From a virus: DNA of 64,000 nucleotides. This document shows, one piece after another, positions 1 through 64,000 of this stretch. Numbering within the stretch: position 1 is the first letter of the stretch; every line of letters begins with the position of its first letter. The position numbers and the translations under genes were made by a program. Location of the stretch: IMG/VR virus record IMGVR_UViG_3300025671_000038. The stretch is one strand, 5' to 3'. The notes under the pieces were generated by a model, which did no database searches, was not told where the DNA came from, and saw only the letters and a list, made by a program, of their open reading frames with translations.

Positions 1-364
1 GGCCTACCCCTAATTTTCCCAGAATGGAATCAAGCATTTTGGTTTGCTTTAATGTTCTTGGAAATCCGTCTATGACTACCCCCTTCTCAAGATCCGCCTT
101 TCCTAGCTCCTTTCTTAACATTCTAGCCATGATTCGATCCGGTATGTAATCACCACCGGCTACAATTTTCTTCAGTTCTTCGTCTTTTGAATTTCGTATG
201 AGCTCTCCGGTGGAGATATGAGTAAATCCATTACCGGACTCCAATTTTTTAGAAATTGTTCCCTTACCAGATCCGGGAGGACCCATTATGATCAGGATTT
301 CCCCCTGCTTGTCCGGGATTTCTCTCTCGTTGATGAAATATTCGTAGCTTTTAACCTTATCCAT
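1..364 (-). CDS. adk: Adenylate kinase (5' part; runs off the left edge) with an N-terminal capsid-targeting-like peptide; not in the ORF track
   Basis: Manual translation from ATG at 364: MDKVKSYEYFINEREIPDKQGEILIIMGPPGSGKGTISKKL...HISTGELIR...GDFIPD...VIDGFPRTLKQ. P-loop GPPGSGKGT, HISTG and DGFPR are the adenylate kinase signatures. Confidence 0.9.
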   Translation of the reverse strand, partial: MDKVKSYEYFINEREIPDKQGEILIIMGPPGSGKGTISKKLESGNGFTHISTGELIRNSKDEELKKIVAGGDYIPDRIMARMLRKELGKADLEKGVVIDGFPRTLKQTKMLDSILGKLGVG

Positions 365-404
365 ACTAGAATAGTTGTTTTTTTATCTATATAGTCAAAT
401 TAGA

Positions 405-1010
405 CTATTTCTTTTCAAAATACCAGGTTCCGTACCATTCATTAGTTTTTGACACCTGGTATCCTCTGGATTCACAAAATTCATCTACCGCAGGATTTAC
501 CCCAAATACCCCGGAATAGCCATATTCATCATAAATATGCTTATCCTTCCCGTTCGGTAAAAATAATGGATCGTTATACCAGTCCATGTCGAGATAATCA
601 TGTCCCATGACCAATCCTCCCTTTCTTACCTTGGGGTACCAGAGATTTATATCCTCCTTGACAGAATCGTATGAGTGGTTAGCATCAATAAAAACAAAAT
701 CTAGGCTCTCGTCGGGAAATAGCTTATATGCCTGATCAGAAAATGCCCTTATCATAATAGCTCTCCTGCCGAATGGGGCCATTCTATCTACACATTCACT
801 GAGAATCATATAGGGTGAATGCTTACCGTGATTAGAAGAATCCGGATAATCTTCCTCGTCTAAACTCCTCCACACATCCACCATGTAGAGTTCACCTTCC
901 CACCTTTTCAGTATCTCCGCAGAGAATTCACCCTTAAGAGATCCGATCTCAGCTCCTACCTTATAACCCCTTTTTACGAAATACTCGTCTATTAAATCTT
1001 CCCTCTCCAT
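405..1010 (-). CDS. Class I SAM-dependent methyltransferase (Methyltransf_24-like)
   Basis: GAEIGSLKGEFS motif I; FVFIDANHSYDSVKEDINLWYPKVRKGGLVMGHDY is typical of this family. Confidence 0.8.
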   Translation of the reverse strand: MEREDLIDEYFVKRGYKVGAEIGSLKGEFSAEILKRWEGELYMVDVWRSLDEEDYPDSSNHGKHSPYMILSECVDRMAPFGRRAIMIRAFSDQAYKLFPDESLDFVFIDANHSYDSVKEDINLWYPKVRKGGLVMGHDYLDMDWYNDPLFLPNGKDKHIYDEYGYSGVFGVNPAVDEFCESRGYQVSKTNEWYGTWYFEKK

Positions 1011-1019
1011 TTACTCGTA

Positions 1020-1769
1020 TTATTTGAAAAACCCGCTATCGTAGACCTGTCGACGGGACTCCCACTTCTCCCGGTTGGAATATCCCTTTCTGGTCGATGA
1101 TATTTCATTGAGACCCAGTATATCCCGAGCTATTTCATAACTTTCCAGTGTTCCCCAATCCCTAGGATTTTTAAAGCTCTTATAATATCTCCATCCAGAT
1201 TTACAGATCCAACCGGAATAAAGATCCTGGTACCCCTGGGGGGTTCCGGTCGCAGATATTCCATTATTTTCCATGTCAAATCTTCCTATCTCAAAATGGG
1301 CATAAGTTTCAAGATCTTCCTCTTGGGAATTTATTAGCATCCCACTGTGCTTAAATATCCTTTCGATTTTGGACGAAAATTCTCCTTCAATCCCAAGATA
1401 AACCTGGCATTGCTTCTCCCTCATGTAAACCAAAGCTTGCTCAGCCCAACATTTGGCATCAGATAGAGATTCCGCGTGTAGATCTATTTTAACCTTCTTG
1501 CCACGAGGATCGTAAGATTCTTCACCTACCTTCATCATACCAAACTCTGAATCGCAGTAGTAAACCTCCACCTTTATATCACCAGCGAAGGACCGGAAAA
1601 AAGAGAACCACGTGTGTTGATGCATAACAACGCTTTCTAGTATTCCATATTCCTTCATGCCATGCATTCTTTCGCTAATTGTACATAGCAAAGTTTCCCC
1701 CGGAGGCACACCAGGGAAAGATCCTAGTGTTATTCTAAATCCTTTATTAAAATCTAAAGCTAGTCCCAT
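1020..1769 (-). CDS. Hypothetical protein resembling the N-terminal part of Aah/TibC-type (strand-loop-strand O-heptosyltransferase-like) glycosyltransferases
   Basis: KKVKIDLHAESLSDAKCWAEQALVYMREKQCQVYL resembles the recalled pattern RVxIxxxSxSLGDxxAWxPYxxxFxxxHxCxV, here degenerate. Start moved to ATG 1769, just after the upstream stop. Confidence 0.45.
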   Translation of the reverse strand: MGLALDFNKGFRITLGSFPGVPPGETLLCTISERMHGMKEYGILESVVMHQHTWFSFFRSFAGDIKVEVYYCDSEFGMMKVGEESYDPRGKKVKIDLHAESLSDAKCWAEQALVYMREKQCQVYLGIEGEFSSKIERIFKHSGMLINSQEEDLETYAHFEIGRFDMENNGISATGTPQGYQDLYSGWICKSGWRYYKSFKNPRDWGTLESYEIARDILGLNEISSTRKGYSNREKWESRRQVYDSGFFK

Positions 1770-1773
1770 TATC

Positions 1774-3360
1774 TTATTTTTTTCTAAGTACCCTATTCCC
1801 AATAACAAGAATATCTATCGTACCGTTTCTCAGATGACGAATGGCATGATGAGGATTATCTATTATGGGTTCCCCGTGACCGTTGAAAGAAGTATTTAGG
1901 ACCGCAGGTATACCAGTTTTTTTGTAGAATGCATTAATAACTTCCCAGAAGTACCCATTTGTTTCCTTATTAACCAATTGAGGTCTGGAAGTCTTATCCT
2001 CCCTATGGTAGCAAGCGGATATTTTATCCCTCCATTCGCTCTTAACAGTATAGCAAATAGTCATGAATTCAGAGGAATACTTAGACTTCCACCCGAATTC
2101 AAATAAATCTTCTGAAAACTCAGAGAGAACAGCAGGTGCAAAAGGCATAACCTGATTCCTTCCCAACCTTTCATTAAGTTTTGCGTGCATTTCTGGATCT
2201 GAGGGATTAACCAAGATGGACCTTGCACCCAGAGCTCTAGCACCATATTCGAATTTACCGTTGAATAGACCCACTATATCGCCCCGAACTATATGTGAAG
2301 CCAAATCATCCAGCGAAAGATCACTTTCATCCAAGTCGTCGTATTGGGAGATAGCTTCCGATATCTCTTCTTGGTTGTAGTCCAATCCATAAAAACAGTT
2401 ATCAAGCTTAAATGGATGTTTAATTTCGCCAAGGTCCCTGGCCATACATATAGCGGAACCTAGAGAAACCCCCTCGTCTCCCATTACCGGGACGACATAT
2501 ATCTCGTCTATAAGGTCTATCTCATTTATCTTCTGGTTCATCTTAACATTATGGAAAAGACCACCAGATAGCCCTATTTTTTTAGAATGCTCCGGATATT
2601 TATAACAAAGGTCCTTTATAAAGCGAACCATTATATTCTCAGTAACATCCTGTACAGCTCTAGCAAAATTCTGTCTACCTTCTTCAGAATCCAATATTCC
2701 TCTTTCTCTTACCTTGTTAAAAGCATAATTAGCAAAAAGATCCGTTCCAGCATTTTTTATTGAGAGAGAACCTGGCTCTTCATAAAAAATTATCTGGTTC
2801 ATTAGCGACTGAAGATACTCGTCATATCTTCCGTTAGCAGACATACCCATGACTTTGCCCTCATCTTGATGAGGTTTCCATCCAAGGATAGATGTTGCTT
2901 GAGTCCATAAGTTAGCTAACGATCCGAAAATATGGGAGGGCATAGAAAAAACCTGTTCCATTTTGCCATCCTCACATAACCAGACGTCTCCGTAGTTACC
3001 GTCCCCTCCACCATCGTAAGAAACCATCATACATTTTCCAGAAAATCCTGAAGTAAAATAAGTGGAAGCAGCGTGACATTCGTGATGTGGAAATTCTCTC
3101 ACTTGTCTGTCCCCGAGGTTATCTTTTATGAAGACATACGAGGTTGGAGTAGCAGTAGTCAGATAGTCTGCCTCGTCTATAGGCACTCCTGTAAAATCCT
3201 GTATTTTTTCCAAAGAAAGAGCGGGATAAGAAAAATCCGTATCCCCGCTCTTAACTCTGGTTATTCTCTCCTCCTGGATAGCTATCTTGATCTTCCCGTC
3301 TTCTATATAAACTATGGAAGCATCGTGAGCACCACCGTAAAAGCCATATATTTTGCTCAT
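1774..3360 (-). CDS. Carbamoyltransferase (NodU/CmcH/TobZ family)
   Basis: HDAS, EERITRVK, HHECHAAS, DGGGD, KVMG, SGGLFHNVKMN, GARALGARSIL, PFAP and LNTSFNGHGEPI motifs; both Kae1-like and YrdC-like halves present. Confidence 0.93.
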   Translation of the reverse strand: MSKIYGFYGGAHDASIVYIEDGKIKIAIQEERITRVKSGDTDFSYPALSLEKIQDFTGVPIDEADYLTTATPTSYVFIKDNLGDRQVREFPHHECHAASTYFTSGFSGKCMMVSYDGGGDGNYGDVWLCEDGKMEQVFSMPSHIFGSLANLWTQATSILGWKPHQDEGKVMGMSANGRYDEYLQSLMNQIIFYEEPGSLSIKNAGTDLFANYAFNKVRERGILDSEEGRQNFARAVQDVTENIMVRFIKDLCYKYPEHSKKIGLSGGLFHNVKMNQKINEIDLIDEIYVVPVMGDEGVSLGSAICMARDLGEIKHPFKLDNCFYGLDYNQEEISEAISQYDDLDESDLSLDDLASHIVRGDIVGLFNGKFEYGARALGARSILVNPSDPEMHAKLNERLGRNQVMPFAPAVLSEFSEDLFEFGWKSKYSSEFMTICYTVKSEWRDKISACYHREDKTSRPQLVNKETNGYFWEVINAFYKKTGIPAVLNTSFNGHGEPIIDNPHHAIRHLRNGTIDILVIGNRVLRKK

Positions 3361-3370
3361 TGTCTGATTT

Positions 3371-5863
3371 TTAAGATCCGCAAGCTAAACAATCATCCGG
3401 GTTGTCTAAACTGCAGGATAAGTCCGTTATAGTCTGGTTAGCAAGTTCCTTTAGCTCCTCGCTAGATTCGGAAGATAGTTTAGTAGCTTCCGAAGCTTCT
3501 TTTACCTGGATCTCTTTTTTCAATGTTTCGGTTGGGTTAGGTTTATTATACTTACTAGCATCAATACCAAGTCCAGAAAGAGCATCTACTGCAGCCTTAG
3601 TCCTTAAGTAATACATGCCTGTTTTGAGACCCAACTTCCAAGAATGGAAATGTGCAGCGGTTAGTTTAGCTGCATTCACACCCTCTATAAAGAGATTGAG
3701 AGACTGAGACTGGCAGATAAATTTACCTCTCTCCGCAGACATCTCGATTAGATCCTTCTGCTTTATCTCCCAAACCGTCTTGTAGATTTCTTTTATATCT
3801 TCAGGTATATTAGGTATATTCTGGATAGACCCCTTATGGATGATGATCATATTCTTCATATCCTCGTCCCAGAGATTGAGAGAAATTAAATCACTTACCA
3901 GATGCTTGTTTATTACTATGAATTCACCGCTTAAAGTTCTTCTCGTATAGATATTGGAAGTGAATGGTTCAAAAGCCTCATTGTTACCCATAATCTGAGC
4001 AGTAGATGCTGTTGGCATCGGAGCTAAGAGCAATGAATTTCTAGCTCCGTGCTTCATCACATCCTTTCGTAGCTTTTTCCAATCCCACCTTCCTGATAAC
4101 TCCTCATCCGTAAAATTCCAAAGATTAAACTGGAATTTTCCCTCGCTTAAAGGCGAACCTTCGAAGGTCTCATACGGACCAAGTTTTTTAGCAAGCGACA
4201 CAGAAGCAGACATAGCTGCGTAGTATATGGTTTCAAATATATCCGAGTTAATAGTTCTAGCCTCATCCGAAGAGAACGGTATTCCCATAAGAGCATAAAG
4301 ATCAGCCAGACCTTGTATACCTATACCTATAGGCCTATGTCTCATGTTGGATTTTTTAGTCTCTGGGGTCGGATAGAAATTAACATCTATAACCTTGTTT
4401 AGGTTAATAGCAGTTTGATAAGCTACATCATAAAGTAGATCGTGGTCTACCTCACACTTACCCCTAATAATCTTAGAAGTTCGGGCGTCCGTGGATTTAA
4501 GGAATTTATTTACCGCGATAGATGCAAGGTTACAAACAGCCTGCTCGTCCTTATCAGTGTATTCTATTATCTCAGTACAGAGATTAGAGGATTTTATGGT
4601 ACCAAGATTCTGCTGGTTAGACTTCCTGTTTGCAGCATCCTTGTAAAGTATATAGGGAGTGCCTGTTTCTATCTGAGACTCAACTATTTTTCCCCAAAGC
4701 TCGCGAGCACGAACAGTCTTTCTAGCCTTACCTGCTTTTTCGGCAGCTATGTATTTTTTGTTAAACTCTTCTCCGTAGACTTCATGTAGTCCAGGAACTT
4801 CTGATGGTGAAATCAAGGACCAGTTCTCATCCTTCTCCACCCTCTCCATGAATAGATCAGGAACCCAAAGGGCCAAGAACAAATCTCTGGCTCTTCTCTC
4901 TTCCTTTCCCGTGTTCTTTCTCAGCTCTAGAAAATCCTCAACATCAGCGTGCCAGGGTTCAAGGTAAATAGCGAAAGATCCTTTCCTTTTACCACCTCCT
5001 TGGTCAACGTATCTTGCGGTCTCGTTATAAACCTTGAGCATCGGAACAATTCCATTGGACTTTCCATTTGTCCCACGAATATAAGATCCGGTAGATCTTA
5101 CGTTGTGTATGGCTAATCCGATTCCACCAGCATTTTGGGAGATTAGAGCAACGTCTGATAATGTCTTATAAATCCCTGGGATTGAATCCTCACTCATGGT
5201 AAGTAGGAAACAAGAGGAAAGCTGGGGCTTCTTAGTCCCGGCATTAAATAAGGTCGGGGTTGCATGAGTCATCATATGGGTCGATAGGAGCTCATATGTT
5301 TTAATGGCATTTTTTATGTCACTACCCCATATCCCAACTGCAACTCTCATGTACATGTGTTGAGGTGTTTCCGAAGGGTTCCCGTGCATTTTCAAAAGGT
5401 AACTCTTCTCAAGAGTTTTAAATCCGAAGTATTCGAAGTTAAAATCTCGGTCGTGTATGATCGCAGAATCCAGCTTATTCTTATTTTTCTTGACAACCTC
5501 ATAGGTTTCGTCGCTGATCAGACCAGCAGGCTTGCCCGTTTCAGGATCTATGTAAGAATAAAGATCCTCTATCGTATCAGAGAATTTCTTTTTAGTTGTT
5601 TTGTGTAACCTTGAGACGGCTATTCTAGAAGCTAAGATGGAGTGATCTGGGTGGACCGGAATAAGAGAAGCAGCAGTTTCAGCTGCTAAGTTATCTAGTT
5701 CTCCCGTTGTAATACCATCATAAATCCCGGCGATAACCTTCTGGGATATCCCCATGGAATCCACAAAATCTGTATTTAGCCCATATGTCATTTTTCTTAC
5801 GCGATTAGATACCTTATCAAATCTAACCGCTTCGCTCGATCCGTCTCTTTTAGTTACGTACAT
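3371..5863 (-). CDS. nrdA: Ribonucleoside-diphosphate reductase class Ia, alpha subunit
   Basis: N-terminal ATP cone (VTKRDG), [39 protein letters not shown]-terminal CLACGS. Confidence 0.98.
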
Positions 5864-5880
5864 TCTCTAATTTATTTTTT

Positions 5881-6861
5881 TTAAAAGTCCACATCCATAT
5901 CGAATGCGTTCTCCGAGGAATTCATGACCCCCGCTTTTTGATATTCACCAACTCTCTTCTCGAAAAAGTTAGTCTTTCCCTGTAGTGATATGTTTGTCAT
6001 AAAGTCAAATGGGTTATCGACATTAAAGACCTTAGAACATTTCAGATCAACCAGGAGCCTATCTGCAACAAATTCCAGATATTGCTTCATAAGATCCGAA
6101 TTCATACCGATCAATTTAACTGGCAAAGACTCAGTGATGAATTCTTTTTCTATCTCAAGTGCACTTAGGATAATCTCTTTTATTCTCTCCTCAGAAACCC
6201 TGTTATTCACGAAGTTATTATGGAGCATAACAGCAAAATCACAATGCATTCCTTCGTCCCTAGAAATCAGCTCGTTAGAGAAACTAAGTCCTGGCATTAA
6301 CCCTCTTTTCTTAAGCCAGAAAATGGAGCAGAAGGAGCCGGAAAAGAATATTCCCTCCACAGCAGCAAAGGCAATCAGTCTCTCCTGGAAATACTCGGAG
6401 TCTACCCACTTAAGTGCCCATTCAGCTTTCTTCTTTACCGCGGGAATAGTATCTATAGCATTGAAAAGCTTGGTCTTCTCCGCTGGATCTGTAATGTAGG
6501 TGTCTATTAGCAAAGAATAGGTTTCGGAATGGATGTTCTCCATCATTATCTGAAACCCATAGAAAAATTTAGCCTCCGTATATTGAACTTCACCAACAAA
6601 ATTCTCAGCGAGGTTCTCGTTAACTATCCCATCAGAAGCAGCAAAAAAGGCTAAAACATGCTTTATGAAGTGCCTCTCATTATCGTTCAGCTTATTTCTC
6701 CAATCATCTATGTCACTGGATAGATCAATCTCTTCAGCAGTCCAGATGCATGCTTGCTGTTTTTTATACATATCCCATATCTCCGGGTGCTCTATTGGAA
6801 AAATCACAAATCGATTTGGATTTTCCTGTAATATCGGTTCAGGCAACGAATATCCCTCCAT
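5881..6861 (-). CDS. nrdB: Ribonucleoside-diphosphate reductase class Ia, beta subunit
   Basis: [59 protein letters not shown] at 6861 preferred; TTG at 6870 is an alternative start. Confidence 0.97.
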
Positions 6862-6901
6862 TGGTATCAATTTTTAAGTTTTGTTTAATTGTTATTTGTT
6901 A

Positions 6902-7369
6902 TCAATAATTGTTCTGCTGTCTCCTTCTATTCTCCTCGTTTTTACTCATGTACATATTGTACATCTCCTGAGAAGTCATTCCAATGGATGCAGCATAGTT
7001 CATAAAGAAATGAAGCATATCAATTATTTCAAACTTACATTCAAGCTGGTCCGATTCGGACAGATCCTTGAATCGGATCTCTGAGTAATTTTTATACGCC
7101 TGCTTCCATCTTTTCCAGATTGCATTTCCGTCACCTTGTTTAATTCCTCCCAAGGCATCAGTAGCTTCGTGGATTTCATCAATCATCGCATGATTGTTCA
7201 TATGCCAAAAATCCATCAGCTCCCTGAGGGTCATGTCCTGAAAATTGTAGCCATAAACGTTCTTCTGTGTATCTGCTTGAAGTTCAAGAATTTCACCCAG
7301 AGTGTCGGAAGATTCGGAGTACAGATCCTTGATTTCTAGTTCTGCGCATGTGTTATCGATGTTTGCCAT
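6902..7369 (-). CDS. Dimeric all-alpha dUTPase/dCTPase (T4 gp56-like, MazG superfamily)
   Basis: DEIHEATD, WKRWK and EIIDMLHF motifs; lies next to nrdAB. Confidence 0.8.
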   Translation of the reverse strand: MANIDNTCAELEIKDLYSESSDTLGEILELQADTQKNVYGYNFQDMTLRELMDFWHMNNHAMIDEIHEATDALGGIKQGDGNAIWKRWKQAYKNYSEIRFKDLSESDQLECKFEIIDMLHFFMNYAASIGMTSQEMYNMYMSKNEENRRRQQNNY

Positions 7370-7415
7370 ATTTTTTTATTTGCTCTATTTTAAGCCCTTC
7401 CGACACCAGGTTTTT

Positions 7416-7423
7416 TATATATC
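7416..7423 (-). promoter_or_regulatory. GATATATA putative phage (late-type) promoter
   Basis: Intergenic, 47 nt upstream of the dUTPase ATG; recurring motif. Confidence 0.55.
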
Positions 7424-7460
7424 AAGTGGGTCTTCGGAGTGCGAGTATTTTTGAGATTTT

Positions 7461-8876
7461 CTACCCTAATTTTTTCAATTGTTTCTCCATCTGGTCGATT
7501 TCGATCTGGAGTTTTAACATCCGGTCCTTAGTTGCCTTTCTTTTGGCATAAAGATCCTTAATTATGGTCTTCAGAACTGGACTTTCTGAGTCTCCTCCAA
7601 AAACGGCTTTAGACGAGGTTCTAACCCAGCCATCCTTAACTTCCGATATGTTAACCCCCTCTTTACCTTTATAGACCTCCGGAGATATTCCCCATTGTAC
7701 AATAGTGTTTGGATACAGTGAAGCGAAGTCATAACAGGCTACCCATTCGTGAAGGCCCTTTATAGGCTCCTTCACATATCCACCTATAAATTTGACGTGA
7801 CTTTCCTCTTTCCTCTCGTTTACAAAAACCTGACCTCTCTCAAGGAATTTTCGAAGCATCATTACTTCAGTTGCCCACACCGGAGAAAGAGCCCTACTGA
7901 TCTCGACCCCATTGAGATTAGCAATCTTAAAGTACGTAAGCATGGTCTTGAGCTTTACGTCGATGTAATGGACAAGAGCACAGTCAATAACATTATAGAG
8001 GATAAATTTCGGAAAATCCGATTGGTACAAATCCCTCAGAGATCCATTATACACTATCTTTTTAAGACCTGTGGCTTTCTCTGCGACATAGTCAAGTCTA
8101 TTACTTTCTTTTATCTTTATTACCCTATCCCACTTCTTGTATATTTCCAGGTAGTCGACCATCAGGAGATGCATCGGAAGGTTATTCTTACCTATCAACC
8201 AATTAGCGGGGGATATTATCTTAGGATCTATGCCCAGTCTTTTGGCCCTGTTAACCAAATAAGGCCAGTCATAACCAAACCAGTTCCAACCTGTGATCAA
8301 AGACATCTTAGGTGCTAGGTTTTTGAAAAAAGTATAGAGCATATCATATTCGCTCTCGAATTGATGATATTTAAAGCTCCATTCGTCACCCATAGGAGCT
8401 AGATATTCATTCGTCCTCTTGTGTATATCCGCTTGCTGTTCGGATGTCAGAGGATCCAAAGCCAACATGATCGCATGACATTTATCAGTAGCTATACCTA
8501 TAGAAAGAACTCTATTTTTAGCTGAAGCCGTATCCAGGGAATCCCTCATTTCATCGGTCATCTCGACCTCAATATCGACAAAGTATTTCTTGGGGGTCTG
8601 GAATGAAAAGAGAGGCTTGGTTATTTCGGGGTCAGCTTCTTCCAATATCTGAACCATCCTATATTTGTCATATTTCTGGGATTTAACCTTTCTAACCGGA
8701 AATCCATCCCAGCTAACCCAATCCTCCTCTTTTCTCCTATCAGAGGGTGAGCATTTTTCCCAGATGAACCTTTCCTTTTCGGGAACAGGTACATCAACAA
8801 AAATAAGGCTCCCATCCTCAGAAAAGGTTGAAACCTTTAAGTAAGTTCCTTTATTTTCAACATCAACTATCATCAA
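7461..8876 (-). CDS. Family B DNA polymerase, N-terminal subunit only (3'-5' exonuclease, palm motif A and first fingers helix)
   Basis: ExoI DIEVE, ExoII GWNWFGYDWPYL, ExoIII YNVIDC, motif A YDFASLYPNTI, GISPE. Ends at 471 aa without motif B (KxxxNSxYG) or motif C (YGDTDS). Confidence 0.9.
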   Translation of the reverse strand: MMIVDVENKGTYLKVSTFSEDGSLIFVDVPVPEKERFIWEKCSPSDRRKEEDWVSWDGFPVRKVKSQKYDKYRMVQILEEADPEITKPLFSFQTPKKYFVDIEVEMTDEMRDSLDTASAKNRVLSIGIATDKCHAIMLALDPLTSEQQADIHKRTNEYLAPMGDEWSFKYHQFESEYDMLYTFFKNLAPKMSLITGWNWFGYDWPYLVNRAKRLGIDPKIISPANWLIGKNNLPMHLLMVDYLEIYKKWDRVIKIKESNRLDYVAEKATGLKKIVYNGSLRDLYQSDFPKFILYNVIDCALVHYIDVKLKTMLTYFKIANLNGVEISRALSPVWATEVMMLRKFLERGQVFVNERKEESHVKFIGGYVKEPIKGLHEWVACYDFASLYPNTIVQWGISPEVYKGKEGVNISEVKDGWVRTSSKAVFGGDSESPVLKTIIKDLYAKRKATKDRMLKLQIEIDQMEKQLKKLG

Positions 8877-8915
8877 ATATTAGATTTATTATCAGCCAAC
8901 CAGAATCGGTTAGAG

Positions 8916-8923
8916 GATATATA
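8916..8923 (+). promoter_or_regulatory. GATATATA putative phage promoter
   Basis: On the plus strand just upstream of the plus-strand ORF at 8931; orientation follows the gene. Confidence 0.6.
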
Positions 8924-8930
8924 GAAGTAT

Positions 8931-9254
8931 ATGAAAGCTAACATCAAAAGTTTCGAAGATTTCCTTCTCGAATATTACGTTTCAGAAGCTCCTGGAAGCG
9001 TTGTTGTCCCAGGAGAATGGTATAAGGATAGCGTTAACTCAAGGAACTATAGGCCTGCATATACGCAAATGCCCCAGGTAGTGGACGCAATGTTTCAAAC
9101 AACCGATCTATACAACTATCTGGACACGCTATCCGAGGAGGAAGAATTCAGCAAAATTGTAAAAGAAAACAATGGAAAGCCCAAACAGATAATCAAGTAC
9201 CTTAAGAGGAGGATAAACGAGGAGTTACTTCCGCAGCAAAAAGGAGAAAAATAA
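8931..9254 (+). CDS. Hypothetical protein with a capsid-targeting-like N-terminus (putative internal head protein)
   Basis: Begins MKANIKSFEDFLLE; GATATATA ends 7 nt upstream of the ATG. Confidence 0.65.
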   Translation: MKANIKSFEDFLLEYYVSEAPGSVVVPGEWYKDSVNSRNYRPAYTQMPQVVDAMFQTTDLYNYLDTLSEEEEFSKIVKENNGKPKQIIKYLKRRINEELLPQQKGEK

Positions 9255-9267
9255 GGACTGATCTAAA

Positions 9268-10101
9268 TTGGACATAATAAAACACCCGCTCGACCCCGGA
9301 GCATATTACCCGGATCCCAACTTCAAAGATTCTATTTTTATACACCACTCACGGAGTTATTATAGACCCGATTGGGTAATAGATAGCTGGGGTAGGGATA
9401 GGAAAGCATCAACGAATAAGATTCGCTCCGGTGCCTCTTATGTGATAGGGGGATTGGATCCGATCAATCGGAAAAATACACAGCATGACGGCAAAATACT
9501 AGAAGCATTCGGATCCGAGTATTGGGCACACCATCTATTTGTAAAAAACAAGAGTAACACCTTTCTAAACCAGAAAAGTATAGCTATAGAGCTATGCAAC
9601 TATGGGGAGCTTACAAGAACGGCCACCGGTGAATTCTTTACCAAGACAAGCGTAAAAATACCAGAAACCCAGGTGGAGACTTTAAAGGACCCGTTCAAGG
9701 GGGAAAGATATTTTCACGCATATAGTGAAAAACAGATTGAATCTCTTAGGTCATTAATACTATTCCTAGCTAAGAAGCACGAAATAGATATAAAGAGAGG
9801 ATTAATAAAGGAGATTGAGAGAAGCAACCTAGAACTACCGGATGGATTGTCCGTTATAGAGACTAAGAAGTGGCTAAATAAAAACGGAATAACCGACGTC
9901 AAGGGAAAAAAGCTTACCGAGAATAACTCCGATGACAGCAAATACTCACAGGCAATAGATTATCTACTTAGTAATCCATTCGATTTATCACCGCAAGCAA
10001 TGCAGGGATTCCAGGGTCTTTGGTCACATTCGAATATAAGGCCCGACATCAAAGATGCTTATCCCTCTACTATAATGTTGGAGATGCTCCGTTCCTTATA
10101 G
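9268..10101 (+). CDS. N-acetylmuramoyl-L-alanine amidase (Amidase_2 family), putative endolysin
   Basis: Zn-ligand pattern IFIHHS ... ASYVIG ... SIAIELCNYG ... LWSHSNIRPDIKDAYP. Confidence 0.85.
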   Translation: MDIIKHPLDPGAYYPDPNFKDSIFIHHSRSYYRPDWVIDSWGRDRKASTNKIRSGASYVIGGLDPINRKNTQHDGKILEAFGSEYWAHHLFVKNKSNTFLNQKSIAIELCNYGELTRTATGEFFTKTSVKIPETQVETLKDPFKGERYFHAYSEKQIESLRSLILFLAKKHEIDIKRGLIKEIERSNLELPDGLSVIETKKWLNKNGITDVKGKKLTENNSDDSKYSQAIDYLLSNPFDLSPQAMQGFQGLWSHSNIRPDIKDAYPSTIMLEMLRSL

Positions 10102-10483
10102 GATCACTTCTTCTTTCCAAATAGCCCCGGAGCTTTTTGTCAGTGGGTGATATCTCTAAATTTCCATTTACGAAAATTTCCCAGGACTCAATAGCATATT
10201 TACCTACCCCGGGGAGATCGGAGGGGTCGTCAAAACCTTCCAACCAAACTTTAGACATGTTAACTATCCTCTTAGCCTTTATGTTGTAAAATCCGGTAGG
10301 CCTTATCACATCAGCAATTAGGTCAGGATCCATTTGTGAGCAGGTAAGAGGATCTTTTATTAGATTCAAGAGATTGGGTAAAACCTTTCTAACCTGCATA
10401 TTGGTTGTTTGGTTGAGCAATATGCAGACCACTACCATTTCCCAAGGCCTATTTGGATAATCTTCCTGAATCAATCTTTCCAT
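10070..10483 (-). CDS. HhH-GPD DNA glycosylase, MBD4/endonuclease III-like catalytic domain
   Basis: PWEMVVVCILLNQT, IRPTGFYNIKAKRI, HhH LPGVGKYAIESW, then PTDKKL; no 4Fe-4S cysteines. Confidence 0.85.
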   Translation of the reverse strand: MERLIQEDYPNRPWEMVVVCILLNQTTNMQVRKVLPNLLNLIKDPLTCSQMDPDLIADVIRPTGFYNIKAKRIVNMSKVWLEGFDDPSDLPGVGKYAIESWEIFVNGNLEISPTDKKLRGYLERRSDPIRNGASPTL

Positions 10484-10484
10484 T

Positions 10485-10703
10485 CTAAAAATTACTTCTT
10501 CGCAATATGTTACGATATCTGTTTACCTCCTTGTCGAAGAGAGACGTTGTATCGGAATAGGAAGAATCCATAATTACAGAAAGCTTCCTTATGCACTCAT
10601 CTCTATCTAGGATCATCTTGTATTCAGGATTCTTGCTCTTTTCTTCAAGTTCTGAGGCGTGCTCTTTGGCTATCCTCTGCAACATCTCGGTTTCTCTAGA
10701 CAT
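10485..10703 (-). CDS. Hypothetical protein
   Basis: 72-aa ORF with ATG start, tightly packed with its neighbours on the dominant strand. Confidence 0.6.
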   Translation of the reverse strand: MSRETEMLQRIAKEHASELEEKSKNPEYKMILDRDECIRKLSVIMDSSYSDTTSLFDKEVNRYRNILRRSNF

Positions 10704-10725
10704 ATAAAATTAATTCACATTTAAT

Positions 10726-10752
10726 AAAAAAGCCCGCTTGAGGGCGAGCTTT
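10726..10752 (-). terminator. Rho-independent terminator after hsp20
   Basis: Minus strand AGCTCGC-cctcaa-GCGGGCT followed by a T run, 30 nt after the hsp20 stop. Confidence 0.7.
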
Positions 10753-10782
10753 CTATTAGAGTGGGTATGGAAAATTTCGGTC

Positions 10783-11139
10783 TTAAGAGATCTTAATCTT
10801 TCTGGGTAATGATTCCTCCCTTTTATCGAGGGATATTTCTAAAACCCCGTCATTAATAACAGCTTTGATCTTATCAGAATTTACTGAATTTGGTATTTTA
10901 AATCTCTTAATAAAATCTTGGGTCCAGTGAGAATCGTTTCCGGTTCCCTCTATAACCAAAGTGTTACCCTCAAGCTCCACACTTACATCCTTATTTTTAT
11001 ACCCAGGAACGGGTATTTCTATGGAGTAATATTTGTCCTCTTCCCTGATAAAATATTCTCTGGTGGGAACTAGGCTATTCTGATTTGACAGGATTCTTTC
11101 CATCATTTCCAGCGGTGAGTAAATGGTTGTGTTTAGCAT
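10783..11139 (-). CDS. Small heat-shock protein (Hsp20/alpha-crystallin)
   Basis: YSIEIPVPGYKNKDVSVELEGNTLVI ... FIKRFKIP ... IKAVINDGVLEISL. Start moved to ATG 11139 after an A-rich leader. Confidence 0.92.
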   Translation of the reverse strand: MLNTTIYSPLEMMERILSNQNSLVPTREYFIREEDKYYSIEIPVPGYKNKDVSVELEGNTLVIEGTGNDSHWTQDFIKRFKIPNSVNSDKIKAVINDGVLEISLDKREESLPRKIKIS

Positions 11140-11253
11140 GTTTTTTTTATTTTTTTGTTTAGCAATATTCGAAAATTGTTCCAATACACAAGGACACAAA
11201 AAAAGGCGACTTTGTGTCACCTTTTTTCCGAAATATATGAAATTTTGTCTCCC

Positions 11254-11745
11254 TTACTTTTTAAGTTGGAGCTTTTTCATAGCTTCAACAAAAGTCCCAA
11301 AATCTTTTACCACTCTTTCTCTCTTCTTCTTGGATTTTTTTCTTGCAGCAGGAGTTCCGACGGTTAATGTGTCGAACTTATCTCCAGACCCAACGGGTCC
11401 ATTATAAAAATCCGCGTTGGTGCCTCCGGAGCCAGGCGCTTCTACCGCTCCCATCCCAGAAACCGTATTAAGGGTAGCAAAGGATCCTCCCATGTCGCCA
11501 GCAGGTGCTCCGCCTTCCATCTCCTTCAATGAGTAGGAGTCACAGTCGCACTTCTGCAATATCTCATTTTCCATCTGCCATTTTTCTACGCAGTAATTAT
11601 TCTCATCTAGCCAAGATTTGTATGCAGATTCTACAGTTTCTGGGGAGCACCCAGATTCCATAACCGGAGTATCGTCCTCACAGCAGAGACAAACCAAGGT
11701 CCTTCCCTGTGGTGATTTTCCTGTGGGGTAATATAAATTTTCCAT
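11254..11745 (-). CDS. Hypothetical protein (Cys-containing N-terminus, Gly-rich middle, CTS-like C-terminus)
   Basis: 163-aa ORF in a tightly packed gene run; ends VVKDFGTFVEAMKK. Confidence 0.6.
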   Translation of the reverse strand: MENLYYPTGKSPQGRTLVCLCCEDDTPVMESGCSPETVESAYKSWLDENNYCVEKWQMENEILQKCDCDSYSLKEMEGGAPAGDMGGSFATLNTVSGMGAVEAPGSGGTNADFYNGPVGSGDKFDTLTVGTPAARKKSKKKRERVVKDFGTFVEAMKKLQLKK

Positions 11746-11750
11746 ATTGC

Positions 11751-11984
11751 TTATGCTGTTGCTTTTATATTTTTAGAAAATATCCTTACCGTATTCTGGG
11801 ATTGGTCCTTTGTGATGTAGCCTATTATATCATTATAAGAATCATAGATAGGATCAGTAACTAATAACTTCCTATCGTGATTATCGATCACCCAGCTACC
11901 GACTAAAGAAGTGGATTCCTTCTCCGCAGCAGTTCTAGTCTTAGAAGCCGCTAAATTTTTTCTTTTGCTACAACCGCATCCCAT
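11751..11984 (-). CDS. Hypothetical protein with MGCGC N-terminus
   Basis: 77-aa ORF; GATAAATA about 26 nt upstream (12010-12017). Confidence 0.6.
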   Translation of the reverse strand: MGCGCSKRKNLAASKTRTAAEKESTSLVGSWVIDNHDRKLLVTDPIYDSYNDIIGYITKDQSQNTVRIFSKNIKATA

Positions 11985-12012
11985 GGTAAAATTGTTTCTA
12001 TTTCTATTCTAT

Positions 12013-12432
12013 TTATCTGTAGTTTCCTCTTAATTCCTTCCTCCTTAAATAATTGAAGAGATATCTGAGTCCCTTCTTGTATTCAGCGGAATTTCTAAAT
12101 GGAGAAGGATAGGTTCGGATTGGGTTACCTTGACCCTCAGGGGTTTCCTCACTTCCCCTTACCTCTACAGGGTTATATCTTCTAACTACCCCTGTTGGAT
12201 GTATAGTATAAAACACTTCTCCATATCCATCAATAGAAGGCTGTGATTTTCTCTGGAACTTTAGAGTATTATTTAACTCCTGCTGGTGTGAGGTAACGTC
12301 CTCAAATCCGAGATCGAGAATATCGAGATATTCAATCTCCTTACGGATTTTTTCCAGATCTATATTTCTCCTGTTATCCTCCTGATACTCTTCCCTAGGT
12401 TCGTAATCTTTGTAAGACTTAATAGGCGACAT
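12013..12432 (-). CDS. Hypothetical protein with a capsid-targeting-like N-terminus
   Basis: MSPIKSYKDYEPREE; start overlaps the upstream stop at 12432. Confidence 0.6.
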   Translation of the reverse strand: MSPIKSYKDYEPREEYQEDNRRNIDLEKIRKEIEYLDILDLGFEDVTSHQQELNNTLKFQRKSQPSIDGYGEVFYTIHPTGVVRRYNPVEVRGSEETPEGQGNPIRTYPSPFRNSAEYKKGLRYLFNYLRRKELRGNYR

Positions 12433-12854
12433 TACTTCTTATTAGATTTTATCCAGTCCCTGTAATCCTTCAGGTTAGCGAGATTTTTGTTACCTGCTTT
12501 CTTCTTGGCGTCAGGATTCAAATAGGGAATAATTGGCTTTATCCCTTCACCGAAATTCATCATGGGTGTGAAAGAAGGCAAATCCTTGGATTTTATAACC
12601 TTAAGATTTTCCCCTACCGGTTCCCCGTCCTCCACTTTATCTGGGAGATCACTGGATTTTGTTTTTGCAAACTTTTTTAGCTCCTTGTCTGTCATAGGGG
12701 CTATAAATCTACCACCATCGTCCTTGTACCCGAAAGCTATCTTTTTAATCTCATCCCTCCATTTGGGGTTAATATCCTTAAGCTTCAGATCTCCCTGTCT
12801 TACCGCCCAGGCCTGACCCATTATAGCTTGTTGTGCTTTACTAACAGAAGGCAT
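12432..12854 (-). CDS. DUF3008-like protein
   Basis: MPSVSKAQQAIMGQAWAVRQG ... MTDKELKKFAKTKSSDLPDKV matches the recalled DUF3008 pattern. Confidence 0.6.
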   Translation of the reverse strand: MPSVSKAQQAIMGQAWAVRQGDLKLKDINPKWRDEIKKIAFGYKDDGGRFIAPMTDKELKKFAKTKSSDLPDKVEDGEPVGENLKVIKSKDLPSFTPMMNFGEGIKPIIPYLNPDAKKKAGNKNLANLKDYRDWIKSNKK

Positions 12855-12864
12855 TTGATATTTC

Positions 12865-13401
12865 TTATTTTATGAAGGAATCGTATGCAGTCACATACTT
12901 CATAGATTCCTCTATCTTTTTTAGCTTAGTATAATAGTCGGGATCTTCCATTAGATGATCTTTAGCAATTTCGGATGCTATAAGCTCGTCACCGGTGTGC
13001 TCCATTTCAACACTAATCCCAATTGCTAATTGGCCTTCCAGATGTGATAGCATCTTTTCTATTTCCTCTCTATCAACATGATCCTTAGAGTCATCATAGG
13101 TGTGCAGGATGGCAATGTCACGAAGATTCTTTCCCGATGAAATTCCACCCTCAATTCTTTCATCAGAATCCTCTTGAAGATATAGACCCTTCATCTTCTT
13201 TTTTATCTCGCTGGGAGACATGGGTTTAGCATTAAGCCCCCAATTTGCATTAGGATCTATGATCTTCTTCTTGCTTTTCTTCCACTCAGGATACATCCAA
13301 AGCCACCTGTTATAGCCCTTCCCTACTATCTCAAATCCCTTGTCACCGGGCTGGATGGCTATAGGAGATTGCGGTGGTATGTAACTTCCGGTATCAGCCA
13401 T
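12865..13401 (-). CDS. DUF5661-like protein
   Basis: LAIGISVEMEHT...IASEIAKDHLMEDPDYYTKLKKIE matches the recalled GxxVExEH...EIAxDHLxExPxYYxxL pattern. Confidence 0.65.
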   Translation of the reverse strand: MADTGSYIPPQSPIAIQPGDKGFEIVGKGYNRWLWMYPEWKKSKKKIIDPNANWGLNAKPMSPSEIKKKMKGLYLQEDSDERIEGGISSGKNLRDIAILHTYDDSKDHVDREEIEKMLSHLEGQLAIGISVEMEHTGDELIASEIAKDHLMEDPDYYTKLKKIEESMKYVTAYDSFIK

Positions 13402-13607
13402 TATTCTATCACTGCTTCTATTTTTGATTTTGAAATCTGAGTGGTCTCAAAAAATCCAGTTGTCCCTTCAAGGAATCCTGCTACCTTTGTTTCTACCTCC
13501 AAAACAGATTCTGCAGCAACCAGGAATTCCGATTTATGAATTACAGGGTCACCATTTCTTTTAGTTTCGGTAGACTCAAAGCTTACTTTTGCAACGTAAT
13601 ATCCCAT
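13401..13607 (-). CDS. DUF4494-like small protein
   Basis: YYVAKVSFE...G...KSEFLVAAESVLEVETKV resembles Bacteroidota DUF4494 (WFECKVxYE...YLVxAxSFTEAE). Confidence 0.55.
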   Translation of the reverse strand: MGYYVAKVSFESTETKRNGDPVIHKSEFLVAAESVLEVETKVAGFLEGTTGFFETTQISKSKIEAVIE

Positions 13608-13626
13608 TTTCTAATAATTTACTGTT

Positions 13627-13634
13627 TATATATC
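13627..13634 (-). promoter_or_regulatory. GATATATA putative phage promoter
   Basis: Between the terminator at 13647-13673 and the ORF start at 13607. Confidence 0.6.
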
Positions 13635-13646
13635 CATCTAATACAA

Positions 13647-13673
13647 GAAAGGCAACCTCTCTGGTTGCCTTTC
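13647..13673 (-). terminator. Rho-independent terminator after the Hc1-like gene
   Basis: Perfect 11-bp stem GAAAGGCAACC-agaga-GGTTGCCTTTC followed by TTGTATT, 20 nt after the stop. Confidence 0.75.
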
Positions 13674-13692
13674 AATGTTTTCTTTTGGGAAA

Positions 13693-13869
13693 TCAGGAAT
13701 TGTTCTTCATATCCTGAACATCCAGTCTAACTTGCTGTGCTAGCTTTTTAACTTCTTGCATAGCTTGTCTTACTCTAGTACCAGCTGCCTTGTTTCCTTT
13801 CTCAGTAAACTTAGCAACATCAGCTTCAGCAGATTCTAGAACTGCTTTAATTTGTTCAAATGTCTCCAT
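13693..13869 (-). CDS. Histone H1-like nucleoid protein (Hc1/HctA family), 58 aa; not in the ORF track
   Basis: Manual translation: METFEQIKAVLESAEADVAKFTEKGNKAAGTRVRQAMQEVKKLAQQVRLDVQDMKNNS. KGNKAAGTRxR is the Hc1 signature. Confidence 0.85.
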   Translation of the reverse strand: METFEQIKAVLESAEADVAKFTEKGNKAAGTRVRQAMQEVKKLAQQVRLDVQDMKNNS

Positions 13870-13924
13870 TTTTTTTCTATTAAGATTTAAAATTTATACT
13901 GGTCAATGTGTTTTTGTTTCACCT

Positions 13925-14458
13925 TTATCTGCTAATTATGAAAGTTCCCTCGTGTGATCCTTCCTGTATAGACCATTCAGGACCGATGAATGATAGCAAT
14001 ATGGACTTCATGTTTTCTCCGTAATTGTCTACCTCCAGATGGTCTTGCATCTCGTCGAACATTCTAATCACCTTAGGGTTCTTTTCCAGGTAGCTTAGGA
14101 TGGCCTTAGCTATTTGCTCAAAGAACCTAGACATATCATTATCTTTCAACCTGAATTTACCCTCGCTAAGTTCGGGGATTTCAGCTTTACCCATTGCAAT
14201 ATCTTCTATTATTTCGGGTGCGATTTCATTGACATTCAAAACAGCATAGGAATTTTTAGGACCCTCCATAGTTTCGTATTGAGAGTATTTACCTATCATG
14301 AACATGATTCCTTTTTGCCCGCCATTTTCTAATTCCAGCTGGAAAAAGTAGTAGAAGAGATCTCCATCTCTCTTTTGCAAGAACGGCAATGTTCCAAAAC
14401 CGTCACCTTCATTTAGAGATCCCACGAAATCCTTAAAGTTCCTTATTCTTTTTTCCAC
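13925..14458 (-). CDS. Hypothetical protein with a capsid-targeting-like N-terminus
   Basis: MEKRIRNFKDFVGSLNEG; GATATATA at 14478-14485. Confidence 0.65.
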   Translation of the reverse strand: MEKRIRNFKDFVGSLNEGDGFGTLPFLQKRDGDLFYYFFQLELENGGQKGIMFMIGKYSQYETMEGPKNSYAVLNVNEIAPEIIEDIAMGKAEIPELSEGKFRLKDNDMSRFFEQIAKAILSYLEKNPKVIRMFDEMQDHLEVDNYGENMKSILLSFIGPEWSIQEGSHEGTFIISR

Positions 14459-14477
14459 TTTATTAAGCTTATTTTTT

Positions 14478-14485
14478 TATATATC
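14478..14485 (-). promoter_or_regulatory. GATATATA putative phage promoter
   Basis: Intergenic, 20 nt upstream of ATG 14458. Confidence 0.6.
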
Positions 14486-14490
14486 CAACT

Positions 14491-16407
14491 TTACACTCCC
14501 TTTATTAGATCATTATAAAGGTTGGAAACCTCCCTTGGAACCAATTTCTTGAATTTAGAAAAGTCCCTATCCGAAAGTGTTTGTCTAACCTTAGTTCCGG
14601 AGGTACCCCTTGGGGTCTCTTCCAGTGAGAAGCCTGGACTTAATTTGTCCTTTATGTCGGATACCTTTATGTAATCCATCTGTTTAGAGTAATCGTCGAT
14701 ACGATCCTCCCCAGCACCTACTAGCTGAGGGTCATATCCCATGGAGATCAATTTTGCTACGCCAGACCCTAAAAGACCCCTAGTTACCATCTCATATCCG
14801 GCTATTTCGTCGTTGTTTTGAACAACAGCTTCCATATATCTCCTAACAGTTTCGGGGTCGAATGGGGATTTACCCGATTTATTATGTCCAGGATGAACAA
14901 CCAGTAGGTAAGATGGGTACCCATTTTTATCCATCATATGTTTGGCCATTTTTAAATGCCCTGAATGAAATGGCTGAAATCTCCCCATGATGATATTAAC
15001 CTTCTGTGAATTATTCTCATCCTCATCTTCCTCAATCACTTGGATTTCTTCAGGAGCTGAAGAATTAGCATCTATGGTTTCCAAAGTATTTATAAACTCA
15101 TCATAAGAATGGAAATGGTCCTCGTCGCTATCTGAGACATCATCTTCCTCCTTGATATAATTAACCGGCTGAACAAACTCCCTTCTAAACTCATCGAATG
15201 AGAAAAAGTGTGATTCATTAACCTTACTCTTAGGCTTTTTGATGTACTCCTTTATGTCCTTAATCAGGGAATTAAGTTGGTCCATCATACCAACCGTTAT
15301 GATTCCACCAGCTCTGGTCTTGATTTTCCGGAACGAATTAAGCATCAACTTAAATAAAGACTCGAAAGATTCATCCTGCTTAACTAGTTTGAGAACCCTG
15401 CTATCTCTAACCATATCCATATTTAACCTAAAGTCATCTCTCTTTAAATATTCGGGCTCTTCGAAATCAGTACCAGCATATTTTTTGGAATAACGATCTA
15501 GGAATTTCACGAAAACATCGGACATGAATGAGATGTATCTTTCGTCGTCGCTTTCACCCTGTACATCAAAGGAGTCAATTCCTTCCTCCAGAATGAAGTT
15601 CATAACATCCATTATAGTTATCCCCAAGAAATCACTAGGTTTTTTAGTCTTTCGATTCTGAGCTTTCTGTTTAGCCATCTCTGTAAAAACCGGATCAACC
15701 ATTTTGGCAAGCACGGTATCACTCTCTTTATCCGGCTCGCCGAACCTGAAAACTACACCCTCCACGTCCTTGTCCAGATCATCATTCAGTGCTGTTTTAG
15801 TTAATTCAGGATTTAGAGTCTTTATAATGAATCTCACGAAGCTATTAGTCCGGAACTTTTCAACCAACTCCTTGAAGGGGGTTTCCATAAATTCCATTAA
15901 GTCGGATTTCTGATCCTCACTTAATCTACCCTGAAATATAATGGGGGGTTTCTCTACCCCCAGTAAGTCCGCCCAGTCATCCAATTTTTCTTTGTCCTGT
16001 ACGGTCTTCTTTATCTTACCCCCGTCTCCCATTTGGTGTACGTAGGAAAGTATCAGGTTATTTTTCGGGATCCTATCATATACAATTTCAACCGGAGCCT
16101 TGTTAGCAAAATACTCAAGTCCAAATCTCCATCCTCTAGGGATTCTCTCAAGTATATGTGGGGGTAGTGATTCTATATACTGGATTGGTTTCTCGTAGTA
16201 TTTCATCAAGGTACGATCTACCAGGGTAATAGGATTTCTTTGGTCCCTCCGATAAAATCTAAATTTACCGCTTTCTCTATCTCTCTCGAAAGAAAAGGCA
16301 GATCCATCCATCTTTTCATTAATCGTTACAAACTGATTAAAGAGCTGATTTATAAAATCTGCTCCTTTTTTGTTGTACATGTCATATAGATGATTAATCC
16401 CCGCCAT
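14491..16407 (-). CDS. Fusion protein: N-terminal ATP-dependent ligase-type nucleotidyltransferase domain (Rnl2-like) plus C-terminal HIGH-family cytidylyltransferase/NMN adenylyltransferase-like domain
   Basis: Ligase motif I NEKMDGS, III GLEYF, IV DVEGVVFR, V LAKMVD; C-terminal IIMGRFQPFHSGH (HxGH) and TSGTKVR. ATG 16407 preferred. Confidence 0.75.
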   Translation of the reverse strand: MAGINHLYDMYNKKGADFINQLFNQFVTINEKMDGSAFSFERDRESGKFRFYRRDQRNPITLVDRTLMKYYEKPIQYIESLPPHILERIPRGWRFGLEYFANKAPVEIVYDRIPKNNLILSYVHQMGDGGKIKKTVQDKEKLDDWADLLGVEKPPIIFQGRLSEDQKSDLMEFMETPFKELVEKFRTNSFVRFIIKTLNPELTKTALNDDLDKDVEGVVFRFGEPDKESDTVLAKMVDPVFTEMAKQKAQNRKTKKPSDFLGITIMDVMNFILEEGIDSFDVQGESDDERYISFMSDVFVKFLDRYSKKYAGTDFEEPEYLKRDDFRLNMDMVRDSRVLKLVKQDESFESLFKLMLNSFRKIKTRAGGIITVGMMDQLNSLIKDIKEYIKKPKSKVNESHFFSFDEFRREFVQPVNYIKEEDDVSDSDEDHFHSYDEFINTLETIDANSSAPEEIQVIEEDEDENNSQKVNIIMGRFQPFHSGHLKMAKHMMDKNGYPSYLLVVHPGHNKSGKSPFDPETVRRYMEAVVQNNDEIAGYEMVTRGLLGSGVAKLISMGYDPQLVGAGEDRIDDYSKQMDYIKVSDIKDKLSPGFSLEETPRGTSGTKVRQTLSDRDFSKFKKLVPREVSNLYNDLIKGV

Positions 16408-16412
16408 TCTTA

Positions 16413-16853
16413 TCAATTATAGTTTATATCGTTATTCGAACCGGCTTTAATGAAGTGAGAACCAAACTGAAGATCCATTTCAGACTTAGCCTTCCCATTT
16501 ACTATTAAATAACCTATACCTTTTATGATAGTTTCCAATAGAATTTTCGATTTATCTCTCAAATCTTTCTGGTATAGCTCAGATAACTCCAGTAAAAGAT
16601 CATCCAGGTCGGGGGCACTATCTTCCTTAGTTATAAGGTCAAATATTTCTTTCTCCATGGTATAAACAACATCATCCTCCAATAAAATATCCCAGTCTCC
16701 ATTCTTATTCTCGGATAAGCTGCCGTGGTTACCGAGTACCGTGGAAAATTCTATATTGTCACCTTCTCTTCCTACCAAGAGCGGGGAATCATTCTCCAAG
16801 AAAACCTCCAGAGCACCGTACATTAGGTCGTTATGTCTATTAGTAAAATCCAT
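16413..16853 (-). CDS. Hypothetical acidic protein
   Basis: 146-aa ORF coupled to the upstream stop at 16853. Confidence 0.6.
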   Translation of the reverse strand: MDFTNRHNDLMYGALEVFLENDSPLLVGREGDNIEFSTVLGNHGSLSENKNGDWDILLEDDVVYTMEKEIFDLITKEDSAPDLDDLLLELSELYQKDLRDKSKILLETIIKGIGYLIVNGKAKSEMDLQFGSHFIKAGSNNDINYN

Positions 16854-17764
16854 TATCTAACTTCAACTGGTATTTCATATCCGCCATTCTCCAAATATCT
16901 GAGAAGATCCTTCTTTATATCTTCAAACTTATCTGAATGTATAAAATCTGGAGATGACACTATAGACCAAACATCCTCGAATGTTTTCACGTCATTCTCG
17001 CCAAATCCCTTACCCAAGATCATCTCTATAAATTCATCGGGTTCCCTCGTTATGAACTCAGTACTTCCACTTACGGTTTTGGGATTTTTTAATCTCTTTG
17101 TAGCCCCCTTGAAGCTCTTCTTGTTCTTAAAAATACCGTCGCTAAGTCTGAGAGCGTAAGAATAAAAATCCTCCATCTCGCCATCCGGATCTTCAGTTAT
17201 GACCTCCTTCAAGGAGGATAATATAGCTTGGAAGAGCCAATTTCTATGTGCTGATTTGTATCTACTCTCATTCTTCCTATAGTCCGGGGAATAAAAAATA
17301 AATTTAGCCCAATCCATATCCGAGAGAGGAATAAGATCTAGCTGAACAATACCATTATTCGGATCACCCTCTATTGGCCACCCAATCGAAATAACGTTTA
17401 TTCCCTTCATCAGCTTTATGTCAGGTACAAACCCAATCCTATCTGGGAGCTCCTTAGTAAGCTTATCGTAGATAAATTCCAGCACGTTATCTGCATTTGT
17501 ACTGTATTTCCTAGCTATGAAGCTCTTGTCTATCCCAAGATCTATGTCACCTGAGGTTTCTTCTGCTCCCTTCTTTTTACCAACGCTTCCTATGACAAGA
17601 TAGTCCTTATCAATCTCGCCATCACCTATAAGGGGGAAAAGTATTTCCTTTATGGAATCCAAAGTACCGGGAACCTCTCTTTCCTTTATTCTCCTGGATG
17701 TCTTTATAGCTGCCCCACCTTCGAAGAGTGCTATGTAATTTTTATAAGAATGTATCCTTCCCAT
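16853..17764 (-). CDS. Pol-beta-superfamily nucleotidyltransferase-like protein with a capsid-targeting-like N-terminus
   Basis: YLVIGSVGKK...SGDIDLGID (hG[GS]...DhD), third acidic residue in IVQLDLIP; begins MGRIHSYKNYIALFEGG. Confidence 0.7.
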   Translation of the reverse strand: MGRIHSYKNYIALFEGGAAIKTSRRIKEREVPGTLDSIKEILFPLIGDGEIDKDYLVIGSVGKKKGAEETSGDIDLGIDKSFIARKYSTNADNVLEFIYDKLTKELPDRIGFVPDIKLMKGINVISIGWPIEGDPNNGIVQLDLIPLSDMDWAKFIFYSPDYRKNESRYKSAHRNWLFQAILSSLKEVITEDPDGEMEDFYSYALRLSDGIFKNKKSFKGATKRLKNPKTVSGSTEFITREPDEFIEMILGKGFGENDVKTFEDVWSIVSSPDFIHSDKFEDIKKDLLRYLENGGYEIPVEVR

Positions 17765-18247
17765 TTAGATCTCGAAATATTTCTCAGCCCCATAAATGTA
17801 GTCGGAGTATATTCTTTCCTCCCTATTCTTCGGGTTGTTTATGTCATATTTACCACCGAAGGTTTTCTTACCCTTAATTATAGCGTCTGTGTAAAATTCC
17901 TCGTAATCCTTCTGTTTGTTTTTACCAGAAGCTCTAATGCCATCCCCCCATTTAGAGAGTATCTCATCCTTTCCCCTTTCGAGAGATCCATCATCCATTC
18001 TGGCAATATCCTCCTTTTTAAAGACATCAGCAATACCCCTGCTGACCCCAGTAATGGCATTTATAGTTCTGGAAAGGAGTCTTCCTGCTGCTCCACCCTC
18101 ATCATAAACAGTCTGATATATCTTCTCCTCCGGGGTTTGAGCCTCGATCCTTTTTCTAATCGCCTTAATGCGATCTTCAGCTGAGATAGAAGAGTATGAA
18201 TAGTCCTCCTCATTTAGAAACGAGCGGAATCCCTTTAAGTTATTCAT
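17765..18247 (-). CDS. Hypothetical protein with a capsid-targeting-like N-terminus
   Basis: Probable start ATG 18247 (MNNLKGFRSFLNEED); GATATATA at 18269-18276 lies across the longer ORF start. Confidence 0.65.
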   Translation of the reverse strand: MNNLKGFRSFLNEEDYSYSSISAEDRIKAIRKRIEAQTPEEKIYQTVYDEGGAAGRLLSRTINAITGVSRGIADVFKKEDIARMDDGSLERGKDEILSKWGDGIRASGKNKQKDYEEFYTDAIIKGKKTFGGKYDINNPKNREERIYSDYIYGAEKYFEI

Positions 18248-18268
18248 GGTAGTGCATTTTTTGTACAC

Positions 18269-18276
18269 TATATATC
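18269..18276 (-). promoter_or_regulatory. GATATATA putative phage promoter
   Basis: Intergenic, 22 nt upstream of ATG 18247. Confidence 0.6.
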
Positions 18277-18287
18277 GTACGACGAGG

Positions 18288-19811
18288 TTAAAGCTTTACC
18301 TTGAATATCTTGTACTTGAAATTCTCGTTCTTATAAATCTGGATTCTTGCCTCTCCGTGCTTCACAAGGTAGTTCTTGTACTTGGGAGTACTGAAATCGT
18401 CGACGAAATCAATAACGTTAACCTTCTCCTTGCCTTCCATTTTTCTCATCCCTCTACCTAAGCTCTGTTTTATCAGAACCTCGCTTTTATATGATTCAAC
18501 CAGGAATATGTTATGAAGGTTATTAATAGAGATACCAGTGGAGAATGTACCATAAGTAGCAACCAGAACCTTATTTTCTCCGGAGGACATTCGATTTTTA
18601 TATTCTTCTCTTAAAGACTCGTCGGTATCCCCGTCCACGTAAAATACCTCCTTATTATTTGTGATGTCTCTAAGCCTATTCCATATCTGCTTCCCGTACT
18701 CGTCTTTGACAGATTGGAAAAGAACAAGGGAATTCTTAGAGGTTCTACCTATAAAATCCACTATGTAATTAAGCCTCTTTTCACTTTCTATTACAAGCTT
18801 CCTCTCGATATTGTAAAGCTCGTTACCCTCCAAATTCTGAGAATTTGCTTTAAGGTTAGCCAGTTTCTCTTTTATAGAGGCATCAAGCCAGTTTAGCATG
18901 ACAACCTTTATCTCCACCGGTGTAGCATGCTTGTTCTTGAATAGAAAATCAGGGGATATCTCCACTATCACGGGTCCTAGGAATTGCTGTATAGTGAGGT
19001 GATCAGCAGAACCTCTTTTAGTAAGAGTCCCGGTAAGGCCGAATCTCCATCCGCAGTGCATACACTTAGATACAATTTTCTTAATGGACATCGAGTTGGT
19101 GTGGTGTGCCTCATCAACGAAAACCGCATCCACGTCCTCGAAGAATTCCTTATCCTTCTTAACTAAAGACTGAAAGGTACCTATTATAAGATCGCACCCT
19201 TCCCTTAGTTTACTTCCCCCACCTATCTGCTGTATTTTAACACCCAGATCATCAATCCCATAGTCTATGAAATCATCATTTCCCTGGAACACCAGGTTGG
19301 TGTTCGGAACTATAACCATAAACTTCTTGATTAGACCCATCTGCTTAAGATAGGCGAATATCATGAAGGAGATAAGGGTTTTACCAGAAGATGTAGCAAT
19401 CTCGGAAACGGAGTATCTATACTTCACTATCTTCCATGCAGCTTCCACCTGATAGTCCCTAGGTTCTATTTCTTTATCTTTAAAAAAATCATCAACCCAG
19501 GACTGGAAATCTTCTAATGTTAGATCGCTTAGCAAAAGGTCTGATAGCCCCTCTATTTCTATGTCTATATTGAACTCCTTGCCAATCTCAAGAACTTCTC
19601 TCCAAAGACCTATCGGGACCTTCCAGAAAGCGCCCTTCTTTTCTACAAAGCATATATTCCCATCCCAGATTTTTTTCTTCACCAGGGGATGAAAGTACCA
19701 ATTGTGTATTTTCTTGGTTAGTGAAAGCTCTATCTGTCTCTTTTCAACCTCATCGGGCGAATGAACCAGAATAAGCCATTGTCTGTCTTCAGAGACGTTG
19801 AATTTCAGCAT
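18288..19811 (-). CDS. uvsW: UvsW-like SF2 DNA helicase
   Basis: PRDYQVEA Q-motif, ATSSGKTL, VFVDEAHH (DExH), GLTGT, ATYGTFSTGISI, QSLGRGMR. Confidence 0.92.
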   Translation of the reverse strand: MLKFNVSEDRQWLILVHSPDEVEKRQIELSLTKKIHNWYFHPLVKKKIWDGNICFVEKKGAFWKVPIGLWREVLEIGKEFNIDIEIEGLSDLLLSDLTLEDFQSWVDDFFKDKEIEPRDYQVEAAWKIVKYRYSVSEIATSSGKTLISFMIFAYLKQMGLIKKFMVIVPNTNLVFQGNDDFIDYGIDDLGVKIQQIGGGSKLREGCDLIIGTFQSLVKKDKEFFEDVDAVFVDEAHHTNSMSIKKIVSKCMHCGWRFGLTGTLTKRGSADHLTIQQFLGPVIVEISPDFLFKNKHATPVEIKVVMLNWLDASIKEKLANLKANSQNLEGNELYNIERKLVIESEKRLNYIVDFIGRTSKNSLVLFQSVKDEYGKQIWNRLRDITNNKEVFYVDGDTDESLREEYKNRMSSGENKVLVATYGTFSTGISINNLHNIFLVESYKSEVLIKQSLGRGMRKMEGKEKVNVIDFVDDFSTPKYKNYLVKHGEARIQIYKNENFKYKIFKVKL

Positions 19812-19820
19812 GCATCTAAG

Positions 19821-20273
19821 TTATTTTATAGTACTACCCCTCAGGTAGTCCTCCAGAGCTATCCTGGATTTTATTCCATATAGCATGTGGTCTACCGTTT
19901 GAATAGTCTGGTCTATAAACTTCCTATGACCCTCCACCATCTCGATTTTACCGACGATTTCAGCTACATCGCCCTCTATGAGAACTTTCGTTTCGTTAGA
20001 TCCATATCTAACGTCGCTGTTTTGATTGTAATCCTTAAGCCTAGCTGCACGAGTCTGTCTTTCTCTGGCGCTAAGTTTGCTAACTATCTGTGCTAACTTA
20101 AAACTATATTCCAATAATATTTGCCTAGTGGAGAAAAGCTCAACCTGGGCTTCAGCCACAGTTTTAATGTTTTTGAGATTCAAAGATATGACTTGGATCT
20201 TCTCCTTCCATTCGAACCTCTCCTTCTCGAACAGTTTAGCGTAATCAACCTTATCTGTCTGTTGTTCCGGCAT
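19821..20273 (-). CDS. uvsY: UvsY-like recombination mediator
   Basis: 150-aa helical protein directly upstream of uvsW; ends IDQTIQTVDHMLYGIKSRI like UvsY C-termini. Confidence 0.55.
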   Translation of the reverse strand: MPEQQTDKVDYAKLFEKERFEWKEKIQVISLNLKNIKTVAEAQVELFSTRQILLEYSFKLAQIVSKLSARERQTRAARLKDYNQNSDVRYGSNETKVLIEGDVAEIVGKIEMVEGHRKFIDQTIQTVDHMLYGIKSRIALEDYLRGSTIK

Positions 20274-20274
20274 C

Positions 20275-20517
20275 CTAAAAAAGTTTATTTCCCTTGTTTT
20301 TACTTATACGGGGTTTACCCAGTTTAATTTCCCTCATCACAGAATTTACCATTTTCGGGGAGGATACACTGATGGTGCCTTCTACTTCCCCTATGTTGGC
20401 TATCACATCCCTATCTAACATAGATATGGGGAATTTGACGCTACCCACATTATCCCGATCCAGCGACTCCTCCCATTCCTCCGTTTTGTCTATTGTGGGC
20501 ATTTCTAATTTAACCAT
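20275..20517 (-). CDS. Hypothetical protein
   Basis: 80-aa ORF overlapping the primase stop; fills the gap between primase and uvsY. Confidence 0.55.
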   Translation of the reverse strand: MVKLEMPTIDKTEEWEESLDRDNVGSVKFPISMLDRDVIANIGEVEGTISVSSPKMVNSVMREIKLGKPRISKNKGNKLF

Positions 20518-21571
20518 CGATAAAATCTATTAAGTCCAGGACTTCCCCAGTAAAATAGTTATCGAATCTTCTTATTTTTATCCTCTTGGCCCTCAGATAA
20601 TTTACTATATCGTTTAGGTCCCATTTCTTATTTATCGGAAGCTCATGATCGGTTAAAAATTTCTTCCAGTTAAAAACACTAAATCCCTTGGTTAGTAGCT
20701 CTGAGTTCTTAGCCCTTCCCGCACGGTCCCAGTCGTACCAGTATCTAATGTTCTCCATTTCAAACGGGAATTTATTTTCCACCGAACACAGTGCAACCGA
20801 ATTTTTCCATAGCCAGGAATCCATTGGTCCTTCGAATATAGTTATAGTGTGGTCAAACGAGACCATCCCTATATTAAAAACGCTAGAGATGGGATCTATT
20901 TTTCTCGCCTCATCCAGAAATTCAGGATCGGTAACACCAAGCATTTTTTCCCATATGCCGCTGAGTTTATACGTATAGTATTTAGAACCATAGCTAGAAG
21001 ACATGTTTCTAAACTGTAAGCCCAATATCTCATTATCCTTCGTGAGGTTAAAGAGATAAAGCTTCTTGTCAGACTCGCTCCAGGCAAATTTTTGGTCAGG
21101 TATCTGGTTTCTTTTCCTTAAATACCTCTCCATCTTGCTACCCGCCACTTCGGATAATCCCATTTTCTCCATAAAGAGAGATCGAGGGATTACAACCTTG
21201 CTGAAGTCTGTATCGAAGAAGAGAGATATATCAACATCACCATAAATTTTCCTCCTTTTCTCCTTCCCGCTTTTTATAACATCAAGTATGTCGACCTTTT
21301 CGTTTTTTTCAAGCTTCGACAGTTCCCCAAAATCCTTAAATAGTGAAAACGCATCCTTAAATATTCCGCACCCTCCGTTATAACACTTGTATGTGAGCGT
21401 ATCCAGGTAAAAGTTGCCCCTCTTTTTACGGTAATTGCTACTATCACCACAATATGGACAGGAAAAATTGAGTCTATTTCCTGCTTTGTAAATCTTCCTT
21501 CTATTGGGGTCGTTTGGGAATCCCTTGACCAACACCCCATTAATAAGCTCTTCAATTCTCCCTAAATCCAT
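20510..21571 (-). CDS. DNA primase (T4 gp61-like)
   Basis: Zn finger CPYCGDS...YKCYNGGC; TOPRIM IFEGPMDS ... YDWDRAG; WDLND. Confidence 0.9.
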   Translation of the reverse strand: MDLGRIEELINGVLVKGFPNDPNRRKIYKAGNRLNFSCPYCGDSSNYRKKRGNFYLDTLTYKCYNGGCGIFKDAFSLFKDFGELSKLEKNEKVDILDVIKSGKEKRRKIYGDVDISLFFDTDFSKVVIPRSLFMEKMGLSEVAGSKMERYLRKRNQIPDQKFAWSESDKKLYLFNLTKDNEILGLQFRNMSSSYGSKYYTYKLSGIWEKMLGVTDPEFLDEARKIDPISSVFNIGMVSFDHTITIFEGPMDSWLWKNSVALCSVENKFPFEMENIRYWYDWDRAGRAKNSELLTKGFSVFNWKKFLTDHELPINKKWDLNDIVNYLRAKRIKIRRFDNYFTGEVLDLIDFIDG

Positions 21572-21627
21572 CGTTTACCAATTTAAATTCTTCATTTCCT
21601 TTACTTAGATAACTTCAGTTTAACACT

Positions 21628-21663
21628 AAAAAGGGAGGAACAGCTCTGGTAACTGTTCCTCCC
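21628..21663 (-). terminator. Rho-independent terminator after gp32
   Basis: GGGAGGAACAG-ttaccagag-CTGTTCCTCCC followed by TTTTT on the minus strand. Confidence 0.85.
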
Positions 21664-21677
21664 AGTGTTATAACCTA

Positions 21678-22631
21678 TTAAAGGTCAGAATAGAGATCAT
21701 CCAAAGAAGAAGCTGTCTCTGGACTAGATGGTTGCTTCAGGGGTTGTTCCTCTTGTGGGGTGTTTCCAACCTTCGTCGAAGATACCTCGTTGTAGATATC
21801 GTCTGCGGTTCTAGAGGTGGAAGGTGCAGGGGTAGACGAAACGTTAGCTCCGGACATAACTTCATTAACCATTCTGCCATCCGGTACTGTGTTCCTGATG
21901 ATGTTCATCACCCTTTCCGTGGTATTCTCGTCCCAATCCTTGTATTCAAAATTGGTAAGGTTATCCGGTCCCGTTTTAAGATACTCCAGAATAGTATCCA
22001 TGTCCTTCTTGTTCTTACCCATCTTCTTTCCGTCTATCTCTATGGGTGTATTGTTACCCACGAATTGACAGAGATCGTAATTGTTCCATTCACCAACCTT
22101 TCTAGAATGTATAGAGAATAGCTTACCCTCGAACAGATCATATGGGTTGCAAGGGTCACCGTATTCTGGCTTCAGTTGAGATTCCAGCATATCGTTGATC
22201 TTACGACCAAATTTAAAGGTCATGATCTTCCCTTCTAGCTCGGGGTTGTTTTTATCCTGTACGATCTGGATGAGAGAGTAATAATCCTCCTTTCTGGAGA
22301 AGTTTCTAGCCAGATCCTGATCTGCAGCAGAATTGGAGTTCTTAAGCTTCCAAAAGATGTCTTTAAGAACTGATTTTTTACCTACTGTGGACGGACAATC
22401 TACAGGGAATCCATCTCCTGTTGTAGGATCATTAAGATATACGTAGTATTTCTGAATTTTGGATTTGGCCGGATCTACGTGGTTTGGTAAAAACCTAATT
22501 AGAGACTTGTAAACCCCATCCTTTCCGTTTTCCGGGTACGGCTTGTAAAATTCTAAATCTCTCGAATCTTCCTTCTTGCTCTTCGTTACGAAGTTATCAA
22601 CATCTAAGTTGAAAATGTCTAAATTACTCAT
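21678..22631 (-). CDS. Single-stranded DNA-binding protein (T4 gp32-like)
   Basis: LIRFLPN, CPSTVGKK, YYSLIQIVQDKNNPELEGKIMTFKFGRKINDM, NPYDLFEG, WNNYD; acidic tail SLDDLYSDL. Confidence 0.9.
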   Translation of the reverse strand: MSNLDIFNLDVDNFVTKSKKEDSRDLEFYKPYPENGKDGVYKSLIRFLPNHVDPAKSKIQKYYVYLNDPTTGDGFPVDCPSTVGKKSVLKDIFWKLKNSNSAADQDLARNFSRKEDYYSLIQIVQDKNNPELEGKIMTFKFGRKINDMLESQLKPEYGDPCNPYDLFEGKLFSIHSRKVGEWNNYDLCQFVGNNTPIEIDGKKMGKNKKDMDTILEYLKTGPDNLTNFEYKDWDENTTERVMNIIRNTVPDGRMVNEVMSGANVSSTPAPSTSRTADDIYNEVSSTKVGNTPQEEQPLKQPSSPETASSLDDLYSDL

Positions 22632-22670
22632 TGTTCCTTTAATTAATTTTTAAAATCCTTTATTTAATCT

Positions 22671-23456
22671 CTAAGTGTCCCAAAAGTTTCCCCTAGACTG
22701 TATATATCCCGAACTTTTTTTTATATCGTTACCCTTTCTTACTTGCTCCGTGGGTAACATGATCCCTCGGAGTGAAACCTGAAGGTCACTTCTCACAACA
22801 CCATATTCCGATGTGAGTAAATGGTTTCTTAAAAGAGTCTCGGGGTGAAAGAATATCGCATCCCTTGTAAGATAGTTCTCAAGATTTTCATAGAGGCTAC
22901 AATAGTGACCCATTGCATCCCTAGCTCCATAAGCTATCACATCGTTAATACCTCCCCTCCAATCAAATCCCTGAGGGATAGCGATCATATTTTTTCCAAA
23001 ATTGAAAAAAAGATCGTTGTGCACCTTTATATCAAATCTTCCCTTTATAATATAGTCATATCTCCTACCCACGGATCTCTCATACTTCTGCATAAGATGG
23101 TATGAGGAATTGATTTTATACCACATACAAAAAACAGACTGCGGATTAATCTCGCCATTCAGTGGGGAATAACCCTCATAAATCATCGATCTCTCCCTTA
23201 TTTTGGTTATAGTCTCCGATTCAAAATCCTCCATCAGGATGGATTTTGGCTTATAGAGGGAAATAGCATCACCAACGCTAAGACTATCTCTCAGGTTACC
23301 CGTATAGGGCTGAACGGTTTCTCTTATCTCGTCAGAGGGATTCCAGGATGAGATGAAAACATCCGGGGAGTACTTGTCAAGTATCCTGCTTTTTATATAG
23401 GGGTAACATTCCAGACCTTCCCTAAATTGACCCGAAAGAAGTAAAGCTACTCTCAT
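22671..23456 (-). CDS. Putative glycosyltransferase-fold protein of glycan loci
   Basis: MRVALLLSGQFR...DVFISSW, YDYIIKGRFD, GINDVIAYG, HPETLL: a pattern typical of viral and bacterial glycan-locus proteins. Confidence 0.55.
   Translation of the reverse strand: MRVALLLSGQFREGLECYPYIKSRILDKYSPDVFISSWNPSDEIRETVQPYTGNLRDSLSVGDAISLYKPKSILMEDFESETITKIRERSMIYEGYSPLNGEINPQSVFCMWYKINSSYHLMQKYERSVGRRYDYIIKGRFDIKVHNDLFFNFGKNMIAIPQGFDWRGGINDVIAYGARDAMGHYCSLYENLENYLTRDAIFFHPETLLRNHLLTSEYGVVRSDLQVSLRGIMLPTEQVRKGNDIKKSSGYIQSRGNFWDT
22701..22708 (-). promoter_or_regulatory. GATATATA putative phage promoter
   Basis: In the 3' end of the upstream ORF, 70 nt upstream of the gp32 ATG. Confidence 0.45.
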
Positions 23457-23896
23457 CTATACTTTCCTATATAGTCACTGCAAATTCCTGAGCAGACCGC
23501 GATATCCTCATCATTAACTTCAGGCATAACGGCTATGCTATTTTCTATTGGTTGCTTTCCTACTAAGGCCCAGCGATAACCCTTACTAGTAAAAACCACA
23601 TCGTCGGATTCATGAACAAAATAATTTAGAAAATCCCCCGCCGGATCTATTCTGGAAAGCTCACGAAAAGCTAGCAAATTTTTACAATGGATCCAAAGCT
23701 TCCTGGAGTTCTTCAAAAGGAATTCGTATTGAATCTCGTGTTGTGGCTCATCGTGTCCAAGTTTAAACATCCCGTCAATGAACCAGAGATCTATTTCAAC
23801 TTCGTAATTGTATAAAGCTTCAACTATATAATCAGGATCGTTCTCCCTTTTGGAATTAGGACCATCAATATTTCCGCGATGTGATATTAATATCAT
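23453..23896 (-). CDS. Truncated glycerophosphodiester phosphodiesterase (GDPD/PLC-like) protein
   Basis: ISHRGN, EN, EVEIDLW, GHD, WIHCKN motifs. Confidence 0.7.
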   Translation of the reverse strand: MILISHRGNIDGPNSKRENDPDYIVEALYNYEVEIDLWFIDGMFKLGHDEPQHEIQYEFLLKNSRKLWIHCKNLLAFRELSRIDPAGDFLNYFVHESDDVVFTSKGYRWALVGKQPIENSIAVMPEVNDEDIAVCSGICSDYIGKYR

Positions 23897-23902
23897 CTGC
23901 TC

Positions 23903-25093
23903 TCAAGAATTCACAAACTTATAGATAGCTTCTCTATACTCTTTTCCCCTCTCACCATCGATTGCCTGCCTCATAGCAATCGCACCACTTTTAGTTCCGC
24001 TTGGGTGACCGTGCATTGCTCCTCCTACATTTGCTAGGTAATCAACACCAACCTGCTCGTTTATCTGGTCCACAAGACCAGGGTGGAATCCACAGCTTAA
24101 AGCAGGGAGAGTTCCTTGATTTCTTGATTGCTCTATAGCGGCTAAAACCTCCTCCTCGTCAGCAGGATAATATCCGCCAATCATTCCCGAGTGAATAAAG
24201 TCCACCCCCATCATTCCAGCAAGCTTGCACATGAAAGGCCAAGAGATGCTAAATTGGTGATCCGGGTTTGTTATAACTCTATCTCCGCTCTTTTGGAAAT
24301 GCATAAAAAGCGGGAGATCGAGCTCCCTTATGTTTTTATAAACTCCCAGCCCGCACCAAAAGTTAACGTGTATCCCATTACCTCCTAGTTCGTAAACCTG
24401 TTTTACTCTCTCCAGTATATAGGCAGGATCTGAATGGATAGAAACACAATAAACCACATTCTTATCTTTCAAATAATCCATGATAAGTGGAACCCGGTCC
24501 TCTATCTTACAGAATGATGGGCTGGAAAGTATTTCATCCTCCTTGATGAAATTCACTCCTCCCTCAACCATTTCCTTAACCATCTCCAGCATGACTTGTG
24601 GCGAGACCCCAGTTTTTGGCTTTAGTATTCCTCCGAGGAGTGGCTTGTTGTAGACACCGGTAAATTTTCTTATACCATCAATCCCATATTTAGGTCCCAT
24701 AAAACAATCAGAAACACATTCCGGAAAATCTATGTCAATCAACTTGCATTTTTTTATTTCGGCTATATCCATCTGACCTCCCATTACATTCACCAACAAG
24801 TGAGCAACCCCGTCAGTTTTAAAGTCAATGTTTATCACAGGGAAAGCAATAGTGACCTCCCCCGTTTTTTCATTGCTCATATCTCCCATATCACCGACGA
24901 TCAAACAAGAGTGATTCTCAAAGAGCTCATCAGTTTCCCAGACACTCCTGGATGATGGGTTACCCACACTTTGACCTATTGCTATATTCCAAGCAGCAGA
25001 TGCTAAATTCTTAGAACATTCAACATAATACTTAGCAAAGAAGTACTTGTCAGCATCTATTTGATTTCTCGATTTAAATAATTCAGATTTCAT
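23903..25093 (-). CDS. RuBisCO-like protein (form IV-type RLP)
   Basis: LLGGILKPKTG, GGVNFIKEDE (K201/D203/E204 equivalents), MHFQKSG, DFIHSG, LSCGFHPG, VGGAMHGHPSGTKSGAIAMRQA. The loop-6 Lys of true RuBisCO is absent. Confidence 0.9.
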   Translation of the reverse strand: MKSELFKSRNQIDADKYFFAKYYVECSKNLASAAWNIAIGQSVGNPSSRSVWETDELFENHSCLIVGDMGDMSNEKTGEVTIAFPVINIDFKTDGVAHLLVNVMGGQMDIAEIKKCKLIDIDFPECVSDCFMGPKYGIDGIRKFTGVYNKPLLGGILKPKTGVSPQVMLEMVKEMVEGGVNFIKEDEILSSPSFCKIEDRVPLIMDYLKDKNVVYCVSIHSDPAYILERVKQVYELGGNGIHVNFWCGLGVYKNIRELDLPLFMHFQKSGDRVITNPDHQFSISWPFMCKLAGMMGVDFIHSGMIGGYYPADEEEVLAAIEQSRNQGTLPALSCGFHPGLVDQINEQVGVDYLANVGGAMHGHPSGTKSGAIAMRQAIDGERGKEYREAIYKFVNS

Positions 25094-25403
25094 ACTTATC
25101 TCCCGGTTTAGAGGGTGTCTTAACTATAAAAACCTCGCAGTCTTCGAGGAAAACAGGATTAGCTATCTCGTATTTCCTGATAACGAAAACATCACCAGCT
25201 TTGAGTATTTTGTCCTGTATAATCATTCTACCCTTGTGGAGGTAGTTTATTTCGTCAGCTTCTTTGTGATAGTGTGCTGGCCAATCCTCTCCTTTCTTAT
25301 GCCTTTTAAAGCATATCTCAAATTGATCGGTTTTATAAGCGGAGGGAAGGAAGTCTCCAACGAACCATCCACCCTGGTAATCATCTATTTTAGATACTTC
25401 CAT
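25083..25403 (-). CDS. Cupin-fold protein (putative sugar isomerase/epimerase)
   Basis: GWFVGDF, HKKGEDWPAHYHKEADEINYLHKG (HxH...E cupin motif 1), LKAGDVFVI (motif 2). Confidence 0.75.
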   Translation of the reverse strand: MEVSKIDDYQGGWFVGDFLPSAYKTDQFEICFKRHKKGEDWPAHYHKEADEINYLHKGRMIIQDKILKAGDVFVIRKYEIANPVFLEDCEVFIVKTPSKPGDKYEI

Positions 25404-26136
25404 TGGCTATTTTATTTTTATAAATCTCAAGATCTTCCGGGGTACCTATCGGGAAATGAAGGTTGAAGAAATATGGCAATATCTTTTTACCCCTCTTTAT
25501 CAAATAGTTATATGAGGGAGCAACGTAAAACTCACTGTTATACCGGTCATTAGCTTCTATCATCTCCATCGAGGATTCTACGAAATCGGACCCTCTCTTC
25601 CAGTAGTGCAATCCGTTAGTAGCTATATTTGATATAACTATTTTTTCCTTCACGTCACAAACTTCCCCGTTTGGATCCAATTTGACGTAACTATTCTTTT
25701 TAGAGGAAGATAAAAAGCATCCTAAGAACCCATCACAAGCCGTATTTGAAGCAAACTTGGATAAAACATTAAGATCATAGTCCAATATAATCTGATCACA
25801 GTTTACTATGATCAAAGGATCATTGGTATTAATGATAGACTGGGCCAGTAGAGCAGTACAGGCTGGTCCTTCTGTTAATTTCGGGGTGGAAATAACGTCA
25901 TGTGAAATAGGCATATCGGATATGTGCCTCTTAAACTCATCGACAGATATGTGCTCCTCGTTGATCACGAATATAAAATGGGCAGACTCATTGTGGAGGT
26001 TTCCGACTACGGTCCGTATCATAGAATCGTCGATGACCTTGATATAAGGTTTAATCTCGTTATACCCAGCATCGGAAAATCTTTTTCCCATCCCGCCTAG
26101 GGGTATCAGTATATTAATCCTCCTTAAGTCTTCCAT
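25390..26136 (-). CDS. Sugar-phosphate nucleotidyltransferase (NTP_transferase, GT-A fold)
   Basis: NILIPLGGMGKRFSDAGY...KPYI, TEGPACT, IIVNCDQ, VKEK, EFYVAPSYN, GTPEDL. Confidence 0.85.
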   Translation of the reverse strand: MEDLRRINILIPLGGMGKRFSDAGYNEIKPYIKVIDDSMIRTVVGNLHNESAHFIFVINEEHISVDEFKRHISDMPISHDVISTPKLTEGPACTALLAQSIINTNDPLIIVNCDQIILDYDLNVLSKFASNTACDGFLGCFLSSSKKNSYVKLDPNGEVCDVKEKIVISNIATNGLHYWKRGSDFVESSMEMIEANDRYNSEFYVAPSYNYLIKRGKKILPYFFNLHFPIGTPEDLEIYKNKIANGSI

Positions 26137-26782
26137 CTAAAAAAATACAAATCCAGGTAGCATCAATAAGATCATCCAGAGGTTTATTTACATTTCCGCT
26201 GGGCGTTATCCATTCTCCCCTATTACTTTCAAGTATATTAGTGAAATAGCTCAGATTGGTTTCAGCTCTTTTACAATTAACTAGGGAATCATAGAGCTGA
26301 TGTTTTTTTGCATTCCCTTTAATAGCGAATTTCTTAATGGAGGTCGGGGAAAAAACATAAAAATTCGAACTACCCACCTCGTCAACTATTTTTTTTCTAA
26401 GTAGGGCAGTAGCCATAGAGATGTCAATTAGGGCATTACCATTGGATGCAAAACTTAAACCCTCCATAGCTATATAGATCTCGTCACCCTCTTGGGTGTG
26501 AGATATGACTGAATCCCAGAATCGGTCGACTAGGTCGGAAAAGTAATCAATCTTAAGCCTCTCCCTTTCGGAGTATTCCTCAGGCATTTTCTCTTTTCCC
26601 ATAAACATGAGATCAAACCCATCCATTTCGGAGAGGAATGCGAATGGTTTTGCTTTAGATCTTTTTAGTGATTCTTCTGTGCGATCACTTCGGGTAAGTG
26701 ATCCCCATTTAAATTGATTATCCCTAAGCAAACAAAAAGCTGGCGAGTTCAGAGAAAAATCTATTCCGATAAGAGTTCTCAA
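26114..26782 (-). CDS. RuvC-like Holliday junction resolvase
   Basis: LIGIDFSLNSPA, IAMEGLSF, SPTSIKKFAIKGNAKK, DDLIDA: RNase H-fold catalytic D/E/D/D. TTG start. Confidence 0.8.
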   Translation of the reverse strand: MRTLIGIDFSLNSPAFCLLRDNQFKWGSLTRSDRTEESLKRSKAKPFAFLSEMDGFDLMFMGKEKMPEEYSERERLKIDYFSDLVDRFWDSVISHTQEGDEIYIAMEGLSFASNGNALIDISMATALLRKKIVDEVGSSNFYVFSPTSIKKFAIKGNAKKHQLYDSLVNCKRAETNLSYFTNILESNRGEWITPSGNVNKPLDDLIDATWICIFLDGRLKED

Positions 26783-26809
26783 AATATTGAGTGTTTAAAA
26801 GTTTCACTC

Positions 26810-26817
26810 TATATATC
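26810..26817 (-). promoter_or_regulatory. GATATATA putative phage promoter
   Basis: Immediately after the terminator 26823-26849 and upstream of the RuvC-like gene and the sugar cassette. Confidence 0.6.
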
Positions 26818-26822
26818 CTCAC

Positions 26823-26849
26823 AAAAAACCCCCGAATTAAGGGGGTTTT
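26823..26849. terminator. Rho-independent terminator (possibly bidirectional)
   Basis: AAAAAACCCCC-gaattaa-GGGGGTTTT, 22 nt after the stop of 26871..27236. Confidence 0.8.
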
Positions 26850-26870
26850 ATAGATATGTACTTAATGTGA

Positions 26871-27236
26871 TTAAACCTTTACCAGTCTTTTAGAAACTAG
26901 CCCCGGAATCTCTATTTCAGAATCCCCTTTCGTAACCGCTTTCTCTATGTTATCCACTATCTTCTTGTCGATAGCGCTTTCAAGTTCGGTAGGTTCCACT
27001 ATTTTAACTTTTAAACTCTCTCCTGAAGGTTTGAGATCGACTACTTCAACTCTATTCCATTTTTTTCCAAATGGATTTAGATAATTACCTGGATTAAATT
27101 CGGCCTCGAGTTGATATTCATTGCCGTTTAAAATTATATTGCCATTACTGCTCTTCTTCACTTCCAATTTTTCATTGATCTGTATAGAACCTTTAGAAGG
27201 GTTAGTAAAGGATTCGTAGGTAAGTATCGTTTCCAT
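26871..27236 (-). CDS. Hypothetical protein with a capsid-targeting-like N-terminus
   Basis: METILTYESFTNP...QINEK; coupled to the upstream stop. Confidence 0.6.
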   Translation of the reverse strand: METILTYESFTNPSKGSIQINEKLEVKKSSNGNIILNGNEYQLEAEFNPGNYLNPFGKKWNRVEVVDLKPSGESLKVKIVEPTELESAIDKKIVDNIEKAVTKGDSEIEIPGLVSKRLVKV

Positions 27237-27484
27237 TAGTCCATTGATGGTTTAACTACATTTCCCTTCTTGCCAGTGTAATTATAGACATTAACAAGCT
27301 TGTCGTAGCATTTTTTCATCTGGTCATCTGTCAAGCAAGAGACCAGGTCATTAAGAACCCTTTGGTCGTTACCTGAAGCAGCAACCAATAGATCTTTCAT
27401 ATGTTGCTTTAGGTCATCCTCGCCATACATGGGCTGACCATATTTCATTTCGTTTAACTGAGTTAGTTCAGAGAATTTTTTCAT
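27236..27484 (-). CDS. Hypothetical protein with a capsid-targeting-like N-terminus
   Basis: Probable start ATG 27484 (MKKFSELTQLNE), 22 nt after GATATATA (27506-27513). Confidence 0.6.
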   Translation of the reverse strand: MKKFSELTQLNEMKYGQPMYGEDDLKQHMKDLLVAASGNDQRVLNDLVSCLTDDQMKKCYDKLVNVYNYTGKKGNVVKPSMD

Positions 27485-27505
27485 CTTCTTCGATTTTTTC
27501 TGTTT

Positions 27506-27513
27506 TATATATC
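27506..27513 (-). promoter_or_regulatory. GATATATA putative phage promoter
   Basis: Directly after the tail-tube-like stop, 22 nt upstream of ATG 27484. Confidence 0.6.
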
Positions 27514-28074
27514 TTACCTCTCCCTGCCAATTTCTAGCGATATATCCAAATAATTGCACTTAAAGCCTACAGAGAACGTATAAACACTGGGAGCATTTTG
27601 GGTGTAATTGAGATTCAGGTTGTTCATCGATGTTAGGGTTACTTCCTTAAAAGTTACCGTAGTAACTATATTCCCATCGTTATCAAGTATTCTTAATGGC
27701 AGGTTCTGAATAAAGACCTGCGGGTTTTTAAAATTAAGCTTGTCCAAAACCGTCTCCAGCATTATGAAGTAGTTTATGAAACCCTCAGATATGCGGAAAG
27801 AGACCTCAAATTCTCTGCTAAATAGGTCTTGTACTGGGGTCGCACTTTGGTAATTTACCCGCTTACCCAGATTTCTTGTCTGCTCCACTAGATCCATACT
27901 CATCCCAGGGAATCCCACGGATTGAATGGAGCTATTCATGAAGGAAGTTATAGTGTCGTAAGGGGTAGGCTGTCTTTTAATGTAGTCTAGGTACTTCTCC
28001 TGTACGATATCAGGGAAAAATCCTCTTGGAAAGACGAAGTAAAAGCTATTAGCCCTTGCGTTTAACATGCTCAT
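27514..28074 (-). CDS. Tail-tube-fold protein (T4 gp3/gp19-like tube or tail-completion protein)
   Basis: IQSVGFPGMS ... FEVSFR ... LRILDNDGNIVTTVTFKEVTLTSMNNLNLNY ... TFSVGFKCNY pattern. Confidence 0.65.
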   Translation of the reverse strand: MSMLNARANSFYFVFPRGFFPDIVQEKYLDYIKRQPTPYDTITSFMNSSIQSVGFPGMSMDLVEQTRNLGKRVNYQSATPVQDLFSREFEVSFRISEGFINYFIMLETVLDKLNFKNPQVFIQNLPLRILDNDGNIVTTVTFKEVTLTSMNNLNLNYTQNAPSVYTFSVGFKCNYLDISLEIGRER

Positions 28075-28579
28075 AGTCTATCTTAACGTGGTTTATTTTA
28101 TAGTTATTTCTTTCAGATTTCTCCAGAGCTTGACTAGTATCAAAATTAGAATACATGTAAAGACCCGGGATCAATTCCTTGCAATCTCCTTCCACTATAT
28201 ATTCAAACCTATTATCACCATCAAAAAACTCAAGATCCGTGTAGTTGGTTATCTTTCTTCCTTTATAGAACGAACCAGCATTTTCTCTCCATAGGATATC
28301 AACCAAAATTCCCATTTCCATCCCTATTGAAACCCCTGAATCTAGGAGGTCCTTTAACTCGGCATATCTGAATTTATTACCAGATAAGATCACGTCGATG
28401 TCTGTTGTATCGATATCAGTATCTAGAAAGTAGTTTGAGCAAAAAGCTCCACAAAGATACAGATCAACAGTAGGAGTGCCATTAAAGTCTATCCATGAAG
28501 AAATCCAATTATCGAAAAGATCCTTAGTTGGGGATTTAAAAGGTCCCTTATGAATAAACTCACCTCTTCTAAATTCCAA
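28049..28579 (-). CDS. Minimal Pol-beta-superfamily nucleotidyltransferase-like protein
   Basis: DLYLCGAF...TTDIDVIL and ILVDILW fit hG[GS]x(n)DhD...D. Confidence 0.55.
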   Translation of the reverse strand: MEFRRGEFIHKGPFKSPTKDLFDNWISSWIDFNGTPTVDLYLCGAFCSNYFLDTDIDTTDIDVILSGNKFRYAELKDLLDSGVSIGMEMGILVDILWRENAGSFYKGRKITNYTDLEFFDGDNRFEYIVEGDCKELIPGLYMYSNFDTSQALEKSERNNYKINHVKIDYEHVKRKG

Positions 28580-28591
28580 AACGTATTGTGA

Positions 28592-31033
28592 TTAGCTTCT
28601 GCCACCGAAACCGAAATCAGGGTCAAAGTTTGCAGAACCGCTATCGCTACCGGATTGGTTAGCAGTAGATCCATTGGAAGAAGCAGATCCGCCAGTAGCT
28701 CTTCCCGCACTGGTGTTTCCATAAGCAAGAACTAGCTCCATATCTCCACTTCCGAATATCCCGTCAACTGCATCTACAAAAAGATTTTTCGTAATTCCAA
28801 CATAAAGCTTGTAGCCGGTTGAACTTGGGTCCAGGAAATATGCTATTATTTCCTGAGTAGTCCACCCGGTAGCTATTTTACCCTGCACGTCGGAGGAGAT
28901 TGCAGATTTCAGCTGAACTGGGGTTAGCTTAGGTTGGTTATTTCGGTTTACATTACCAGCTTTTCTGCCTAATCCACTAGTTCCAGAAGTTCCGTTTTGT
29001 ACTCCCGAAACCTGCCAGGAACTTTTTCCAACTCTTTTTGATACAGGTTTAGTCCTAGGTGAGGTTGGAGCTACCACCACTTCAGCTGCTACAGCTGTTT
29101 GAACTGGCTCAGTCTCTCCGTCCTTTAGCCAATTACCCCAGTAAAGAGTAGAAAAAGAATTTCCACCTATTTTTGCAGTATTGACGGCTCTACTAGTATT
29201 AGAATCCCTTTTGGATGCAATTACAACATCACGGGAAGAATCTCTTAAACTAATAGCTTTCTTAGCTAGCAGAGATTTAACCTTATTAACCTTAGAAATT
29301 CCCCTCGTATCAACATTATCGCCATCGGGATCTGGCGGTTTATTAGTGATATAAAATCTTCGGTCTGTAAACTGAAGGATCTGTGTAGAGATCGACTCAT
29401 CCACTTTGAAAGCAAGCTCCCCCTTAGAAGGCTTTGCTATAGTAGCGTCAGCAATTGAAGGTGCATAAACTTTTTTACCCTTGTTGTCTATGAAAACCAT
29501 ATTGTAAGTTCCAGAGGAGCTAAGGTCTATCTCCTGGGTTGTATTTCCTTGTCCTTTCTTAAAGAAGGAAAATTTGTAGTAGTTATCAAACGGGCTGATC
29601 TTTATATAAGCTTTGCCTACCCCATACGAAACTGAAGGTGTACTAGACTCATTGGTTTCAGTTAGTGTAGTTCCATTTACTTCCAGATTTGTCAGAGAAG
29701 TGTTTACTAGATTTCTATCAAAGAACACGTTAGAAAATTTGGTAATCTCTCTGGGCGATATTTGATTAACCGGTACTGAAATATCAGTTTTACCTCCTAG
29801 CTTATTGTATATCTTCTGTTGCTGAGGTAAAACGGAAAGTTGCAGAGGAGCAATGGTAGTACCATATTTACCAGGATCAGTTGAAGTATAAGTAGCAACC
29901 CTCATGGTTCTTGTCTGATTCTTACTGTTAATGAGTGTCATTGTATACCTCAATGAAAAGCTCGTAGCAACATTAGAATACCTAACAATAGGTCTAAATA
30001 AATTCGGGACGTCGTATGCTGAAGTCTGAATACTAGTAAAATTAGATGTTTCAAGCCAAGCTGCACCAACCTGCTCAAGAACCTCTATCCTATTCTCTAT
30101 ATAGTAGCTGTTTCCTATAGAATTCTGAAACAGTATGAAATCCTCTATAAAACCCCCATCATCTGTTCCGAAATATTCAAAGAAATCTCCAGTATCTGCT
30201 GGAGCAATATAAGCTCCTATGTTACTGAATGGATCAGTGGGTTCGAGAGATAATGCTGCTAAAAGTTGAGTACCATAGGTTTCATATCCGCTAACAATCG
30301 TAGTATCAGTTATGGAATAGGCACTTATTCTTAGAGGCTGAGAAGCTAAAAATCCTCTCCCACTTTTCGAAGTTTTAGCGGCAAGGGTTAAAGGTCGATT
30401 GGATACACTAGCAGCATTGTATTTATTGACCATATCTGAGAGTGAAGGTATCTTCACCTCGAAATACTTATCATATATGTTAGCACCTATTGTTAAAGGA
30501 CTAGGATTCAACGTATACTGCTGGGAATTACCCTTTGAGAGTTTAATCTGCGAAAAGGTAACATAAGATCCGTCTACATCCGGGTACTTAACATTTAGTA
30601 TCAATCCATCCAGGTTATCCAAATTATACCCGGATAGGATGTGGTACCTCACGGAGTCATACACAACACTGAGATTCGATGGAAAAGATATAGGAAGATC
30701 AGCGGTGTTGGTAAGCTCAGATTTAAAGTCGTTATAAGGGACTATTAAATTAGGGTTTAGAGTTACGAAGGTCGTGGAATTAGTTTGCACCACACTATTG
30801 TTGGACGTGTTCTGTGTAATTGAAGCATTCTCGTCCAGATTGAATATTTGAACGTCATTAGAGGGCTGTCCGTCCGAATCTTCCAGTAAGCCATTTACGA
30901 GCTTATTATAACCCACTGTGGGGCTGCCAATATTGACAAAGTACTTCTCCGGGGTAGGTGGGCTGGCATACATATATTCCATGACCAGATACGGGGAAAG
31001 TTGTACATATTTAGAGGTTGTCGTAAAAGCCAT
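28592..31033 (-). CDS. Putative virion structural protein
   Basis: 813 aa, S/T/N-rich and beta-rich, inside the tail gene block. Confidence 0.55.
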   Translation of the reverse strand: MAFTTTSKYVQLSPYLVMEYMYASPPTPEKYFVNIGSPTVGYNKLVNGLLEDSDGQPSNDVQIFNLDENASITQNTSNNSVVQTNSTTFVTLNPNLIVPYNDFKSELTNTADLPISFPSNLSVVYDSVRYHILSGYNLDNLDGLILNVKYPDVDGSYVTFSQIKLSKGNSQQYTLNPSPLTIGANIYDKYFEVKIPSLSDMVNKYNAASVSNRPLTLAAKTSKSGRGFLASQPLRISAYSITDTTIVSGYETYGTQLLAALSLEPTDPFSNIGAYIAPADTGDFFEYFGTDDGGFIEDFILFQNSIGNSYYIENRIEVLEQVGAAWLETSNFTSIQTSAYDVPNLFRPIVRYSNVATSFSLRYTMTLINSKNQTRTMRVATYTSTDPGKYGTTIAPLQLSVLPQQQKIYNKLGGKTDISVPVNQISPREITKFSNVFFDRNLVNTSLTNLEVNGTTLTETNESSTPSVSYGVGKAYIKISPFDNYYKFSFFKKGQGNTTQEIDLSSSGTYNMVFIDNKGKKVYAPSIADATIAKPSKGELAFKVDESISTQILQFTDRRFYITNKPPDPDGDNVDTRGISKVNKVKSLLAKKAISLRDSSRDVVIASKRDSNTSRAVNTAKIGGNSFSTLYWGNWLKDGETEPVQTAVAAEVVVAPTSPRTKPVSKRVGKSSWQVSGVQNGTSGTSGLGRKAGNVNRNNQPKLTPVQLKSAISSDVQGKIATGWTTQEIIAYFLDPSSTGYKLYVGITKNLFVDAVDGIFGSGDMELVLAYGNTSAGRATGGSASSNGSTANQSGSDSGSANFDPDFGFGGRS

Positions 31034-31045
31034 TCTATCTATTTA

Positions 31046-31837
31046 TTATTTTCCAAACTGAAGCCACTTGGGGGAATAACTTAGTCCAATTCCTAGGAAA
31101 GGACCAACTGTATATCCGCCGTTGTCTAAAGAAATACCATAGCCTGCGGATACACCAACACCAAAAGTCCTTCTTGCCGACTTCAGAGCCCTTTTAGTCT
31201 CCGGGTCGTCTATCATGTTAAGAGCTTGTAATTCTCTGAACTTTAAACCAGGAAAATCAGTAGAGGCCCTGATGTATAACAAGCCATCATCAGGATTACT
31301 ATATAAACCAGTGACCAGGTCTATTCTCTGCTCTATACTTAAAGAGGCATCCCCAGGAAATATAGTACTGTCGCTATCAAAAGTGTAAGGTATTGTACCG
31401 TCAATTAAGAGACGATTAGTACCGGGTAATACCGGGTTGTAAGAGAAAGCTATATAAGATGAGTCACCCTCGTTGTGATTCGTAGATGAGACCACGATAG
31501 TTGTGTCACGATAAACAATCTCCGTTTTAATTATGACTCCAGGTTTCCTTTTTCTCTCTAATTCTAGCCTTTTTATAAGATCTTCCTGCTCGTCAGAGAG
31601 CTCATTATATTTTAGTTTAAAAGCAGACCTCTCCGCTAAAGCACCGCTTAATCTAGTTTCCAAATGCCTAACAGAATCCTGTTGGGCTAGTAAATTGCCC
31701 AAATTTCTATTAGCTTCCTCTCTTGCTCTTTCCGTTATGCCGCACTGTCTAAATAACAAGAGCATAAGCAATATGGACAGCAGGATCGGGAAAATCCTTC
31801 CGGTTAAAAAAGATACTGTGTCCTTATAAAGTTTCAT
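31046..31837 (-). CDS. Membrane-anchored coiled-coil protein with a C-terminal amphipathic beta-hairpin (spanin-like candidate)
   Basis: N-terminal TM IFPILLSILLMLLLF, coiled coil, C-terminal FGVGVSAGYG...GPFLGIGLSYS. Confidence 0.45.
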   Translation of the reverse strand: MKLYKDTVSFLTGRIFPILLSILLMLLLFRQCGITERAREEANRNLGNLLAQQDSVRHLETRLSGALAERSAFKLKYNELSDEQEDLIKRLELERKRKPGVIIKTEIVYRDTTIVVSSTNHNEGDSSYIAFSYNPVLPGTNRLLIDGTIPYTFDSDSTIFPGDASLSIEQRIDLVTGLYSNPDDGLLYIRASTDFPGLKFRELQALNMIDDPETKRALKSARRTFGVGVSAGYGISLDNGGYTVGPFLGIGLSYSPKWLQFGK

Positions 31838-32069
31838 ATGTCATTTCGAAGGGATCGAGTCTTCCCTCACCATATTTTTCGCCCAGAGAACTGATAAAAT
31901 CCTGCTCTGAATCTCTCAAGTCTTCTAGTTCCCGGATTAGAGTACCAGCTTTCATGTTTAGCCTTTCCATCTCCGACTGAACTTTCTCTATCTCGCCTCT
32001 AACTCTAGCAAATTCAGACTTCATTGATTGAGCTTTTTTAAGTTCTATTTTGGTTAATCTTTTTATCAT
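31824..32069 (-). CDS. Small coiled-coil hypothetical protein
   Basis: 81 aa with a heptad pattern, ending LGEKYGEGRLDPFE; GATAAATA directly at the start. Confidence 0.6.
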   Translation of the reverse strand: MIKRLTKIELKKAQSMKSEFARVRGEIEKVQSEMERLNMKAGTLIRELEDLRDSEQDFISSLGEKYGEGRLDPFEMTYETL

Positions 32070-32107
32070 ATTTATCCAAGTTTTAAAAAGTGTTCAAACG
32101 GTTAAAT

Positions 32108-33790
32108 CTATATTATTACACCACCACCTCCTCCAGGAACTGTTACAACTGAGTTGTAGCTAACCCATCCGGCTATATTAGCATTATTTCCATCGACACC
32201 TCCTGCAGTGCCCGCGGAAGTATCATTATTACCGAAAGCTTCATAGAAGAGAGAAGAATTACCATTGATAAAGGTGAGTCTTATTCTTTTGCACCCCAAA
32301 GCCCCAGGATTCATGCCAGAAGAATAGTTATCAGGTATTTCTACCAGATTATAGTTCGAGGATCCATTAATATTTACTCTTATTCCACCAAAGGATCTGG
32401 TAGTGTCCTCGACAAGAAATTCTATTGTTCTATATTTATATAGTGACAGATTTAACCAGCTGTAGTTGTTACCTACGGTAAGATAAAATCTGCCCTTACG
32501 ATAATTACTAACTACAGAGACTGCGATAGCAGATGGTTTAATAATCACAATGTCCTCCGATGGAGTAACTGGAACATGGTAATATGTAACCCCGCTTCTA
32601 ACAAAGGTGGAGGTGAACGGAGTGGATATCGTCTGTGTGTATCTAGTTAGGTTTCCTCCGGTTACACCCGAGGTATTAGAAGAAAAATTAGAGGATCCGA
32701 TTTGGAATGAATCCCCGTTAGATCTAACTTCAAAGGACTGTCCCCTGTGTGCCGAGGCAGAATTAGAATCCCTGCCCAGCTGTAAAGCACTTCCATAACC
32801 AGAAGTTGTCCCATACCCTGCGGTATTAGATAATCCAATCCTCATGCCCTTACTTCCAGTAGAATTTGCGTTTATAAGTCCACTCGTTCCATAGGCACTT
32901 GTAATTCTATGGGAGAAACCGGTAGGACCTATAATAACAGGACCGGAAGTAAAATCAGCCCCGAAAATAGCACTACTTAACTGGAGATTAGATGAATTAA
33001 CACTGAGATTTCCAGAAGAAATAATTTGGGAACTAGAAGCTGTTATTCCTATGTAGCTCTGGGATTTTATATTATTCGATCCAGCAGGAAATGAATCAAT
33101 ATTCCCGGTTACACCCAACGTTATAGATTTAGCAGCATATCTGGAAAAGCCCGGATTTTTCCAGACTAAGTCATAATCCGAGGTTGAAGAATTCTTCCAA
33201 TAGAACCCTCCTATGTTACTTCTATCAAAAAATGTTTTATCGATCCCTAATATTGGACTGTAGGTATTAGAAACAGTACTTATCAACAACTTTGCAAAAT
33301 TCGGATTAACGTCACCTGTAGTTCCGCTTAAGTCCGAAAGGGTCAAATACTTATCCCCGGGACTAGAATTTATAAGTACCGCATTATCCTCAGTAGATCC
33401 CCCTGGGCCCGATATTTGAGATAGCGATGCAAAAATACCCGTTGTCTCCAGAGTTTCTCCAGTATTAATCCAACCACCAGTAGCTGAAGAATATTTATAC
33501 ACATCCTGACCACCGGTATTTCCTATATCAATCCAGATATCACCAGGTTGGGATATTGATGCTGAGGGCTGCGAGGGGGAGAAGTACCAATTAGATGCTC
33601 TATCCCCTGTTGTACCTCGATCCCCGTCCAATCCAGCCTGACCTATTATGCCGGTAGCACCTATAGCTCCGTTAGGTCCTTGTTCCCCTATGGCATTAAA
33701 ATGTACCTGGTTAAAATTATGGTTTACCTTAGTAATTATCTTATTCTTAGAATCTCCAGGTAAAATGTATTTAGTATTGAATGTAGCCAT
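32108..33790 (-). CDS. Tail fibre/appendage protein with a short collagen-like Gly-X-Y stretch
   Basis: GEQGPNGAIGATGIIGQAGLDGDRGTTGDR; N-terminal half is paralogous to 33809..35296. Confidence 0.65.
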   Translation of the reverse strand: MATFNTKYILPGDSKNKIITKVNHNFNQVHFNAIGEQGPNGAIGATGIIGQAGLDGDRGTTGDRASNWYFSPSQPSASISQPGDIWIDIGNTGGQDVYKYSSATGGWINTGETLETTGIFASLSQISGPGGSTEDNAVLINSSPGDKYLTLSDLSGTTGDVNPNFAKLLISTVSNTYSPILGIDKTFFDRSNIGGFYWKNSSTSDYDLVWKNPGFSRYAAKSITLGVTGNIDSFPAGSNNIKSQSYIGITASSSQIISSGNLSVNSSNLQLSSAIFGADFTSGPVIIGPTGFSHRITSAYGTSGLINANSTGSKGMRIGLSNTAGYGTTSGYGSALQLGRDSNSASAHRGQSFEVRSNGDSFQIGSSNFSSNTSGVTGGNLTRYTQTISTPFTSTFVRSGVTYYHVPVTPSEDIVIIKPSAIAVSVVSNYRKGRFYLTVGNNYSWLNLSLYKYRTIEFLVEDTTRSFGGIRVNINGSSNYNLVEIPDNYSSGMNPGALGCKRIRLTFINGNSSLFYEAFGNNDTSAGTAGGVDGNNANIAGWVSYNSVVTVPGGGGGVII

Positions 33791-33808
33791 ATCCTATTAT
33801 AGTAGAGA

Positions 33809-35296
33809 TTAAGTAAGAATTCCGGCATACCCTTTATCGGAGTTGTAATAAACTGTAATATCAGTAGCTGAAGATCCTTTAGCGATAATTAGATCCAGAT
33901 ACAAAACGGGGGTTGAAAATACGCGATCCGGAGTTCCACTGAAACTGGTACTACTAAGATAAAGACCATTTATTGGTTTTGAGTCGTCAACAGCAACTAT
34001 TCTTACATTTATCGCAGTATTTGATTTAAGATACCCGCCCCAAGAGCCAGTCATAATGATACCAGAGGGGATTCCTATATACCTCTGAGTTCCTGAAGCG
34101 GGGCTCAGATCTACCTCCACGAAATTACCATTCATGACTCTGTTGTATCCCATTGACCATATGTTCTGATTTGTAGTACCATTGGCACTTCCATCGTAGT
34201 TACTAGAGGTACCAACGAATTGTGTCCTACCCTGGACCATTCTACTTCCTTCTATTCTTCCATCCGCTCTTACACCAAAATATCTAGTGCTACCTATGGT
34301 GAGATCCAGTAGGTAAGAGGAACTGGAAGCAGTACTCGTATCGATCACCACTCCACCTGCAGAATTTGAGGTATTCTCATTAATGGAAGAGAAAACATAA
34401 TCCGTGGTATTAGAGGTAATCGATATAGGAACATTCGTTTCCATACTGCTACTTCCCATATTAAAATTGGAACTAGTGACAAAAAAATTGCTACCCAGTG
34501 AAAAAGAAACATCGCTCCCCGCGGTAATTTTTACCACCCCTCCGGAATTAAAATTCATGAATCCGCTGGAGGAAATATCTACATTTCCACTGGTACTAAT
34601 CAGTTCTAAACCACCGCCGGCACTCAGTGTAAGTCCATCCTGAGGGACGGTAAAAAGCAAATCATAATTTGAACCCACCGGGGAAAGCCACCTAAATTGT
34701 GGGTGCCTGGTATAATCTGATGGATCACCAATTCCAGGGGCATCAGTTTTAGAAAATTCCAGGATGGGGTAATCGTTAGATCCATTGGTTGACAGAAGTA
34801 GTTTGGAATAATTGGGATTTGCCGTAGTGGTAGTGGAGATTGAATCACTTAAGACCATCGTAGTTTTTTCAGGAAAAGAACTACTGAATACGATCGCATC
34901 CTTATTTCCAGTCGGTCCAGATATTCCCTCTATTAACTTAAAAGACTCGGAAGCCTTAAGATTAGCTCCTGTATCAACCCATCCACTATCCCCATACTGG
35001 AAAATTTTGTTCCCCTGCGAGGGATTTACCCAATAGTCACCCACGAATATCGGATCCGAAGCGCCACCAATTGGCTCAGTACTTTGCACTAACCACTGGG
35101 TTCCTCTTCTGCCTTCCTGTCCGGGATCTCCTTTAGGTCCAGCAGGCCCTACTGCACCCTGAGGTCCAGTTTTACCAATTTTTCCTTGCGGACCCCCACC
35201 ATTAGCAACTATCGAATCAAAATTGTTATTAATCTTCCTAATTATATCTTCCTGTGAATCTCCCTGGGTAAGATTCGATATGTTTAAATTCGGCAT
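33809..35296 (-). CDS. Tail fibre/appendage protein with a short collagen-like Gly-X-Y stretch
   Basis: GPQGKIGKTGPQGAVGPAGPKGDPGQEGRRG; shares GDS..II.K.N.NF, GD.W and NPN(F/Y).KLL motifs with 32108..33790. Confidence 0.65.
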   Translation of the reverse strand: MPNLNISNLTQGDSQEDIIRKINNNFDSIVANGGGPQGKIGKTGPQGAVGPAGPKGDPGQEGRRGTQWLVQSTEPIGGASDPIFVGDYWVNPSQGNKIFQYGDSGWVDTGANLKASESFKLIEGISGPTGNKDAIVFSSSFPEKTTMVLSDSISTTTTANPNYSKLLLSTNGSNDYPILEFSKTDAPGIGDPSDYTRHPQFRWLSPVGSNYDLLFTVPQDGLTLSAGGGLELISTSGNVDISSSGFMNFNSGGVVKITAGSDVSFSLGSNFFVTSSNFNMGSSSMETNVPISITSNTTDYVFSSINENTSNSAGGVVIDTSTASSSSYLLDLTIGSTRYFGVRADGRIEGSRMVQGRTQFVGTSSNYDGSANGTTNQNIWSMGYNRVMNGNFVEVDLSPASGTQRYIGIPSGIIMTGSWGGYLKSNTAINVRIVAVDDSKPINGLYLSSTSFSGTPDRVFSTPVLYLDLIIAKGSSATDITVYYNSDKGYAGILT

Positions 35297-35340
35297 GCTA
35301 AAATCTTATCTTTGTTTATATATTCTGGATTTTCTGAGCA

Positions 35341-38300
35341 TTAAATTTTTTCAATCTGGAAGGTAAACGTTGTTGAATAATTGCTCCCTGCTTCCAACGG
35401 GAGCTCGAAAGTATACGAGAGGGAATTCCTCCTGGTTAATTTATAATTCTCATTTCTGTAATATCTATATCTAACCCTATCCGGATTTATCAGATCACCT
35501 CTGAGTAATATTTCGGTTGGAGATAGATCCGTACCTGTCTTTTTAACGTAAAGATCGAAAGATATCCCCTGGTAGATCGGAGACACATTATTATCTATAT
35601 AGGCCTTAATGTCATCCTCAATACTACTAGGATCACCAACTCCATACTCGGAAATCATATTATCGACAAACACCTTGTCTATTCCAGAATTAAGAAGATA
35701 TCTTCTAAGTATTCTATCTAACCTAATAGATCCTACAAGCTTATTGTTAAGCACGTCTTTCTGCCAGAAAACCTCGACGTCCGGGTATATTCCCTCATCG
35801 ACCGATTGAAGATCAACGCTACTAAAGGCTGTTCCAAGCTGTCCTATTCCCGTATTGGAATTGGCAGGACCTATATTTTGTATCTCGGTTAATGCAGCCT
35901 TAGCGTTGTCATTTATCAACTGTATATCCGTTGTCCCGGTCGTTCTAGATATTTCTAAAGAAATAAATGTGTATGCAGTTACTAAATAAGGGGTCTGCAT
36001 CATCTTTGAACCCAGAAAGGATTTACTTTCCCTCATAGACCTCGTACCCGCAACCGGGGTTTGTGTTGTCGAACTAGAGTATAAATTGTAATATCCAGGA
36101 TCCCACGAGGACAAAAACACCGAAAAATCCTTTCTCGCTATCGGGGTTTGACCTATTAGAGGATAAACAGGACCACTCGGGAAACTATCAGACTGGCTCA
36201 ATATATTGCTTCCCCTATCTACCTTGCTATAATTAAGGTTTTTGAGTTTTCCAAAGTCATTTTTTTCGGGTGCAAATGTGCAATTCCGGTAAGATAGATC
36301 AACAGAGGTATATCCAGAGACAGTGTCATTTTTATCGTTTTTATACCTAATAATTTTCTCGAATAAGGGCTCATAAGATCCAGCATACCTAAGTATATCA
36401 GCACCATATGATGCTCCACCATTGTTTATTGTATACCCAGTAGGTTGATTTTGACCTAGAGTTTGGGGACCAGAATAAGATTTTACTGGTACAAGACCGG
36501 TACCTCTAGAAATCGCAGTTGGCTTCTCAAACTTCAAAAGAAAATCACTACTCCTAGTCTTGGTAGTCCCAGATCTCTCATCCCAGTAGTAGGTCGTATA
36601 TGAAATATATGGGCTCTCTGAATTCACTCTCTCGGATATCTGAGAAAGAGAAATTCTTTTCATGATATATTCCATGTTTTTGAAACCCCCTCCCAATTGA
36701 AAAACAGGATTTCCCCTATATGTGCTTTGTGGTCCAATCGGAACAGTAACCGGAGAGGAAAAAGCAAAAGGTATATCGAAGGTATAATTTGTACCAACCG
36801 GGCCAAAGGAAACCAGATTCTTAGACCTCCCTACAGGCCAGGGATATTTACTCGATATAGCAGGAACATCGAAACTACCGTTACCGGTTAGACCCACAGA
36901 TCCAGTCCCTCCTACCGGATAAACCAGATTTATCTCTTCTCTTAAATCTGTGTCATAATCCTGATTAGGTATAATATAGATAAATCCAGGATTAGTGTTC
37001 GGGGTTACAGAACTTGGAGAAACAACGGACAAATCCAGTGCAGAGCTTAGTTTTATATCACTCATATCATACAACCTCCGAGGTGTCGGAGTAGCGCCTG
37101 TAGATCCAGTTGTTCCAACCTGCAAATCTTTCTTCTTGTCTACAAGGCTGTATAACAATGTATAGTCAACAAATGCACCAGTAGGCCCGACATCACCAAG
37201 TGGCAATGCCCGGTAATCATTTATTACTATGCTACAAACAAAAAGAATTGACTTCTGTTGAGTATTCTCTATAAACTCGTAGGATACCGGTGCTTGTATA
37301 GTGTCCGGAGTTTCATCGACCACCCTTAAAATGGCAGAAAATTTATAGTCCTCAAATCCTCTATAGTTAGCTATAAATTTCTCGGCGTCCGTAGATGGAT
37401 CATCGATATTACTCTTCCTCCTCAGTGACATTTTAACGCCCCTAAATAGAGTTTCGTAATAACCAGTGGATGAGTTATATCTGAAAGGTGTAAAAAGCTC
37501 CTTTGTGAAATTAGACCCAGAATTGTAAGGGTAAGGGTAATCAAGAGTATCTACAGTAAAGAACGAAGAGAAGTAAAGAGAATCCCCAGGATCAGCGCTT
37601 TTTGCTTTATCGAGATCAATTTCCCCGGGCAAATAGTTCCTCTGATTATTTATCTTATCCACCGGATAACCAGGAGGAATTCCCTCCAAGAGCATCCATT
37701 CATGTGTAAGATACTTCGGATCCGGAATCTCCCTCTCAAAACTCGGAGAAAAATTAGTGGGGCTAAATGCAGGGGAAGCGTTCAGCCTGTAGGAATTACC
37801 TCTAGCGTCGGTCCCACCAAAATACCCCCATTTATTAATATAGGGAACTATCTTAGATCTATTAGCCCTACGTTGTGTATAATTTTCTCTAAGGTAAGAA
37901 TATTCACTATCTAGTTTCCCGTAATTAAATAAGGCTCCCTTGTCCTCCACTGGTGGAACCTGCTCTTCAGAATCGATGGATTGTATTCCATAAAATCCAT
38001 CAAATGAATCTAGGTTTTCCTCAGCTTTAATTGAATTAACATCATAGATAACACTAGGATTTTCCCAGTATATCTGTGTGAAAATAGCAGGGACTACAAT
38101 TGACGGAGTTCCATTAACAGCAACACCCTCGTCATAGAAAATACTAACAGATGATCCCACAAAGGCAGCTCCCGGCCCGAGAACCCTCTCAGAAGGCAAA
38201 CCTATGTCAACTCTAATAGAACCTCGTCTAACCAGATATTTGACATTCTCTTTTATCTGTCCAGAACGGTCGGGAATGAGCTGGAAATATCTATGATATT

Positions 38301-40875
38301 CTGGGGTTGGTGTTTCTCCATAAGACGAGCTCCATAGATCAAAATCAAAATTCTTAAGATCAAAAAAGGTAAATACTCCCACATGTGATTTCGCGACATC
38401 AAAAACTCTAAATCTTGAATCACTACCCAGATCGATCTTTATTTTCTGATCTTTTAGATTAGCAACAAGTAAATCTTGAAATCCACCAAATCCAGTTACG
38501 GTTCCGGACCTTGTAATGGGGTCGTCAACATATCTAGAAATGGACTCTATCATACCTATCCCTCCAGTAACCCCGGTGGTCTCGTCTACCTCGATCCAAT
38601 AGTCTTTTTTAACCTTATCCACATCATCTATGGAAAATGCTACCCTACACAATGGGTAATCGGTTCCCCCAGAGAAATAAACTACCCCGTTAGTCTCAGA
38701 TGCATCCACTCCCCCTATTTTAACATATCCCACACTGCTGAAAGTTGAGTACTCGGACCAATCAGCTGGATCCGAGCCCGGAGGTTCATTAGGAGATGAT
38801 GGCAAGGCGGAAGGAATACCAACCGTACTAGTAACCTCGTAATATTTGCCAAGATAGAAAACCACATCGCCGAAAGAAAAAGCGGAGGTTCCGTTCCAAA
38901 CGCCTACATAAGAATTATTAAAAGTATCATAGTCGTCATATGCGACTATCGAGAAGTTCTTGTTTAAGGAATACCCCGAGGATTTGGAGACAATAACAAC
39001 CGAATTATCCGAGGTAGCACAGTCCCATAGGGAATCGTCAATTGAGTTTATACACTGGGAGAAAGACTCAGCAAAGTCCGATTTCTTCCCATCTTTCCAG
39101 TTGAAATAATGGTAATTACCGGAATTGTAGGATTTACCCTTACTCCAGCCTAAAACGCTACCTGAAAAATCACCGCTGCGAACTAGGTCATATTTCCCTG
39201 CTGCCTCGGAATAAGTTCCATTAGGCCAGAAGATCTTAAATACTATCTCTGAGGGGAAATCAGATTTTTTGAGAAACTCAACGTAAGAATTTGCCTTACC
39301 CTTACTATTGGGCAGTATCCCAGCGTAATTGCCTATAAGATCATCAGCTCCAGTAAAATTAGCAAGATTAACTGACTTGTTGAATAAAACGAGACTACCA
39401 GTATTTGCCCCAGTATTCCCGGTTACCCCAAAAGAATCATTATAGTAAGGACCATATTTAGCATACTCTGGGGTATTATTACTCCAAGTTTTGCTAGTGC
39501 TAATGTAATTTTCTACCCTTTTGAGCGAATAAAAATTATCGTTCTTATCGGTAATGTAGTATAGCTTCTGCGGATCGTTTACGTTGGTGTCATAAGATCC
39601 AGGAATCCATCCGCTTGCCCCTTGATAATATAGTCTAACCCCACCGGTGCTACTCTGGAATTGGGGCTTATTGTTGTAGTAATAGCCAATATTATTCCTA
39701 GATGGCTTAGGTAAATTTAGGTTATTTCCGGAGTTTCTAAATTTATAGAAATAATCACCGTTTAATTTAAATTCCCCGAGATCGTTTCTAGAAACATAAA
39801 ATCCAAAATACCTATTTATGGTATACAGATCAGAATCATCGTCATTGAACAGGAATTCCAAATTCAACAGAGAGGGAGTTATGATTCCATTTCTAGAGAA
39901 ACCGGAAGTTACATAATCCTCAAAATCAGACTGCACAGAGGAATCAGGGGAGGCTAAATAATCATAGTAAAACTCTCCAGCCTTGCTATATACGCCATCT
40001 TTAATGGATACACCGTTGTAATATGTGTAAGTATTAGACTCCAATGAGAAATCTATAGGATTGTATTCAAACCTGGGGTTATTAACAATATCCCTTATAT
40101 AGCTACCTACGAGAGTGTCCTCTCTAAGATCAAATGTAGCTACCACGGAGGCATTAGGTAGAATTTTAGAGTTGAAGAACTGCTCAACATTGTCAACCTC
40201 TGGTTGGTATTTAAGCTCCGACATCTCAACAACTTTACCACTTCCAGATAAGACCTGATAACTGCTATAATTCTCGACGCCGTTGAATAAATCCCCGCTA
40301 CTATAAATGATCGGGGTAGCAAAATTATCCAAGCCATATGAGATTGTAAAATCCTCAGATGAGTCCGGGTCCTGTACAACCTTATACTCCGTATTATTTT
40401 TTATAACCGTCTGGTTGGTACTATATGGATATGAGAGTGGTTCGGGAACTTTAAAAACCACAAAGAACTCAGGTAACTCCTGTCTTAGCCATAGAGGCTG
40501 AAAGTATCTGAAATTCTCCGTATAGTTCCTGTCTATCAACGTAGAAGCACCAGCTCCATAGAAGAAATCATATTGCAGCTCGAAGTCATCAACTGCTTTA
40601 TTTTCACCATCAGTGAATTTTCCAACTTCGAATATTATATCATTAGGAACCGTGCCCTCCTCAAAAAAATTGTATATGTCCTTGGCATATGTGAGATTAC
40701 CAGTCACCTGATATTTCTTAAACCTCTGGGAGCTAAGTGTGGGATTAGCATTAAAAGAGTTCAACCATAATCCCCCAGAGGAATCCAGGGTTATCTTAAG
40801 ATTCCCTGTCAGTAGTGGATTAGTTCTCAGAACCCCAAAGGATGAATTATAGTCAAAGAGTTTTGGTGAAGCCAT
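35341..40875 (-). CDS. Large virion structural protein (baseplate/tail-associated)
   Basis: 1844-aa ORF in the structural block, beta-rich, with a small carbohydrate-binding-like insert (WNGTSAFSFGDVVFYLGKYYE...W). Confidence 0.6.
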   Translation of the reverse strand: MASPKLFDYNSSFGVLRTNPLLTGNLKITLDSSGGLWLNSFNANPTLSSQRFKKYQVTGNLTYAKDIYNFFEEGTVPNDIIFEVGKFTDGENKAVDDFELQYDFFYGAGASTLIDRNYTENFRYFQPLWLRQELPEFFVVFKVPEPLSYPYSTNQTVIKNNTEYKVVQDPDSSEDFTISYGLDNFATPIIYSSGDLFNGVENYSSYQVLSGSGKVVEMSELKYQPEVDNVEQFFNSKILPNASVVATFDLREDTLVGSYIRDIVNNPRFEYNPIDFSLESNTYTYYNGVSIKDGVYSKAGEFYYDYLASPDSSVQSDFEDYVTSGFSRNGIITPSLLNLEFLFNDDDSDLYTINRYFGFYVSRNDLGEFKLNGDYFYKFRNSGNNLNLPKPSRNNIGYYYNNKPQFQSSTGGVRLYYQGASGWIPGSYDTNVNDPQKLYYITDKNDNFYSLKRVENYISTSKTWSNNTPEYAKYGPYYNDSFGVTGNTGANTGSLVLFNKSVNLANFTGADDLIGNYAGILPNSKGKANSYVEFLKKSDFPSEIVFKIFWPNGTYSEAAGKYDLVRSGDFSGSVLGWSKGKSYNSGNYHYFNWKDGKKSDFAESFSQCINSIDDSLWDCATSDNSVVIVSKSSGYSLNKNFSIVAYDDYDTFNNSYVGVWNGTSAFSFGDVVFYLGKYYEVTSTVGIPSALPSSPNEPPGSDPADWSEYSTFSSVGYVKIGGVDASETNGVVYFSGGTDYPLCRVAFSIDDVDKVKKDYWIEVDETTGVTGGIGMIESISRYVDDPITRSGTVTGFGGFQDLLVANLKDQKIKIDLGSDSRFRVFDVAKSHVGVFTFFDLKNFDFDLWSSSYGETPTPEYHRYFQLIPDRSGQIKENVKYLVRRGSIRVDIGLPSERVLGPGAAFVGSSVSIFYDEGVAVNGTPSIVVPAIFTQIYWENPSVIYDVNSIKAEENLDSFDGFYGIQSIDSEEQVPPVEDKGALFNYGKLDSEYSYLRENYTQRRANRSKIVPYINKWGYFGGTDARGNSYRLNASPAFSPTNFSPSFEREIPDPKYLTHEWMLLEGIPPGYPVDKINNQRNYLPGEIDLDKAKSADPGDSLYFSSFFTVDTLDYPYPYNSGSNFTKELFTPFRYNSSTGYYETLFRGVKMSLRRKSNIDDPSTDAEKFIANYRGFEDYKFSAILRVVDETPDTIQAPVSYEFIENTQQKSILFVCSIVINDYRALPLGDVGPTGAFVDYTLLYSLVDKKKDLQVGTTGSTGATPTPRRLYDMSDIKLSSALDLSVVSPSSVTPNTNPGFIYIIPNQDYDTDLREEINLVYPVGGTGSVGLTGNGSFDVPAISSKYPWPVGRSKNLVSFGPVGTNYTFDIPFAFSSPVTVPIGPQSTYRGNPVFQLGGGFKNMEYIMKRISLSQISERVNSESPYISYTTYYWDERSGTTKTRSSDFLLKFEKPTAISRGTGLVPVKSYSGPQTLGQNQPTGYTINNGGASYGADILRYAGSYEPLFEKIIRYKNDKNDTVSGYTSVDLSYRNCTFAPEKNDFGKLKNLNYSKVDRGSNILSQSDSFPSGPVYPLIGQTPIARKDFSVFLSSWDPGYYNLYSSSTTQTPVAGTRSMRESKSFLGSKMMQTPYLVTAYTFISLEISRTTGTTDIQLINDNAKAALTEIQNIGPANSNTGIGQLGTAFSSVDLQSVDEGIYPDVEVFWQKDVLNNKLVGSIRLDRILRRYLLNSGIDKVFVDNMISEYGVGDPSSIEDDIKAYIDNNVSPIYQGISFDLYVKKTGTDLSPTEILLRGDLINPDRVRYRYYRNENYKLTRRNSLSYTFELPLEAGSNYSTTFTFQIEKI

Positions 40876-40895
40876 ATTTTTCTCTTTATCCTATC

Positions 40896-43800
40896 TTATC
40901 CAACGATCCTTGACGAGGTAAAGTTAGGAGAAGACAGGGTATCATTTTTATATTTTCCAGTAACCTCAACATCAAATGAGAATGGACTTTGGTTTTTAAC
41001 CTGTATATCTATCCCTACTTTTTTGGTGTATGTAATATTAGTCGGGTTACCATCTGATCTAAATCCTCCTATATTACCGAGAGCATCAGTAGCTCTAAAT
41101 TGGAATATGAGAGGGACACTTATACCATTTGAGCTACCCTGAATATTCTTAGTAGCCAATTGGGTAGATCCCTCCACCTGTATAAGAGAAGCAGTAGGAG
41201 GACCAACGAAAAGGTAAGCTCCGCAAGTGTACCTTCCTATAAGATAAGCGTCATCCTCGGTGAAACCTAATTTTTGGGGGTACATTCCATCATTACGATC
41301 CCCAGCAGTACTTGTAGCTCCGGTAGCAAATTCTTCCGTAACCTGCTGATAGCCCAATTGTTTATAGTTATCAGTCAATGTTGTATCTACATAGAAATAA
41401 TCAGATTGCCTGAAGTATGGGTAAACCACAACGTTATTGCTGAAGTTTGGTTTCATCAAATCAGTGAATCCAACACCAGCACCAGTGTTTAAAATTGGGT
41501 GGTTTATGTGGATGCAGAACTCAGAAAGCGTCCCGTTTCCGTCGGGTGTCTTAGATCCAGTAGCTCCTGAGTATGTGCCGTCCCAAACATTGGAATCTGT
41601 ACCAGAAGCAGTAGGAACTGTAGCATCCGTAGGATCAAAGGGTAACAGTTGACTACCGTTTCTTGGTAGATTGTTAGAATCCCCAGTGTAATCATAGGAG
41701 GGTACATAAGCAGCAGGCTGTACGTAAAGATCATTATCCAGTCCTACACTCCTCCATCTTGGGTATAGGTATTGGCTACTCGAATTACCCGAAGCATATG
41801 GAGGAGCTTGCCTGAACAGCTGGAAGGAAGTCGTTGTAGCAGACGAAGATCCAGGTACAACTATGTTGGACGGATTGAGGGAGGTTATCGAAATTGGGAC
41901 CTCACCATATCTTAAATTAGTGGCATATCCAGAGGGTAAAGGATACGTACTGTCGTTACCTGCTAAAATATCTAATCCCCCAGGCAAAATAGAGGAAAGC
42001 TCGAGTACACCAGAGGAAGAATTAGTTATCCTTATCTCGTATATAGAAGAAGCTATTTTACCAGCATCAGCCGTAGTTGGATTATCATAAATCTGGTTAT
42101 AAAATCCTCCGCTTATCTTTACTGTTGCTCCGTTGCTTACTTCCTGTGAGTTTCCTGAAGAATCCACAATAGAGACTTCCAACGTTCCTGCTGCGCTAGT
42201 AAGCCTAGCACTCAATGAGTTAATTTGATCCTGTAGCTCGGTTATTTTTCTAAGGAGATCCACCGGACTACCGTTGCTATCATAAAATCCACTAGCAATG
42301 GAATCCGAGCCTAGATAATAAACCTTGTCACCCGTGCTAAACTGCTGTGAAAGAAGCCCGTCAATACCCTTGGATGAAAGATCCTGCTGGATTTCAAGAA
42401 CTGCGGCATCCTTTAGGTTATTATTAACATTAGCTGCAGTGCTTTGTGTGCTGGCATCCTCCGGGAATGTTACAACCACAGATTCACTAAATCGGACATC
42501 CGCAGGATTATCTGGCCATCCTGCCTCAGAGATGGACCTTATCCTTATTTCAACCCTTTCTCCCTTGGTTATCGGGATATCGAGTTGGTTTATATTTATA
42601 GCATCAGCATTATCTGGCTGCTCTTCGGCCCACACATAAGTTCCTGTATTTATGTCATATACCTTTTGTCTAATCTCGCTTTTTATCTCATTCCAATTGG
42701 AAAAGGCCCCAGTTTTTTCTTGTCCGTTCTCATCCACATAATTTATCTGATCGACCGCAGGGGAAGCACCGGAATCGCTCAGGTACCTGTATTGTATTAG
42801 AAATTGAATAACATTCTGAGGGCCGGTTAATGGGCTTTCTTTTGCTGGCGGCATTGCCCAGAAACCCCTAACCCTGTACTTAGGAACTACAGATATTTGG
42901 GGTGTACTTTCATTTAGAGTGGTTATATCAGAAACAACAGATGCCAAAAGTTGTTGTTTCTGCACTCTTTGCTCGGTAAGAGAGATCAAGCTGGCCTGCT
43001 GTGACTGGTTCGATGAAGAAGGGCTACTAGATCTGGAAGCCTGAACAGGCGCCAGCGAATTGGTTGACCCAAGAACAGCCGAACTGGAAGCACTGTTAAT
43101 CGAAGACCTTACTCTGGATATCGAGTTGTCCAGCTGAGAAAGCTCGCTCTGTAGGGTAGACTTCAAAGCAACCTTCTCGTTTAAGGTCTGAACATCAGTT
43201 CCTTGGGTTAACTGTTTGTTTATTTGTACTACCTTAAAGTTACTGGCAGCTAAAACCGGAGCATTGGGAAGCTCAGCATTAATAGCGGCAATCTTTTTCT
43301 CCTTGGCCATTCCTAGGAATATCTGACCTATATCAGCAACATTGCTGAGATAAAACTGCTCGAGCGTTCTAACCCCGCCATCGGTGTTTATGTTTAGCTC
43401 GTTACTGAAGAAAGTTATGCCATTAGACCATGTAGAGCCAACCACATTATAGTTATCGTCTATTTTTTTAAAGAATATCCCCTGTCTTTCATCAAACCCG
43501 ACATTCACCTGTATAGTCCTTTCACTGAATTGGGTTGAAAGCAAGGTTAAAGTATTACTCCCGATCTGTACCGCTTGGTAACCAGATGTTCTCTTCATCT
43601 GAACCGATGTCTCCTCTATATTTACACTGGTTATACTGTACCTTGTTCCGTCATCGGTTAATAGGGTATCTCCAACTTTTAGTGTTTTGCCGTCGGTTAC
43701 GTTAGTGGTAGTATCTGTATAATTTACAGAGGTAAGTTTGTAATTCCTTCTGGTTTCCTCAGTTGAATTTCCATTAGCATCGGTAATGGTTACGACATCA

Positions 43801-44462
43801 TCGTAGAAAGATACTACCCCGAAATTTCCCTTGTTTCTGATTGTCCTGAGTGGAAGATCTATATTCTCTTCATCAACAAAATAAAGTATTCCCGCATCAT
43901 CCAGAGCGTCTATAAATTCTTCCTCACTTAAATCGTTTCTGCCACTTAGGGTCTGATCAAAATAATTCTTTTTCTCCTCCGTATCGGTATTTGCTATTAT
44001 TCTTTTTACCCTTACCCTATCGGCGTCATCCTCCATTTGTCCAGTGACATCTATAGTCACATAGAGAAGGGGGGTTAAAAAACTTTCAAAGAACCAGTTA
44101 TCTCTAGTATCGAAAGTACTAGGAACCTGTAGATTCACCAAAGGTGCCGGGTCTTTTACAGGCTGTGATTTGTAAACTTGAGAATAGGTTCCATCTGGAT
44201 TCCGGACAGTAGCAAAATTATCACCTAAACCTGCCAGCGATTGTATATTAGAATCGAGTCTTTGTATTTGGGATCTAAGATATCCGTAACCAGGCAAATT
44301 AGCAAAAGAAGGTAATCCGTCCTCGTCCAGGACTTCTATCTGAACGCTATCACTGGTAGAGGTAGCTACCTCATTCAGTCCATTTATTATTTCTATGGAA
44401 TTCTTCTGAAGTCTTAAAAACTGAGCTACTAAAGAGCTGATTGAATTTTGTGTAGATGCCAT
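40896..44462 (-). CDS. Large virion structural protein
   Basis: 1188 aa with coiled-coil segments and beta-rich domains, inside the structural block. Confidence 0.55.
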   Translation of the reverse strand: MASTQNSISSLVAQFLRLQKNSIEIINGLNEVATSTSDSVQIEVLDEDGLPSFANLPGYGYLRSQIQRLDSNIQSLAGLGDNFATVRNPDGTYSQVYKSQPVKDPAPLVNLQVPSTFDTRDNWFFESFLTPLLYVTIDVTGQMEDDADRVRVKRIIANTDTEEKKNYFDQTLSGRNDLSEEEFIDALDDAGILYFVDEENIDLPLRTIRNKGNFGVVSFYDDVVTITDANGNSTEETRRNYKLTSVNYTDTTTNVTDGKTLKVGDTLLTDDGTRYSITSVNIEETSVQMKRTSGYQAVQIGSNTLTLLSTQFSERTIQVNVGFDERQGIFFKKIDDNYNVVGSTWSNGITFFSNELNINTDGGVRTLEQFYLSNVADIGQIFLGMAKEKKIAAINAELPNAPVLAASNFKVVQINKQLTQGTDVQTLNEKVALKSTLQSELSQLDNSISRVRSSINSASSSAVLGSTNSLAPVQASRSSSPSSSNQSQQASLISLTEQRVQKQQLLASVVSDITTLNESTPQISVVPKYRVRGFWAMPPAKESPLTGPQNVIQFLIQYRYLSDSGASPAVDQINYVDENGQEKTGAFSNWNEIKSEIRQKVYDINTGTYVWAEEQPDNADAININQLDIPITKGERVEIRIRSISEAGWPDNPADVRFSESVVVTFPEDASTQSTAANVNNNLKDAAVLEIQQDLSSKGIDGLLSQQFSTGDKVYYLGSDSIASGFYDSNGSPVDLLRKITELQDQINSLSARLTSAAGTLEVSIVDSSGNSQEVSNGATVKISGGFYNQIYDNPTTADAGKIASSIYEIRITNSSSGVLELSSILPGGLDILAGNDSTYPLPSGYATNLRYGEVPISITSLNPSNIVVPGSSSATTTSFQLFRQAPPYASGNSSSQYLYPRWRSVGLDNDLYVQPAAYVPSYDYTGDSNNLPRNGSQLLPFDPTDATVPTASGTDSNVWDGTYSGATGSKTPDGNGTLSEFCIHINHPILNTGAGVGFTDLMKPNFSNNVVVYPYFRQSDYFYVDTTLTDNYKQLGYQQVTEEFATGATSTAGDRNDGMYPQKLGFTEDDAYLIGRYTCGAYLFVGPPTASLIQVEGSTQLATKNIQGSSNGISVPLIFQFRATDALGNIGGFRSDGNPTNITYTKKVGIDIQVKNQSPFSFDVEVTGKYKNDTLSSPNFTSSRIVG

Positions 44463-44478
44463 TTTTTACTTTAAAGTT

Positions 44479-46689
44479 TTACCCGTTATTAGTTAAGCTT
44501 TTTCCAACTATATCAGCCTGGAATATCAGATTATCCGAATCAACACACACAATATCTATTACTGGCATGTAATCATAGGAGCTAATATCAGAATCCACCA
44601 GAGAAACTATCAAAGTAGAGTAAGAAACTCCGCTTGGATTAGATAGAGGATATCTGCCAGCAGCATCCGTAAGGAAAGTTATATTGAAGTCACCTGGTAT
44701 AACCTGGTCGCCAAAGCTAAATCTCATAGTCTGTCCCTCCTTCCATCTGGGAGAAAGGTCACTTATTCTGATCACTAAATCAGAAGAGAGAGTAATAGGT
44801 ACGCCATTATTGACGTGCTTTATATAGTTGGTGTAGTTGACAAGGTTAACGTCGTTAGGAGATGAGTTTTGAAGTGTCACGGTTCCTAGATTCGAGCCGA
44901 TATTAAAATCCTGATTGTCGTTAGATATAGTAACCTGATTCGGAGTACTTCTATCCACTATCACTCCAGCACCCTGTTTTATTCCATCTAAGCTATATGA
45001 GATCTCGACAGAGGTCTCGTTGTTAACCACCGCTCTTATTAGTTCATAGTTTTGATTTATCAAAGACATAACAGCCTGTGTATTGTTAAACAAGGCTTGG
45101 TTTGAAGCATAAGAGTTTTCCAGCGAAGCTATTCTTCTATCAAGATTAGCAGTAGTGTCTGTGGAGAGAGTAAGATTTTCTAAGTTAGACACCCGATTTT
45201 CTAGCTGAGTATATGTAGAAGCATTATTATTCAACGTGGAAGATGCATCCTGAAGGACATTCATAGCGTCCATGAACATGGTCAGCGAGAAAGGAGAATA
45301 ATCATTGATTGCTTGCTCCACCCCGGTTTGGTCAATATCTACATCAAATTTTATATTTAACTTTAGTCCATAAGAGTTACCATTTAGCTTGGATACTACA
45401 TTTGGCTTAAATTTCTTAAATACCGGGATACTGTAAATATCAGATCCCTCTGACTGCACGTCATCCAGGAACAAAACTCCATATAGATTGGTCGCAGAAT
45501 CAGTCGGAACAGCAGGATCATAAACGTCATAATAGACCAGAACACAATTAAAATCAAAATCCTGAGATATCGATGTAGAATTGAATTCCTCTAGAGTGCT
45601 TATCGAAGCATCATCGACTATCTGTTTGTAAGAGTCAGGATCAAAATCTATACCGACTGAATCCAATCTTGTTCTAACATATTTCTGGAATCCTGCTCCC
45701 CCGGTAGCTCCGGAATAAGACTTAGATAAAATCTGGGATGTCGGATCAGTAAAAGAGGAATCACTAAAATAGGTGTTAGCGGTATCCCTGGGGCTATACC
45801 AGTTTCCGTCTCCAGTAGCTCCATCTGTCGTGTCCTCGTAAGTAACGCTAGGTACTCCTAGAACATCATCATCAAAGATTGCCAGATTGGTAAGTCCACT
45901 TGGATTTAGTTCATCGTAAGCCCTTCCAGTCAAATATTCAGTGTCCAGTGGATCTGTTGGGCTGTTGGTCCATTGGTAGTCAGGATAATAGTTAGCATCG
46001 ACTACGTTCTTAAATAATACAGTTGGAGTATTACCATCCTTAGTGGGAACGTGGACGTAAACTTCTGAATACGTATTATTGTTATTCTTTACGGAGTTAA
46101 CTATATCCAAATTTCCGATATATTGAACTACCCTATTGTAAGTAGACCCAGTCAATCCATAAGATCCAGTTCCACCGGAGGGATCTCCCTCGACATACCT
46201 TTTCTGCGTTACTGGAAGAGAATCGACTATGGTAACGGTATTTTGATCAAGGGCTGAAACTACTTGGTCGCTTGAAGCTGGCTGGAATCTTATAGCACCA
46301 AGCTCCTTAAGCCATTTGAAAAATATTCTCTCTGAAACATTTTGCTTTAGGTCCGAATTGTACACATCTGAACTAAGTATAGTAGTCTCGAGATTTAGAC
46401 AGTAGCTCTGGAAACTTTGCGAAAAGTCAGTATTTGCGTTACCAGTTATGATTTTTCCCGCACTTGTAGCCTTATCTATGAAAGCGCCATCGGGAGCGTT
46501 CAGCTTAATCGAATTACCAAGGGGATCTCCAGAATTTATCTGAGGTATATTTAGCAAAGCAAATTTGGAGAACTTAAATTTGTTTACCGAGTTGTTAAAC
46601 GTAAAGGATAAATCCTCTGCAGCAGAAGAGAAGGCGTAAAACGTTCCGCCCTGTACCTGTAGAGGCCTTATAAAAGGTGTTTTTGCCAT
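44479..46689 (-). CDS. Virion structural protein
   Basis: 736 aa; MAKTPFIRPLQVQGGTFYAFSSAAEDL N-terminus and a central coiled coil. Confidence 0.55.
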   Translation of the reverse strand: MAKTPFIRPLQVQGGTFYAFSSAAEDLSFTFNNSVNKFKFSKFALLNIPQINSGDPLGNSIKLNAPDGAFIDKATSAGKIITGNANTDFSQSFQSYCLNLETTILSSDVYNSDLKQNVSERIFFKWLKELGAIRFQPASSDQVVSALDQNTVTIVDSLPVTQKRYVEGDPSGGTGSYGLTGSTYNRVVQYIGNLDIVNSVKNNNNTYSEVYVHVPTKDGNTPTVLFKNVVDANYYPDYQWTNSPTDPLDTEYLTGRAYDELNPSGLTNLAIFDDDVLGVPSVTYEDTTDGATGDGNWYSPRDTANTYFSDSSFTDPTSQILSKSYSGATGGAGFQKYVRTRLDSVGIDFDPDSYKQIVDDASISTLEEFNSTSISQDFDFNCVLVYYDVYDPAVPTDSATNLYGVLFLDDVQSEGSDIYSIPVFKKFKPNVVSKLNGNSYGLKLNIKFDVDIDQTGVEQAINDYSPFSLTMFMDAMNVLQDASSTLNNNASTYTQLENRVSNLENLTLSTDTTANLDRRIASLENSYASNQALFNNTQAVMSLINQNYELIRAVVNNETSVEISYSLDGIKQGAGVIVDRSTPNQVTISNDNQDFNIGSNLGTVTLQNSSPNDVNLVNYTNYIKHVNNGVPITLSSDLVIRISDLSPRWKEGQTMRFSFGDQVIPGDFNITFLTDAAGRYPLSNPSGVSYSTLIVSLVDSDISSYDYMPVIDIVCVDSDNLIFQADIVGKSLTNNG

Positions 46690-46709
46690 CTATCTTTGCT
46701 TTTTTGTCA

Positions 46710-47591
46710 TTACCAGGTCATATTGGAGGATCCTAAAACTACCCATGATCCCTCCTGAGTCCCTGTATCTTTACCAATCCTAGGTTCCCATTGTAACTGT
46801 ATCGACGATTGATAAGGCTTACCAGCATCTACAGTTATTCCGGTAGATGGGAATTCACCATAGCTAGAGACTGTATTAAATCCTGTATAAGCTGATCCCT
46901 GAACGCCGGTTTTAATACTCCCAGCAGTGTTGTCTGTATTTACTATAGTCACTCTTAAACCAGCAGGAATATTTGATGCAGTTCCGCCTGTTGTACCTAC
47001 ACTTAGGTAAAGGCCAGAGCTACAACTAGCATAGATTACATCCTCCAGTCCAGTAATAGCATACGGAGAACCTGAAGTAGTTGTTATACCACCTCCACCA
47101 GTAGCAGAGTTAGGGAAAGCTGTTCCCGCAGTAATACCGGCAGAAACCGTAGTGTTTTGACTCCGGATACTTCCGCTTAGGTAACCATAAGTTAGCGAAG
47201 AATTTAGAGCCGAAGCGCCATTTAGATTGGTTGAGCCCGTAAAAGTTGTAGTCCCGCTCTGGTTTAAGCTACCAGATAGAGAAAATGTACCACTACCTGT
47301 TAGATTGGTAGTTGCGATACTTTGGAAGCTTCCAGCTCCGGTAGAGGTTATTTGGGCTAATGCTGTTCCCCCACTAGGAATAGTTAATGAATCAAACTTA
47401 CCAGTTTTTGCTGATATCCTTCCGGTGGAAGCACTCGTCAGATCCAATATACCGTTGGTGGAATCTATACCAAAGGTGTTATTGTATGAATTAATCCAAT
47501 TCTCCAATAAAAGGAAATTGGAATTAAGTGTCGTCCTAGAGGAAGAAATCGAATCTGATCCTAAAATCGTTGTTGTACTTACTGTGGCCAT
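46710..47591 (-). CDS. Fibre-like structural protein (S/T/G-rich)
   Basis: Probable start ATG 47591 (MATVSTTTILGSDSISSSRTTLNSNF), downstream of GATATATA at 47627-47634. Confidence 0.55.
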   Translation of the reverse strand: MATVSTTTILGSDSISSSRTTLNSNFLLLENWINSYNNTFGIDSTNGILDLTSASTGRISAKTGKFDSLTIPSGGTALAQITSTGAGSFQSIATTNLTGSGTFSLSGSLNQSGTTTFTGSTNLNGASALNSSLTYGYLSGSIRSQNTTVSAGITAGTAFPNSATGGGGITTTSGSPYAITGLEDVIYASCSSGLYLSVGTTGGTASNIPAGLRVTIVNTDNTAGSIKTGVQGSAYTGFNTVSSYGEFPSTGITVDAGKPYQSSIQLQWEPRIGKDTGTQEGSWVVLGSSNMTW

Positions 47592-47626
47592 TTCATGTAA
47601 ATTTTTTGATTTCCTTAGTTTTGAAA

Positions 47627-47634
47627 TATATATC
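47627..47634 (-). promoter_or_regulatory. GATATATA putative phage promoter (overlapping AATATATA on the plus strand)
   Basis: Divergent intergenic region between ATG 47591 (-) and ATG 47659 (+). Confidence 0.55.
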
Positions 47635-47658
47635 ACATCCATTTTCAAACTCTAAAAT

Positions 47659-48444
47659 ATGCTTGGAAATAAACCCTCCATCAGGAGAGTATATGATTTG
47701 AAGACAAAAAAGTCCGAATTAAGACTGGTTGAACCCAATCAGGCCAAGCTTATTCCAGTTATTATGTGCACTTGGATGAGAATAGAGGGATTCAAAAGAG
47801 TAGTAGAAAACCTAAACCGCCAGTCACACCGGAGCTTCAAACTTTTTGTGTGGAATAATAACCCAGACATTACTGAAGAAATTTTATCCATACTATCCGA
47901 AAAAGCTTCTTTTAGCTCAGACGTATTCCAAAGCGAGGTTAACATAGGTGGATTTGGGAGGTTCTATTTTGCTAATTTTCTATACGGTGATCCAAGGTTA
48001 GAAAGATATTGCATCTTTATAGATGACGATCAGACATTTGAGGAAGATATGATTAAAAAATTCTCACAGGAAGCTTCACCGAAAACCATACTCTCCCAGT
48101 GGTCTTGGAAATTTAATTCAACCAGGTACTTCGGAAGAGAAAACCGGGTGCTGGTAGAGCCGCATAATGAGGTTCACCACTGTGGAACCGGAGGGATGGT
48201 AGCAGATATGGAGATATTTATGGAAAGGGATCTTTATGAATGTCCAAAGAAATATTGGTTCATAGAAGATCTCTGGCTTTCATACTTTTCAAGTCATGTG
48301 AAAGGATATAAACTACTGAAGAGCTCCACGATATTTCAAAACGGATCGGATGAGCATAATCTAAACGACATAGTAAAGGAACAAAAAGAAACCATGCTAG
48401 CTGAACTAATAGAAGATCTAGGATGGGATATACTCAAAAAATAA
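47659..48444 (+). CDS. GT-A fold glycosyltransferase (GT2-like)
   Basis: PVIMCTWMR, LFVWNNN, NIGGFGRF, FIDDDQ (DxD), HCGTGG, IEDLWLS. Confidence 0.75.
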   Translation: MLGNKPSIRRVYDLKTKKSELRLVEPNQAKLIPVIMCTWMRIEGFKRVVENLNRQSHRSFKLFVWNNNPDITEEILSILSEKASFSSDVFQSEVNIGGFGRFYFANFLYGDPRLERYCIFIDDDQTFEEDMIKKFSQEASPKTILSQWSWKFNSTRYFGRENRVLVEPHNEVHHCGTGGMVADMEIFMERDLYECPKKYWFIEDLWLSYFSSHVKGYKLLKSSTIFQNGSDEHNLNDIVKEQKETMLAELIEDLGWDILKK

Positions 48445-48456
48445 AAAACCCAAAAA

Positions 48457-49119
48457 ATGCCCGAAAACACACAAAAAAGAGTACCAAAAGGTGACATAAA
48501 ATTCTCAATCTCGCTATCGGAGGAGCAGAAATTAGCAAAAGCAGAAATTAGGAATCATCCATTCAGCTTTATAACCGGGAAGGCAGGTAGCGGTAAAACA
48601 CTGCTAGCAGTACAAATAGCTCTAGATTCTTTTTTCAAGAGGGAGGTTAATAAAATAGTTATAACAAGACCTACAGTCTCCAACGAGGATAATGGATTTT
48701 TACCAGGATCATTGGAAGAAAAAATGGAGCCTTGGCTAGTCCCGATAAGGTCCAATATGAGAAAAGTGTACAATAAACCAGACATACTGGAAAAGATGGA
48801 AAAAGAGGAGAATATAGAATTGGTATCACTTACCCACTTTAGGGGACGAACTTTTGATAATTGCGTAGTGATAGTGGACGAGTTCCAAAATTTAACAAAA
48901 CAGCAGTTGGGAATGGTATTGGGTAGACTCGGAAAAAATTCTACCATGATGCTATGCGGGGATGGCCAGCAAATCGATCTTAAATTCAATAATGACTCAG
49001 CAATCCACGAAGTCCCGAAACTTAAGGACTCTTCATTTGTTTACACAATATCACTTAAGGACAATCACAGACACGAGTCGATCGACGAAGTTCTCAGGCT
49101 TCTTTCCAATAGTTATTGA
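48457..49119 (+). CDS. phoH: PhoH-family ATPase
   Basis: GKAGSGKT, IVITRP, GFLPGSLEEKMEPW, FRGRTF, IVDEFQN, GDGQQID, RH motif. Confidence 0.95.
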   Translation: MPENTQKRVPKGDIKFSISLSEEQKLAKAEIRNHPFSFITGKAGSGKTLLAVQIALDSFFKREVNKIVITRPTVSNEDNGFLPGSLEEKMEPWLVPIRSNMRKVYNKPDILEKMEKEENIELVSLTHFRGRTFDNCVVIVDEFQNLTKQQLGMVLGRLGKNSTMMLCGDGQQIDLKFNNDSAIHEVPKLKDSSFVYTISLKDNHRHESIDEVLRLLSNSY

Positions 49120-52100
49120 TTGAAGGTAGCATCCGGGTTATTCGGTATTACTATACCAGATCCGAATTTAATCCTGCTATCAAGCATAATTTGAAGTTGT
49201 TCTAAATTCATATCTCGACCTAGTTCGAGAGCTTTAGAGTTTCTATCCAAGTTAGCAGGTATGTACCCGTAATCTGCAGAATTGACATACTCAGGGTTAG
49301 GATCGCTAGCAACTGGGATTGATTGATTCACAACTTTTATAAAAGCAGGTTTGGAAACCTCGTAGACGTTCCCAACAGAATCCTCTACAGAATTAACAAC
49401 GGAATAATACCCAGATTCCGCGAATGTGTAAATGAAGTATGGGACATTTTTTACGTCGAGCAGTACCTCCTTTGTTTTCGCATTAGTCAGGATCCATCTA
49501 TTATTATTTTTCCCAAATATCTTGGAGTCATAATTACTTAGGAAAAGAGTGGAGAGCATCGGAACATACAGATCAGAATCGCTATTGTGAACATCGACCC
49601 ATGACCATGTACCGGACCCGACTCTTGATATGACATCACCCATAGCCTTACCTGGTTCCTTCTTATAGCCCTTAAACATGGAAACGAAGTTACCGTCACC
49701 TGATTCATAGGGAAGGTTAGCAGGACCAGTAACTCCCGAATGGGATCCAGCTAAAAACATATTATTTCCATCCGAGATGGTAAAAGTAAAGTCCTCCTGG
49801 ACACCAACGGAAGGAACTATTCTTAGAGAAACCTCACCAAGTATAAGATTCCTAGGTTTTGTCCCAGTTATACCACCGGATAGCATACTAAACTGGTAAA
49901 CACCAGGGCTACCATAAACCGGGTTAATCCCAGGGTCGTCGTAATATCCAGTATTTCCACCAATATCGGTCCACTCTATTCTTCCCCCACGCCCAGAGAA
50001 GTCGACTATTTGATCAGTTATGTCATTCCCGCCCTGGATAACGTTTATAAATACAACATCTATTAAGGGAATAAGATCATACACAGATAACTGATCCACA
50101 TCCGGTATGTTAATGGTTCCAATATGGAAGAGATCACTCTTGAATGATATGGGACTATTTTGTGAGGTTACAAATGTGTCTATTAATGTACCTGAAACAT
50201 TCCTTTTAACTATATTGTAAGAATCGCCTACAATGGAGGGATCCTGTGGATACTTTAAGGATACGTAATAATCCCCGTCAGGATTAACTCTACTACACTG
50301 GGTTAGTGATACCTTATAAGGTTCTCCATAAGTGGAAGATAAAAAATTATAGTTGGACAACAGGGAATATTTGCCACCAGGTTTCAACGAGAGAGTTCCT
50401 AGATTAACATCTCCAGAAGTTCCGCTCACAAGACCATCAGTACCACTTGGAGATGGTGTAATAGTGGCATTTCCGCTGTATAGAAAATCAAAGTAGTATT
50501 GATTATCAGACCTATAAACCATCCCAGACGAATTCCAGTCTGAGTATAAAGGATCCGCTGAATTAAAATTCTTTATAAAAGCCCCGGTAATCCCGGAATT
50601 AGATGACGAATTTAACAAGAAGAAAGGTCTAGCAAAGCCTGTAGGTCCGGGATGATCTAGACTTATTCCCCTGGAAGAAATGTTACCACTAGCAGAACCG
50701 CTCAGAACATAGGTTGAACTATCCCTCAATGACTGGATTTCCTTCAAATAAAATCCAGTTGAACCCAGGGTAAATCCATTTTTAAGATCCAAATAAGAAT
50801 CCATATCAATTACGAAACCACTACTGTAATAGCTTCCGCCCTCAAATCCGGAAAATAGGAAATACGGTGCGTTTGGAATGTCCTCCGTAAATTCATACCC
50901 GTTAGTAAGAGTAGAGATGCCGCCTTCAATGTTAGTGGTAAGTCTTACTGAATTTTTAGATATTGAAAGATCTGTAATCCCGATCCCCGTCATAGAACCA
51001 GAGGTTGGTGATCCAGGTCTACTATCATAGGAATAACTAGCTCTAGGGAAGTATCTAAAATTACTCAGGCAATATTCGGATTGTATAACATTACTCTGAG
51101 AAAAATCTAATCCACCGTAGCTAACCTGATTACCCAGGTCATAATCAACCTCCGCGATGAAATATCCGGAGCTTCCGTCCAAAATCGACTCGTCGGGTAT
51201 GTATGCACCGCTAGTTGCTCCAGTAGGTCCGTTTAGTATCCACGGATAATCATAACTAGCAGTAATACCTGGGGTAGCTATATTGGAGAAACCTATAGGT
51301 GCACCTGTTGGTCCGCTAACACCAGTGGCATTCATCTCTGAAGCACCAGGAAACTTGGATCCATATACAAACTTACCTGCCTCTATATAGCTACTAAAGG
51401 ACCCGGCAACAAACAGGGTAGAATCATCAAGGGATGGGCAAGCTCTAAGAGCCCTCGTAGATTTTCCCCTAAATGGGATTGCCCCCATAATTTGCCCTGA
51501 ATCGCTATAAAATGCTACAAATCCAACCTCCCCAGTTCCTCCAGTTCCACCACTAGGGTTCGGATTGCTAAGAATATATGAGGAGTCTAAATTTGATGGC
51601 TCTCCTAAATTTATAGAAGACTCCCCGGAATATCCTGTTATCACATTATATCCCTTATATCTACACGAGGAGGTAATTGTGAAACTATCAATATCATCAA
51701 GCCAAGTATAGGAGTCAGGGATTAATCTCTTCTGCTCCAGGTCAGAATAACTCAGAATTGGAGGGTTACTCCAGTAGCTTCTATCACCAGCGGAATTATT
51801 GGCTATATCCTTGAAATCAGTCTCAAGAAATAGATTTCTTGGATCCATTCCAGGATGACTATTCAGGAGTGGTGAGAGGTCATAATTAGTCCACGTGGGA
51901 AATTCCCAGGTGTACTTGTTTGCTTTTGGCAGTCTTGCGGTATCTGTTGTTCCTCCAGTGGTGGTAGGTGTATAAGATACAAAATTCCACCCGGTAGTTC
52001 CGGTATATTTGGAAGTGCCATATACGTGAGGTATAGTATAATCAAAGAGGGTTAGATAATTTCCAGCTACTACCCACAAATCAGAGGGATAAGCAGTTTT

Positions 52101-53108
52101 GCTTGTGTATCTGGTCTTCTCTTGTATAATTAGGAGATCTATGACTCTGTCATCAATTAAATCAGAATTAGACTGTGTGTAATTAGTAAATGTTGTCCCG
52201 TTAAAATGGTAAAACCCATCAGTATTTGGTGTTGCCACCATAGTGGGGGAACCAACCTTAAAGAACACATGGCCATTTTTTCGGGCTACCACTTTCGTAA
52301 CCCCAATTCCAGACCCCACTGACCATCTATAGTACTTTTCTCCATCCCAGTACACCAGACCATCGGAAGTTCCCAACCAATAATTTCCATTCTCATCAAA
52401 GGAGATCGAATATACAGTGTTTGATCCTATGTTGGAATTTGAGGTGTTTCTTTTCACCATCTCAGGTATAGATATAACACCTCCAGACAGCTCCGAGGTT
52501 GCTATTTTTCCGTCGGGTATAACTTGTAGCCCGTCGTTTGTACAGAGGTAATAATTATAATCTCCTCCCTCAGTTCCGACCGCCGTCATTTCATAAATAT
52601 GAGGCCATGTATAATTGGGTGCAACTTCTTCCCATGATTCATCGACCTTATCATATCTCCATAAATAGCCACCAGTTACACCAATGTCACCGCTAGCTCC
52701 GGTTCCGCCACCACCGTTAAGCGGGGAGATAAATGCTAGAACATCGTTACCATACGGACAAGCGTAAATTGATGGAACATCCCAATTATCACCAGAAGCG
52801 ATTATGTTACCAAACTCTGACTGTGACCAGGATTTACCAGATCTAACATCCTCTCCTGAGATATAAAAAACCAAGCTGTTTTCGACCCCTGTGGTAACAG
52901 CAGAACCTACCCACTTGTTATCCTGAGGATCTATAGAGATTGACCTGGTGTCCTTGTAGTATGGTCCATTGGAAGGGACAGCTGAATTGGAAGAATTATA
53001 ATACTTCCACTGATCCCCGTCATAATTGTTTAAGTTTCTCCCAACAACCCAAACGGATCCGTTGGAATCCAGAGCAGCATCGTTTATGTAAAGGTTTAAA
53101 TTAGCCAT
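49113..53108 (-). CDS. Putative receptor-binding/tail protein with Reg_prop-like beta-propeller repeats and a C-terminal PKD-like domain
   Basis: Repeats such as SISIDPQDNKWVG and NSNIGSNTVYSISFDENGNYWLGTSDGL; C-terminal YTFAESGYYSVVNSVEDSVGN. Confidence 0.6.
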   Translation of the reverse strand: MANLNLYINDAALDSNGSVWVVGRNLNNYDGDQWKYYNSSNSAVPSNGPYYKDTRSISIDPQDNKWVGSAVTTGVENSLVFYISGEDVRSGKSWSQSEFGNIIASGDNWDVPSIYACPYGNDVLAFISPLNGGGGTGASGDIGVTGGYLWRYDKVDESWEEVAPNYTWPHIYEMTAVGTEGGDYNYYLCTNDGLQVIPDGKIATSELSGGVISIPEMVKRNTSNSNIGSNTVYSISFDENGNYWLGTSDGLVYWDGEKYYRWSVGSGIGVTKVVARKNGHVFFKVGSPTMVATPNTDGFYHFNGTTFTNYTQSNSDLIDDRVIDLLIIQEKTRYTSKTAYPSDLWVVAGNYLTLFDYTIPHVYGTSKYTGTTGWNFVSYTPTTTGGTTDTARLPKANKYTWEFPTWTNYDLSPLLNSHPGMDPRNLFLETDFKDIANNSAGDRSYWSNPPILSYSDLEQKRLIPDSYTWLDDIDSFTITSSCRYKGYNVITGYSGESSINLGEPSNLDSSYILSNPNPSGGTGGTGEVGFVAFYSDSGQIMGAIPFRGKSTRALRACPSLDDSTLFVAGSFSSYIEAGKFVYGSKFPGASEMNATGVSGPTGAPIGFSNIATPGITASYDYPWILNGPTGATSGAYIPDESILDGSSGYFIAEVDYDLGNQVSYGGLDFSQSNVIQSEYCLSNFRYFPRASYSYDSRPGSPTSGSMTGIGITDLSISKNSVRLTTNIEGGISTLTNGYEFTEDIPNAPYFLFSGFEGGSYYSSGFVIDMDSYLDLKNGFTLGSTGFYLKEIQSLRDSSTYVLSGSASGNISSRGISLDHPGPTGFARPFFLLNSSSNSGITGAFIKNFNSADPLYSDWNSSGMVYRSDNQYYFDFLYSGNATITPSPSGTDGLVSGTSGDVNLGTLSLKPGGKYSLLSNYNFLSSTYGEPYKVSLTQCSRVNPDGDYYVSLKYPQDPSIVGDSYNIVKRNVSGTLIDTFVTSQNSPISFKSDLFHIGTINIPDVDQLSVYDLIPLIDVVFINVIQGGNDITDQIVDFSGRGGRIEWTDIGGNTGYYDDPGINPVYGSPGVYQFSMLSGGITGTKPRNLILGEVSLRIVPSVGVQEDFTFTISDGNNMFLAGSHSGVTGPANLPYESGDGNFVSMFKGYKKEPGKAMGDVISRVGSGTWSWVDVHNSDSDLYVPMLSTLFLSNYDSKIFGKNNNRWILTNAKTKEVLLDVKNVPYFIYTFAESGYYSVVNSVEDSVGNVYEVSKPAFIKVVNQSIPVASDPNPEYVNSADYGYIPANLDRNSKALELGRDMNLEQLQIMLDSRIKFGSGIVIPNNPDATFNQ

Positions 53109-53125
53109 TATTATCCATATTTATC

Positions 53126-54751
53126 TTAAGCAATACTTCCCCCTATTTGTACTTGAGATCCTATTTCCTGATAATCAAGGAGATCCGTGAGTACCCTCAT
53201 ACAGCCGGTACACGTGTGACCCGTTGCATTCACTTTGTCACTTCCGAAAGGTAAAACCTCACCTCCAAAAGGAGATATGAGCAGATCTAACGGCTTGGAA
53301 TTATCAGCAAATTCGAGCTTTATAATATCGGTTGTCTTTAACAAGATCTTAAGTCCATAATAAGAACTTGGGGTTCCTCCAGTATCTATATTGTATCTTT
53401 GTAATGCCACAGCTTCAACATCATTAGTCCCACCAGCAAAGTTACTAGTAAAAGCAGCATTAAGAATGCTAGCTACCCCAGATTGACCCCCCACGTCCTG
53501 CATGGCATAATAGTTACCGCTATCTACGTTTCCAACCCCGCCATTGTCATTGAAAGAAATAGTAAATCCACCAGCTCCAGCCGTCTTAGAAATATAGCTA
53601 ACAGTCACCTCGTAAACAGAAGCGACCGGAGCTCCATAACTTTGCAAATATTGAGGTGAGGGGATAACAGGATCCTTGAAGGTACCAGCTCCAACCAGAA
53701 CTGGGAATCTTCTGCTCGGATATGTTGCTAACTGGGCTGAATGAAGTATAGGATATCGGCTTCCTATAATTTCAGCAAGGAGACTATTAGTATAGTTATA
53801 AGAGTCTACCAAGGCAGTTATGTCTGAAGACACAGAGAAGTAAATTTTGTTCACACTTCCTCCGCCTAGAATGTAGTTGCCACTGACGACCGTCGGGATC
53901 ACAGATCCATAAAGACTCGTAACTATACAAGCGAACCCACTAAACGATCCCCAGCCACTATTGAGGAAATCAGAGCTAATTGTTGGGGGTAACCCGGTGC
54001 AGTAAATCGTAGCAGATTCTAAATTGGAATGAAAGTATTGTATGGGCTGTGCACCGCTACCACTAGTCCCGGGGGTTATACTCATAATTATATCATTACC
54101 CGGAAGTCCAATTGAGGAAGTTCTGGTTGGGATTGCCGCAACCGGAGATTCTTCATCATAGGATGTAAGAGGTAGGGGATATCCATTTATAACAAATTCC
54201 TCCAGTGGTCCTATTTTATACACAGAATATCCCTTAACGACAGTGTCAGAACCCGAGACATTAGATGCAGTTAGCTCCACTGAAACATTTATCTCTGTAC
54301 CTGGCGCATCACCAGCAAGAGCACCCGGGACATCCACCCAATCGGAATAAGAAAACCCGGTAACATTCTGGGTAGTTGCTGTGTATGATCCAATAGTCCA
54401 AGCGAATGTATCGGGTGCTGAGGGTAACCCGGTACTTGTATCAGTAAAAGAGTTAGTCTCATCCATAAGCCTAGATGTATACTGTCTGCTGAAATTGGCA
54501 AATACAGCAGCAGGCAAAACGTTTACCAGGTCAGTCTGTACCAGAGAAGAGGTAACGCTAGCAGCATCCGTAACCGTAAGGGTAGCGGTATAATCACCAG
54601 GGGAGGAATATGTGACGCTAGCAGTAGGACCAGTAGCGGTCGACGGAACACCTCCGCTAAAGCTCCAAGAATACTCATACGGTAAAAGGCCACCAGTCGT
54701 AGTGTCCGTAAATATTATATTCTGTCCTTGGTATATTTGTATGTTCGGCAT
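53126..54751 (-). CDS. PKD-domain virion protein
   Basis: FTDTTTG...YSWSFSGG...VTYSSPGDYTATLTVTD and a second FTDTSTG...FAWTIG repeat. Confidence 0.75.
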   Translation of the reverse strand: MPNIQIYQGQNIIFTDTTTGGLLPYEYSWSFSGGVPSTATGPTASVTYSSPGDYTATLTVTDAASVTSSLVQTDLVNVLPAAVFANFSRQYTSRLMDETNSFTDTSTGLPSAPDTFAWTIGSYTATTQNVTGFSYSDWVDVPGALAGDAPGTEINVSVELTASNVSGSDTVVKGYSVYKIGPLEEFVINGYPLPLTSYDEESPVAAIPTRTSSIGLPGNDIIMSITPGTSGSGAQPIQYFHSNLESATIYCTGLPPTISSDFLNSGWGSFSGFACIVTSLYGSVIPTVVSGNYILGGGSVNKIYFSVSSDITALVDSYNYTNSLLAEIIGSRYPILHSAQLATYPSRRFPVLVGAGTFKDPVIPSPQYLQSYGAPVASVYEVTVSYISKTAGAGGFTISFNDNGGVGNVDSGNYYAMQDVGGQSGVASILNAAFTSNFAGGTNDVEAVALQRYNIDTGGTPSSYYGLKILLKTTDIIKLEFADNSKPLDLLISPFGGEVLPFGSDKVNATGHTCTGCMRVLTDLLDYQEIGSQVQIGGSIA

Positions 54752-54771
54752 ATCTTACGATTTATTGTTTC

Positions 54772-57700
54772 TTAAGGTCCAGTTGCATAGGTAAACGAAA
54801 CTACCAAAGGAGGTGGAGCTCCAGGTACCGAAGCAGGTACCGCACTCGTACCGCCGGATATAGCAGCGTCGTAAAAAATAGGCTCTATAGGACCAGAAGT
54901 AGTTAGAGATGCTGTAGCTCCTGTCGGGATTGTTCTGTAGTAAAAATTGGTTATATTGGAATCTACAGAAGAGTTTAACTGCGACACAGCAGAACCAACG
55001 GTGAGGTAAGAGGTAGAACCTGTTCCCCCGTCCTTAGTAAAAGTAACACCGGTTGGGAGAGGGTAGTTATCAGCACCAGTACTGAGCTCAATATGATCCC
55101 CAGGTTTAATGCTATGAATCTCATATCCACCAAGCCACCCGCTCTCATAGCCGAAATCAGCCCACGAGTGAGCATATGCCTCATCCCAAGAAGAATCCGT
55201 AAAAGTTTCCCAGTTTAAAAATTTAGTTCCGAAGTACTTAAGGTTTTCAACTGGTAAAACACCATCAGCAGGATCCCAGGAAACGTAAGCAGTTCCCCCT
55301 GTAACACCCCCACTTAAATAAGGATCGCTGGATACAAGGGATAGCGATCCAGACAGTAGAACGCTAAGTTTATCATTATTTCCTATATTCCCACTCGATA
55401 CATCAGCAACCACATTTACAGTAGCAGGAACGTCGTTGGGAGCGAAAGACTGCGCAAAGTAATCGGGCTGAGTGTATACTCCGTTTATTTCTGCTATTAT
55501 CGAGTTAACTGTAGATTGAAGATTAGATCCGGATGATGTTGCACCTATTGCACGGCCGTTTATATAAACAGTAATATCACCCCCGCCGGTAGTTTTCTGG
55601 TCTGGGTACGTGCTAGGCAAAACATAATATGCTGTTGCTCCTATCAATGATCCAGTTCCAGAGGTAGCACCGACTCCAGATTGGTTAGTTATCACATAAG
55701 GGACCTGGAAGCTATATCCGGTAGATCCACTCGGAATAGAAACGATATTCCAAGACTTGTTTAGTGGATCTATAGATCCGCTAATAAAGATATCGTCGCC
55801 TTCCTTAAAATTATGAGGTTGCTCAGTGTGTATGGTCGCGTATCCATATTGGCTGCCGCTTATCCACAGCGAATAGGCATACTTAATATCGATCATCGAC
55901 TGGTTGATAGTAAAATTACCGGATGCTCCCACACCCTCGGTATATTTCTTCACACTCAGTTTTTGCCCATCAATAGCGTTATTTCCATATACTGCAAAAT
56001 CGAGAATCTCTTCAGGAATCTGCTTTGCTACCTCAGAAAAAGTTTTTCCCTCCGCCGGATATTCCCATATGGAATTATAGGAGTCCCATGTTCTAATGGT
56101 CTGATCCCAGAGGTAGTTTTCATTCTCCCTATACCTTGTCCACCCGTCTATTAAAATACTTCTGGGCGAAACCTGGATTTTAGACTTCTGTATCTTAACA
56201 TTTCTGAAGTTGAAGGAGTCGTATAAATTGCACTTAATATCATAAGATCCAGTATATGGAAGGAAATGGGCTAATTTGTAATAGTCCATAGTATAACCAC
56301 GATAAGAGAAATAATATGGACTTCCCCCCTGTGTAGGGGATTTTGATATTTCCCACTCTATCTCGTTATATGCTGAGAAGTCTATCGAAGACCAGGTTAA
56401 AGCTTTGTTGTTAAAATTGAATGTTGGCAGCGTAAGTGAATCCCAGGTCATACCCATTTCATCCCAATCCCACCTATCAACATCTAACTCCAAAACAACT
56501 GGCATACCTAGTGGATTAAGATATTTGTTACCAGTGGTCCTGTTAAGGTCAATGACAGGGTCATTAACATCATCACCCAGACTTTTAAGCATCTCGTTTT
56601 CCTTTATGTAATAAAAATTAGAGATTGCATTGATCATTTCCCTATTTTGGTCCGGTGTATATTTCTGCCCGTTATAAAGTGGATTTACACCATTACCAAA
56701 ATCTGATATGCTGGAATCAATAACGCTGATCGACCCATTAAGGGAGGAATTGGCTGTAGAGTAATAGTATAGATTATTAGACTCCTGTGGATTAACGTCT
56801 ATCGTAACTGTTCCTCCCGTAGCACCGTTATTGACCACTCCCAGTGGATTTATCTGACTTAGTGAAGGGCTCGTAGTTAGGTAGAGGTCATAATCGTAAG
56901 ACCCTTGGGTAAGGTTAAGCTTGTATTTCTTACCTCTCATAAAGGTAAGAGATGGGTTAGATCCCGCGACACCATTAACTATAAAAGCATTCCCAGATGG
57001 ACCTGTCACAGCAAAATTTAAATCAACCACATCATAGTAGTTCATTGGTGCTTGTATCGATGTCTTGCTTGTACGGGTCCCGAAAGCTCTAAGATCCTCT
57101 ATAAACCCAAAATCAGGATTAGCAGTGAATGATATATTGTTACCAATGTCGATATCCTCCCTCTCCAGTACATCGGTCCATGCTTTGCTGTTATAAATAT
57201 TGTAATAAACGCCCTCCCCAGTTATGTCGATTATTCTAGCATTGAGGGGAAGGTATGATGCCTTTAATCTCTCCTTAAGAGCAAATAGCTTAACAAGAAC
57301 CTCCTCCTGAGTAAAAGCAAATGCTTCCGGAGTATCTGGGTATCCATATGGATCTTTTGTAGAAGAGGTCGTATTTATATCATAGTAAAGCCCGAATAGT
57401 GAGGTCTTTTTATAGGTTCTACTTGGAACCAACGTATTCTCGGATGAAACATCCAACACATACTCGCCATCAGAGTTTGGCCCGTAGGTTTGCTCCAGCC
57501 TATACTTCCCGGTATTCTCATTATCAAAGACGTCCGCAATGAGATTAGATTGGTTGGGTATTGGTGTATTTCCGTAATTATTAAGGAAATTCTTGTTCTC
57601 TTCCAGTGGGGAAAGATTAAGCTTGTTATATCTCAGATTAAGCCAGTATTCCTTTATCCTTAAATCCTGATATCCAAAGAATTTCAGGGCTCCTATTAGT

Positions 57701-58824
57701 CCTTTGTAGCTGCCTATATATGGGAATATCTCTTCACCGGCAATCATAAGTTCCTTCCTCTTCTCGTTTATCTCGATGTAGTCCGGCAAAGGCTCGGAAG
57801 GATCGTGATCCCTAAGTATTGGGGAATCACTACCGAAAAATGCCCTACCTAGATTATTAGTAAGTACATTGAGCCTCGAGTCTTCACCTATTACCTGACC
57901 ATAGAAGAGAACTTCTGCTATCTTCTGTGGCTGATTATAGGTTATGTCTTCTATAATCAGCTTCCTCTCGTATATCTCCGCAGCAAAATCGGGTGCGCTA
58001 AGGGCAACATTAACTGAGATAGATCTTGACGGTGTACCAGCCTCTGGGGTAACTATATAACCGTTACTATAAGAATCGCTTATATTCTTAATAACTGGGA
58101 TGGCTATATTTTCATAATTCACTATGGAAGGATCCCCACCAAGGTCTGGGTCATTCTCGGTTATCTGGTAAGTGAAAACAATATCACTAACATTAGTATT
58201 ACCGTAGACATCGTTTTCCCACCTAGTTCTCCATAAGGGATCACTAGATGATCCTGTAGACCCGGTATGCGGTACCCCCAAGAAATCGGATCCAGTTACA
58301 GAGTCTTTAAACTGCTGCACTATAAATATTTGCTCGTTCTCATAAAGCCCCGCCGAGACGGGGTCAAAAAATATAGACCCTGTGAAATACCCGCCAGGCA
58401 AATCAGAGGTTATACATTCAACATAGGCAGTATTATCGTTGGAAATGGTAGTTACCCCGATAACTCTGGATAAATTTATAGTAAGGATTGATCCAGAAAT
58501 GGATATCGAAGAAATCTCACCTTGCAGAATGTTGGAAGGATAGAAGGTAATCTTAAGAGTTATTTTTCCACCCTTGGAAACCTTATCGTTAACCGTATTA
58601 GCCCAGCTAGTAAGATCGTATCCATTCATATCCAACTTGTTCATATAGAGAACATTGGAAGCAATATCAAACAGGGAAATCCTTCCCTGCGGAGGGGTAG
58701 AATTAGTGGACCTAGACTCGTAATTAAAATTGTAAGTCAGAGGAGCAGATGCAGTAGCCCCAACATATTCAAAATTTAGAGGTTCTCCCTTCTTATCAAA
58801 AAACTTAAGGTGCCTATTTGCCAT
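54772..58824 (-). CDS. Large baseplate-associated structural protein
   Basis: 1350 aa just downstream of the gp6/gp25-like genes; FPYIGSYKGLIGALKFFGY segment; contains a cupredoxin-like insert. Confidence 0.55.
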   Translation of the reverse strand: MANRHLKFFDKKGEPLNFEYVGATASAPLTYNFNYESRSTNSTPPQGRISLFDIASNVLYMNKLDMNGYDLTSWANTVNDKVSKGGKITLKITFYPSNILQGEISSISISGSILTINLSRVIGVTTISNDNTAYVECITSDLPGGYFTGSIFFDPVSAGLYENEQIFIVQQFKDSVTGSDFLGVPHTGSTGSSSDPLWRTRWENDVYGNTNVSDIVFTYQITENDPDLGGDPSIVNYENIAIPVIKNISDSYSNGYIVTPEAGTPSRSISVNVALSAPDFAAEIYERKLIIEDITYNQPQKIAEVLFYGQVIGEDSRLNVLTNNLGRAFFGSDSPILRDHDPSEPLPDYIEINEKRKELMIAGEEIFPYIGSYKGLIGALKFFGYQDLRIKEYWLNLRYNKLNLSPLEENKNFLNNYGNTPIPNQSNLIADVFDNENTGKYRLEQTYGPNSDGEYVLDVSSENTLVPSRTYKKTSLFGLYYDINTTSSTKDPYGYPDTPEAFAFTQEEVLVKLFALKERLKASYLPLNARIIDITGEGVYYNIYNSKAWTDVLEREDIDIGNNISFTANPDFGFIEDLRAFGTRTSKTSIQAPMNYYDVVDLNFAVTGPSGNAFIVNGVAGSNPSLTFMRGKKYKLNLTQGSYDYDLYLTTSPSLSQINPLGVVNNGATGGTVTIDVNPQESNNLYYYSTANSSLNGSISVIDSSISDFGNGVNPLYNGQKYTPDQNREMINAISNFYYIKENEMLKSLGDDVNDPVIDLNRTTGNKYLNPLGMPVVLELDVDRWDWDEMGMTWDSLTLPTFNFNNKALTWSSIDFSAYNEIEWEISKSPTQGGSPYYFSYRGYTMDYYKLAHFLPYTGSYDIKCNLYDSFNFRNVKIQKSKIQVSPRSILIDGWTRYRENENYLWDQTIRTWDSYNSIWEYPAEGKTFSEVAKQIPEEILDFAVYGNNAIDGQKLSVKKYTEGVGASGNFTINQSMIDIKYAYSLWISGSQYGYATIHTEQPHNFKEGDDIFISGSIDPLNKSWNIVSIPSGSTGYSFQVPYVITNQSGVGATSGTGSLIGATAYYVLPSTYPDQKTTGGGDITVYINGRAIGATSSGSNLQSTVNSIIAEINGVYTQPDYFAQSFAPNDVPATVNVVADVSSGNIGNNDKLSVLLSGSLSLVSSDPYLSGGVTGGTAYVSWDPADGVLPVENLKYFGTKFLNWETFTDSSWDEAYAHSWADFGYESGWLGGYEIHSIKPGDHIELSTGADNYPLPTGVTFTKDGGTGSTSYLTVGSAVSQLNSSVDSNITNFYYRTIPTGATASLTTSGPIEPIFYDAAISGGTSAVPASVPGAPPPLVVSFTYATGP

Positions 58825-58826
58825 CT

Positions 58827-59357
58827 TTAGAATACTCTCTTGTTGTTAAACGGTACTGTGTAATTAAAGGAATTCCTTATTTGCTTTACCGATTCGATCA
58901 ATGCAAAAACTACTCTCTGAAGATAATAGAGGATCTCCGATTTTTTGGGGTCTCTAAAAATAACATTCGACATAGTGTTTTGGAAGATCTTCTCCTTGTA
59001 ATCATACCCACTTCTAATATTATCGTAAGCGGAGTCCCGTATATCATAAAGGTTGTCGGTGGGGTCAAATTGGTAATATCTTCTAGCCATGCTATTCCCC
59101 TGAATCTTCTTCATAATATCCGTGTACGTGCTGGCACTAGAACAAGGGCCATATAGAGTATCTCCCTTGGCACTAACAGTAACCTTCCTATACCCGCTGC
59201 ATCCTATATTATAAGATCTCTCCTGAGCTTTTCCGATGCTCTTATAGAGATCATCACTTGTTTTGAAAACAGGCGTTTGGGTTCTAAAAGATATATCATT
59301 CGCGGTAAACGAATAGATCTTCTTTCTCTCCAGATATGGGCTGTAGTCTCTTCTCAT
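58827..59357 (-). CDS. Hypothetical protein in the baseplate cluster
   Basis: 176-aa ORF tightly packed between baseplate genes. Confidence 0.55.
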   Translation of the reverse strand: MRRDYSPYLERKKIYSFTANDISFRTQTPVFKTSDDLYKSIGKAQERSYNIGCSGYRKVTVSAKGDTLYGPCSSASTYTDIMKKIQGNSMARRYYQFDPTDNLYDIRDSAYDNIRSGYDYKEKIFQNTMSNVIFRDPKKSEILYYLQRVVFALIESVKQIRNSFNYTVPFNNKRVF

Positions 59358-59358
59358 A

Positions 59359-61089
59359 TTATCTGTTGGAAGCTATTAGCTTTGATTTAGTCTCGGAATT
59401 AAGCTCATTGAGGAAATTCTTTGGATTAACCGAAGAAATGGAGATATTTAGTGCCGAAGGTTTCCCAGGAACTATTCCTTCCTGATACTCCACACCGTTT
59501 CTATCTTCCCATCCTCCCCTCATAAGAACTAGCTCACCTCTTTTTATGATAATATCACCGAAGTCGTCGAGACCTATCTGTTTGTTCTTTTGAGCAGCAC
59601 TCGCATTTTGTAAGTTATCAACGGTTCTATGATAATTCTCATTCTGTTCACCTATGAAATAGAAGGAAACCGAATCTATTCCCTCTATCGATTCTAGTAT
59701 CGCTATTATATCGGATTTAGGAATCCTATCTCTTCTCTTATTGTTAAGCATATACTCGGAAATAGAAGTTCTGACCTTGTCCTTTATGACCTCAGGATCA
59801 TAGCCCTCAAAAATCGACATAACCACGTTTCCAACAAACCTACTGATCTCAGGTTGTATGATTTTTACAACCGTGGTCGCTATCATTCTACCGGAATCCT
59901 CAATGAGATTCAGGATGGAAAGCTTTTGAGAGTTAGTGAGTAAGAAACTAGTTTCTGGAATATCGAAATAATCCTGGTTGCTAGTCATGTTAATAGTTAC
60001 ATCAGGAACCAAGAAAATATAAACTACGTTATCATCATCCAAGTAATCATCATCGAAAGTTGAGAAAGCCTGTATCTGAGAAAAGATATTGAATTTCTGT
60101 AGGTATATCTCATAATTTTCAGCATTAGCAAACACGAAAGCCCGACTGGTTTTAGGTGCTACCAATCTGGTAACTTCTATAGGTTCGGGATCAGATCCGA
60201 AAGAAGGATCTAGTACGCCGGTCAATTTTAAATAGTTATCAAGGTTAACAGTACTTCCGAAGAGATCTTCCCCGCTATCCATAAACTTATACGTAAGAAC
60301 CTGATCAGGCCTGCTCTGAAGATTTCCATTAAATCCAGATGTCTGCAGGTATTCCACCCTTATTGTGGCTCCCTGTTGTGGAATCTTACCAAAGTTTGAA
60401 TTACCGAAATAGATGTCTATTCCCTCCTGTATACCGCTCTTAACTAGATATCCCTCCTTGTTAAGAGGTATATCATAGAGGGATTCATACCTTTCCCATT
60501 TATTGTCGTTGACATAGACATCAACATAAAATTGGTCTATCAGAGCACCAGCTTTCGAAGGAAGATTAAAACTCTGTAATGCCCTACCAGTACCTGTAAA
60601 CGTATTAGAAGCGAAGGATCCTTGAACAATCTTAAAATTAAAAGAAGCTGTCCGGTTAAGTGGTACTTTCACGGAAGGAGCTCCGAGTAATATTGAATAT
60701 GGAAGTCCGTTTTGTATACATTGAATTCTCGGGGTTCCGCTTAATACTACTGCTCCACCACCAACATCAGACTCTCTAAGATTCCACGTTAAAGCAATCT
60801 CTCCTTGTGCAGCCATTCCTCTTGAAGGATCATGACCAGCGATTCTAGCTAAACTTTTTATTGAGTAGTTTCTAGTTGCTTCCTGTATATTTAATTCAGT
60901 TATCGAATCCTCTATGAAGTACAAAATCATCTGAGAGAGGTTTTCCAACACAAACAATATCTGCCCCCAAGCAGAAGCAACTGTGAAAACGTTGCGGGAT
61001 TGGTTGTACGTCCTTTGCAAGAATTGATAAGAGTCGTTTAGTAGACCTCCAATCAGAATGTTGTTCTTCTTAAAAATATTTTCTGCCAT
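59359..61089 (-). CDS. Baseplate wedge protein (T4 gp6/baseplate J-like)
   Basis: SLARIAGHDPSR, YFGNSNFGKIP, IRVEYLQTSGFNGN, GSDPEPIE, ANAENYE: gp6-like motifs, adjacent to a gp25-like gene. Confidence 0.8.
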   Translation of the reverse strand: MAENIFKKNNILIGGLLNDSYQFLQRTYNQSRNVFTVASAWGQILFVLENLSQMILYFIEDSITELNIQEATRNYSIKSLARIAGHDPSRGMAAQGEIALTWNLRESDVGGGAVVLSGTPRIQCIQNGLPYSILLGAPSVKVPLNRTASFNFKIVQGSFASNTFTGTGRALQSFNLPSKAGALIDQFYVDVYVNDNKWERYESLYDIPLNKEGYLVKSGIQEGIDIYFGNSNFGKIPQQGATIRVEYLQTSGFNGNLQSRPDQVLTYKFMDSGEDLFGSTVNLDNYLKLTGVLDPSFGSDPEPIEVTRLVAPKTSRAFVFANAENYEIYLQKFNIFSQIQAFSTFDDDYLDDDNVVYIFLVPDVTINMTSNQDYFDIPETSFLLTNSQKLSILNLIEDSGRMIATTVVKIIQPEISRFVGNVVMSIFEGYDPEVIKDKVRTSISEYMLNNKRRDRIPKSDIIAILESIEGIDSVSFYFIGEQNENYHRTVDNLQNASAAQKNKQIGLDDFGDIIIKRGELVLMRGGWEDRNGVEYQEGIVPGKPSALNISISSVNPKNFLNELNSETKSKLIASNR

Positions 61090-61093
61090 CTTT

Positions 61094-61465
61094 TTAACTT
61101 ACTTTCAAAGCAATCGCTGGTGAGGTATTACTTAAACCTGGTAAATAGAAATCCAGATATGCAATATCTCTCTGAGTACCCTGGTAAAACTTTACCTCAA
61201 AATACCCGTTTAACTGGGCAAAAAGAGGAACATAAATCCTAAGATGCTCGTTTATTCTTTCCCTTAAGCTACTTTCAGAGAGATCCAGAGAGAAAACCAG
61301 ATCCTCTAAGTTAAGTCCAAATTTAGGATCACCTAATACTTCTCCACGATTAGTAACGAGCATCATTTTAAGTTGCCCAACACATATGTCCGTAGGGTTT
61401 GTTATCTCAAGGATATTCTCCTTGTAATTGAAATCTTCAGGATCTTTGTTATAAATCTCAACCAT
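61094..61465 (-). CDS. Baseplate wedge/sheath initiator (gp25/GPW-like)
   Basis: LKMMLVTNRGEVLGDPKFGLNLEDLVF matches the gp25 TxxGER..P.FG..L pattern. Confidence 0.8.
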   Translation of the reverse strand: MVEIYNKDPEDFNYKENILEITNPTDICVGQLKMMLVTNRGEVLGDPKFGLNLEDLVFSLDLSESSLRERINEHLRIYVPLFAQLNGYFEVKFYQGTQRDIAYLDFYLPGLSNTSPAIALKVS

Positions 61466-61484
61466 TGGGAATTTATTTTCCCAA

Positions 61485-61492
61485 TATATATC
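61485..61492 (-). promoter_or_regulatory. GATATATA putative phage promoter
   Basis: Intergenic, 20 nt upstream of the gp25-like ATG. Confidence 0.6.
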
Positions 61493-61496
61493 GAGA

Positions 61497-62273
61497 TTAA
61501 TTCCACTGTAAGAAATAGGAAGGAGTGTTCTCTCCGTTGATCATATCCATCACTTCTTGGAGCTCTTTCTCACCGTCACTTCTAAGCTCTGAGGTGTTTA
61601 CACTAACACCACCAGGAAGGTTATAGTTGAAAGCACTAAGCACTCTAGATAGACTTATTTTGGACTTGGCTAAGCAATAACGTATGAATAATTCGTCGTC
61701 ATATAGATCATCGTCGTCTATAGCAACAAAGCACCTGACTGCAACGTCCATACCGTTTTGGTCGTATCCTGTTCCAACCCCTGACATACCAGACCTATTA
61801 GGATCTCTACCGAGAATGGTAAGTTTCTTGGTATTCTTATTCCATTTAAAAGCGTAAGTTGGCAGAAGATATGCCTGCGCCAGGTCAAAGTAAGAATACA
61901 TTACAGTTCTATAAACCAGGTTATCCCCGGTGAACGGAGATAACAGAAGTTCAGATCCCAGGAGTTTGGAATCACCAAAGTCACGATCAGGAGTTCCCGA
62001 TATACCCATTCCATTAACTTCCCTCACGTCGTACACAGTCACGATAGAGGGAGGAAGCTGTATCTGTCTCGTATTTCTAAAGCTAGGATTTGCAAAAAGA
62101 TTGTTAGCCAGTATAAAGACCCTATCCTCCACAGCATATTGGTAATTGTCATACATGTAATCACGTGCCCTTCTAATAATCCTATGAATCTCGTCGTCAT
62201 TTAGATTATAGGGTAAAGAGCAGCTTGCTGATAAGTCATCCTTGATTTCCTGTACTAATTCCTCTAGAGTCAT
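61497..62273 (-). CDS. Neck protein (T4 gp13-like head-tail adaptor)
   Basis: N-terminal LVQEIKDDL...LNDDEIHRIIRRA and C-terminal YCLAKSK...FNYNLPGGVSVNTSELRSDGEKELQE. Confidence 0.8.
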   Translation of the reverse strand: MTLEELVQEIKDDLSASCSLPYNLNDDEIHRIIRRARDYMYDNYQYAVEDRVFILANNLFANPSFRNTRQIQLPPSIVTVYDVREVNGMGISGTPDRDFGDSKLLGSELLLSPFTGDNLVYRTVMYSYFDLAQAYLLPTYAFKWNKNTKKLTILGRDPNRSGMSGVGTGYDQNGMDVAVRCFVAIDDDDLYDDELFIRYCLAKSKISLSRVLSAFNYNLPGGVSVNTSELRSDGEKELQEVMDMINGENTPSYFLQWN

Positions 62274-62274
62274 C

Positions 62275-63687
62275 TCAATAATTCTGATTTTTAAATATTA
62301 TCCTGCGAATAGGATCATTTAGGTTCTTAAGCCTGGAGTCAGTTATAAATCTACTTTGTCTTATATCACTGAATCCCTTTACTTCCTCCGTCTCTTTGCT
62401 AACATTGGCACTACTTCCAAGGTCAGCCTTTCTGATTACACCGCCATTCACCTCGCAGTTTATCATCTTTCTGGGACAATCGATGTAGCAAGAATCTAGT
62501 AGGTTACCGTAGTCAGCACTAGTGTTGTGTATTTTACTATTATAGACCTTGTTGGAATTAGATATTTGAGACTCCATAATCTCAGAATCCTTAACCTCAC
62601 ACCCATAGAGGTTGCAGTTTTCTAATTTGCAATTTCTAATTTTACAATCTATCAGATCAAGGTCAGCAAGATATCCGGATCCCTTACACTTGGCATTTTT
62701 TAATTGGAATCTCCCAGTAGAAGTATCATAATTGAAGAATGCATATTTCACACCACCCTCCACGATTATATCGAACACCTTTTCTCTTATTACGGGGAAA
62801 TAAGTTTTTATATTTTCCTCATATCCTTTAAGGTCCACCAATAGATGGAAATCCGGGAAATTCATGAAGAAAGACTCAGGATCAGAAAAACTTCTAACCA
62901 CCTTAGTATACTCCTTCATCATTTCTTGGAGTCTTTTCAAGTCTGACTGGTTATATCCTCTTTTTCCAGATAAAAGGTCGTGCAGGTACAGTACCACATA
63001 ATCAATAACATCCCTTATGGCAGAGATCTTCTTCTGGTAGTCCTTCCCACCAAGATATCTAATTTCGATATATCCCTTGGGTACTTTGGTAAAGTTAGCA
63101 CCATAGTACTTCTCCTCCGGTATTTTAAAAAGCCTTGGATCTATCGATGATATATTTTCCAGAATAGAAAATCTATTCACCGGTACTATCTTTTTAACAG
63201 ATTTAGCGTAAACATTATTAGTTCGGTTACCGAATTTAGAATAGATCAATCCCTCGTCAATTCCGAGAACAAACTTCAATCTGTCCAGCTCCTCCATCCT
63301 TTTAAGCTCCCGGTTTTCCTTGGAGAAGCTAACAGAAAATTGGAATGCACATTTATCATTCGTCCATCCATTCTCGTCTATCCACCTTAAGGTCTTAATC
63401 AGAATTGGGATAGCCTCTGCGTACGGGAGAGGACCAGTAATGAGCTCATTCATATTTGATCCACCAGAATAGTCAGGTTCCAACTTGAACGAGTCTGCAG
63501 TGGCAGGAACTTTAGAGTGATACTTATTACTCAACACCACTTTCTTTCCCAGAAGTTTAGACAACTGGTCCACTATCCTTCCCCTAACCATTTCCGAGTA
63601 AAATTCAAACTCGAATCCGATTAGGGAAGAACTTAAAGCGCTAGCTTTATCAAAGTGGTTATCTTTACTCATCCAATGGTTTAGCAA
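62275..63687 (-). CDS. Putative amidoligase (Amidoligase_2/COOH-NH2 ligase type 2) with a C-terminal beta-helix-like repeat region
   Basis: IGFEFEF, LEPDYS, ELITGP, TNDKCAFQFSV, KYYGAN, IEIRYLGG; C-terminal 5-residue periodicity CKIRN-CKLEN-CNLYG-CEVKD-SEIME. Confidence 0.7.
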   Translation of the reverse strand: MLNHWMSKDNHFDKASALSSSLIGFEFEFYSEMVRGRIVDQLSKLLGKKVVLSNKYHSKVPATADSFKLEPDYSGGSNMNELITGPLPYAEAIPILIKTLRWIDENGWTNDKCAFQFSVSFSKENRELKRMEELDRLKFVLGIDEGLIYSKFGNRTNNVYAKSVKKIVPVNRFSILENISSIDPRLFKIPEEKYYGANFTKVPKGYIEIRYLGGKDYQKKISAIRDVIDYVVLYLHDLLSGKRGYNQSDLKRLQEMMKEYTKVVRSFSDPESFFMNFPDFHLLVDLKGYEENIKTYFPVIREKVFDIIVEGGVKYAFFNYDTSTGRFQLKNAKCKGSGYLADLDLIDCKIRNCKLENCNLYGCEVKDSEIMESQISNSNKVYNSKIHNTSADYGNLLDSCYIDCPRKMINCEVNGGVIRKADLGSSANVSKETEEVKGFSDIRQSRFITDSRLKNLNDPIRRIIFKNQNY

Positions 63688-64000
63688 ATATTTTTCCCAT
63701 CACCGCATCAACTTCATAAATTTCTACGTCGATGGAATCTCCCGCTTTTAATCCCTTATGATCTCTTGACATCCTTCCCTGAGGTATCATTGCCATTAGG
63801 CCAAGCTCAGGAATCTCTATCAGAGCTCCATTCTTTCTCTTGTGCTTAATTATTGCATTGACTGGCTCGTTTGTGCCTTCGTCTATATTCTTTTTAAGGT
63901 CATAGACTCTAACAGTTTTCTCCAACGGACCACCAAAGGTCAGGGTTAGTCTATTGTCATCCTTGACTTCCTTTACATAGAACTCTATCTCATCACCAGC
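63665..64000 (-). CDS. S1 RNA-binding-domain protein (ribosomal protein S1-like), C-terminal part; starts beyond the right edge
   Basis: The frame is open to base 64000 (AGDEIEFYVKEVKDDNRLTLT = end of one S1 repeat), followed by a full S1 repeat (VNAIIKHKRKNGALIEI...LKAGDSIDVEIYEVD...KIFA). Confidence 0.75.
   Translation of the reverse strand, partial: AGDEIEFYVKEVKDDNRLTLTFGGPLEKTVRVYDLKKNIDEGTNEPVNAIIKHKRKNGALIEIPELGLMAMIPQGRMSRDHKGLKAGDSIDVEIYEVDAVMGKIFAKPLDE

Follow-up and report, generated by a model that had tools for sequence, protein, structure and literature searches.

Phage proteins that are injected together with the DNA act first in infection, and several of the known ones disarm host defences; such proteins are normally found only through proteomics of cultured phages. 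In phage T7, gp16 is an internal core protein with an SLT lytic transglycosylase domain that is ejected from the head; it forms part of a fixed core stack and is not known to have a targeting peptide that is cleaved off or to depend on a prohead protease. The cargo-loading peptides of encapsulins are usually C-terminal, are not known to be cleaved and bind the shell protein directly, and neither DNA nor delivery is known to be involved. In phage T4, a capsid-targeting sequence (CTS) is carried by IPI, IPII and IPIII, which are internal proteins, and by the Alt propeptide, and is removed by the gp21 prohead protease (PMC9026906, PMC3012670, PMC9958956; Mullaney & Black 1996). Residues 4 and 7 of the CTS direct targeting and residues 8 and 10 processing, replacement of its Glu by Asp blocks processing, and the CTS-bearing proteins reach the host (PMC9026906). 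The head and ejection proteins of phiKZ, 201phi2-1 and SPN3US also bear propeptides (Thomas et al.; PMC5694885, PMC10052503), which are mostly 80-250 residues long, do not resemble one another in sequence and are cleaved at (S/A/G)-x-E (PMC5694885).

We analyzed a window of 64,000 nucleotides together with the 116-kb contig that contains it (G000; 116 proteins, from a record of 184,870 bp) and related genomes. A set of proteins shared an N-terminal leader of 12-30 residues in two parts, namely a core I-K-x-F/Y-x-D/E-F/Y and, after a spacer of 0-15 residues, (L/I/V)-N-E, with S, A or G usually as the next residue; the core also occurred in the wider form (I/V/L)-K-x-(F/Y)-x-(D/E/S)-(F/Y). The consensus of 83 pooled leaders was M-[KN]-[NK]-I-K-[SN]-F-[ES]-[DE]-F-[LI]-N-E. 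The two aromatic core positions were F or Y in 76 and 69 of these 83 leaders, respectively, and P3 was L, I or V in 63 of 68, while about 15 of the 83, including the protein at 12432 described below, had no (L/I/V/F/M)-x-E inside 22 residues.

The adenylate kinase gene (2..364, minus strand) crosses the left edge of the window, which holds the N-terminal part of this 213-aa protein, and its leader MDKVKSYEYFINE lies at 326-364 (minus strand). On the plus strand, the gene at 8931..9254 encodes a 107-aa protein with the leader MKANIKSFEDFLLE (8931-8972), a leave-one-out matrix score of 16.7 bits and no family in Pfam and PHROG searches; the late-promoter-like element GATATATA is located upstream of it at 8916..8923 (plus strand). 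The remaining leader genes of the window are on the minus strand. The 139-aa protein (12013..12432) has the leader core MSPIKSYKDY (12403-12432), which is kept in its orthologues of the relatives G001, G003 and G004; the canonical (L/I/V)-x-E site is absent from this protein, and the conserved feature following the core is E-Y. The 177-aa protein (13925..14458) has a GTG start, the leader MEKRIRNFKDFVGSLNE at 14408-14458 and GATATATA at 14478-14485, and in its G001 orthologue the leader has diverged (MKIKVLSFSDFNRRINE) and is followed by an identical GDGFG. A 160-aa protein (17765..18247; leader MNNLKGFRSFLNE at 18209-18247, GATATATA at 18269-18276) is encoded by the first gene of an operon shared with the gene of a Pol-beta-superfamily nucleotidyltransferase of 303 aa (16853..17764; leader MGRIHSYKNYIALFE at 17720-17764). 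Finally, a 121-aa protein (26871..27236) carries the long-spacer leader METILTYESFTNPSKGSIQINE (27171-27236), and an 82-aa protein (27236..27484; GATATATA at 27506-27513) carries the most T4-like leader, MKKFSELTQLNE (27449-27484), which in G001, G003 and G004 reads MK[KT]F[ST][DE]L..[IL]NE, then MKYGQP. These eight N-termini had been listed in an earlier, sequence-only reading of the window, and all of them read exactly as given there. The cases of that reading, all within 1-27484, were thus confirmed, and the set proved to be larger, with 11 additional leader proteins on the contig beyond the window. None of the tail and baseplate proteins at 27.5-64 kb carried the leader. A further protein of the window, at 12932 on the minus strand (MINDYVDHYFLTAINE), was doubtful and was excluded from the set.

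The leaders far exceeded the number expected by chance. With a leader matrix and a cut-off of 8 bits or more, 18 proteins were detected in G000 (18-19 leaders vs. 0.4 expected). The complete relatives G004 (271 kb) and G003 (373 kb) contained 25-36 leaders (25 by matrix, 2.1 expected) and 34-48 leaders (34 by matrix, 2.6 expected), respectively, and 8-10% of the proteome, or about one protein in ten, was tagged. Two of the G003 matches were false positives, which agrees with the expected background of 2.6: a Rad50-like ATPase (confirmed) and a protein with an FAD-binding Rossmann-like N-terminus (judged by eye only). The pattern [ILV]..[FY].[DESN][FYW], starting in the first 9 residues, was present in 14 proteins of G000 compared with 0.57 expected from its internal rate in the proteins of the 116-kb contig (P = 2e-15), and a looser pattern in 20 of the 116, whereas shuffled N-termini averaged 4.2 and never gave more than 12. 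Moreover, [LIV]NE was 27 times commoner in the first 26 residues of the leader proteins than elsewhere (P = 8e-14). At the conserved leader residues synonymous codons varied freely, and the signal therefore lies at the protein level. A Sec, Tat or lipoprotein signal, for which the first 30 residues should hold a hydrophobic core at least about 10 residues long, was rejected because hydrophobic runs within the first 35 residues of the 19 leader proteins had a maximum length of 1-6 and none reached 7.

We compared the leaders with the T4 CTS (checked as MKTYQEFIAE). A 7-residue matrix built only from the 19 G000 leaders ranked ipI first among 245 T4 N-termini, ipIII and ipII sharing second place with one other, and at the sequence level residues 4/7 and 8/10 of the CTS correspond to the conserved aromatic pair and the (L/I)-x-E of the leaders. 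The comparison with T4 drawn in the sequence-only reading was borne out as to a CTS-like leader with a conserved Glu; the propeptide length that it gave was incorrect, as that of T4 IPI has 19 residues, not 10. We proposed to read this common N-terminal leader as a T4-type capsid-targeting propeptide made of two parts, with a probability of roughly 0.7. Given this T4-like tag, the leader proteins are probably packed in the capsid and delivered with the DNA.

The claim that enzymes carry the tag held for the adenylate kinase and the Pol-beta-type nucleotidyltransferase, and also for a RimK-type ATP-grasp ligase, in which the RimK_N domain starts from residue 24. The adenylate kinase matched Pfam ADK (E = 1e-33) from residue 26; in its AF2 model the pLDDT was below 50 for residues 1-17 and the fold began at residue 23, and ADKs of other phages, outside the clade, aligned from residue 24 only. 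Its full leader was present in 119 of the 120 best homologues, the remaining one beginning inside the leader, and F10 and E13 were invariant in the 26 aligned. The nucleotidyltransferase contained the G-S-x12-D-I-D motif; its AF2 model had a mean pLDDT of 90.9, with values below 50 only at residues 1-16, and Foldseek matched it to Pol beta, Cid1 and CCA-adding enzymes (E = 5e-4). About 113 of its 120 homologues listed kept the leader, and E15-G16-G17 was invariant in the 28 aligned. In the models of both enzymes, the leader stands apart from the fold, as an addition to it. For the two together, about 230 of 240 listed homologues kept the leader, spacer insertions and deletions left both leader halves intact, and the leader Glu was never Asp in the 54 aligned homologues or in the homologue N-termini read. 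Neither the nucleotidyltransferase nor a 409-aa protein gave informative results when PDB sequences were searched with phmmer.

Beside these three enzymes, the cargo of G000 included a YkuD-like cell-wall enzyme, three coiled-coil proteins that are rich in lysine and encoded beside the capsid gene, and many proteins without a family match; Pfam and PHROGs gave no family for most leader proteins. In the relatives, where cell-wall hydrolases were among the cargo, the leader-bearing domains included three SLT, one CHAP and one PG-binding domain, and such cargo is of the kind that suits ejection proteins. Past the leader, the tagged proteins had unrelated folds, many of the proteins were acidic, with net charges down to -21, and several had extra internal [LIV]NE sites. 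The cargo was largely shared, with 21 of the 25 G004 leader proteins having a G003 homologue, the same as other genes, and a hypervariable cargo like that of the T4 IP loci was thus rejected. The composition of this cargo bears on an alternative that we regard as unlikely, in which the leader does direct proteins to the prohead core, yet the majority of those tagged would be helpers of assembly or scaffolding, degraded or expelled at maturation or else retained undelivered, so that no enzyme payload is injected. The three coiled coils directly after the capsid gene indeed look like core or scaffold components, and both the further internal [LIV]NE sites and the conserved, not hypervariable, nature of the set would suit helpers. 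However, the tag is under strong purifying selection on folded enzymes in more than 100 lineages, and their catalytic motifs are intact (the ADK P-loop, the nucleotidyltransferase GS...DxD, the RimK ATP-grasp, SLT and CHAP), activities that an assembly helper would not need; furthermore, the T4 CTS proteins are delivered to the host (PMC9026906).

The capsid region provided a candidate partner for the leader. The G000 contig begins within a gp23-type capsid gene, of which the C-terminal 148 aa are present, and the protease gene is just beyond the contig edge; the S77 protease was therefore deduced from the syntenic, 69% identical relative G001. In G001, the Gp23 capsid gene (Pfam Gp23, E = 4e-40) is followed by the S77/phrog_207 protease gene (Pfam S77, E = 5e-7; phrog_207, E = 3e-36) and directly after it by three leader genes, and one S77 protease of 650-680 aa was found in five of five complete or near-complete relatives with a leader-bearing ADK. 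The C-terminal part of the protease protein is a fused scaffold of about 14 tandem 14-residue repeats, each with Y-S-E-Y-(L/I/V)-A-E, and these "YSEYLAE" repeats resemble the leader. The G001 protease-scaffold protein, whose S77 domain spans residues 1-190, contained 14 Y[LIV]AE repeats and 5 [LIVM]NE sites, and the protease polyproteins of the cultured relatives MA9V-1 (1347 aa) and PTm1 contained 18 and 9 [LIVM]NE sites, respectively. In the propeptide of the G001 capsid protein, INE occurs at residues 4-6 and SLNE then SAG at 40-46. The heptad [FYW]x[DES][FYW][LIV]xE was almost confined to the scaffold repeats and the leaders: 11 of the 12 matches in G001 were in the scaffold, the 24 in G003 (4.1 expected) included 9 scaffold and 9 N-terminal matches, and the 21 in G004 included 10 and 6. 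T4 also has this heptad, at IPII, at IPIII and at the established maturation site of gp23.

These results argue against a second alternative, slightly less probable still than the helper one, that the leader is a tag for another process (enzyme or chaperone docking or activation, non-capsid sorting or a zymogen-type inhibitor) and resembles T4 only by convergence. A tag on 8-10% of the proteins, many of them acidic and one a housekeeping-type kinase, would be compatible with such a process. Nevertheless, the protease-scaffold protein was the only sequence-sharing partner found for the leader, the heptad was almost absent elsewhere in the proteomes, and the cleavage motif is common to the capsid-protein propeptide and the protease polyproteins; in addition, the absence of hydrophobic runs of 7 or more leaves no Sec, Tat or lipoprotein route.

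Under the capsid-targeting reading, the leader core would most likely dock the protein on the scaffolding core during prohead assembly. Since the scaffold repeat holds the heptad of the leader, the leader is probably a single scaffold-repeat copy that co-assembles with the scaffold, and the (L/I/V)-N-E, with S, A or G next to it, is a likely cut site of the gp21-family (S77) prohead protease. Upon closure of the shell, the protease would remove the leader and cut up the scaffold, and the mature proteins would remain in the head, packed with the DNA, and exit with it at infection. That the leader proteins dock, are cleaved, are packaged and are injected is what we infer from the sequences; once injected, they may, as the sequence-only reading proposed, act in anti-defence or takeover ahead of phage transcription.

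The perfect GATATATA that had been noted ahead of four of the leader genes (8931, 14458, 18247 and 27484) was found 7-21 nt upstream of each, and the window contained 10 copies compared with about 5.5 expected, every copy on the strand of the following gene. An ATATATA element preceded 10 of 19 leader genes compared with 12 of 97 others (P = 3e-4), and this association was significant in all four genomes (P = 0.03 to 8e-8). The ATATATA element also heads the protease-capsid operon of G001, and the G001 genome has a gp55-like late sigma factor; late co-expression of the leader genes with the head genes is plausible. The elements lie only about 20 nt upstream, the genes lack Shine-Dalgarno sites and the leader abounds in residues with AT-rich codons (K, N, I, F and Y), but the idea that the motif is a by-product of AT-rich codons, an mRNA feature aiding translation start in a host that lacks Shine-Dalgarno sites, or a product of common descent or chance, is highly improbable and was rejected, given the free synonymous variation at conserved residues, the lack of the motif in genes for the tail and baseplate, even in some with the same promoter element, the unrelated folds of the mature parts, the enrichment (P = 1e-13 to 1e-15) and the survival of both leader halves through spacer insertions and deletions. 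Each of the sequence tests on the T4 ranking, the mapped residues, the gp23/S77 context, the shared cleavage motif and the separation from the fold supported the T4-type capsid-targeting reading, and the link to the promoter-like element is compatible with it.

Several observations weigh on the other side of the T4-type reading: the 8-10% of the proteome tagged is far above T4, a housekeeping-type adenylate kinase is an odd protein to inject, the cargo set is conserved, unlike what an arms-race payload might show, many tagged proteins are acidic whereas the T4 internal proteins are basic, an (L/I/V/F/M)-x-E is missing from the first 22 residues in about 15 of the 83 leaders, and leaders are few in the more distant relatives with an S77 protease. 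Among the latter, PTm1 and MA9V-1 have the protease and few leaders (a weak signal only in PTm1; in MA9V-1 three leaders ending in [IV]NE, on proteins of 269, 99 and 86 aa); Flavobacterium phage MaF61 had neither the S77 protease nor the leader. A narrow DNA pattern had no match in PAU, pT24, PTm1 or MA9V-1, a weak negative as the pattern misses the three leaders of MA9V-1, and no N-terminal case in Lak-A1, likewise a weak negative. Megablast of 20 kb against GenBank phages gave no match, no cultured phage of the clade was found, the nearest in culture being the Chryseobacterium phages MA9V-1 and MA9V-2, and we found no paper describing this leader.

At even odds, in our judgement, stands a broader proposal: that huge phages of Bacteroidota (250-430 kb), which form a widespread clade, load the products of 8-10% of their genes into the capsid through a T4-like tag that is a single scaffold-repeat copy, so that any protein gaining the tag would be carried by the scaffold and freed by the head protease, and that the delivered working enzymes, metabolic and modifying (adenylate kinase, RimK-type ligase, nucleotidyltransferases and cell-wall hydrolases), would act before phage expression. 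If the leader is a true capsid-loading tag, one could read from sequence which proteins are delivered by the huge phages of a large uncultured group that is common in the environment. The T4 mechanism would then be much older and more expandable than its three to five cases in T4 suggest, and activities that one would not expect to be delivered, among them an adenylate kinase and a ligase of the ribosomal-protein-S6 type, would become candidates for takeover or counter-defence. The likeness between the leader and the scaffold repeat would also offer a concrete, testable answer to the T4 question of what binds the CTS.

Compared with the known systems, the locus shares features with each. As in encapsulins, a short linear peptide outside the enzyme fold would send unrelated enzymes into an HK97-fold shell; however, the leader is N-terminal and predicted to be cleaved, and its cargo is predicted to be delivered with the DNA. 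The leader-bearing SLT, CHAP and YkuD-like proteins match T7 gp16 as putative head-borne cell-wall hydrolases, whereas the predicted cleavable targeting peptide has no known counterpart in gp16. With the phiKZ and SPN3US type, the phages share a large capsid, tens of different internal proteins (here predicted), a gp21-related protease that cuts after Glu (also a prediction here), propeptides thought to direct proteins to the prohead, and enzymes among the cargo, which in that type are the virion RNA polymerase. The long propeptides of that type were not found here: the leaders are 12-30 residues long, with a short shared motif, L/I/V at P3 and a predicted cut at (L/I/V)-N-E, and because the motif is short and shared, the cargo can be predicted from sequence alone.

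The closest likeness is to T4, in which the CTS is also N-terminal, 10-20 residues long and carried by otherwise unrelated proteins, and its pattern, hydrophobic-K-x-(Y/F)-x-(D/E)-F-(I/L)-x-E, is that of the leader, alongside a gp23-type capsid protein, an S77 gp21-type protease, and a late promoter (here a putative one, the promoter-like element) with a gp55-like sigma factor; T4 Alt is, moreover, an existing case of a delivered enzyme. In contrast to T4, the phages described here are huge (250-430 kb), are phages of Bacteroidota and lie far from Straboviridae, with 25-48 tagged proteins per genome compared with 3-5. Their leader core starts from residue 4 rather than residue 1, P2 is nearly always Asn, and between the core and the predicted cut site lies a spacer that varies in length (0-15 residues). 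Many of the cargo proteins are acidic, whereas the T4 internal proteins are basic; the cargo includes metabolic-type enzymes (adenylate kinase and RimK-type ligase) and is mostly conserved, not hypervariable; and the scaffold is fused to the protease and made of leader-like repeats.

All eight N-termini that the sequence-only reading had aligned were found in the window exactly as written, including that of the gene at 14458, whose start codon is GTG, and the perfect octamer said to precede four of these genes, GATATATA, lay 7-21 nt upstream of 8931, 14458, 18247, and 27484. When genes were called over the whole 116,154-bp contig with a simple scorer made for this analysis, 11 more proteins beyond the window had such N-termini (e.g., MGGKIFNFREFTEDVLNE, MKHISLFEDYSNKINE, MDNGIKTFDEFRSNRDVNE, and MRKILNHKDFISLRDLSE); thus, the observation of a shared leader is confirmed and extended. 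The pattern [ILV]..[FY].[DESN][FYW], starting within residues 1-9, was observed 14 times, whereas its internal frequency would predict 0.57 (P = 2e-15). A looser leader pattern occurred in 20 of 116 proteins; with shuffled N-termini, the mean was 4.2 and the maximum 12. Likewise, [LIV]NE showed 27-fold enrichment among residues 1-26 of the leader proteins (P = 8e-14). Together with this enrichment, the free variation of synonymous codons at the conserved residues and the absence of the motif from the late genes for tail and baseplate proteins (27.5-64 kb of the window) rule out a translation feature; therefore, we concluded that the signal lies at the protein level and marks some of the proteins.

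The tagged set includes enzymes, as had been proposed, and on these the leader is an add-on. In the adenylate kinase (ADK; window 2..364, minus strand; Pfam ADK, E 1e-33), the domain match begins at residue 26, and in the AF2 model strand 1 lies at residue 23 and the pLDDT of residues 1-17 is below 50. M.K(V/I)K.F..F(L/I)NE followed by RE(L/I)PD.QG was carried by 119 of the best 120 ADK homologues (57-100% identity, contigs up to 403 kb), with insertions of 0-7 residues between the core and (L/I)NE, and the remaining homologue begins inside the leader. F10 and E13 were as invariant as the P-loop in 26 aligned homologues; the ADKs of other phages aligned from residue 24 only. The 303-aa nucleotidyltransferase (16853..17764, minus strand) has a G-S-x12-D-I-D motif and a model with a mean pLDDT of 90.9 that falls below 50 in residues 1-16 only, a stretch ending exactly at the predicted cut, LFE then GG. 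Because its Foldseek matches (Pol beta, Cid1, and CCA-adding enzymes, E about 5e-4) had low TM-scores, the model supports assignment to the superfamily only. A diverging leader was retained in approximately 113 of the 120 homologues listed, and E-G-G was invariant in the 28 aligned. The third enzyme, a 492-aa RimK-type ATP-grasp ligase (E 7e-34; contig segment L003:15550-17028, left of the window at about -16960 to -15482), has its pre-ATP-grasp domain from residue 24 and a weak C-terminal PF05618 zinc-protease-like match. A ribosomal protein S1 homologue is encoded on the same contig, and the pair hints at a ribosome-modifying theme. In addition, a 409-aa leader protein has an endolysin-like C-terminus (PHROG) and an H...S.GC motif that, in our own reading, presumably reflects a resemblance to YkuD enzymes.

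The window corresponds to bases 24867-88866, minus strand, of the IMG/VR virus contig, which CheckV rated as 42% complete; we therefore regard it as one piece of a huge phage. A longer version, of 184,870 bp, was present in the protein collection. Two compensating 1-nt homopolymer indels, 10 nt apart, distinguish the window from the 116,154-bp contig at window 42491-42500, within the 1188-aa gene at 40896-44462; window and contig probably stem from separate versions of the assembly. The contig also encodes a protein with a DnaJ J-domain-like start (MGKDYYKILNV...; L003:7899-8924, window about -8856 to -7831) and a thioredoxin-like protein with a WCGPC motif (window about -18315). The closest named relatives, at approximately 30% protein identity, were jumbo phages, mostly of Bacteroidota (Lak, Tenacibaculum PTm1 and pT24, Chryseobacterium MA9V, Flavobacterium MaF61, and Sphingomonas PAU), and no cultured member of the clade was found.

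The leader was widespread in two complete relatives, where it marked 8-10% of the genes: 34 proteins scored at least 8 bits in G003 (373 kb, terminal repeats) against 2.6 expected, and 25 in G004 (271 kb) against 2.1, rising to 48 and 36, respectively, at 6 bits or more. As 21 of the 25 G004 leader proteins had G003 homologues with a leader-like N-terminus, the tagged set is largely conserved. Approximately ten small leader genes, most on the minority strand, lie within 8 kb at one G004 end (262000-270400, segment L161), and four genes of this cluster had no G003 homologue. The Pfam-matched leader proteins of the two phages include three SLT transglycosylases, one CHAP peptidase, and one PG-binding protein, the kinds of enzymes that phage virions bring along for getting through the cell wall. 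In the proteomes scanned, no replication enzyme with a true leader was found, the equal occurrence on such enzymes having been named as evidence against the proposal; a Rad50-like match was a false positive, because the strand at its N-terminus is part of the ATPase fold. Among cultured phages, MA9V-1 has three T4-like leaders (MKNFFSFINE, MKTFFNFVNE, and MQYYMKTFTCFINE), one adjoining the protease; PTm1 showed little leader signal, and neither an S77 protease nor the leader was found in MaF61.

The contig starts within the capsid gene, its first 448 bases encoding the C-terminal 148 residues, and this fragment is approximately 97% identical to the capsid protein (564 aa; Pfam Gp23, E 4e-40) of G001, a syntenic contig of 128 kb in which a tail-region protein is 69% identical. 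The G001 capsid gene is directly followed by three genes orthologous to the leader genes at 88323, 87221, and 86335 of our contig. Just upstream of this capsid gene lies a gene for a 674-aa protein with an N-terminal Peptidase_S77 domain (phrog_207 head maturation protease), and all five complete or near-complete relatives probed had one S77 protease, in a frame of 650-680 aa. The G001 capsid propeptide has INE at residues 4-6 and SLNE then SAG at 40-46. G001 also encodes a T4 gp55-like late sigma factor (L029:17710-18066; phrog_234, E 4e-15), adjoining a gp4-like head-closure protein. Shine-Dalgarno sites were absent from the genes of our contig, and the 80 nt preceding the gene contained ATATATA in 10 of 19 leader genes compared with 12 of 97 others (P = 3e-4), an association that each of the four genomes showed (P from 0.03 to 8e-8). 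Most remaining leader genes were downstream in the same operons or had a GATAAATAG variant upstream, which resembles the T4 late promoter TATAAATA. GATAAATAG or CTATATAG stands in place of GATATATA at window 320-400 and upstream of -17929 and -10463. The same ATATATA element was found at the operon that holds the protease and capsid genes of G001 and at several tail genes, and these upstream sequences fit putative T4-like late transcription of the leader genes.

Approximately 14 tandem 14-residue repeats, YSEY(L/I/V)AE(N/K)LDK.I., together with the tail behind them, which has five (L/I/V/M)NE sites, make up the C-terminal two-thirds of this protease protein (L045:2282-4306 in G001; G003 50884-52854; G004 46011-47960). 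Each scaffold-like repeat carries a protease-type site. In the G001, G003, and G004 proteomes, the heptad [FYW]x[DES][FYW][LIV]xE was almost confined to these repeats and the N-terminal leaders: 11 of 12 matches fell in the scaffold in G001, 9 in the scaffold and 9 at N-termini out of 24 (vs. 4.1 expected) in G003, and 10 and 6 of 21, respectively, in G004. The protease frames of cultured relatives held 18 (MA9V-1, 1347 aa) and 9 (PTm1, 589 aa) (L/I/V/M)NE sites. In MA9V-1 (OR050627.1, 126501-130544), the S77 protease stands at the start of the frame and the 18 sites read (L/I/V/M)NE(S/A/G); this frame looks like a polyprotein that its protease would cut into modules. We proposed that the leader may be a single copy of the scaffold repeat, which would co-assemble with the scaffold and be removed by the same protease that dismantles it. 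This likeness suggests a binding partner for the tag, and the suggestion can be tested.

Pooling 83 leaders from four genomes gave the consensus M-(K/N)-(N/K)-I-K-(S/N)-F-(E/S)-(D/E)-F-(L/I)-N-E, with the core beginning at residue 4 in 44 and F or Y at the two aromatic positions in 76 and 69. In 68 of the 83, (L/I/V/F/M)-x-E followed within 22 residues, and the spacer between core and site ranged from 0 to 15 residues; L/I/V stood at P3 in 63 and Asn at P2 in 40, whereas S, A, or G came next after the site in 37. The approximately 15 leaders without an obvious cut site argue against a simple reading, as do the very large number of tagged proteins, the acidity of many of them, the housekeeping-type kinase among the cargo, and the conservation of the cargo set. 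It is possible that tagged proteins are targeted to the core and not all delivered. The T4-type capsid-targeting interpretation is well supported by sequence comparison, from which we infer docking, cleavage, packaging, and injection of the tagged proteins.

The claimed likeness to T4 held in a blind comparison. A 7-residue matrix built from 19 leaders of this phage alone, scanned over 245 T4 N-termini, ranked ipI first (MKTFKEF..., 15.5 bits), and second place was a three-way tie that included ipIII and ipII (9.5 bits); MKTYQEFIAE was seen on ipII and ipIII (NC_000866). The heptad is the functional part of the T4 capsid targeting sequence (CTS; YQEFIAE) and had six matches in T4, among them IPII, IPIII, and the known gp23 maturation site FGSFLTE. 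The 54-aa hypothetical gp61.1 (NC_000866 18966-19130, minus strand, L182) starts MKTFKEFIKE and fits the heptad as well as IPII and IPIII. Full-text literature searches found no description of the leader in huge or Bacteroidota phages, and by these comparisons the system appears to be a new, greatly expanded form of T4 capsid targeting. In the IPIII CTS, residues 4 and 7 serve targeting and residues 8 and 10 processing, which Asp at position 10 blocks (PMC9026906). The site Glu was likewise invariant, with no Asp, in the aligned homologues of the ADK (26) and the nucleotidyltransferase (28) and in all homologue N-termini read; the T4 targeting residues have their counterpart in the aromatic pair of the leader, and the processing residues in its (L/I)-x-E.

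What the first reader, a model, noticed from the sequence alone, without database searches (positions are those of the whole stretch)
22671..26136. Phage sugar-nucleotide cassette built around a RuBisCO-like protein
Seen: five tightly packed, co-oriented genes with overlaps of 4-14 nt or a gap of 6 nt. In transcription order they are NTP-transferase, cupin, RuBisCO-like protein, truncated GDPD-like phosphodiesterase and a glycan-locus GT-like protein. They follow a RuvC-like gene and a GATATATA promoter. Established: characterised RLPs act as enolases (methionine salvage), epimerases/isomerases or (trans)carboxylases on phosphorylated sugars; none that I know of sits in a nucleotide-sugar pathway. 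Inference: the phage makes an unusual (keto- or branched-chain) sugar phosphate with the RLP and cupin, activates it as an NDP-sugar and transfers it to virion proteins, host surface or DNA. This would be a new RLP function and the best candidate here for an undescribed system. RLPs may already be reported on phage contigs, so novelty needs checking.
Basis: partly seen in the sequence, partly recalled or inferred. Interest (0 to 1): 0.87.

Follow-up and report, generated by a model that had tools for sequence, protein, structure and literature searches.

The report
Phage RuBisCO-like sugar-activation gene cassette
A large freshwater phage carries a RuBisCO relative that cannot fix CO2 and that sits, here and in hundreds of other phages and some bacteria, beside a sugar-activating enzyme, a small metal-binding cupin and a miniature phosphodiesterase; this points to an untested sugar-building job for the RuBisCO fold.

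Summary
The five co-oriented, tightly packed genes are real. They encode a sugar-phosphate nucleotidyltransferase, a 106-aa metal-motif cupin, a 396-aa RuBisCO-like protein (RLP), a 147-aa complete mini-GDPD barrel (not truncated) and a GT-A-fold DUF7796-like protein.

The RLP keeps the Mg/carbamate core (K175, K177, K201, D203, E204). It lacks E60, N123, H294 and K334, so it is not a carboxylase. It belongs to a sharply separate clade, the phage "form IV-like" RLPs reported without a function by Jaffe et al. 2019.

Among 54 dereplicated viral RLP loci:
- 51 have the nucleotidyltransferase within 4 kb;
- 44 have the cupin;
- 39 have the mini-GDPD;
- 19 have the GT-A protein.

SAR11, Saccharibacteria, Verrucomicrobia and Planctomycetes genomes carry the same core. 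Nucleotidyltransferase-cupin fusions exist, and one RLP-nucleotidyltransferase fusion was found.

A result I did not see in the earlier notes: the same nucleotidyltransferase plus mini-GDPD core more often carries a fused beta-phosphoglucomutase-like HAD domain, and those loci have no RLP (0 of 42, against 14 of 19 unfused).

Best reading: RLP and cupin make an unusual sugar phosphate that is nucleotide-activated for glycan decoration. The chemistry is unproven. This scan has already found the cassette on other DNA, in at least 38 genomes. No paper I could search links this RLP to nucleotide-sugar genes.

The parts
26829..26844 (-). Terminator-like GC hairpin followed by a T run. It closes the upstream unit.
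26810..26817 (-). GATATATA motif 28 nt upstream of the RuvC-like start. Candidate promoter element of the unit; a consensus match only.
   Evidence: 9 of the 10 window copies lie on the coding strand
26114..26782 (-). RuvC-like resolvase gene. It is probably co-transcribed and overlaps the next gene by 23 nt. It is context, not a conserved cassette member: it accompanies the cassette only in the close relatives L001/L002.
   Evidence: phrog_159 5.5e-14
25390..26136 (-). Sugar-phosphate nucleotidyltransferase of an uncharacterised subfamily. It is the hub of the cassette.
   Evidence: PF00483 5e-11; profile against PDB: 4EVW 5e-30, RmlA/GMPP/HddC about 1e-8; within 4 kb of the RLP in 51 of 54 viral loci
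25083..25403 (-). 106-aa single-domain cupin with an invariant HxH(x4)E(x6)G metal motif. Candidate sugar-phosphate isomerase or tautomerase.
   Evidence: 44 of 54 viral loci; fused to the nucleotidyltransferase in L075 and L109
23903..25093 (-). RuBisCO-like protein of the phage 'form IV-like' clade. The Mg/carbamate enolisation core is kept; the carboxylation residues are lost.
23453..23896 (-). Miniature GDPD/PLC-like phosphodiesterase barrel with all catalytic motifs conserved.
   Evidence: 39 of 54 viral RLP loci; 34 of 42 HAD-fused nucleotidyltransferase loci
22671..23456 (-). GT-A-fold, DUF7796-related putative glycosyltransferase. Accessory member of the cassette.
   Evidence: 19 of 54 viral loci
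22701..22708 (-). Second GATATATA copy, inside the 3' end of the last cassette gene and ahead of the gp32-like SSB gene (21678-22631).

Best explanation
The cassette is a biosynthetic module that makes and activates an unusual sugar for a glycoconjugate.

Shown:
- The nucleotidyltransferase and the mini-GDPD form a widespread core.
- The RLP and the cupin are an upstream add-on. They largely replace the beta-phosphoglucomutase-like HAD domain that this nucleotidyltransferase subfamily otherwise carries.

Inferred:
- The RLP uses its retained carbamylated-Lys/Mg2+ site to enolise a ketose phosphorylated next to the carbonyl, as every characterised RuBisCO-superfamily enzyme does.
- The metal cupin completes an isomerisation or tautomerisation. 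Together the two deliver a sugar 1-phosphate without a separate mutase or phosphatase.
- The nucleotidyltransferase converts this to an NDP-sugar.
- The GT-A protein, or other glycosyltransferases in other genomes, transfers the sugar to a surface glycan or virion component.
- The mini-GDPD acts on a phosphodiester of the product or donor, either trimming it or transferring a phosphosugar.
For: Cassette conservation across unrelated flanks: of 54 viral RLP loci dereplicated at 90%, the nucleotidyltransferase is present in 51, the cupin in 44, the mini-GDPD in 39 and the GT-A protein in 19. Of 9 cellular loci, the counts are 8, 4, 5 and 0.

Fusions:
- Nucleotidyltransferase-cupin in L075 and in L109, a giant-virus MAG.
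- RLP-nucleotidyltransferase in P0270, whose nucleotidyltransferase domain is 36% identical to the window's.

Unbiased neighbour census: NDP-sugar SDR epimerase/dehydratase in 29 of 63 loci, plus FkbM and other methyltransferases, GT2, DegT aminotransferase, UDP-GlcNAc 2-epimerase and WavE.

In a complete Pelagibacter genome the cassette lies between a GT9 heptosyltransferase and a CMP-sugar-type cytidylyltransferase.

The nucleotidyltransferase profile is nearest to sugar-1-phosphate enzymes.

Nucleotidyltransferase-centred census: 42 of 61 dereplicated loci carry an N-terminal HAD_2 domain, nearest to the beta-phosphoglucomutase family. None of these has an RLP, whereas 14 of 19 unfused ones do (Fisher p = 5e-10). 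The mini-GDPD accompanies both types.

A cyanophage relative has the nucleotidyltransferase fused to DHBP synthase, another Mg-dependent enediol enzyme acting on ribulose 5-phosphate.

The 23-position active-site signature of the RLP family is nearly invariant, which implies one specific conserved reaction.

Metatranscriptome contigs from two studies, 100% identical to the window, cover parts of four of the five cassette genes (all but the cupin).
Against: - No biochemical data exist for any member. The substrate, the nucleotide and the acceptor are all inferred.
- The HAD-versus-RLP exclusivity is not absolute. L038 has HAD-nucleotidyltransferase, cupin and RLP in a row, and L039, L081 and L099 also have a HAD nearby. 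HAD and RLP+cupin may therefore act in series rather than as alternatives.
- Related sequences share labels, so the Fisher p-value overstates independence.
- In this window the cassette sits among replication genes, not in a glycan island.
- SAR11 copies lack the cupin.
- The RLP-nucleotidyltransferase fusion rests on one 2.5-kb contig and could be a lost stop codon.
- The role of the mini-GDPD is a guess.
- RNA-library contigs do not exclude carried-over DNA.
Confidence: 0.45

Rival explanations
1. Same module, different donor chemistry. The nucleotidyltransferase activates the terminal phosphate of a ketose or alditol phosphate, as in the CDP-xylulose/CDP-arabinitol, CDP-ribitol or IspD-type reactions (recalled from memory). 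The unit is then installed as a phosphodiester-linked decoration, and the mini-GDPD acts as the phosphodiester-handling enzyme.
For: - The mini-GDPD is the most faithful partner of this nucleotidyltransferase subfamily: 34 of 42 and 10 of 14 loci.
- Weak IspD and inositol-phosphate cytidylyltransferase matches.
- The DHBP-synthase fusion in S-SKS1 would give a terminally phosphorylated keto-sugar.
- RLP substrates are ketose phosphates.
Against: - Sugar-1-phosphate enzymes (RmlA, GMPP, HddC; about 1e-8) score far better than IspD (8e-4).
- Leloir-type GT-A and GT2 transferases are the usual neighbours.
- No LicD, TagF or fukutin-type phosphotransferase was seen in the census.
Confidence: 0.15
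2. The activated sugar is used to hypermodify the phage's own DNA, for example by glycosylating a modified pyrimidine, rather than a glycan.
For: - In this window the cassette is embedded among replication and recombination genes: RuvC, gp32-like SSB, primase and helicase.
- Phage DNA-sugar pathways do use nucleotidyltransferases (PMC13326640).
- A first-stage note (e1-5800770) reports a dCMP-hydroxymethylase-like gene with glycosyltransferases elsewhere in this phage.
Against: - The same core occurs in the LPS-type loci of SAR11 and in other bacteria.
- In most phages it lies in clusters with SDR, aminotransferase, methyltransferase and GT2 genes.
- No thymidylate-synthase-family gene is in the 116-kb record I could search. 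The noted gene lies outside that record.
- The paper on glycosylated 5-hydroxycytosine does not mention RuBisCO or cupin.
Confidence: 0.12
3. A catabolic or salvage module. The nucleotidyltransferase runs in reverse (NDP-sugar + PPi gives sugar 1-phosphate). The cupin and RLP then feed the sugar phosphate into central metabolism, by analogy with the archaeal AMP / ribose-1,5-bisphosphate pathway that feeds form III RuBisCO.
For: - Form III and related RuBisCOs work on C1-phosphorylated sugars derived from nucleotides.
- IF-2B (ribose-1,5-bisphosphate isomerase) fusions with RuBisCO appear among the distant hits (P0305, P0322).
- The best NCBIfam score of the RLP is to form III.
Against: - The carboxylation residues are lost.
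- No AMP phosphorylase or IF-2B isomerase appeared in the neighbour census.
- The neighbours are biosynthetic glycan genes.
- The family is a separate clade.
Confidence: 0.08
4. A methionine-salvage-like pair. The RLP would be the MtnW enolase and the cupin an acireductone dioxygenase, recycling methylthioadenosine during infection.
For: - MtnW and the cupin MtnD belong to one pathway (established knowledge).
- The MtnW structures 2oek and 2zvi are among the best PDB matches.
Against: - MtnW models score 157 and 129 bits against cut-offs of 409 and 514.
- The catalytic Lys at the N123 position is Gly/Gln here.
- The clade is separate from MtnW-like sequences.
- No MtnA, MtnB or MtnX partners appeared in the neighbour census.
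- The cupin is 106 aa, much smaller than acireductone dioxygenases (size from memory).
- Linkage and fusion to a nucleotidyltransferase are unexplained by this reading.
Confidence: 0.03

Closest known systems
'Form IV-like' RuBisCO-related proteins of phages and Beckwithbacteria (Jaffe, Castelle, Dupont & Banfield 2019; bioRxiv 10.1101/386292, also held as PMC6389311)
   Same: RLPs on large myovirus-type metagenomic contigs from diverse waters. They are highly divergent from other RLPs, lack carboxylase residues and branch apart from all other forms. My tree gives the same picture.
   Different: In the passages I searched (term search), the paper left the function open and I found no mention of the gene neighbourhood. 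I could not align the window protein directly with their sequences, so identity of the clades is inferred from source, residues and topology.
MtnW/YkrW 2,3-diketo-5-methylthiopentyl-1-phosphate enolase
   Same: Same fold and the same K175/K201/D203/E204 metal-carbamate core. About 25-30% identical. A monophosphorylated ketose substrate is likely.
   Different: Far below the family cut-offs. Lacks the Lys base at the N123 position. Keeps K177. Different clade and different neighbours.
Bifunctional type II phosphomannose isomerase / GDP-mannose pyrophosphorylase (ManC/AlgA/XanB type; architecture recalled from memory)
   Same: A nucleotidyltransferase domain followed by a metal cupin isomerase, as in the fused proteins of L075 and L109. 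Small 'mannose-6-phosphate isomerase' cupins are among the cupin's PDB matches.
   Different: No significant match to the MannoseP_isomer family itself. The nucleotidyltransferase belongs to another subfamily (nearest 4EVW). An RLP is added.
Cyanomyovirus glycan clusters with a HAD-nucleotidyltransferase fusion (S-CAM9 gp067, DSL-LC03, S-PRM1)
   Same: The nucleotidyltransferase is about 40% identical. The mini-GDPD is 38-42% identical and is annotated as glycerophosphoryl diester phosphodiesterase in DSL-LC03. Paralogues of the GT-A/DUF7796-like protein are present.
   Different: A beta-phosphoglucomutase-like HAD domain stands where the RLP and cupin are here. None of the deposited phage genomes searched has the RLP.
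Archaeal AMP pathway (form III RuBisCO with ribose-1,5-bisphosphate isomerase)
   Same: A RuBisCO-fold enzyme is coupled to nucleotide-derived, C1-phosphorylated sugars. The RLP's best NCBIfam score is to form III.
   Different: The carboxylation residues are lost, there is no isomerase or phosphorylase partner, and the context is biosynthetic.

Membership tests
Bona fide RuBisCO (forms I-III) | Catalytic set E60, N123, K175, K177, K201, D203, E204, H294 and K334, plus the phosphate binders R295, H298, H327, S379, G381, G403 and G404 | tested here: not met
   Kept: K175, K177, K201, D203, E204, H327, S379, G381, G403, G404. Changed: E60G, T65N, W66P, N123G (an invariant Gln follows), T173I, K334Y, G380C. 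Around H294, the multiple alignment and the form III profile alignments give H294Q, R295K/R and H298D. The MtnW pairwise alignment shifts this by two residues, but position 265 varies (H/F/Y/M) across the family, so it is unlikely to be the catalytic His.
Bona fide RuBisCO (forms I-III) | Score above the curated family cut-off | tested here: not met
   rubisco_III 181.7 bits against 497; PRK04208 168.5 against 438; form II 91.7 against 489
MtnW DK-MTP-1-P enolase | Curated cut-off, and a Lys base at the N123-equivalent position | tested here: not met
   156.9 bits against 409 and 129 against 513.6. Gly/Gln at that position. Separate clade.
OiaX 3-oxo-isoapionate-4-phosphate decarboxylase RLP | Curated cut-off | tested here: not met
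   141.7 bits against 700
Phage 'form IV-like' RLP clade (Jaffe et al. 2019) | Encoded on phage contigs; divergent key residues; branches outside all other RLPs | tested here: met
   At least 346 IMG/VR contigs. In a FastTree of 132 superfamily sequences the 40 family tips are monophyletic (support 0.999). With midpoint rooting, this clade plus P0283 lies opposite all the other sequences. Not aligned directly to the published sequences.
GDPD / PLC-like phosphodiesterase superfamily (147-aa protein) | TIM-barrel fold with the HR, EN, ExD and HD catalytic/metal motifs | tested here: met
   The motifs are invariant in 40 homologues. Profile E 0.002 to GDPD 3i10. VIA Z 10.2, rmsd 3.3-3.5, 138-140 residues aligned; the top 22 rows are all GDPD/PLD/PI-PLC. 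No Pfam hit and about 90 residues shorter than usual, so it is a divergent mini form.
GT-A glycosyltransferases (261-aa protein) | GT-A Rossmann-like fold | tested here: met
   Model pLDDT 86. Foldseek GT6/GT8 E 1e-6, TM about 0.45. VIA Z 10.3-11.8 to GT25, GT62, GT6 and GT2 enzymes, rmsd 3.3-3.9, about 180-190 residues aligned.
GT-A glycosyltransferases (261-aa protein) | DxD-type metal/nucleotide-binding motif in the right place | tested here: inconclusive
   D32, D134, D142 and D172 are invariant, but I did not map them onto a liganded template.
Sugar-1-phosphate nucleotidyltransferases (RmlA/GMPP type) | N-terminal G-x-G-x-R ... K signature and family profile | tested here: met
   PF00483 43 bits against 21.2. 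P12, G15, G17, R19, K29 and P30 are invariant. 4EVW 5e-30. Substrate and nucleotide specificity are not testable with these tools.
Cupin superfamily (106-aa protein) | Motif 1, G(x)5HxH(x)3-4E(x)6G | tested here: met
   H44, H46, E51 and G58 are invariant. Cupin_2 scores 20.9 bits, below the 27.2 cut-off. Profile against PDB: quercetinase domains 3e-6, small M6P-isomerase-like cupins 7e-4. The motif 2 His is absent.

The most novel reading that the evidence does not exclude
The RuBisCO fold here performs a new reaction class. It would move the carbonyl along a common pentulose or hexulose phosphate, or enolise it at C1. With the cupin, this yields a sugar 1-phosphate directly, a 'mutase-free' entry into nucleotide-sugar synthesis. 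The pair would stand in for the beta-phosphoglucomutase-like HAD domain of sister cassettes. The product would be a so far undescribed NDP-sugar, used in the surface glycans of SAR11 and other abundant aquatic bacteria and manipulated by their phages.
Probability: 0.15. Interest if true: 0.85.

Novelty: new variant of a known kind. Interest (0 to 1): 0.62.

Why it matters
RuBisCO-like proteins are a classic case of functional divergence within one fold. Every characterised member acts in carbon fixation, sulfur/methionine salvage or sugar-acid catabolism. A branch devoted to building an activated sugar would add a new functional class.

The branch is abundant. I found about 2600 homologues in the 90% clusters, at least 346 IMG/VR contigs, and copies in SAR11. 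It may therefore shape the cell-surface chemistry that decides phage adsorption in lakes and oceans.

The HAD-versus-RLP pattern gives a concrete, testable idea of which step the RLP supplies.

Tried and rejected
- The RLP cassette DNA (blastn) and the RLP protein (tblastn) against 50,697 deposited phage genomes gave no match. No isolate with the RLP was identified. Records near the window may be hidden.
- Single-sequence PDB searches for the 147-aa and 261-aa proteins gave nothing useful. The profile of the 261-aa family against PDB gave nothing.
- Foldseek for the 147-aa model gave only weak rows (best E 7e-3). VIA wide was needed.
- The cupin profile returned no FdtA/QdtA-type 3,4-ketoisomerase, RmlC or acireductone dioxygenase at E up to 10. 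This is inconclusive, not an exclusion.
- PADLOC gave no defence-family match for any of the five proteins.
- PF00303 (thymidylate synthase / dCMP hydroxymethylase) is absent from the 116-kb record. That record is only about 42% complete.
- Literature: no paper in the library holds RuBisCO-like, nucleotidyltransferase and cupin together. Searches for form IV, phage and AMG, and for IV-like RLPs, gave no functional study.
- There are no RLP fusions among my 91 loci. The only fusion is P0270, on a short contig whose DNA could not be fetched.
- GATATATA enrichment is not significant.
The H294 register had to be argued from alignments.
- I ran no complex prediction, because the report does not claim physical binding.

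Full report
**Observation.** One search lists five minus-strand ORFs exactly as reported: 25390-26136, 25083-25403, 23903-25093, 23453-23896 and 22671-23456. The overlaps are 14, 11 and 4 nt, with one 6-nt gap. A RuvC-like gene (26114-26782; phrog_159 5.5e-14) overlaps the first gene by 23 nt. It is preceded by a terminator-like hairpin (26829-26844) and a GATATATA box (26810-26817). A second box lies at 22701-22708, ahead of the gp32-like SSB gene. The box is not statistically enriched (10 found against 5.8 expected), but 9 of the 10 copies are on the coding strand.

The window is part of a large myovirus-type phage. It carries a baseplate wedge protein, tail fibres, ribonucleotide reductase, helicase, primase and a gp32-like protein. 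It comes from a 116-kb IMG/VR record estimated at 42% complete. The DNA occurs in freshwater metagenomes and, 91-96% of sampled 31-mers shared, in runs labelled marine or seawater from other studies.

**The five proteins.**

1. *Nucleotidyltransferase (248 aa).* PF00483 scores 5e-11. A family profile hits the uncharacterised Vibrio protein 4EVW at 5e-30, and RmlA, GDP-mannose pyrophosphorylases and HddC at about 1e-8. IspD scores only 8e-4.
2. *Cupin (106 aa).* It is below the Pfam cut-off, but HxH(x4)E(x6)G is invariant in 15 homologues. The nearest solved relatives are quercetinase domains, small 'mannose-6-phosphate isomerase' cupins and KdgF.
3. *RLP (396 aa).* RuBisCO_large scores 2e-33. 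All curated equivalog models fall far below their cut-offs: form III 182 bits against 497, MtnW 157 against 409 and OiaX 142 against 700.
4. *The 147-aa protein.* It has no Pfam hit, but about 3000 homologues share its length. HRG..EN..E.D..HD is invariant, and a profile hit to GDPD 3i10 has E 0.002. The model has pLDDT 95.6. Its 22 best VIA matches are all GDPD/PLD/PI-PLC barrels (Z 10.2, rmsd 3.3-3.5, 138-140 of 147 residues aligned). It is a complete miniature barrel, not a truncated gene.
5. *The 261-aa protein.* Some of its relatives carry DUF7796. The model (pLDDT 86) has a GT-A fold: Foldseek GT6/GT8 at 1e-6, and VIA Z 10.3-11.8 to GT25, GT62, GT6 and GT2 enzymes.

**RLP active site and phylogeny.** Profile alignments to solved RuBisCOs and MtnW, and a 134-sequence MAFFT alignment, show which residues are kept and which are changed.

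- Kept: K175, K177, K201, D203, E204, H327, S379, G381, G403 and G404.
- Changed: E60G, T65N, W66P, N123G (followed by an invariant Gln), T173I, K334Y and G380C.

Around H294 the alignments disagree by two residues. Position 265 varies (H/F/Y/M) across the family, while Q267, K/R268 and D271 are conserved. I therefore take H294Q, R295K/R and H298D.

So the metal/carbamate enolisation machinery and the P1 phosphate site survive, but the carboxylation residues do not. The 23-position signature is almost identical in all 40 family members sampled, viral and cellular, which suggests one specific reaction.

In a FastTree of 132 superfamily sequences the family is monophyletic (support 0.999). With midpoint rooting it lies, together with one sister sequence (P0283), opposite every other sampled group: sequences with bona fide RuBisCO residues, MtnW-like sequences and other RLPs. 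This agrees with the 'form IV-like' phage clade of Jaffe et al. 2019, which was reported with its function left open. Cellular members (SAR11, Saccharibacteria, Verrucomicrobia, Planctomycetes) are scattered among the viral ones, which suggests repeated exchange.

**Is it a cassette?** I found at least 346 IMG/VR contigs encoding a relative. I fetched 80 viral and 10 cellular loci, called ORFs, clustered them and dereplicated at 90% RLP identity.

| Gene within 4 kb of the RLP | 54 viral loci | 9 cellular loci |
|---|---|---|
| Nucleotidyltransferase | 51 | 8 |
| Cupin | 44 | 4 |
| Mini-GDPD | 39 | 5 |
| GT-A protein | 19 | 0 |

These counts are lower bounds, because many contigs end nearby. 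Flanks are unrelated except in the close relatives L001/L002.

Fusions also link the genes. Nucleotidyltransferase and cupin are fused in L075 and in a giant-virus MAG (L109). The best-scoring representative in a 1.8-billion-protein library (P0270, 667 aa) is an RLP-nucleotidyltransferase fusion whose second domain is 36% identical to the window's enzyme. That fusion rests on a single 2.5-kb contig.

Other recurrent neighbours are an NDP-sugar SDR epimerase/dehydratase (29 of 63 loci), FkbM and other methyltransferases, GT2, DegT aminotransferase, UDP-GlcNAc 2-epimerase and WavE. In the complete genome of Pelagibacter sp. Uisw_094 the mini-GDPD, nucleotidyltransferase and RLP sit between a GT9 heptosyltransferase, a D-2-hydroxyacid dehydrogenase and a CMP-sugar-type cytidylyltransferase.

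**A new angle: what the RLP may replace.** The nucleotidyltransferase has 40%-identical relatives in cultured cyanomyoviruses (S-CAM9, S-PRM1, DSL-LC03). There it is the C-terminal half of a 460-aa protein with an N-terminal HAD_2 domain. It sits in glycan clusters that also hold a homologue of the mini-GDPD (38-42% identical) and paralogues of the GT-A-like protein. In S-SKS1 it is instead fused to DHBP synthase (5e-65).

Centring the search on the nucleotidyltransferase gave at least 583 viral loci. After dereplication of the 80 fetched:

| | HAD-fused (42 of 61) | Unfused (19 of 61) |
|---|---|---|
| RLP present | 0 of 42 | 14 of 19 |
| Cupin present | 3 of 42 | 13 of the 14 with an RLP |
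| Mini-GDPD present | 34 of 42 | 10 of the 14 with an RLP |

The RLP contrast gives Fisher p = 5e-10. All eight sampled N-terminal extensions are HAD_2 domains, nearest to the beta-phosphoglucomutase family at 93-107 bits, below that family's cut-off.

So nucleotidyltransferase plus mini-GDPD is the constant core, and HAD or RLP+cupin are mostly alternative front ends. The rule is not absolute. L038 has HAD-nucleotidyltransferase, cupin and RLP in a row, and three other RLP loci have a HAD nearby. Related sequences are also not independent samples.

**Mechanism proposed (inference).** All characterised RuBisCO-superfamily enzymes abstract a proton next to the carbonyl of a ketose that carries a phosphate on the adjacent carbon. 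Nucleotidyltransferases of this type need a phosphate on C1. The link between the two enzymes, the cupin fusion (an architecture like bifunctional PMI-GMP enzymes) and the near-exclusive swap with a mutase/phosphatase-like HAD domain all fit one model. In it, RLP plus cupin convert a ketose phosphate into the sugar 1-phosphate that the nucleotidyltransferase activates. A GT-A or other glycosyltransferase then transfers the sugar. The mini-GDPD acts on a phosphodiester of donor or product.

I give this 0.45. The rivals are:
- a variant in which a ketose or alditol phosphate is activated and installed as a phosphodiester (0.15);
- use of the donor for phage DNA hypermodification (0.12);
- a catabolic or salvage role (0.08);
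- a methionine-salvage-like role (0.03).

**Expression.** Contigs from two freshwater metatranscriptome studies, 100% identical to the window, cover parts of the RLP, the nucleotidyltransferase, the mini-GDPD, the GT-A gene and gp32. This is weak support only, because DNA carry-over is not excluded.

**Novelty.** Phage RLPs are published. I found no paper that links them to nucleotide-sugar genes. This scan has already reported the same cassette on other DNA, in at least 38 genomes, with the same general reading. I re-tested that reading here, and I did not see the HAD-versus-RLP pattern or the argument for the H294 register in those notes. None of the deposited phage genomes searched has the RLP, so experiments will need synthetic genes or a SAR11-type carrier.

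Noticed in passing
P0334 (distant RuBisCO-superfamily hit, 583 aa; not in the window): A TIR domain is fused to the N-terminus of an RLP (TIR_2 3e-13; weak PADLOC TIR matches). It could be an RLP recruited into a defence-type protein.
   Followed up: partly
P0305 and P0322 (726 and 742 aa; not in the window): An IF-2B-family (ribose-1,5-bisphosphate / MTR-1-P isomerase type) domain is fused to a RuBisCO that keeps the full catalytic residues. This looks like a one-protein version of two steps of the AMP pathway.
   Followed up: partly
L018:5001-6428 (Synechococcus phage S-SKS1, NC_020851): A relative of the cassette's nucleotidyltransferase is fused to a DHBP synthase (RibB) domain (5e-65). 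It sits beside a phosphoheptose-isomerase-like gene, a transaldolase and three paralogues of the GT-A/DUF7796-like protein. The record annotates it only as DHBP synthase.
   Followed up: partly
L109 (IMG/VR giant-virus MAG GVMAG-M-3300013093-49) and the Atlas cluster: The RLP, with a nucleotidyltransferase-cupin fusion, also occurs on a contig classed as Nucleocytoviricota. The nearest Atlas cluster of the GT-A-like protein is mostly Nucleocytoviricota.
   Followed up: no
window 14491-16416 (-): A 641-aa ORF whose C-terminal 170 residues match phage cytidyltransferase families (phrog_3041, phrog_395). The N-terminal 460 residues are unannotated.
   Followed up: no
window 28592-31033, 32108-33790, 44479-46689, 53126-54751, 62275-63687 (all -): Five large ORFs (470-813 aa) have no PHROG match at 1e-5. 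The 813-aa one has only 24-28% identical relatives, in huge uncultured phages and Flavobacterium phage MaF61.
   Followed up: no
G000 record against the scan's notes: First-stage notes place a dCMP-hydroxymethylase-like gene with glycosyltransferases 47 kb beyond the window start. That is outside the 116-kb record I could search, which has no PF00303 match. The RLP protein is also recorded on a 184,870-bp contig.
   Followed up: partly
L023:2719-3720 (Pelagibacter sp. Uisw_094): In SAR11 the cassette lacks the cupin. It is preceded by a D-isomer 2-hydroxyacid dehydrogenase and an unannotated 346-aa protein, which may take over the cupin's step.
   Followed up: no
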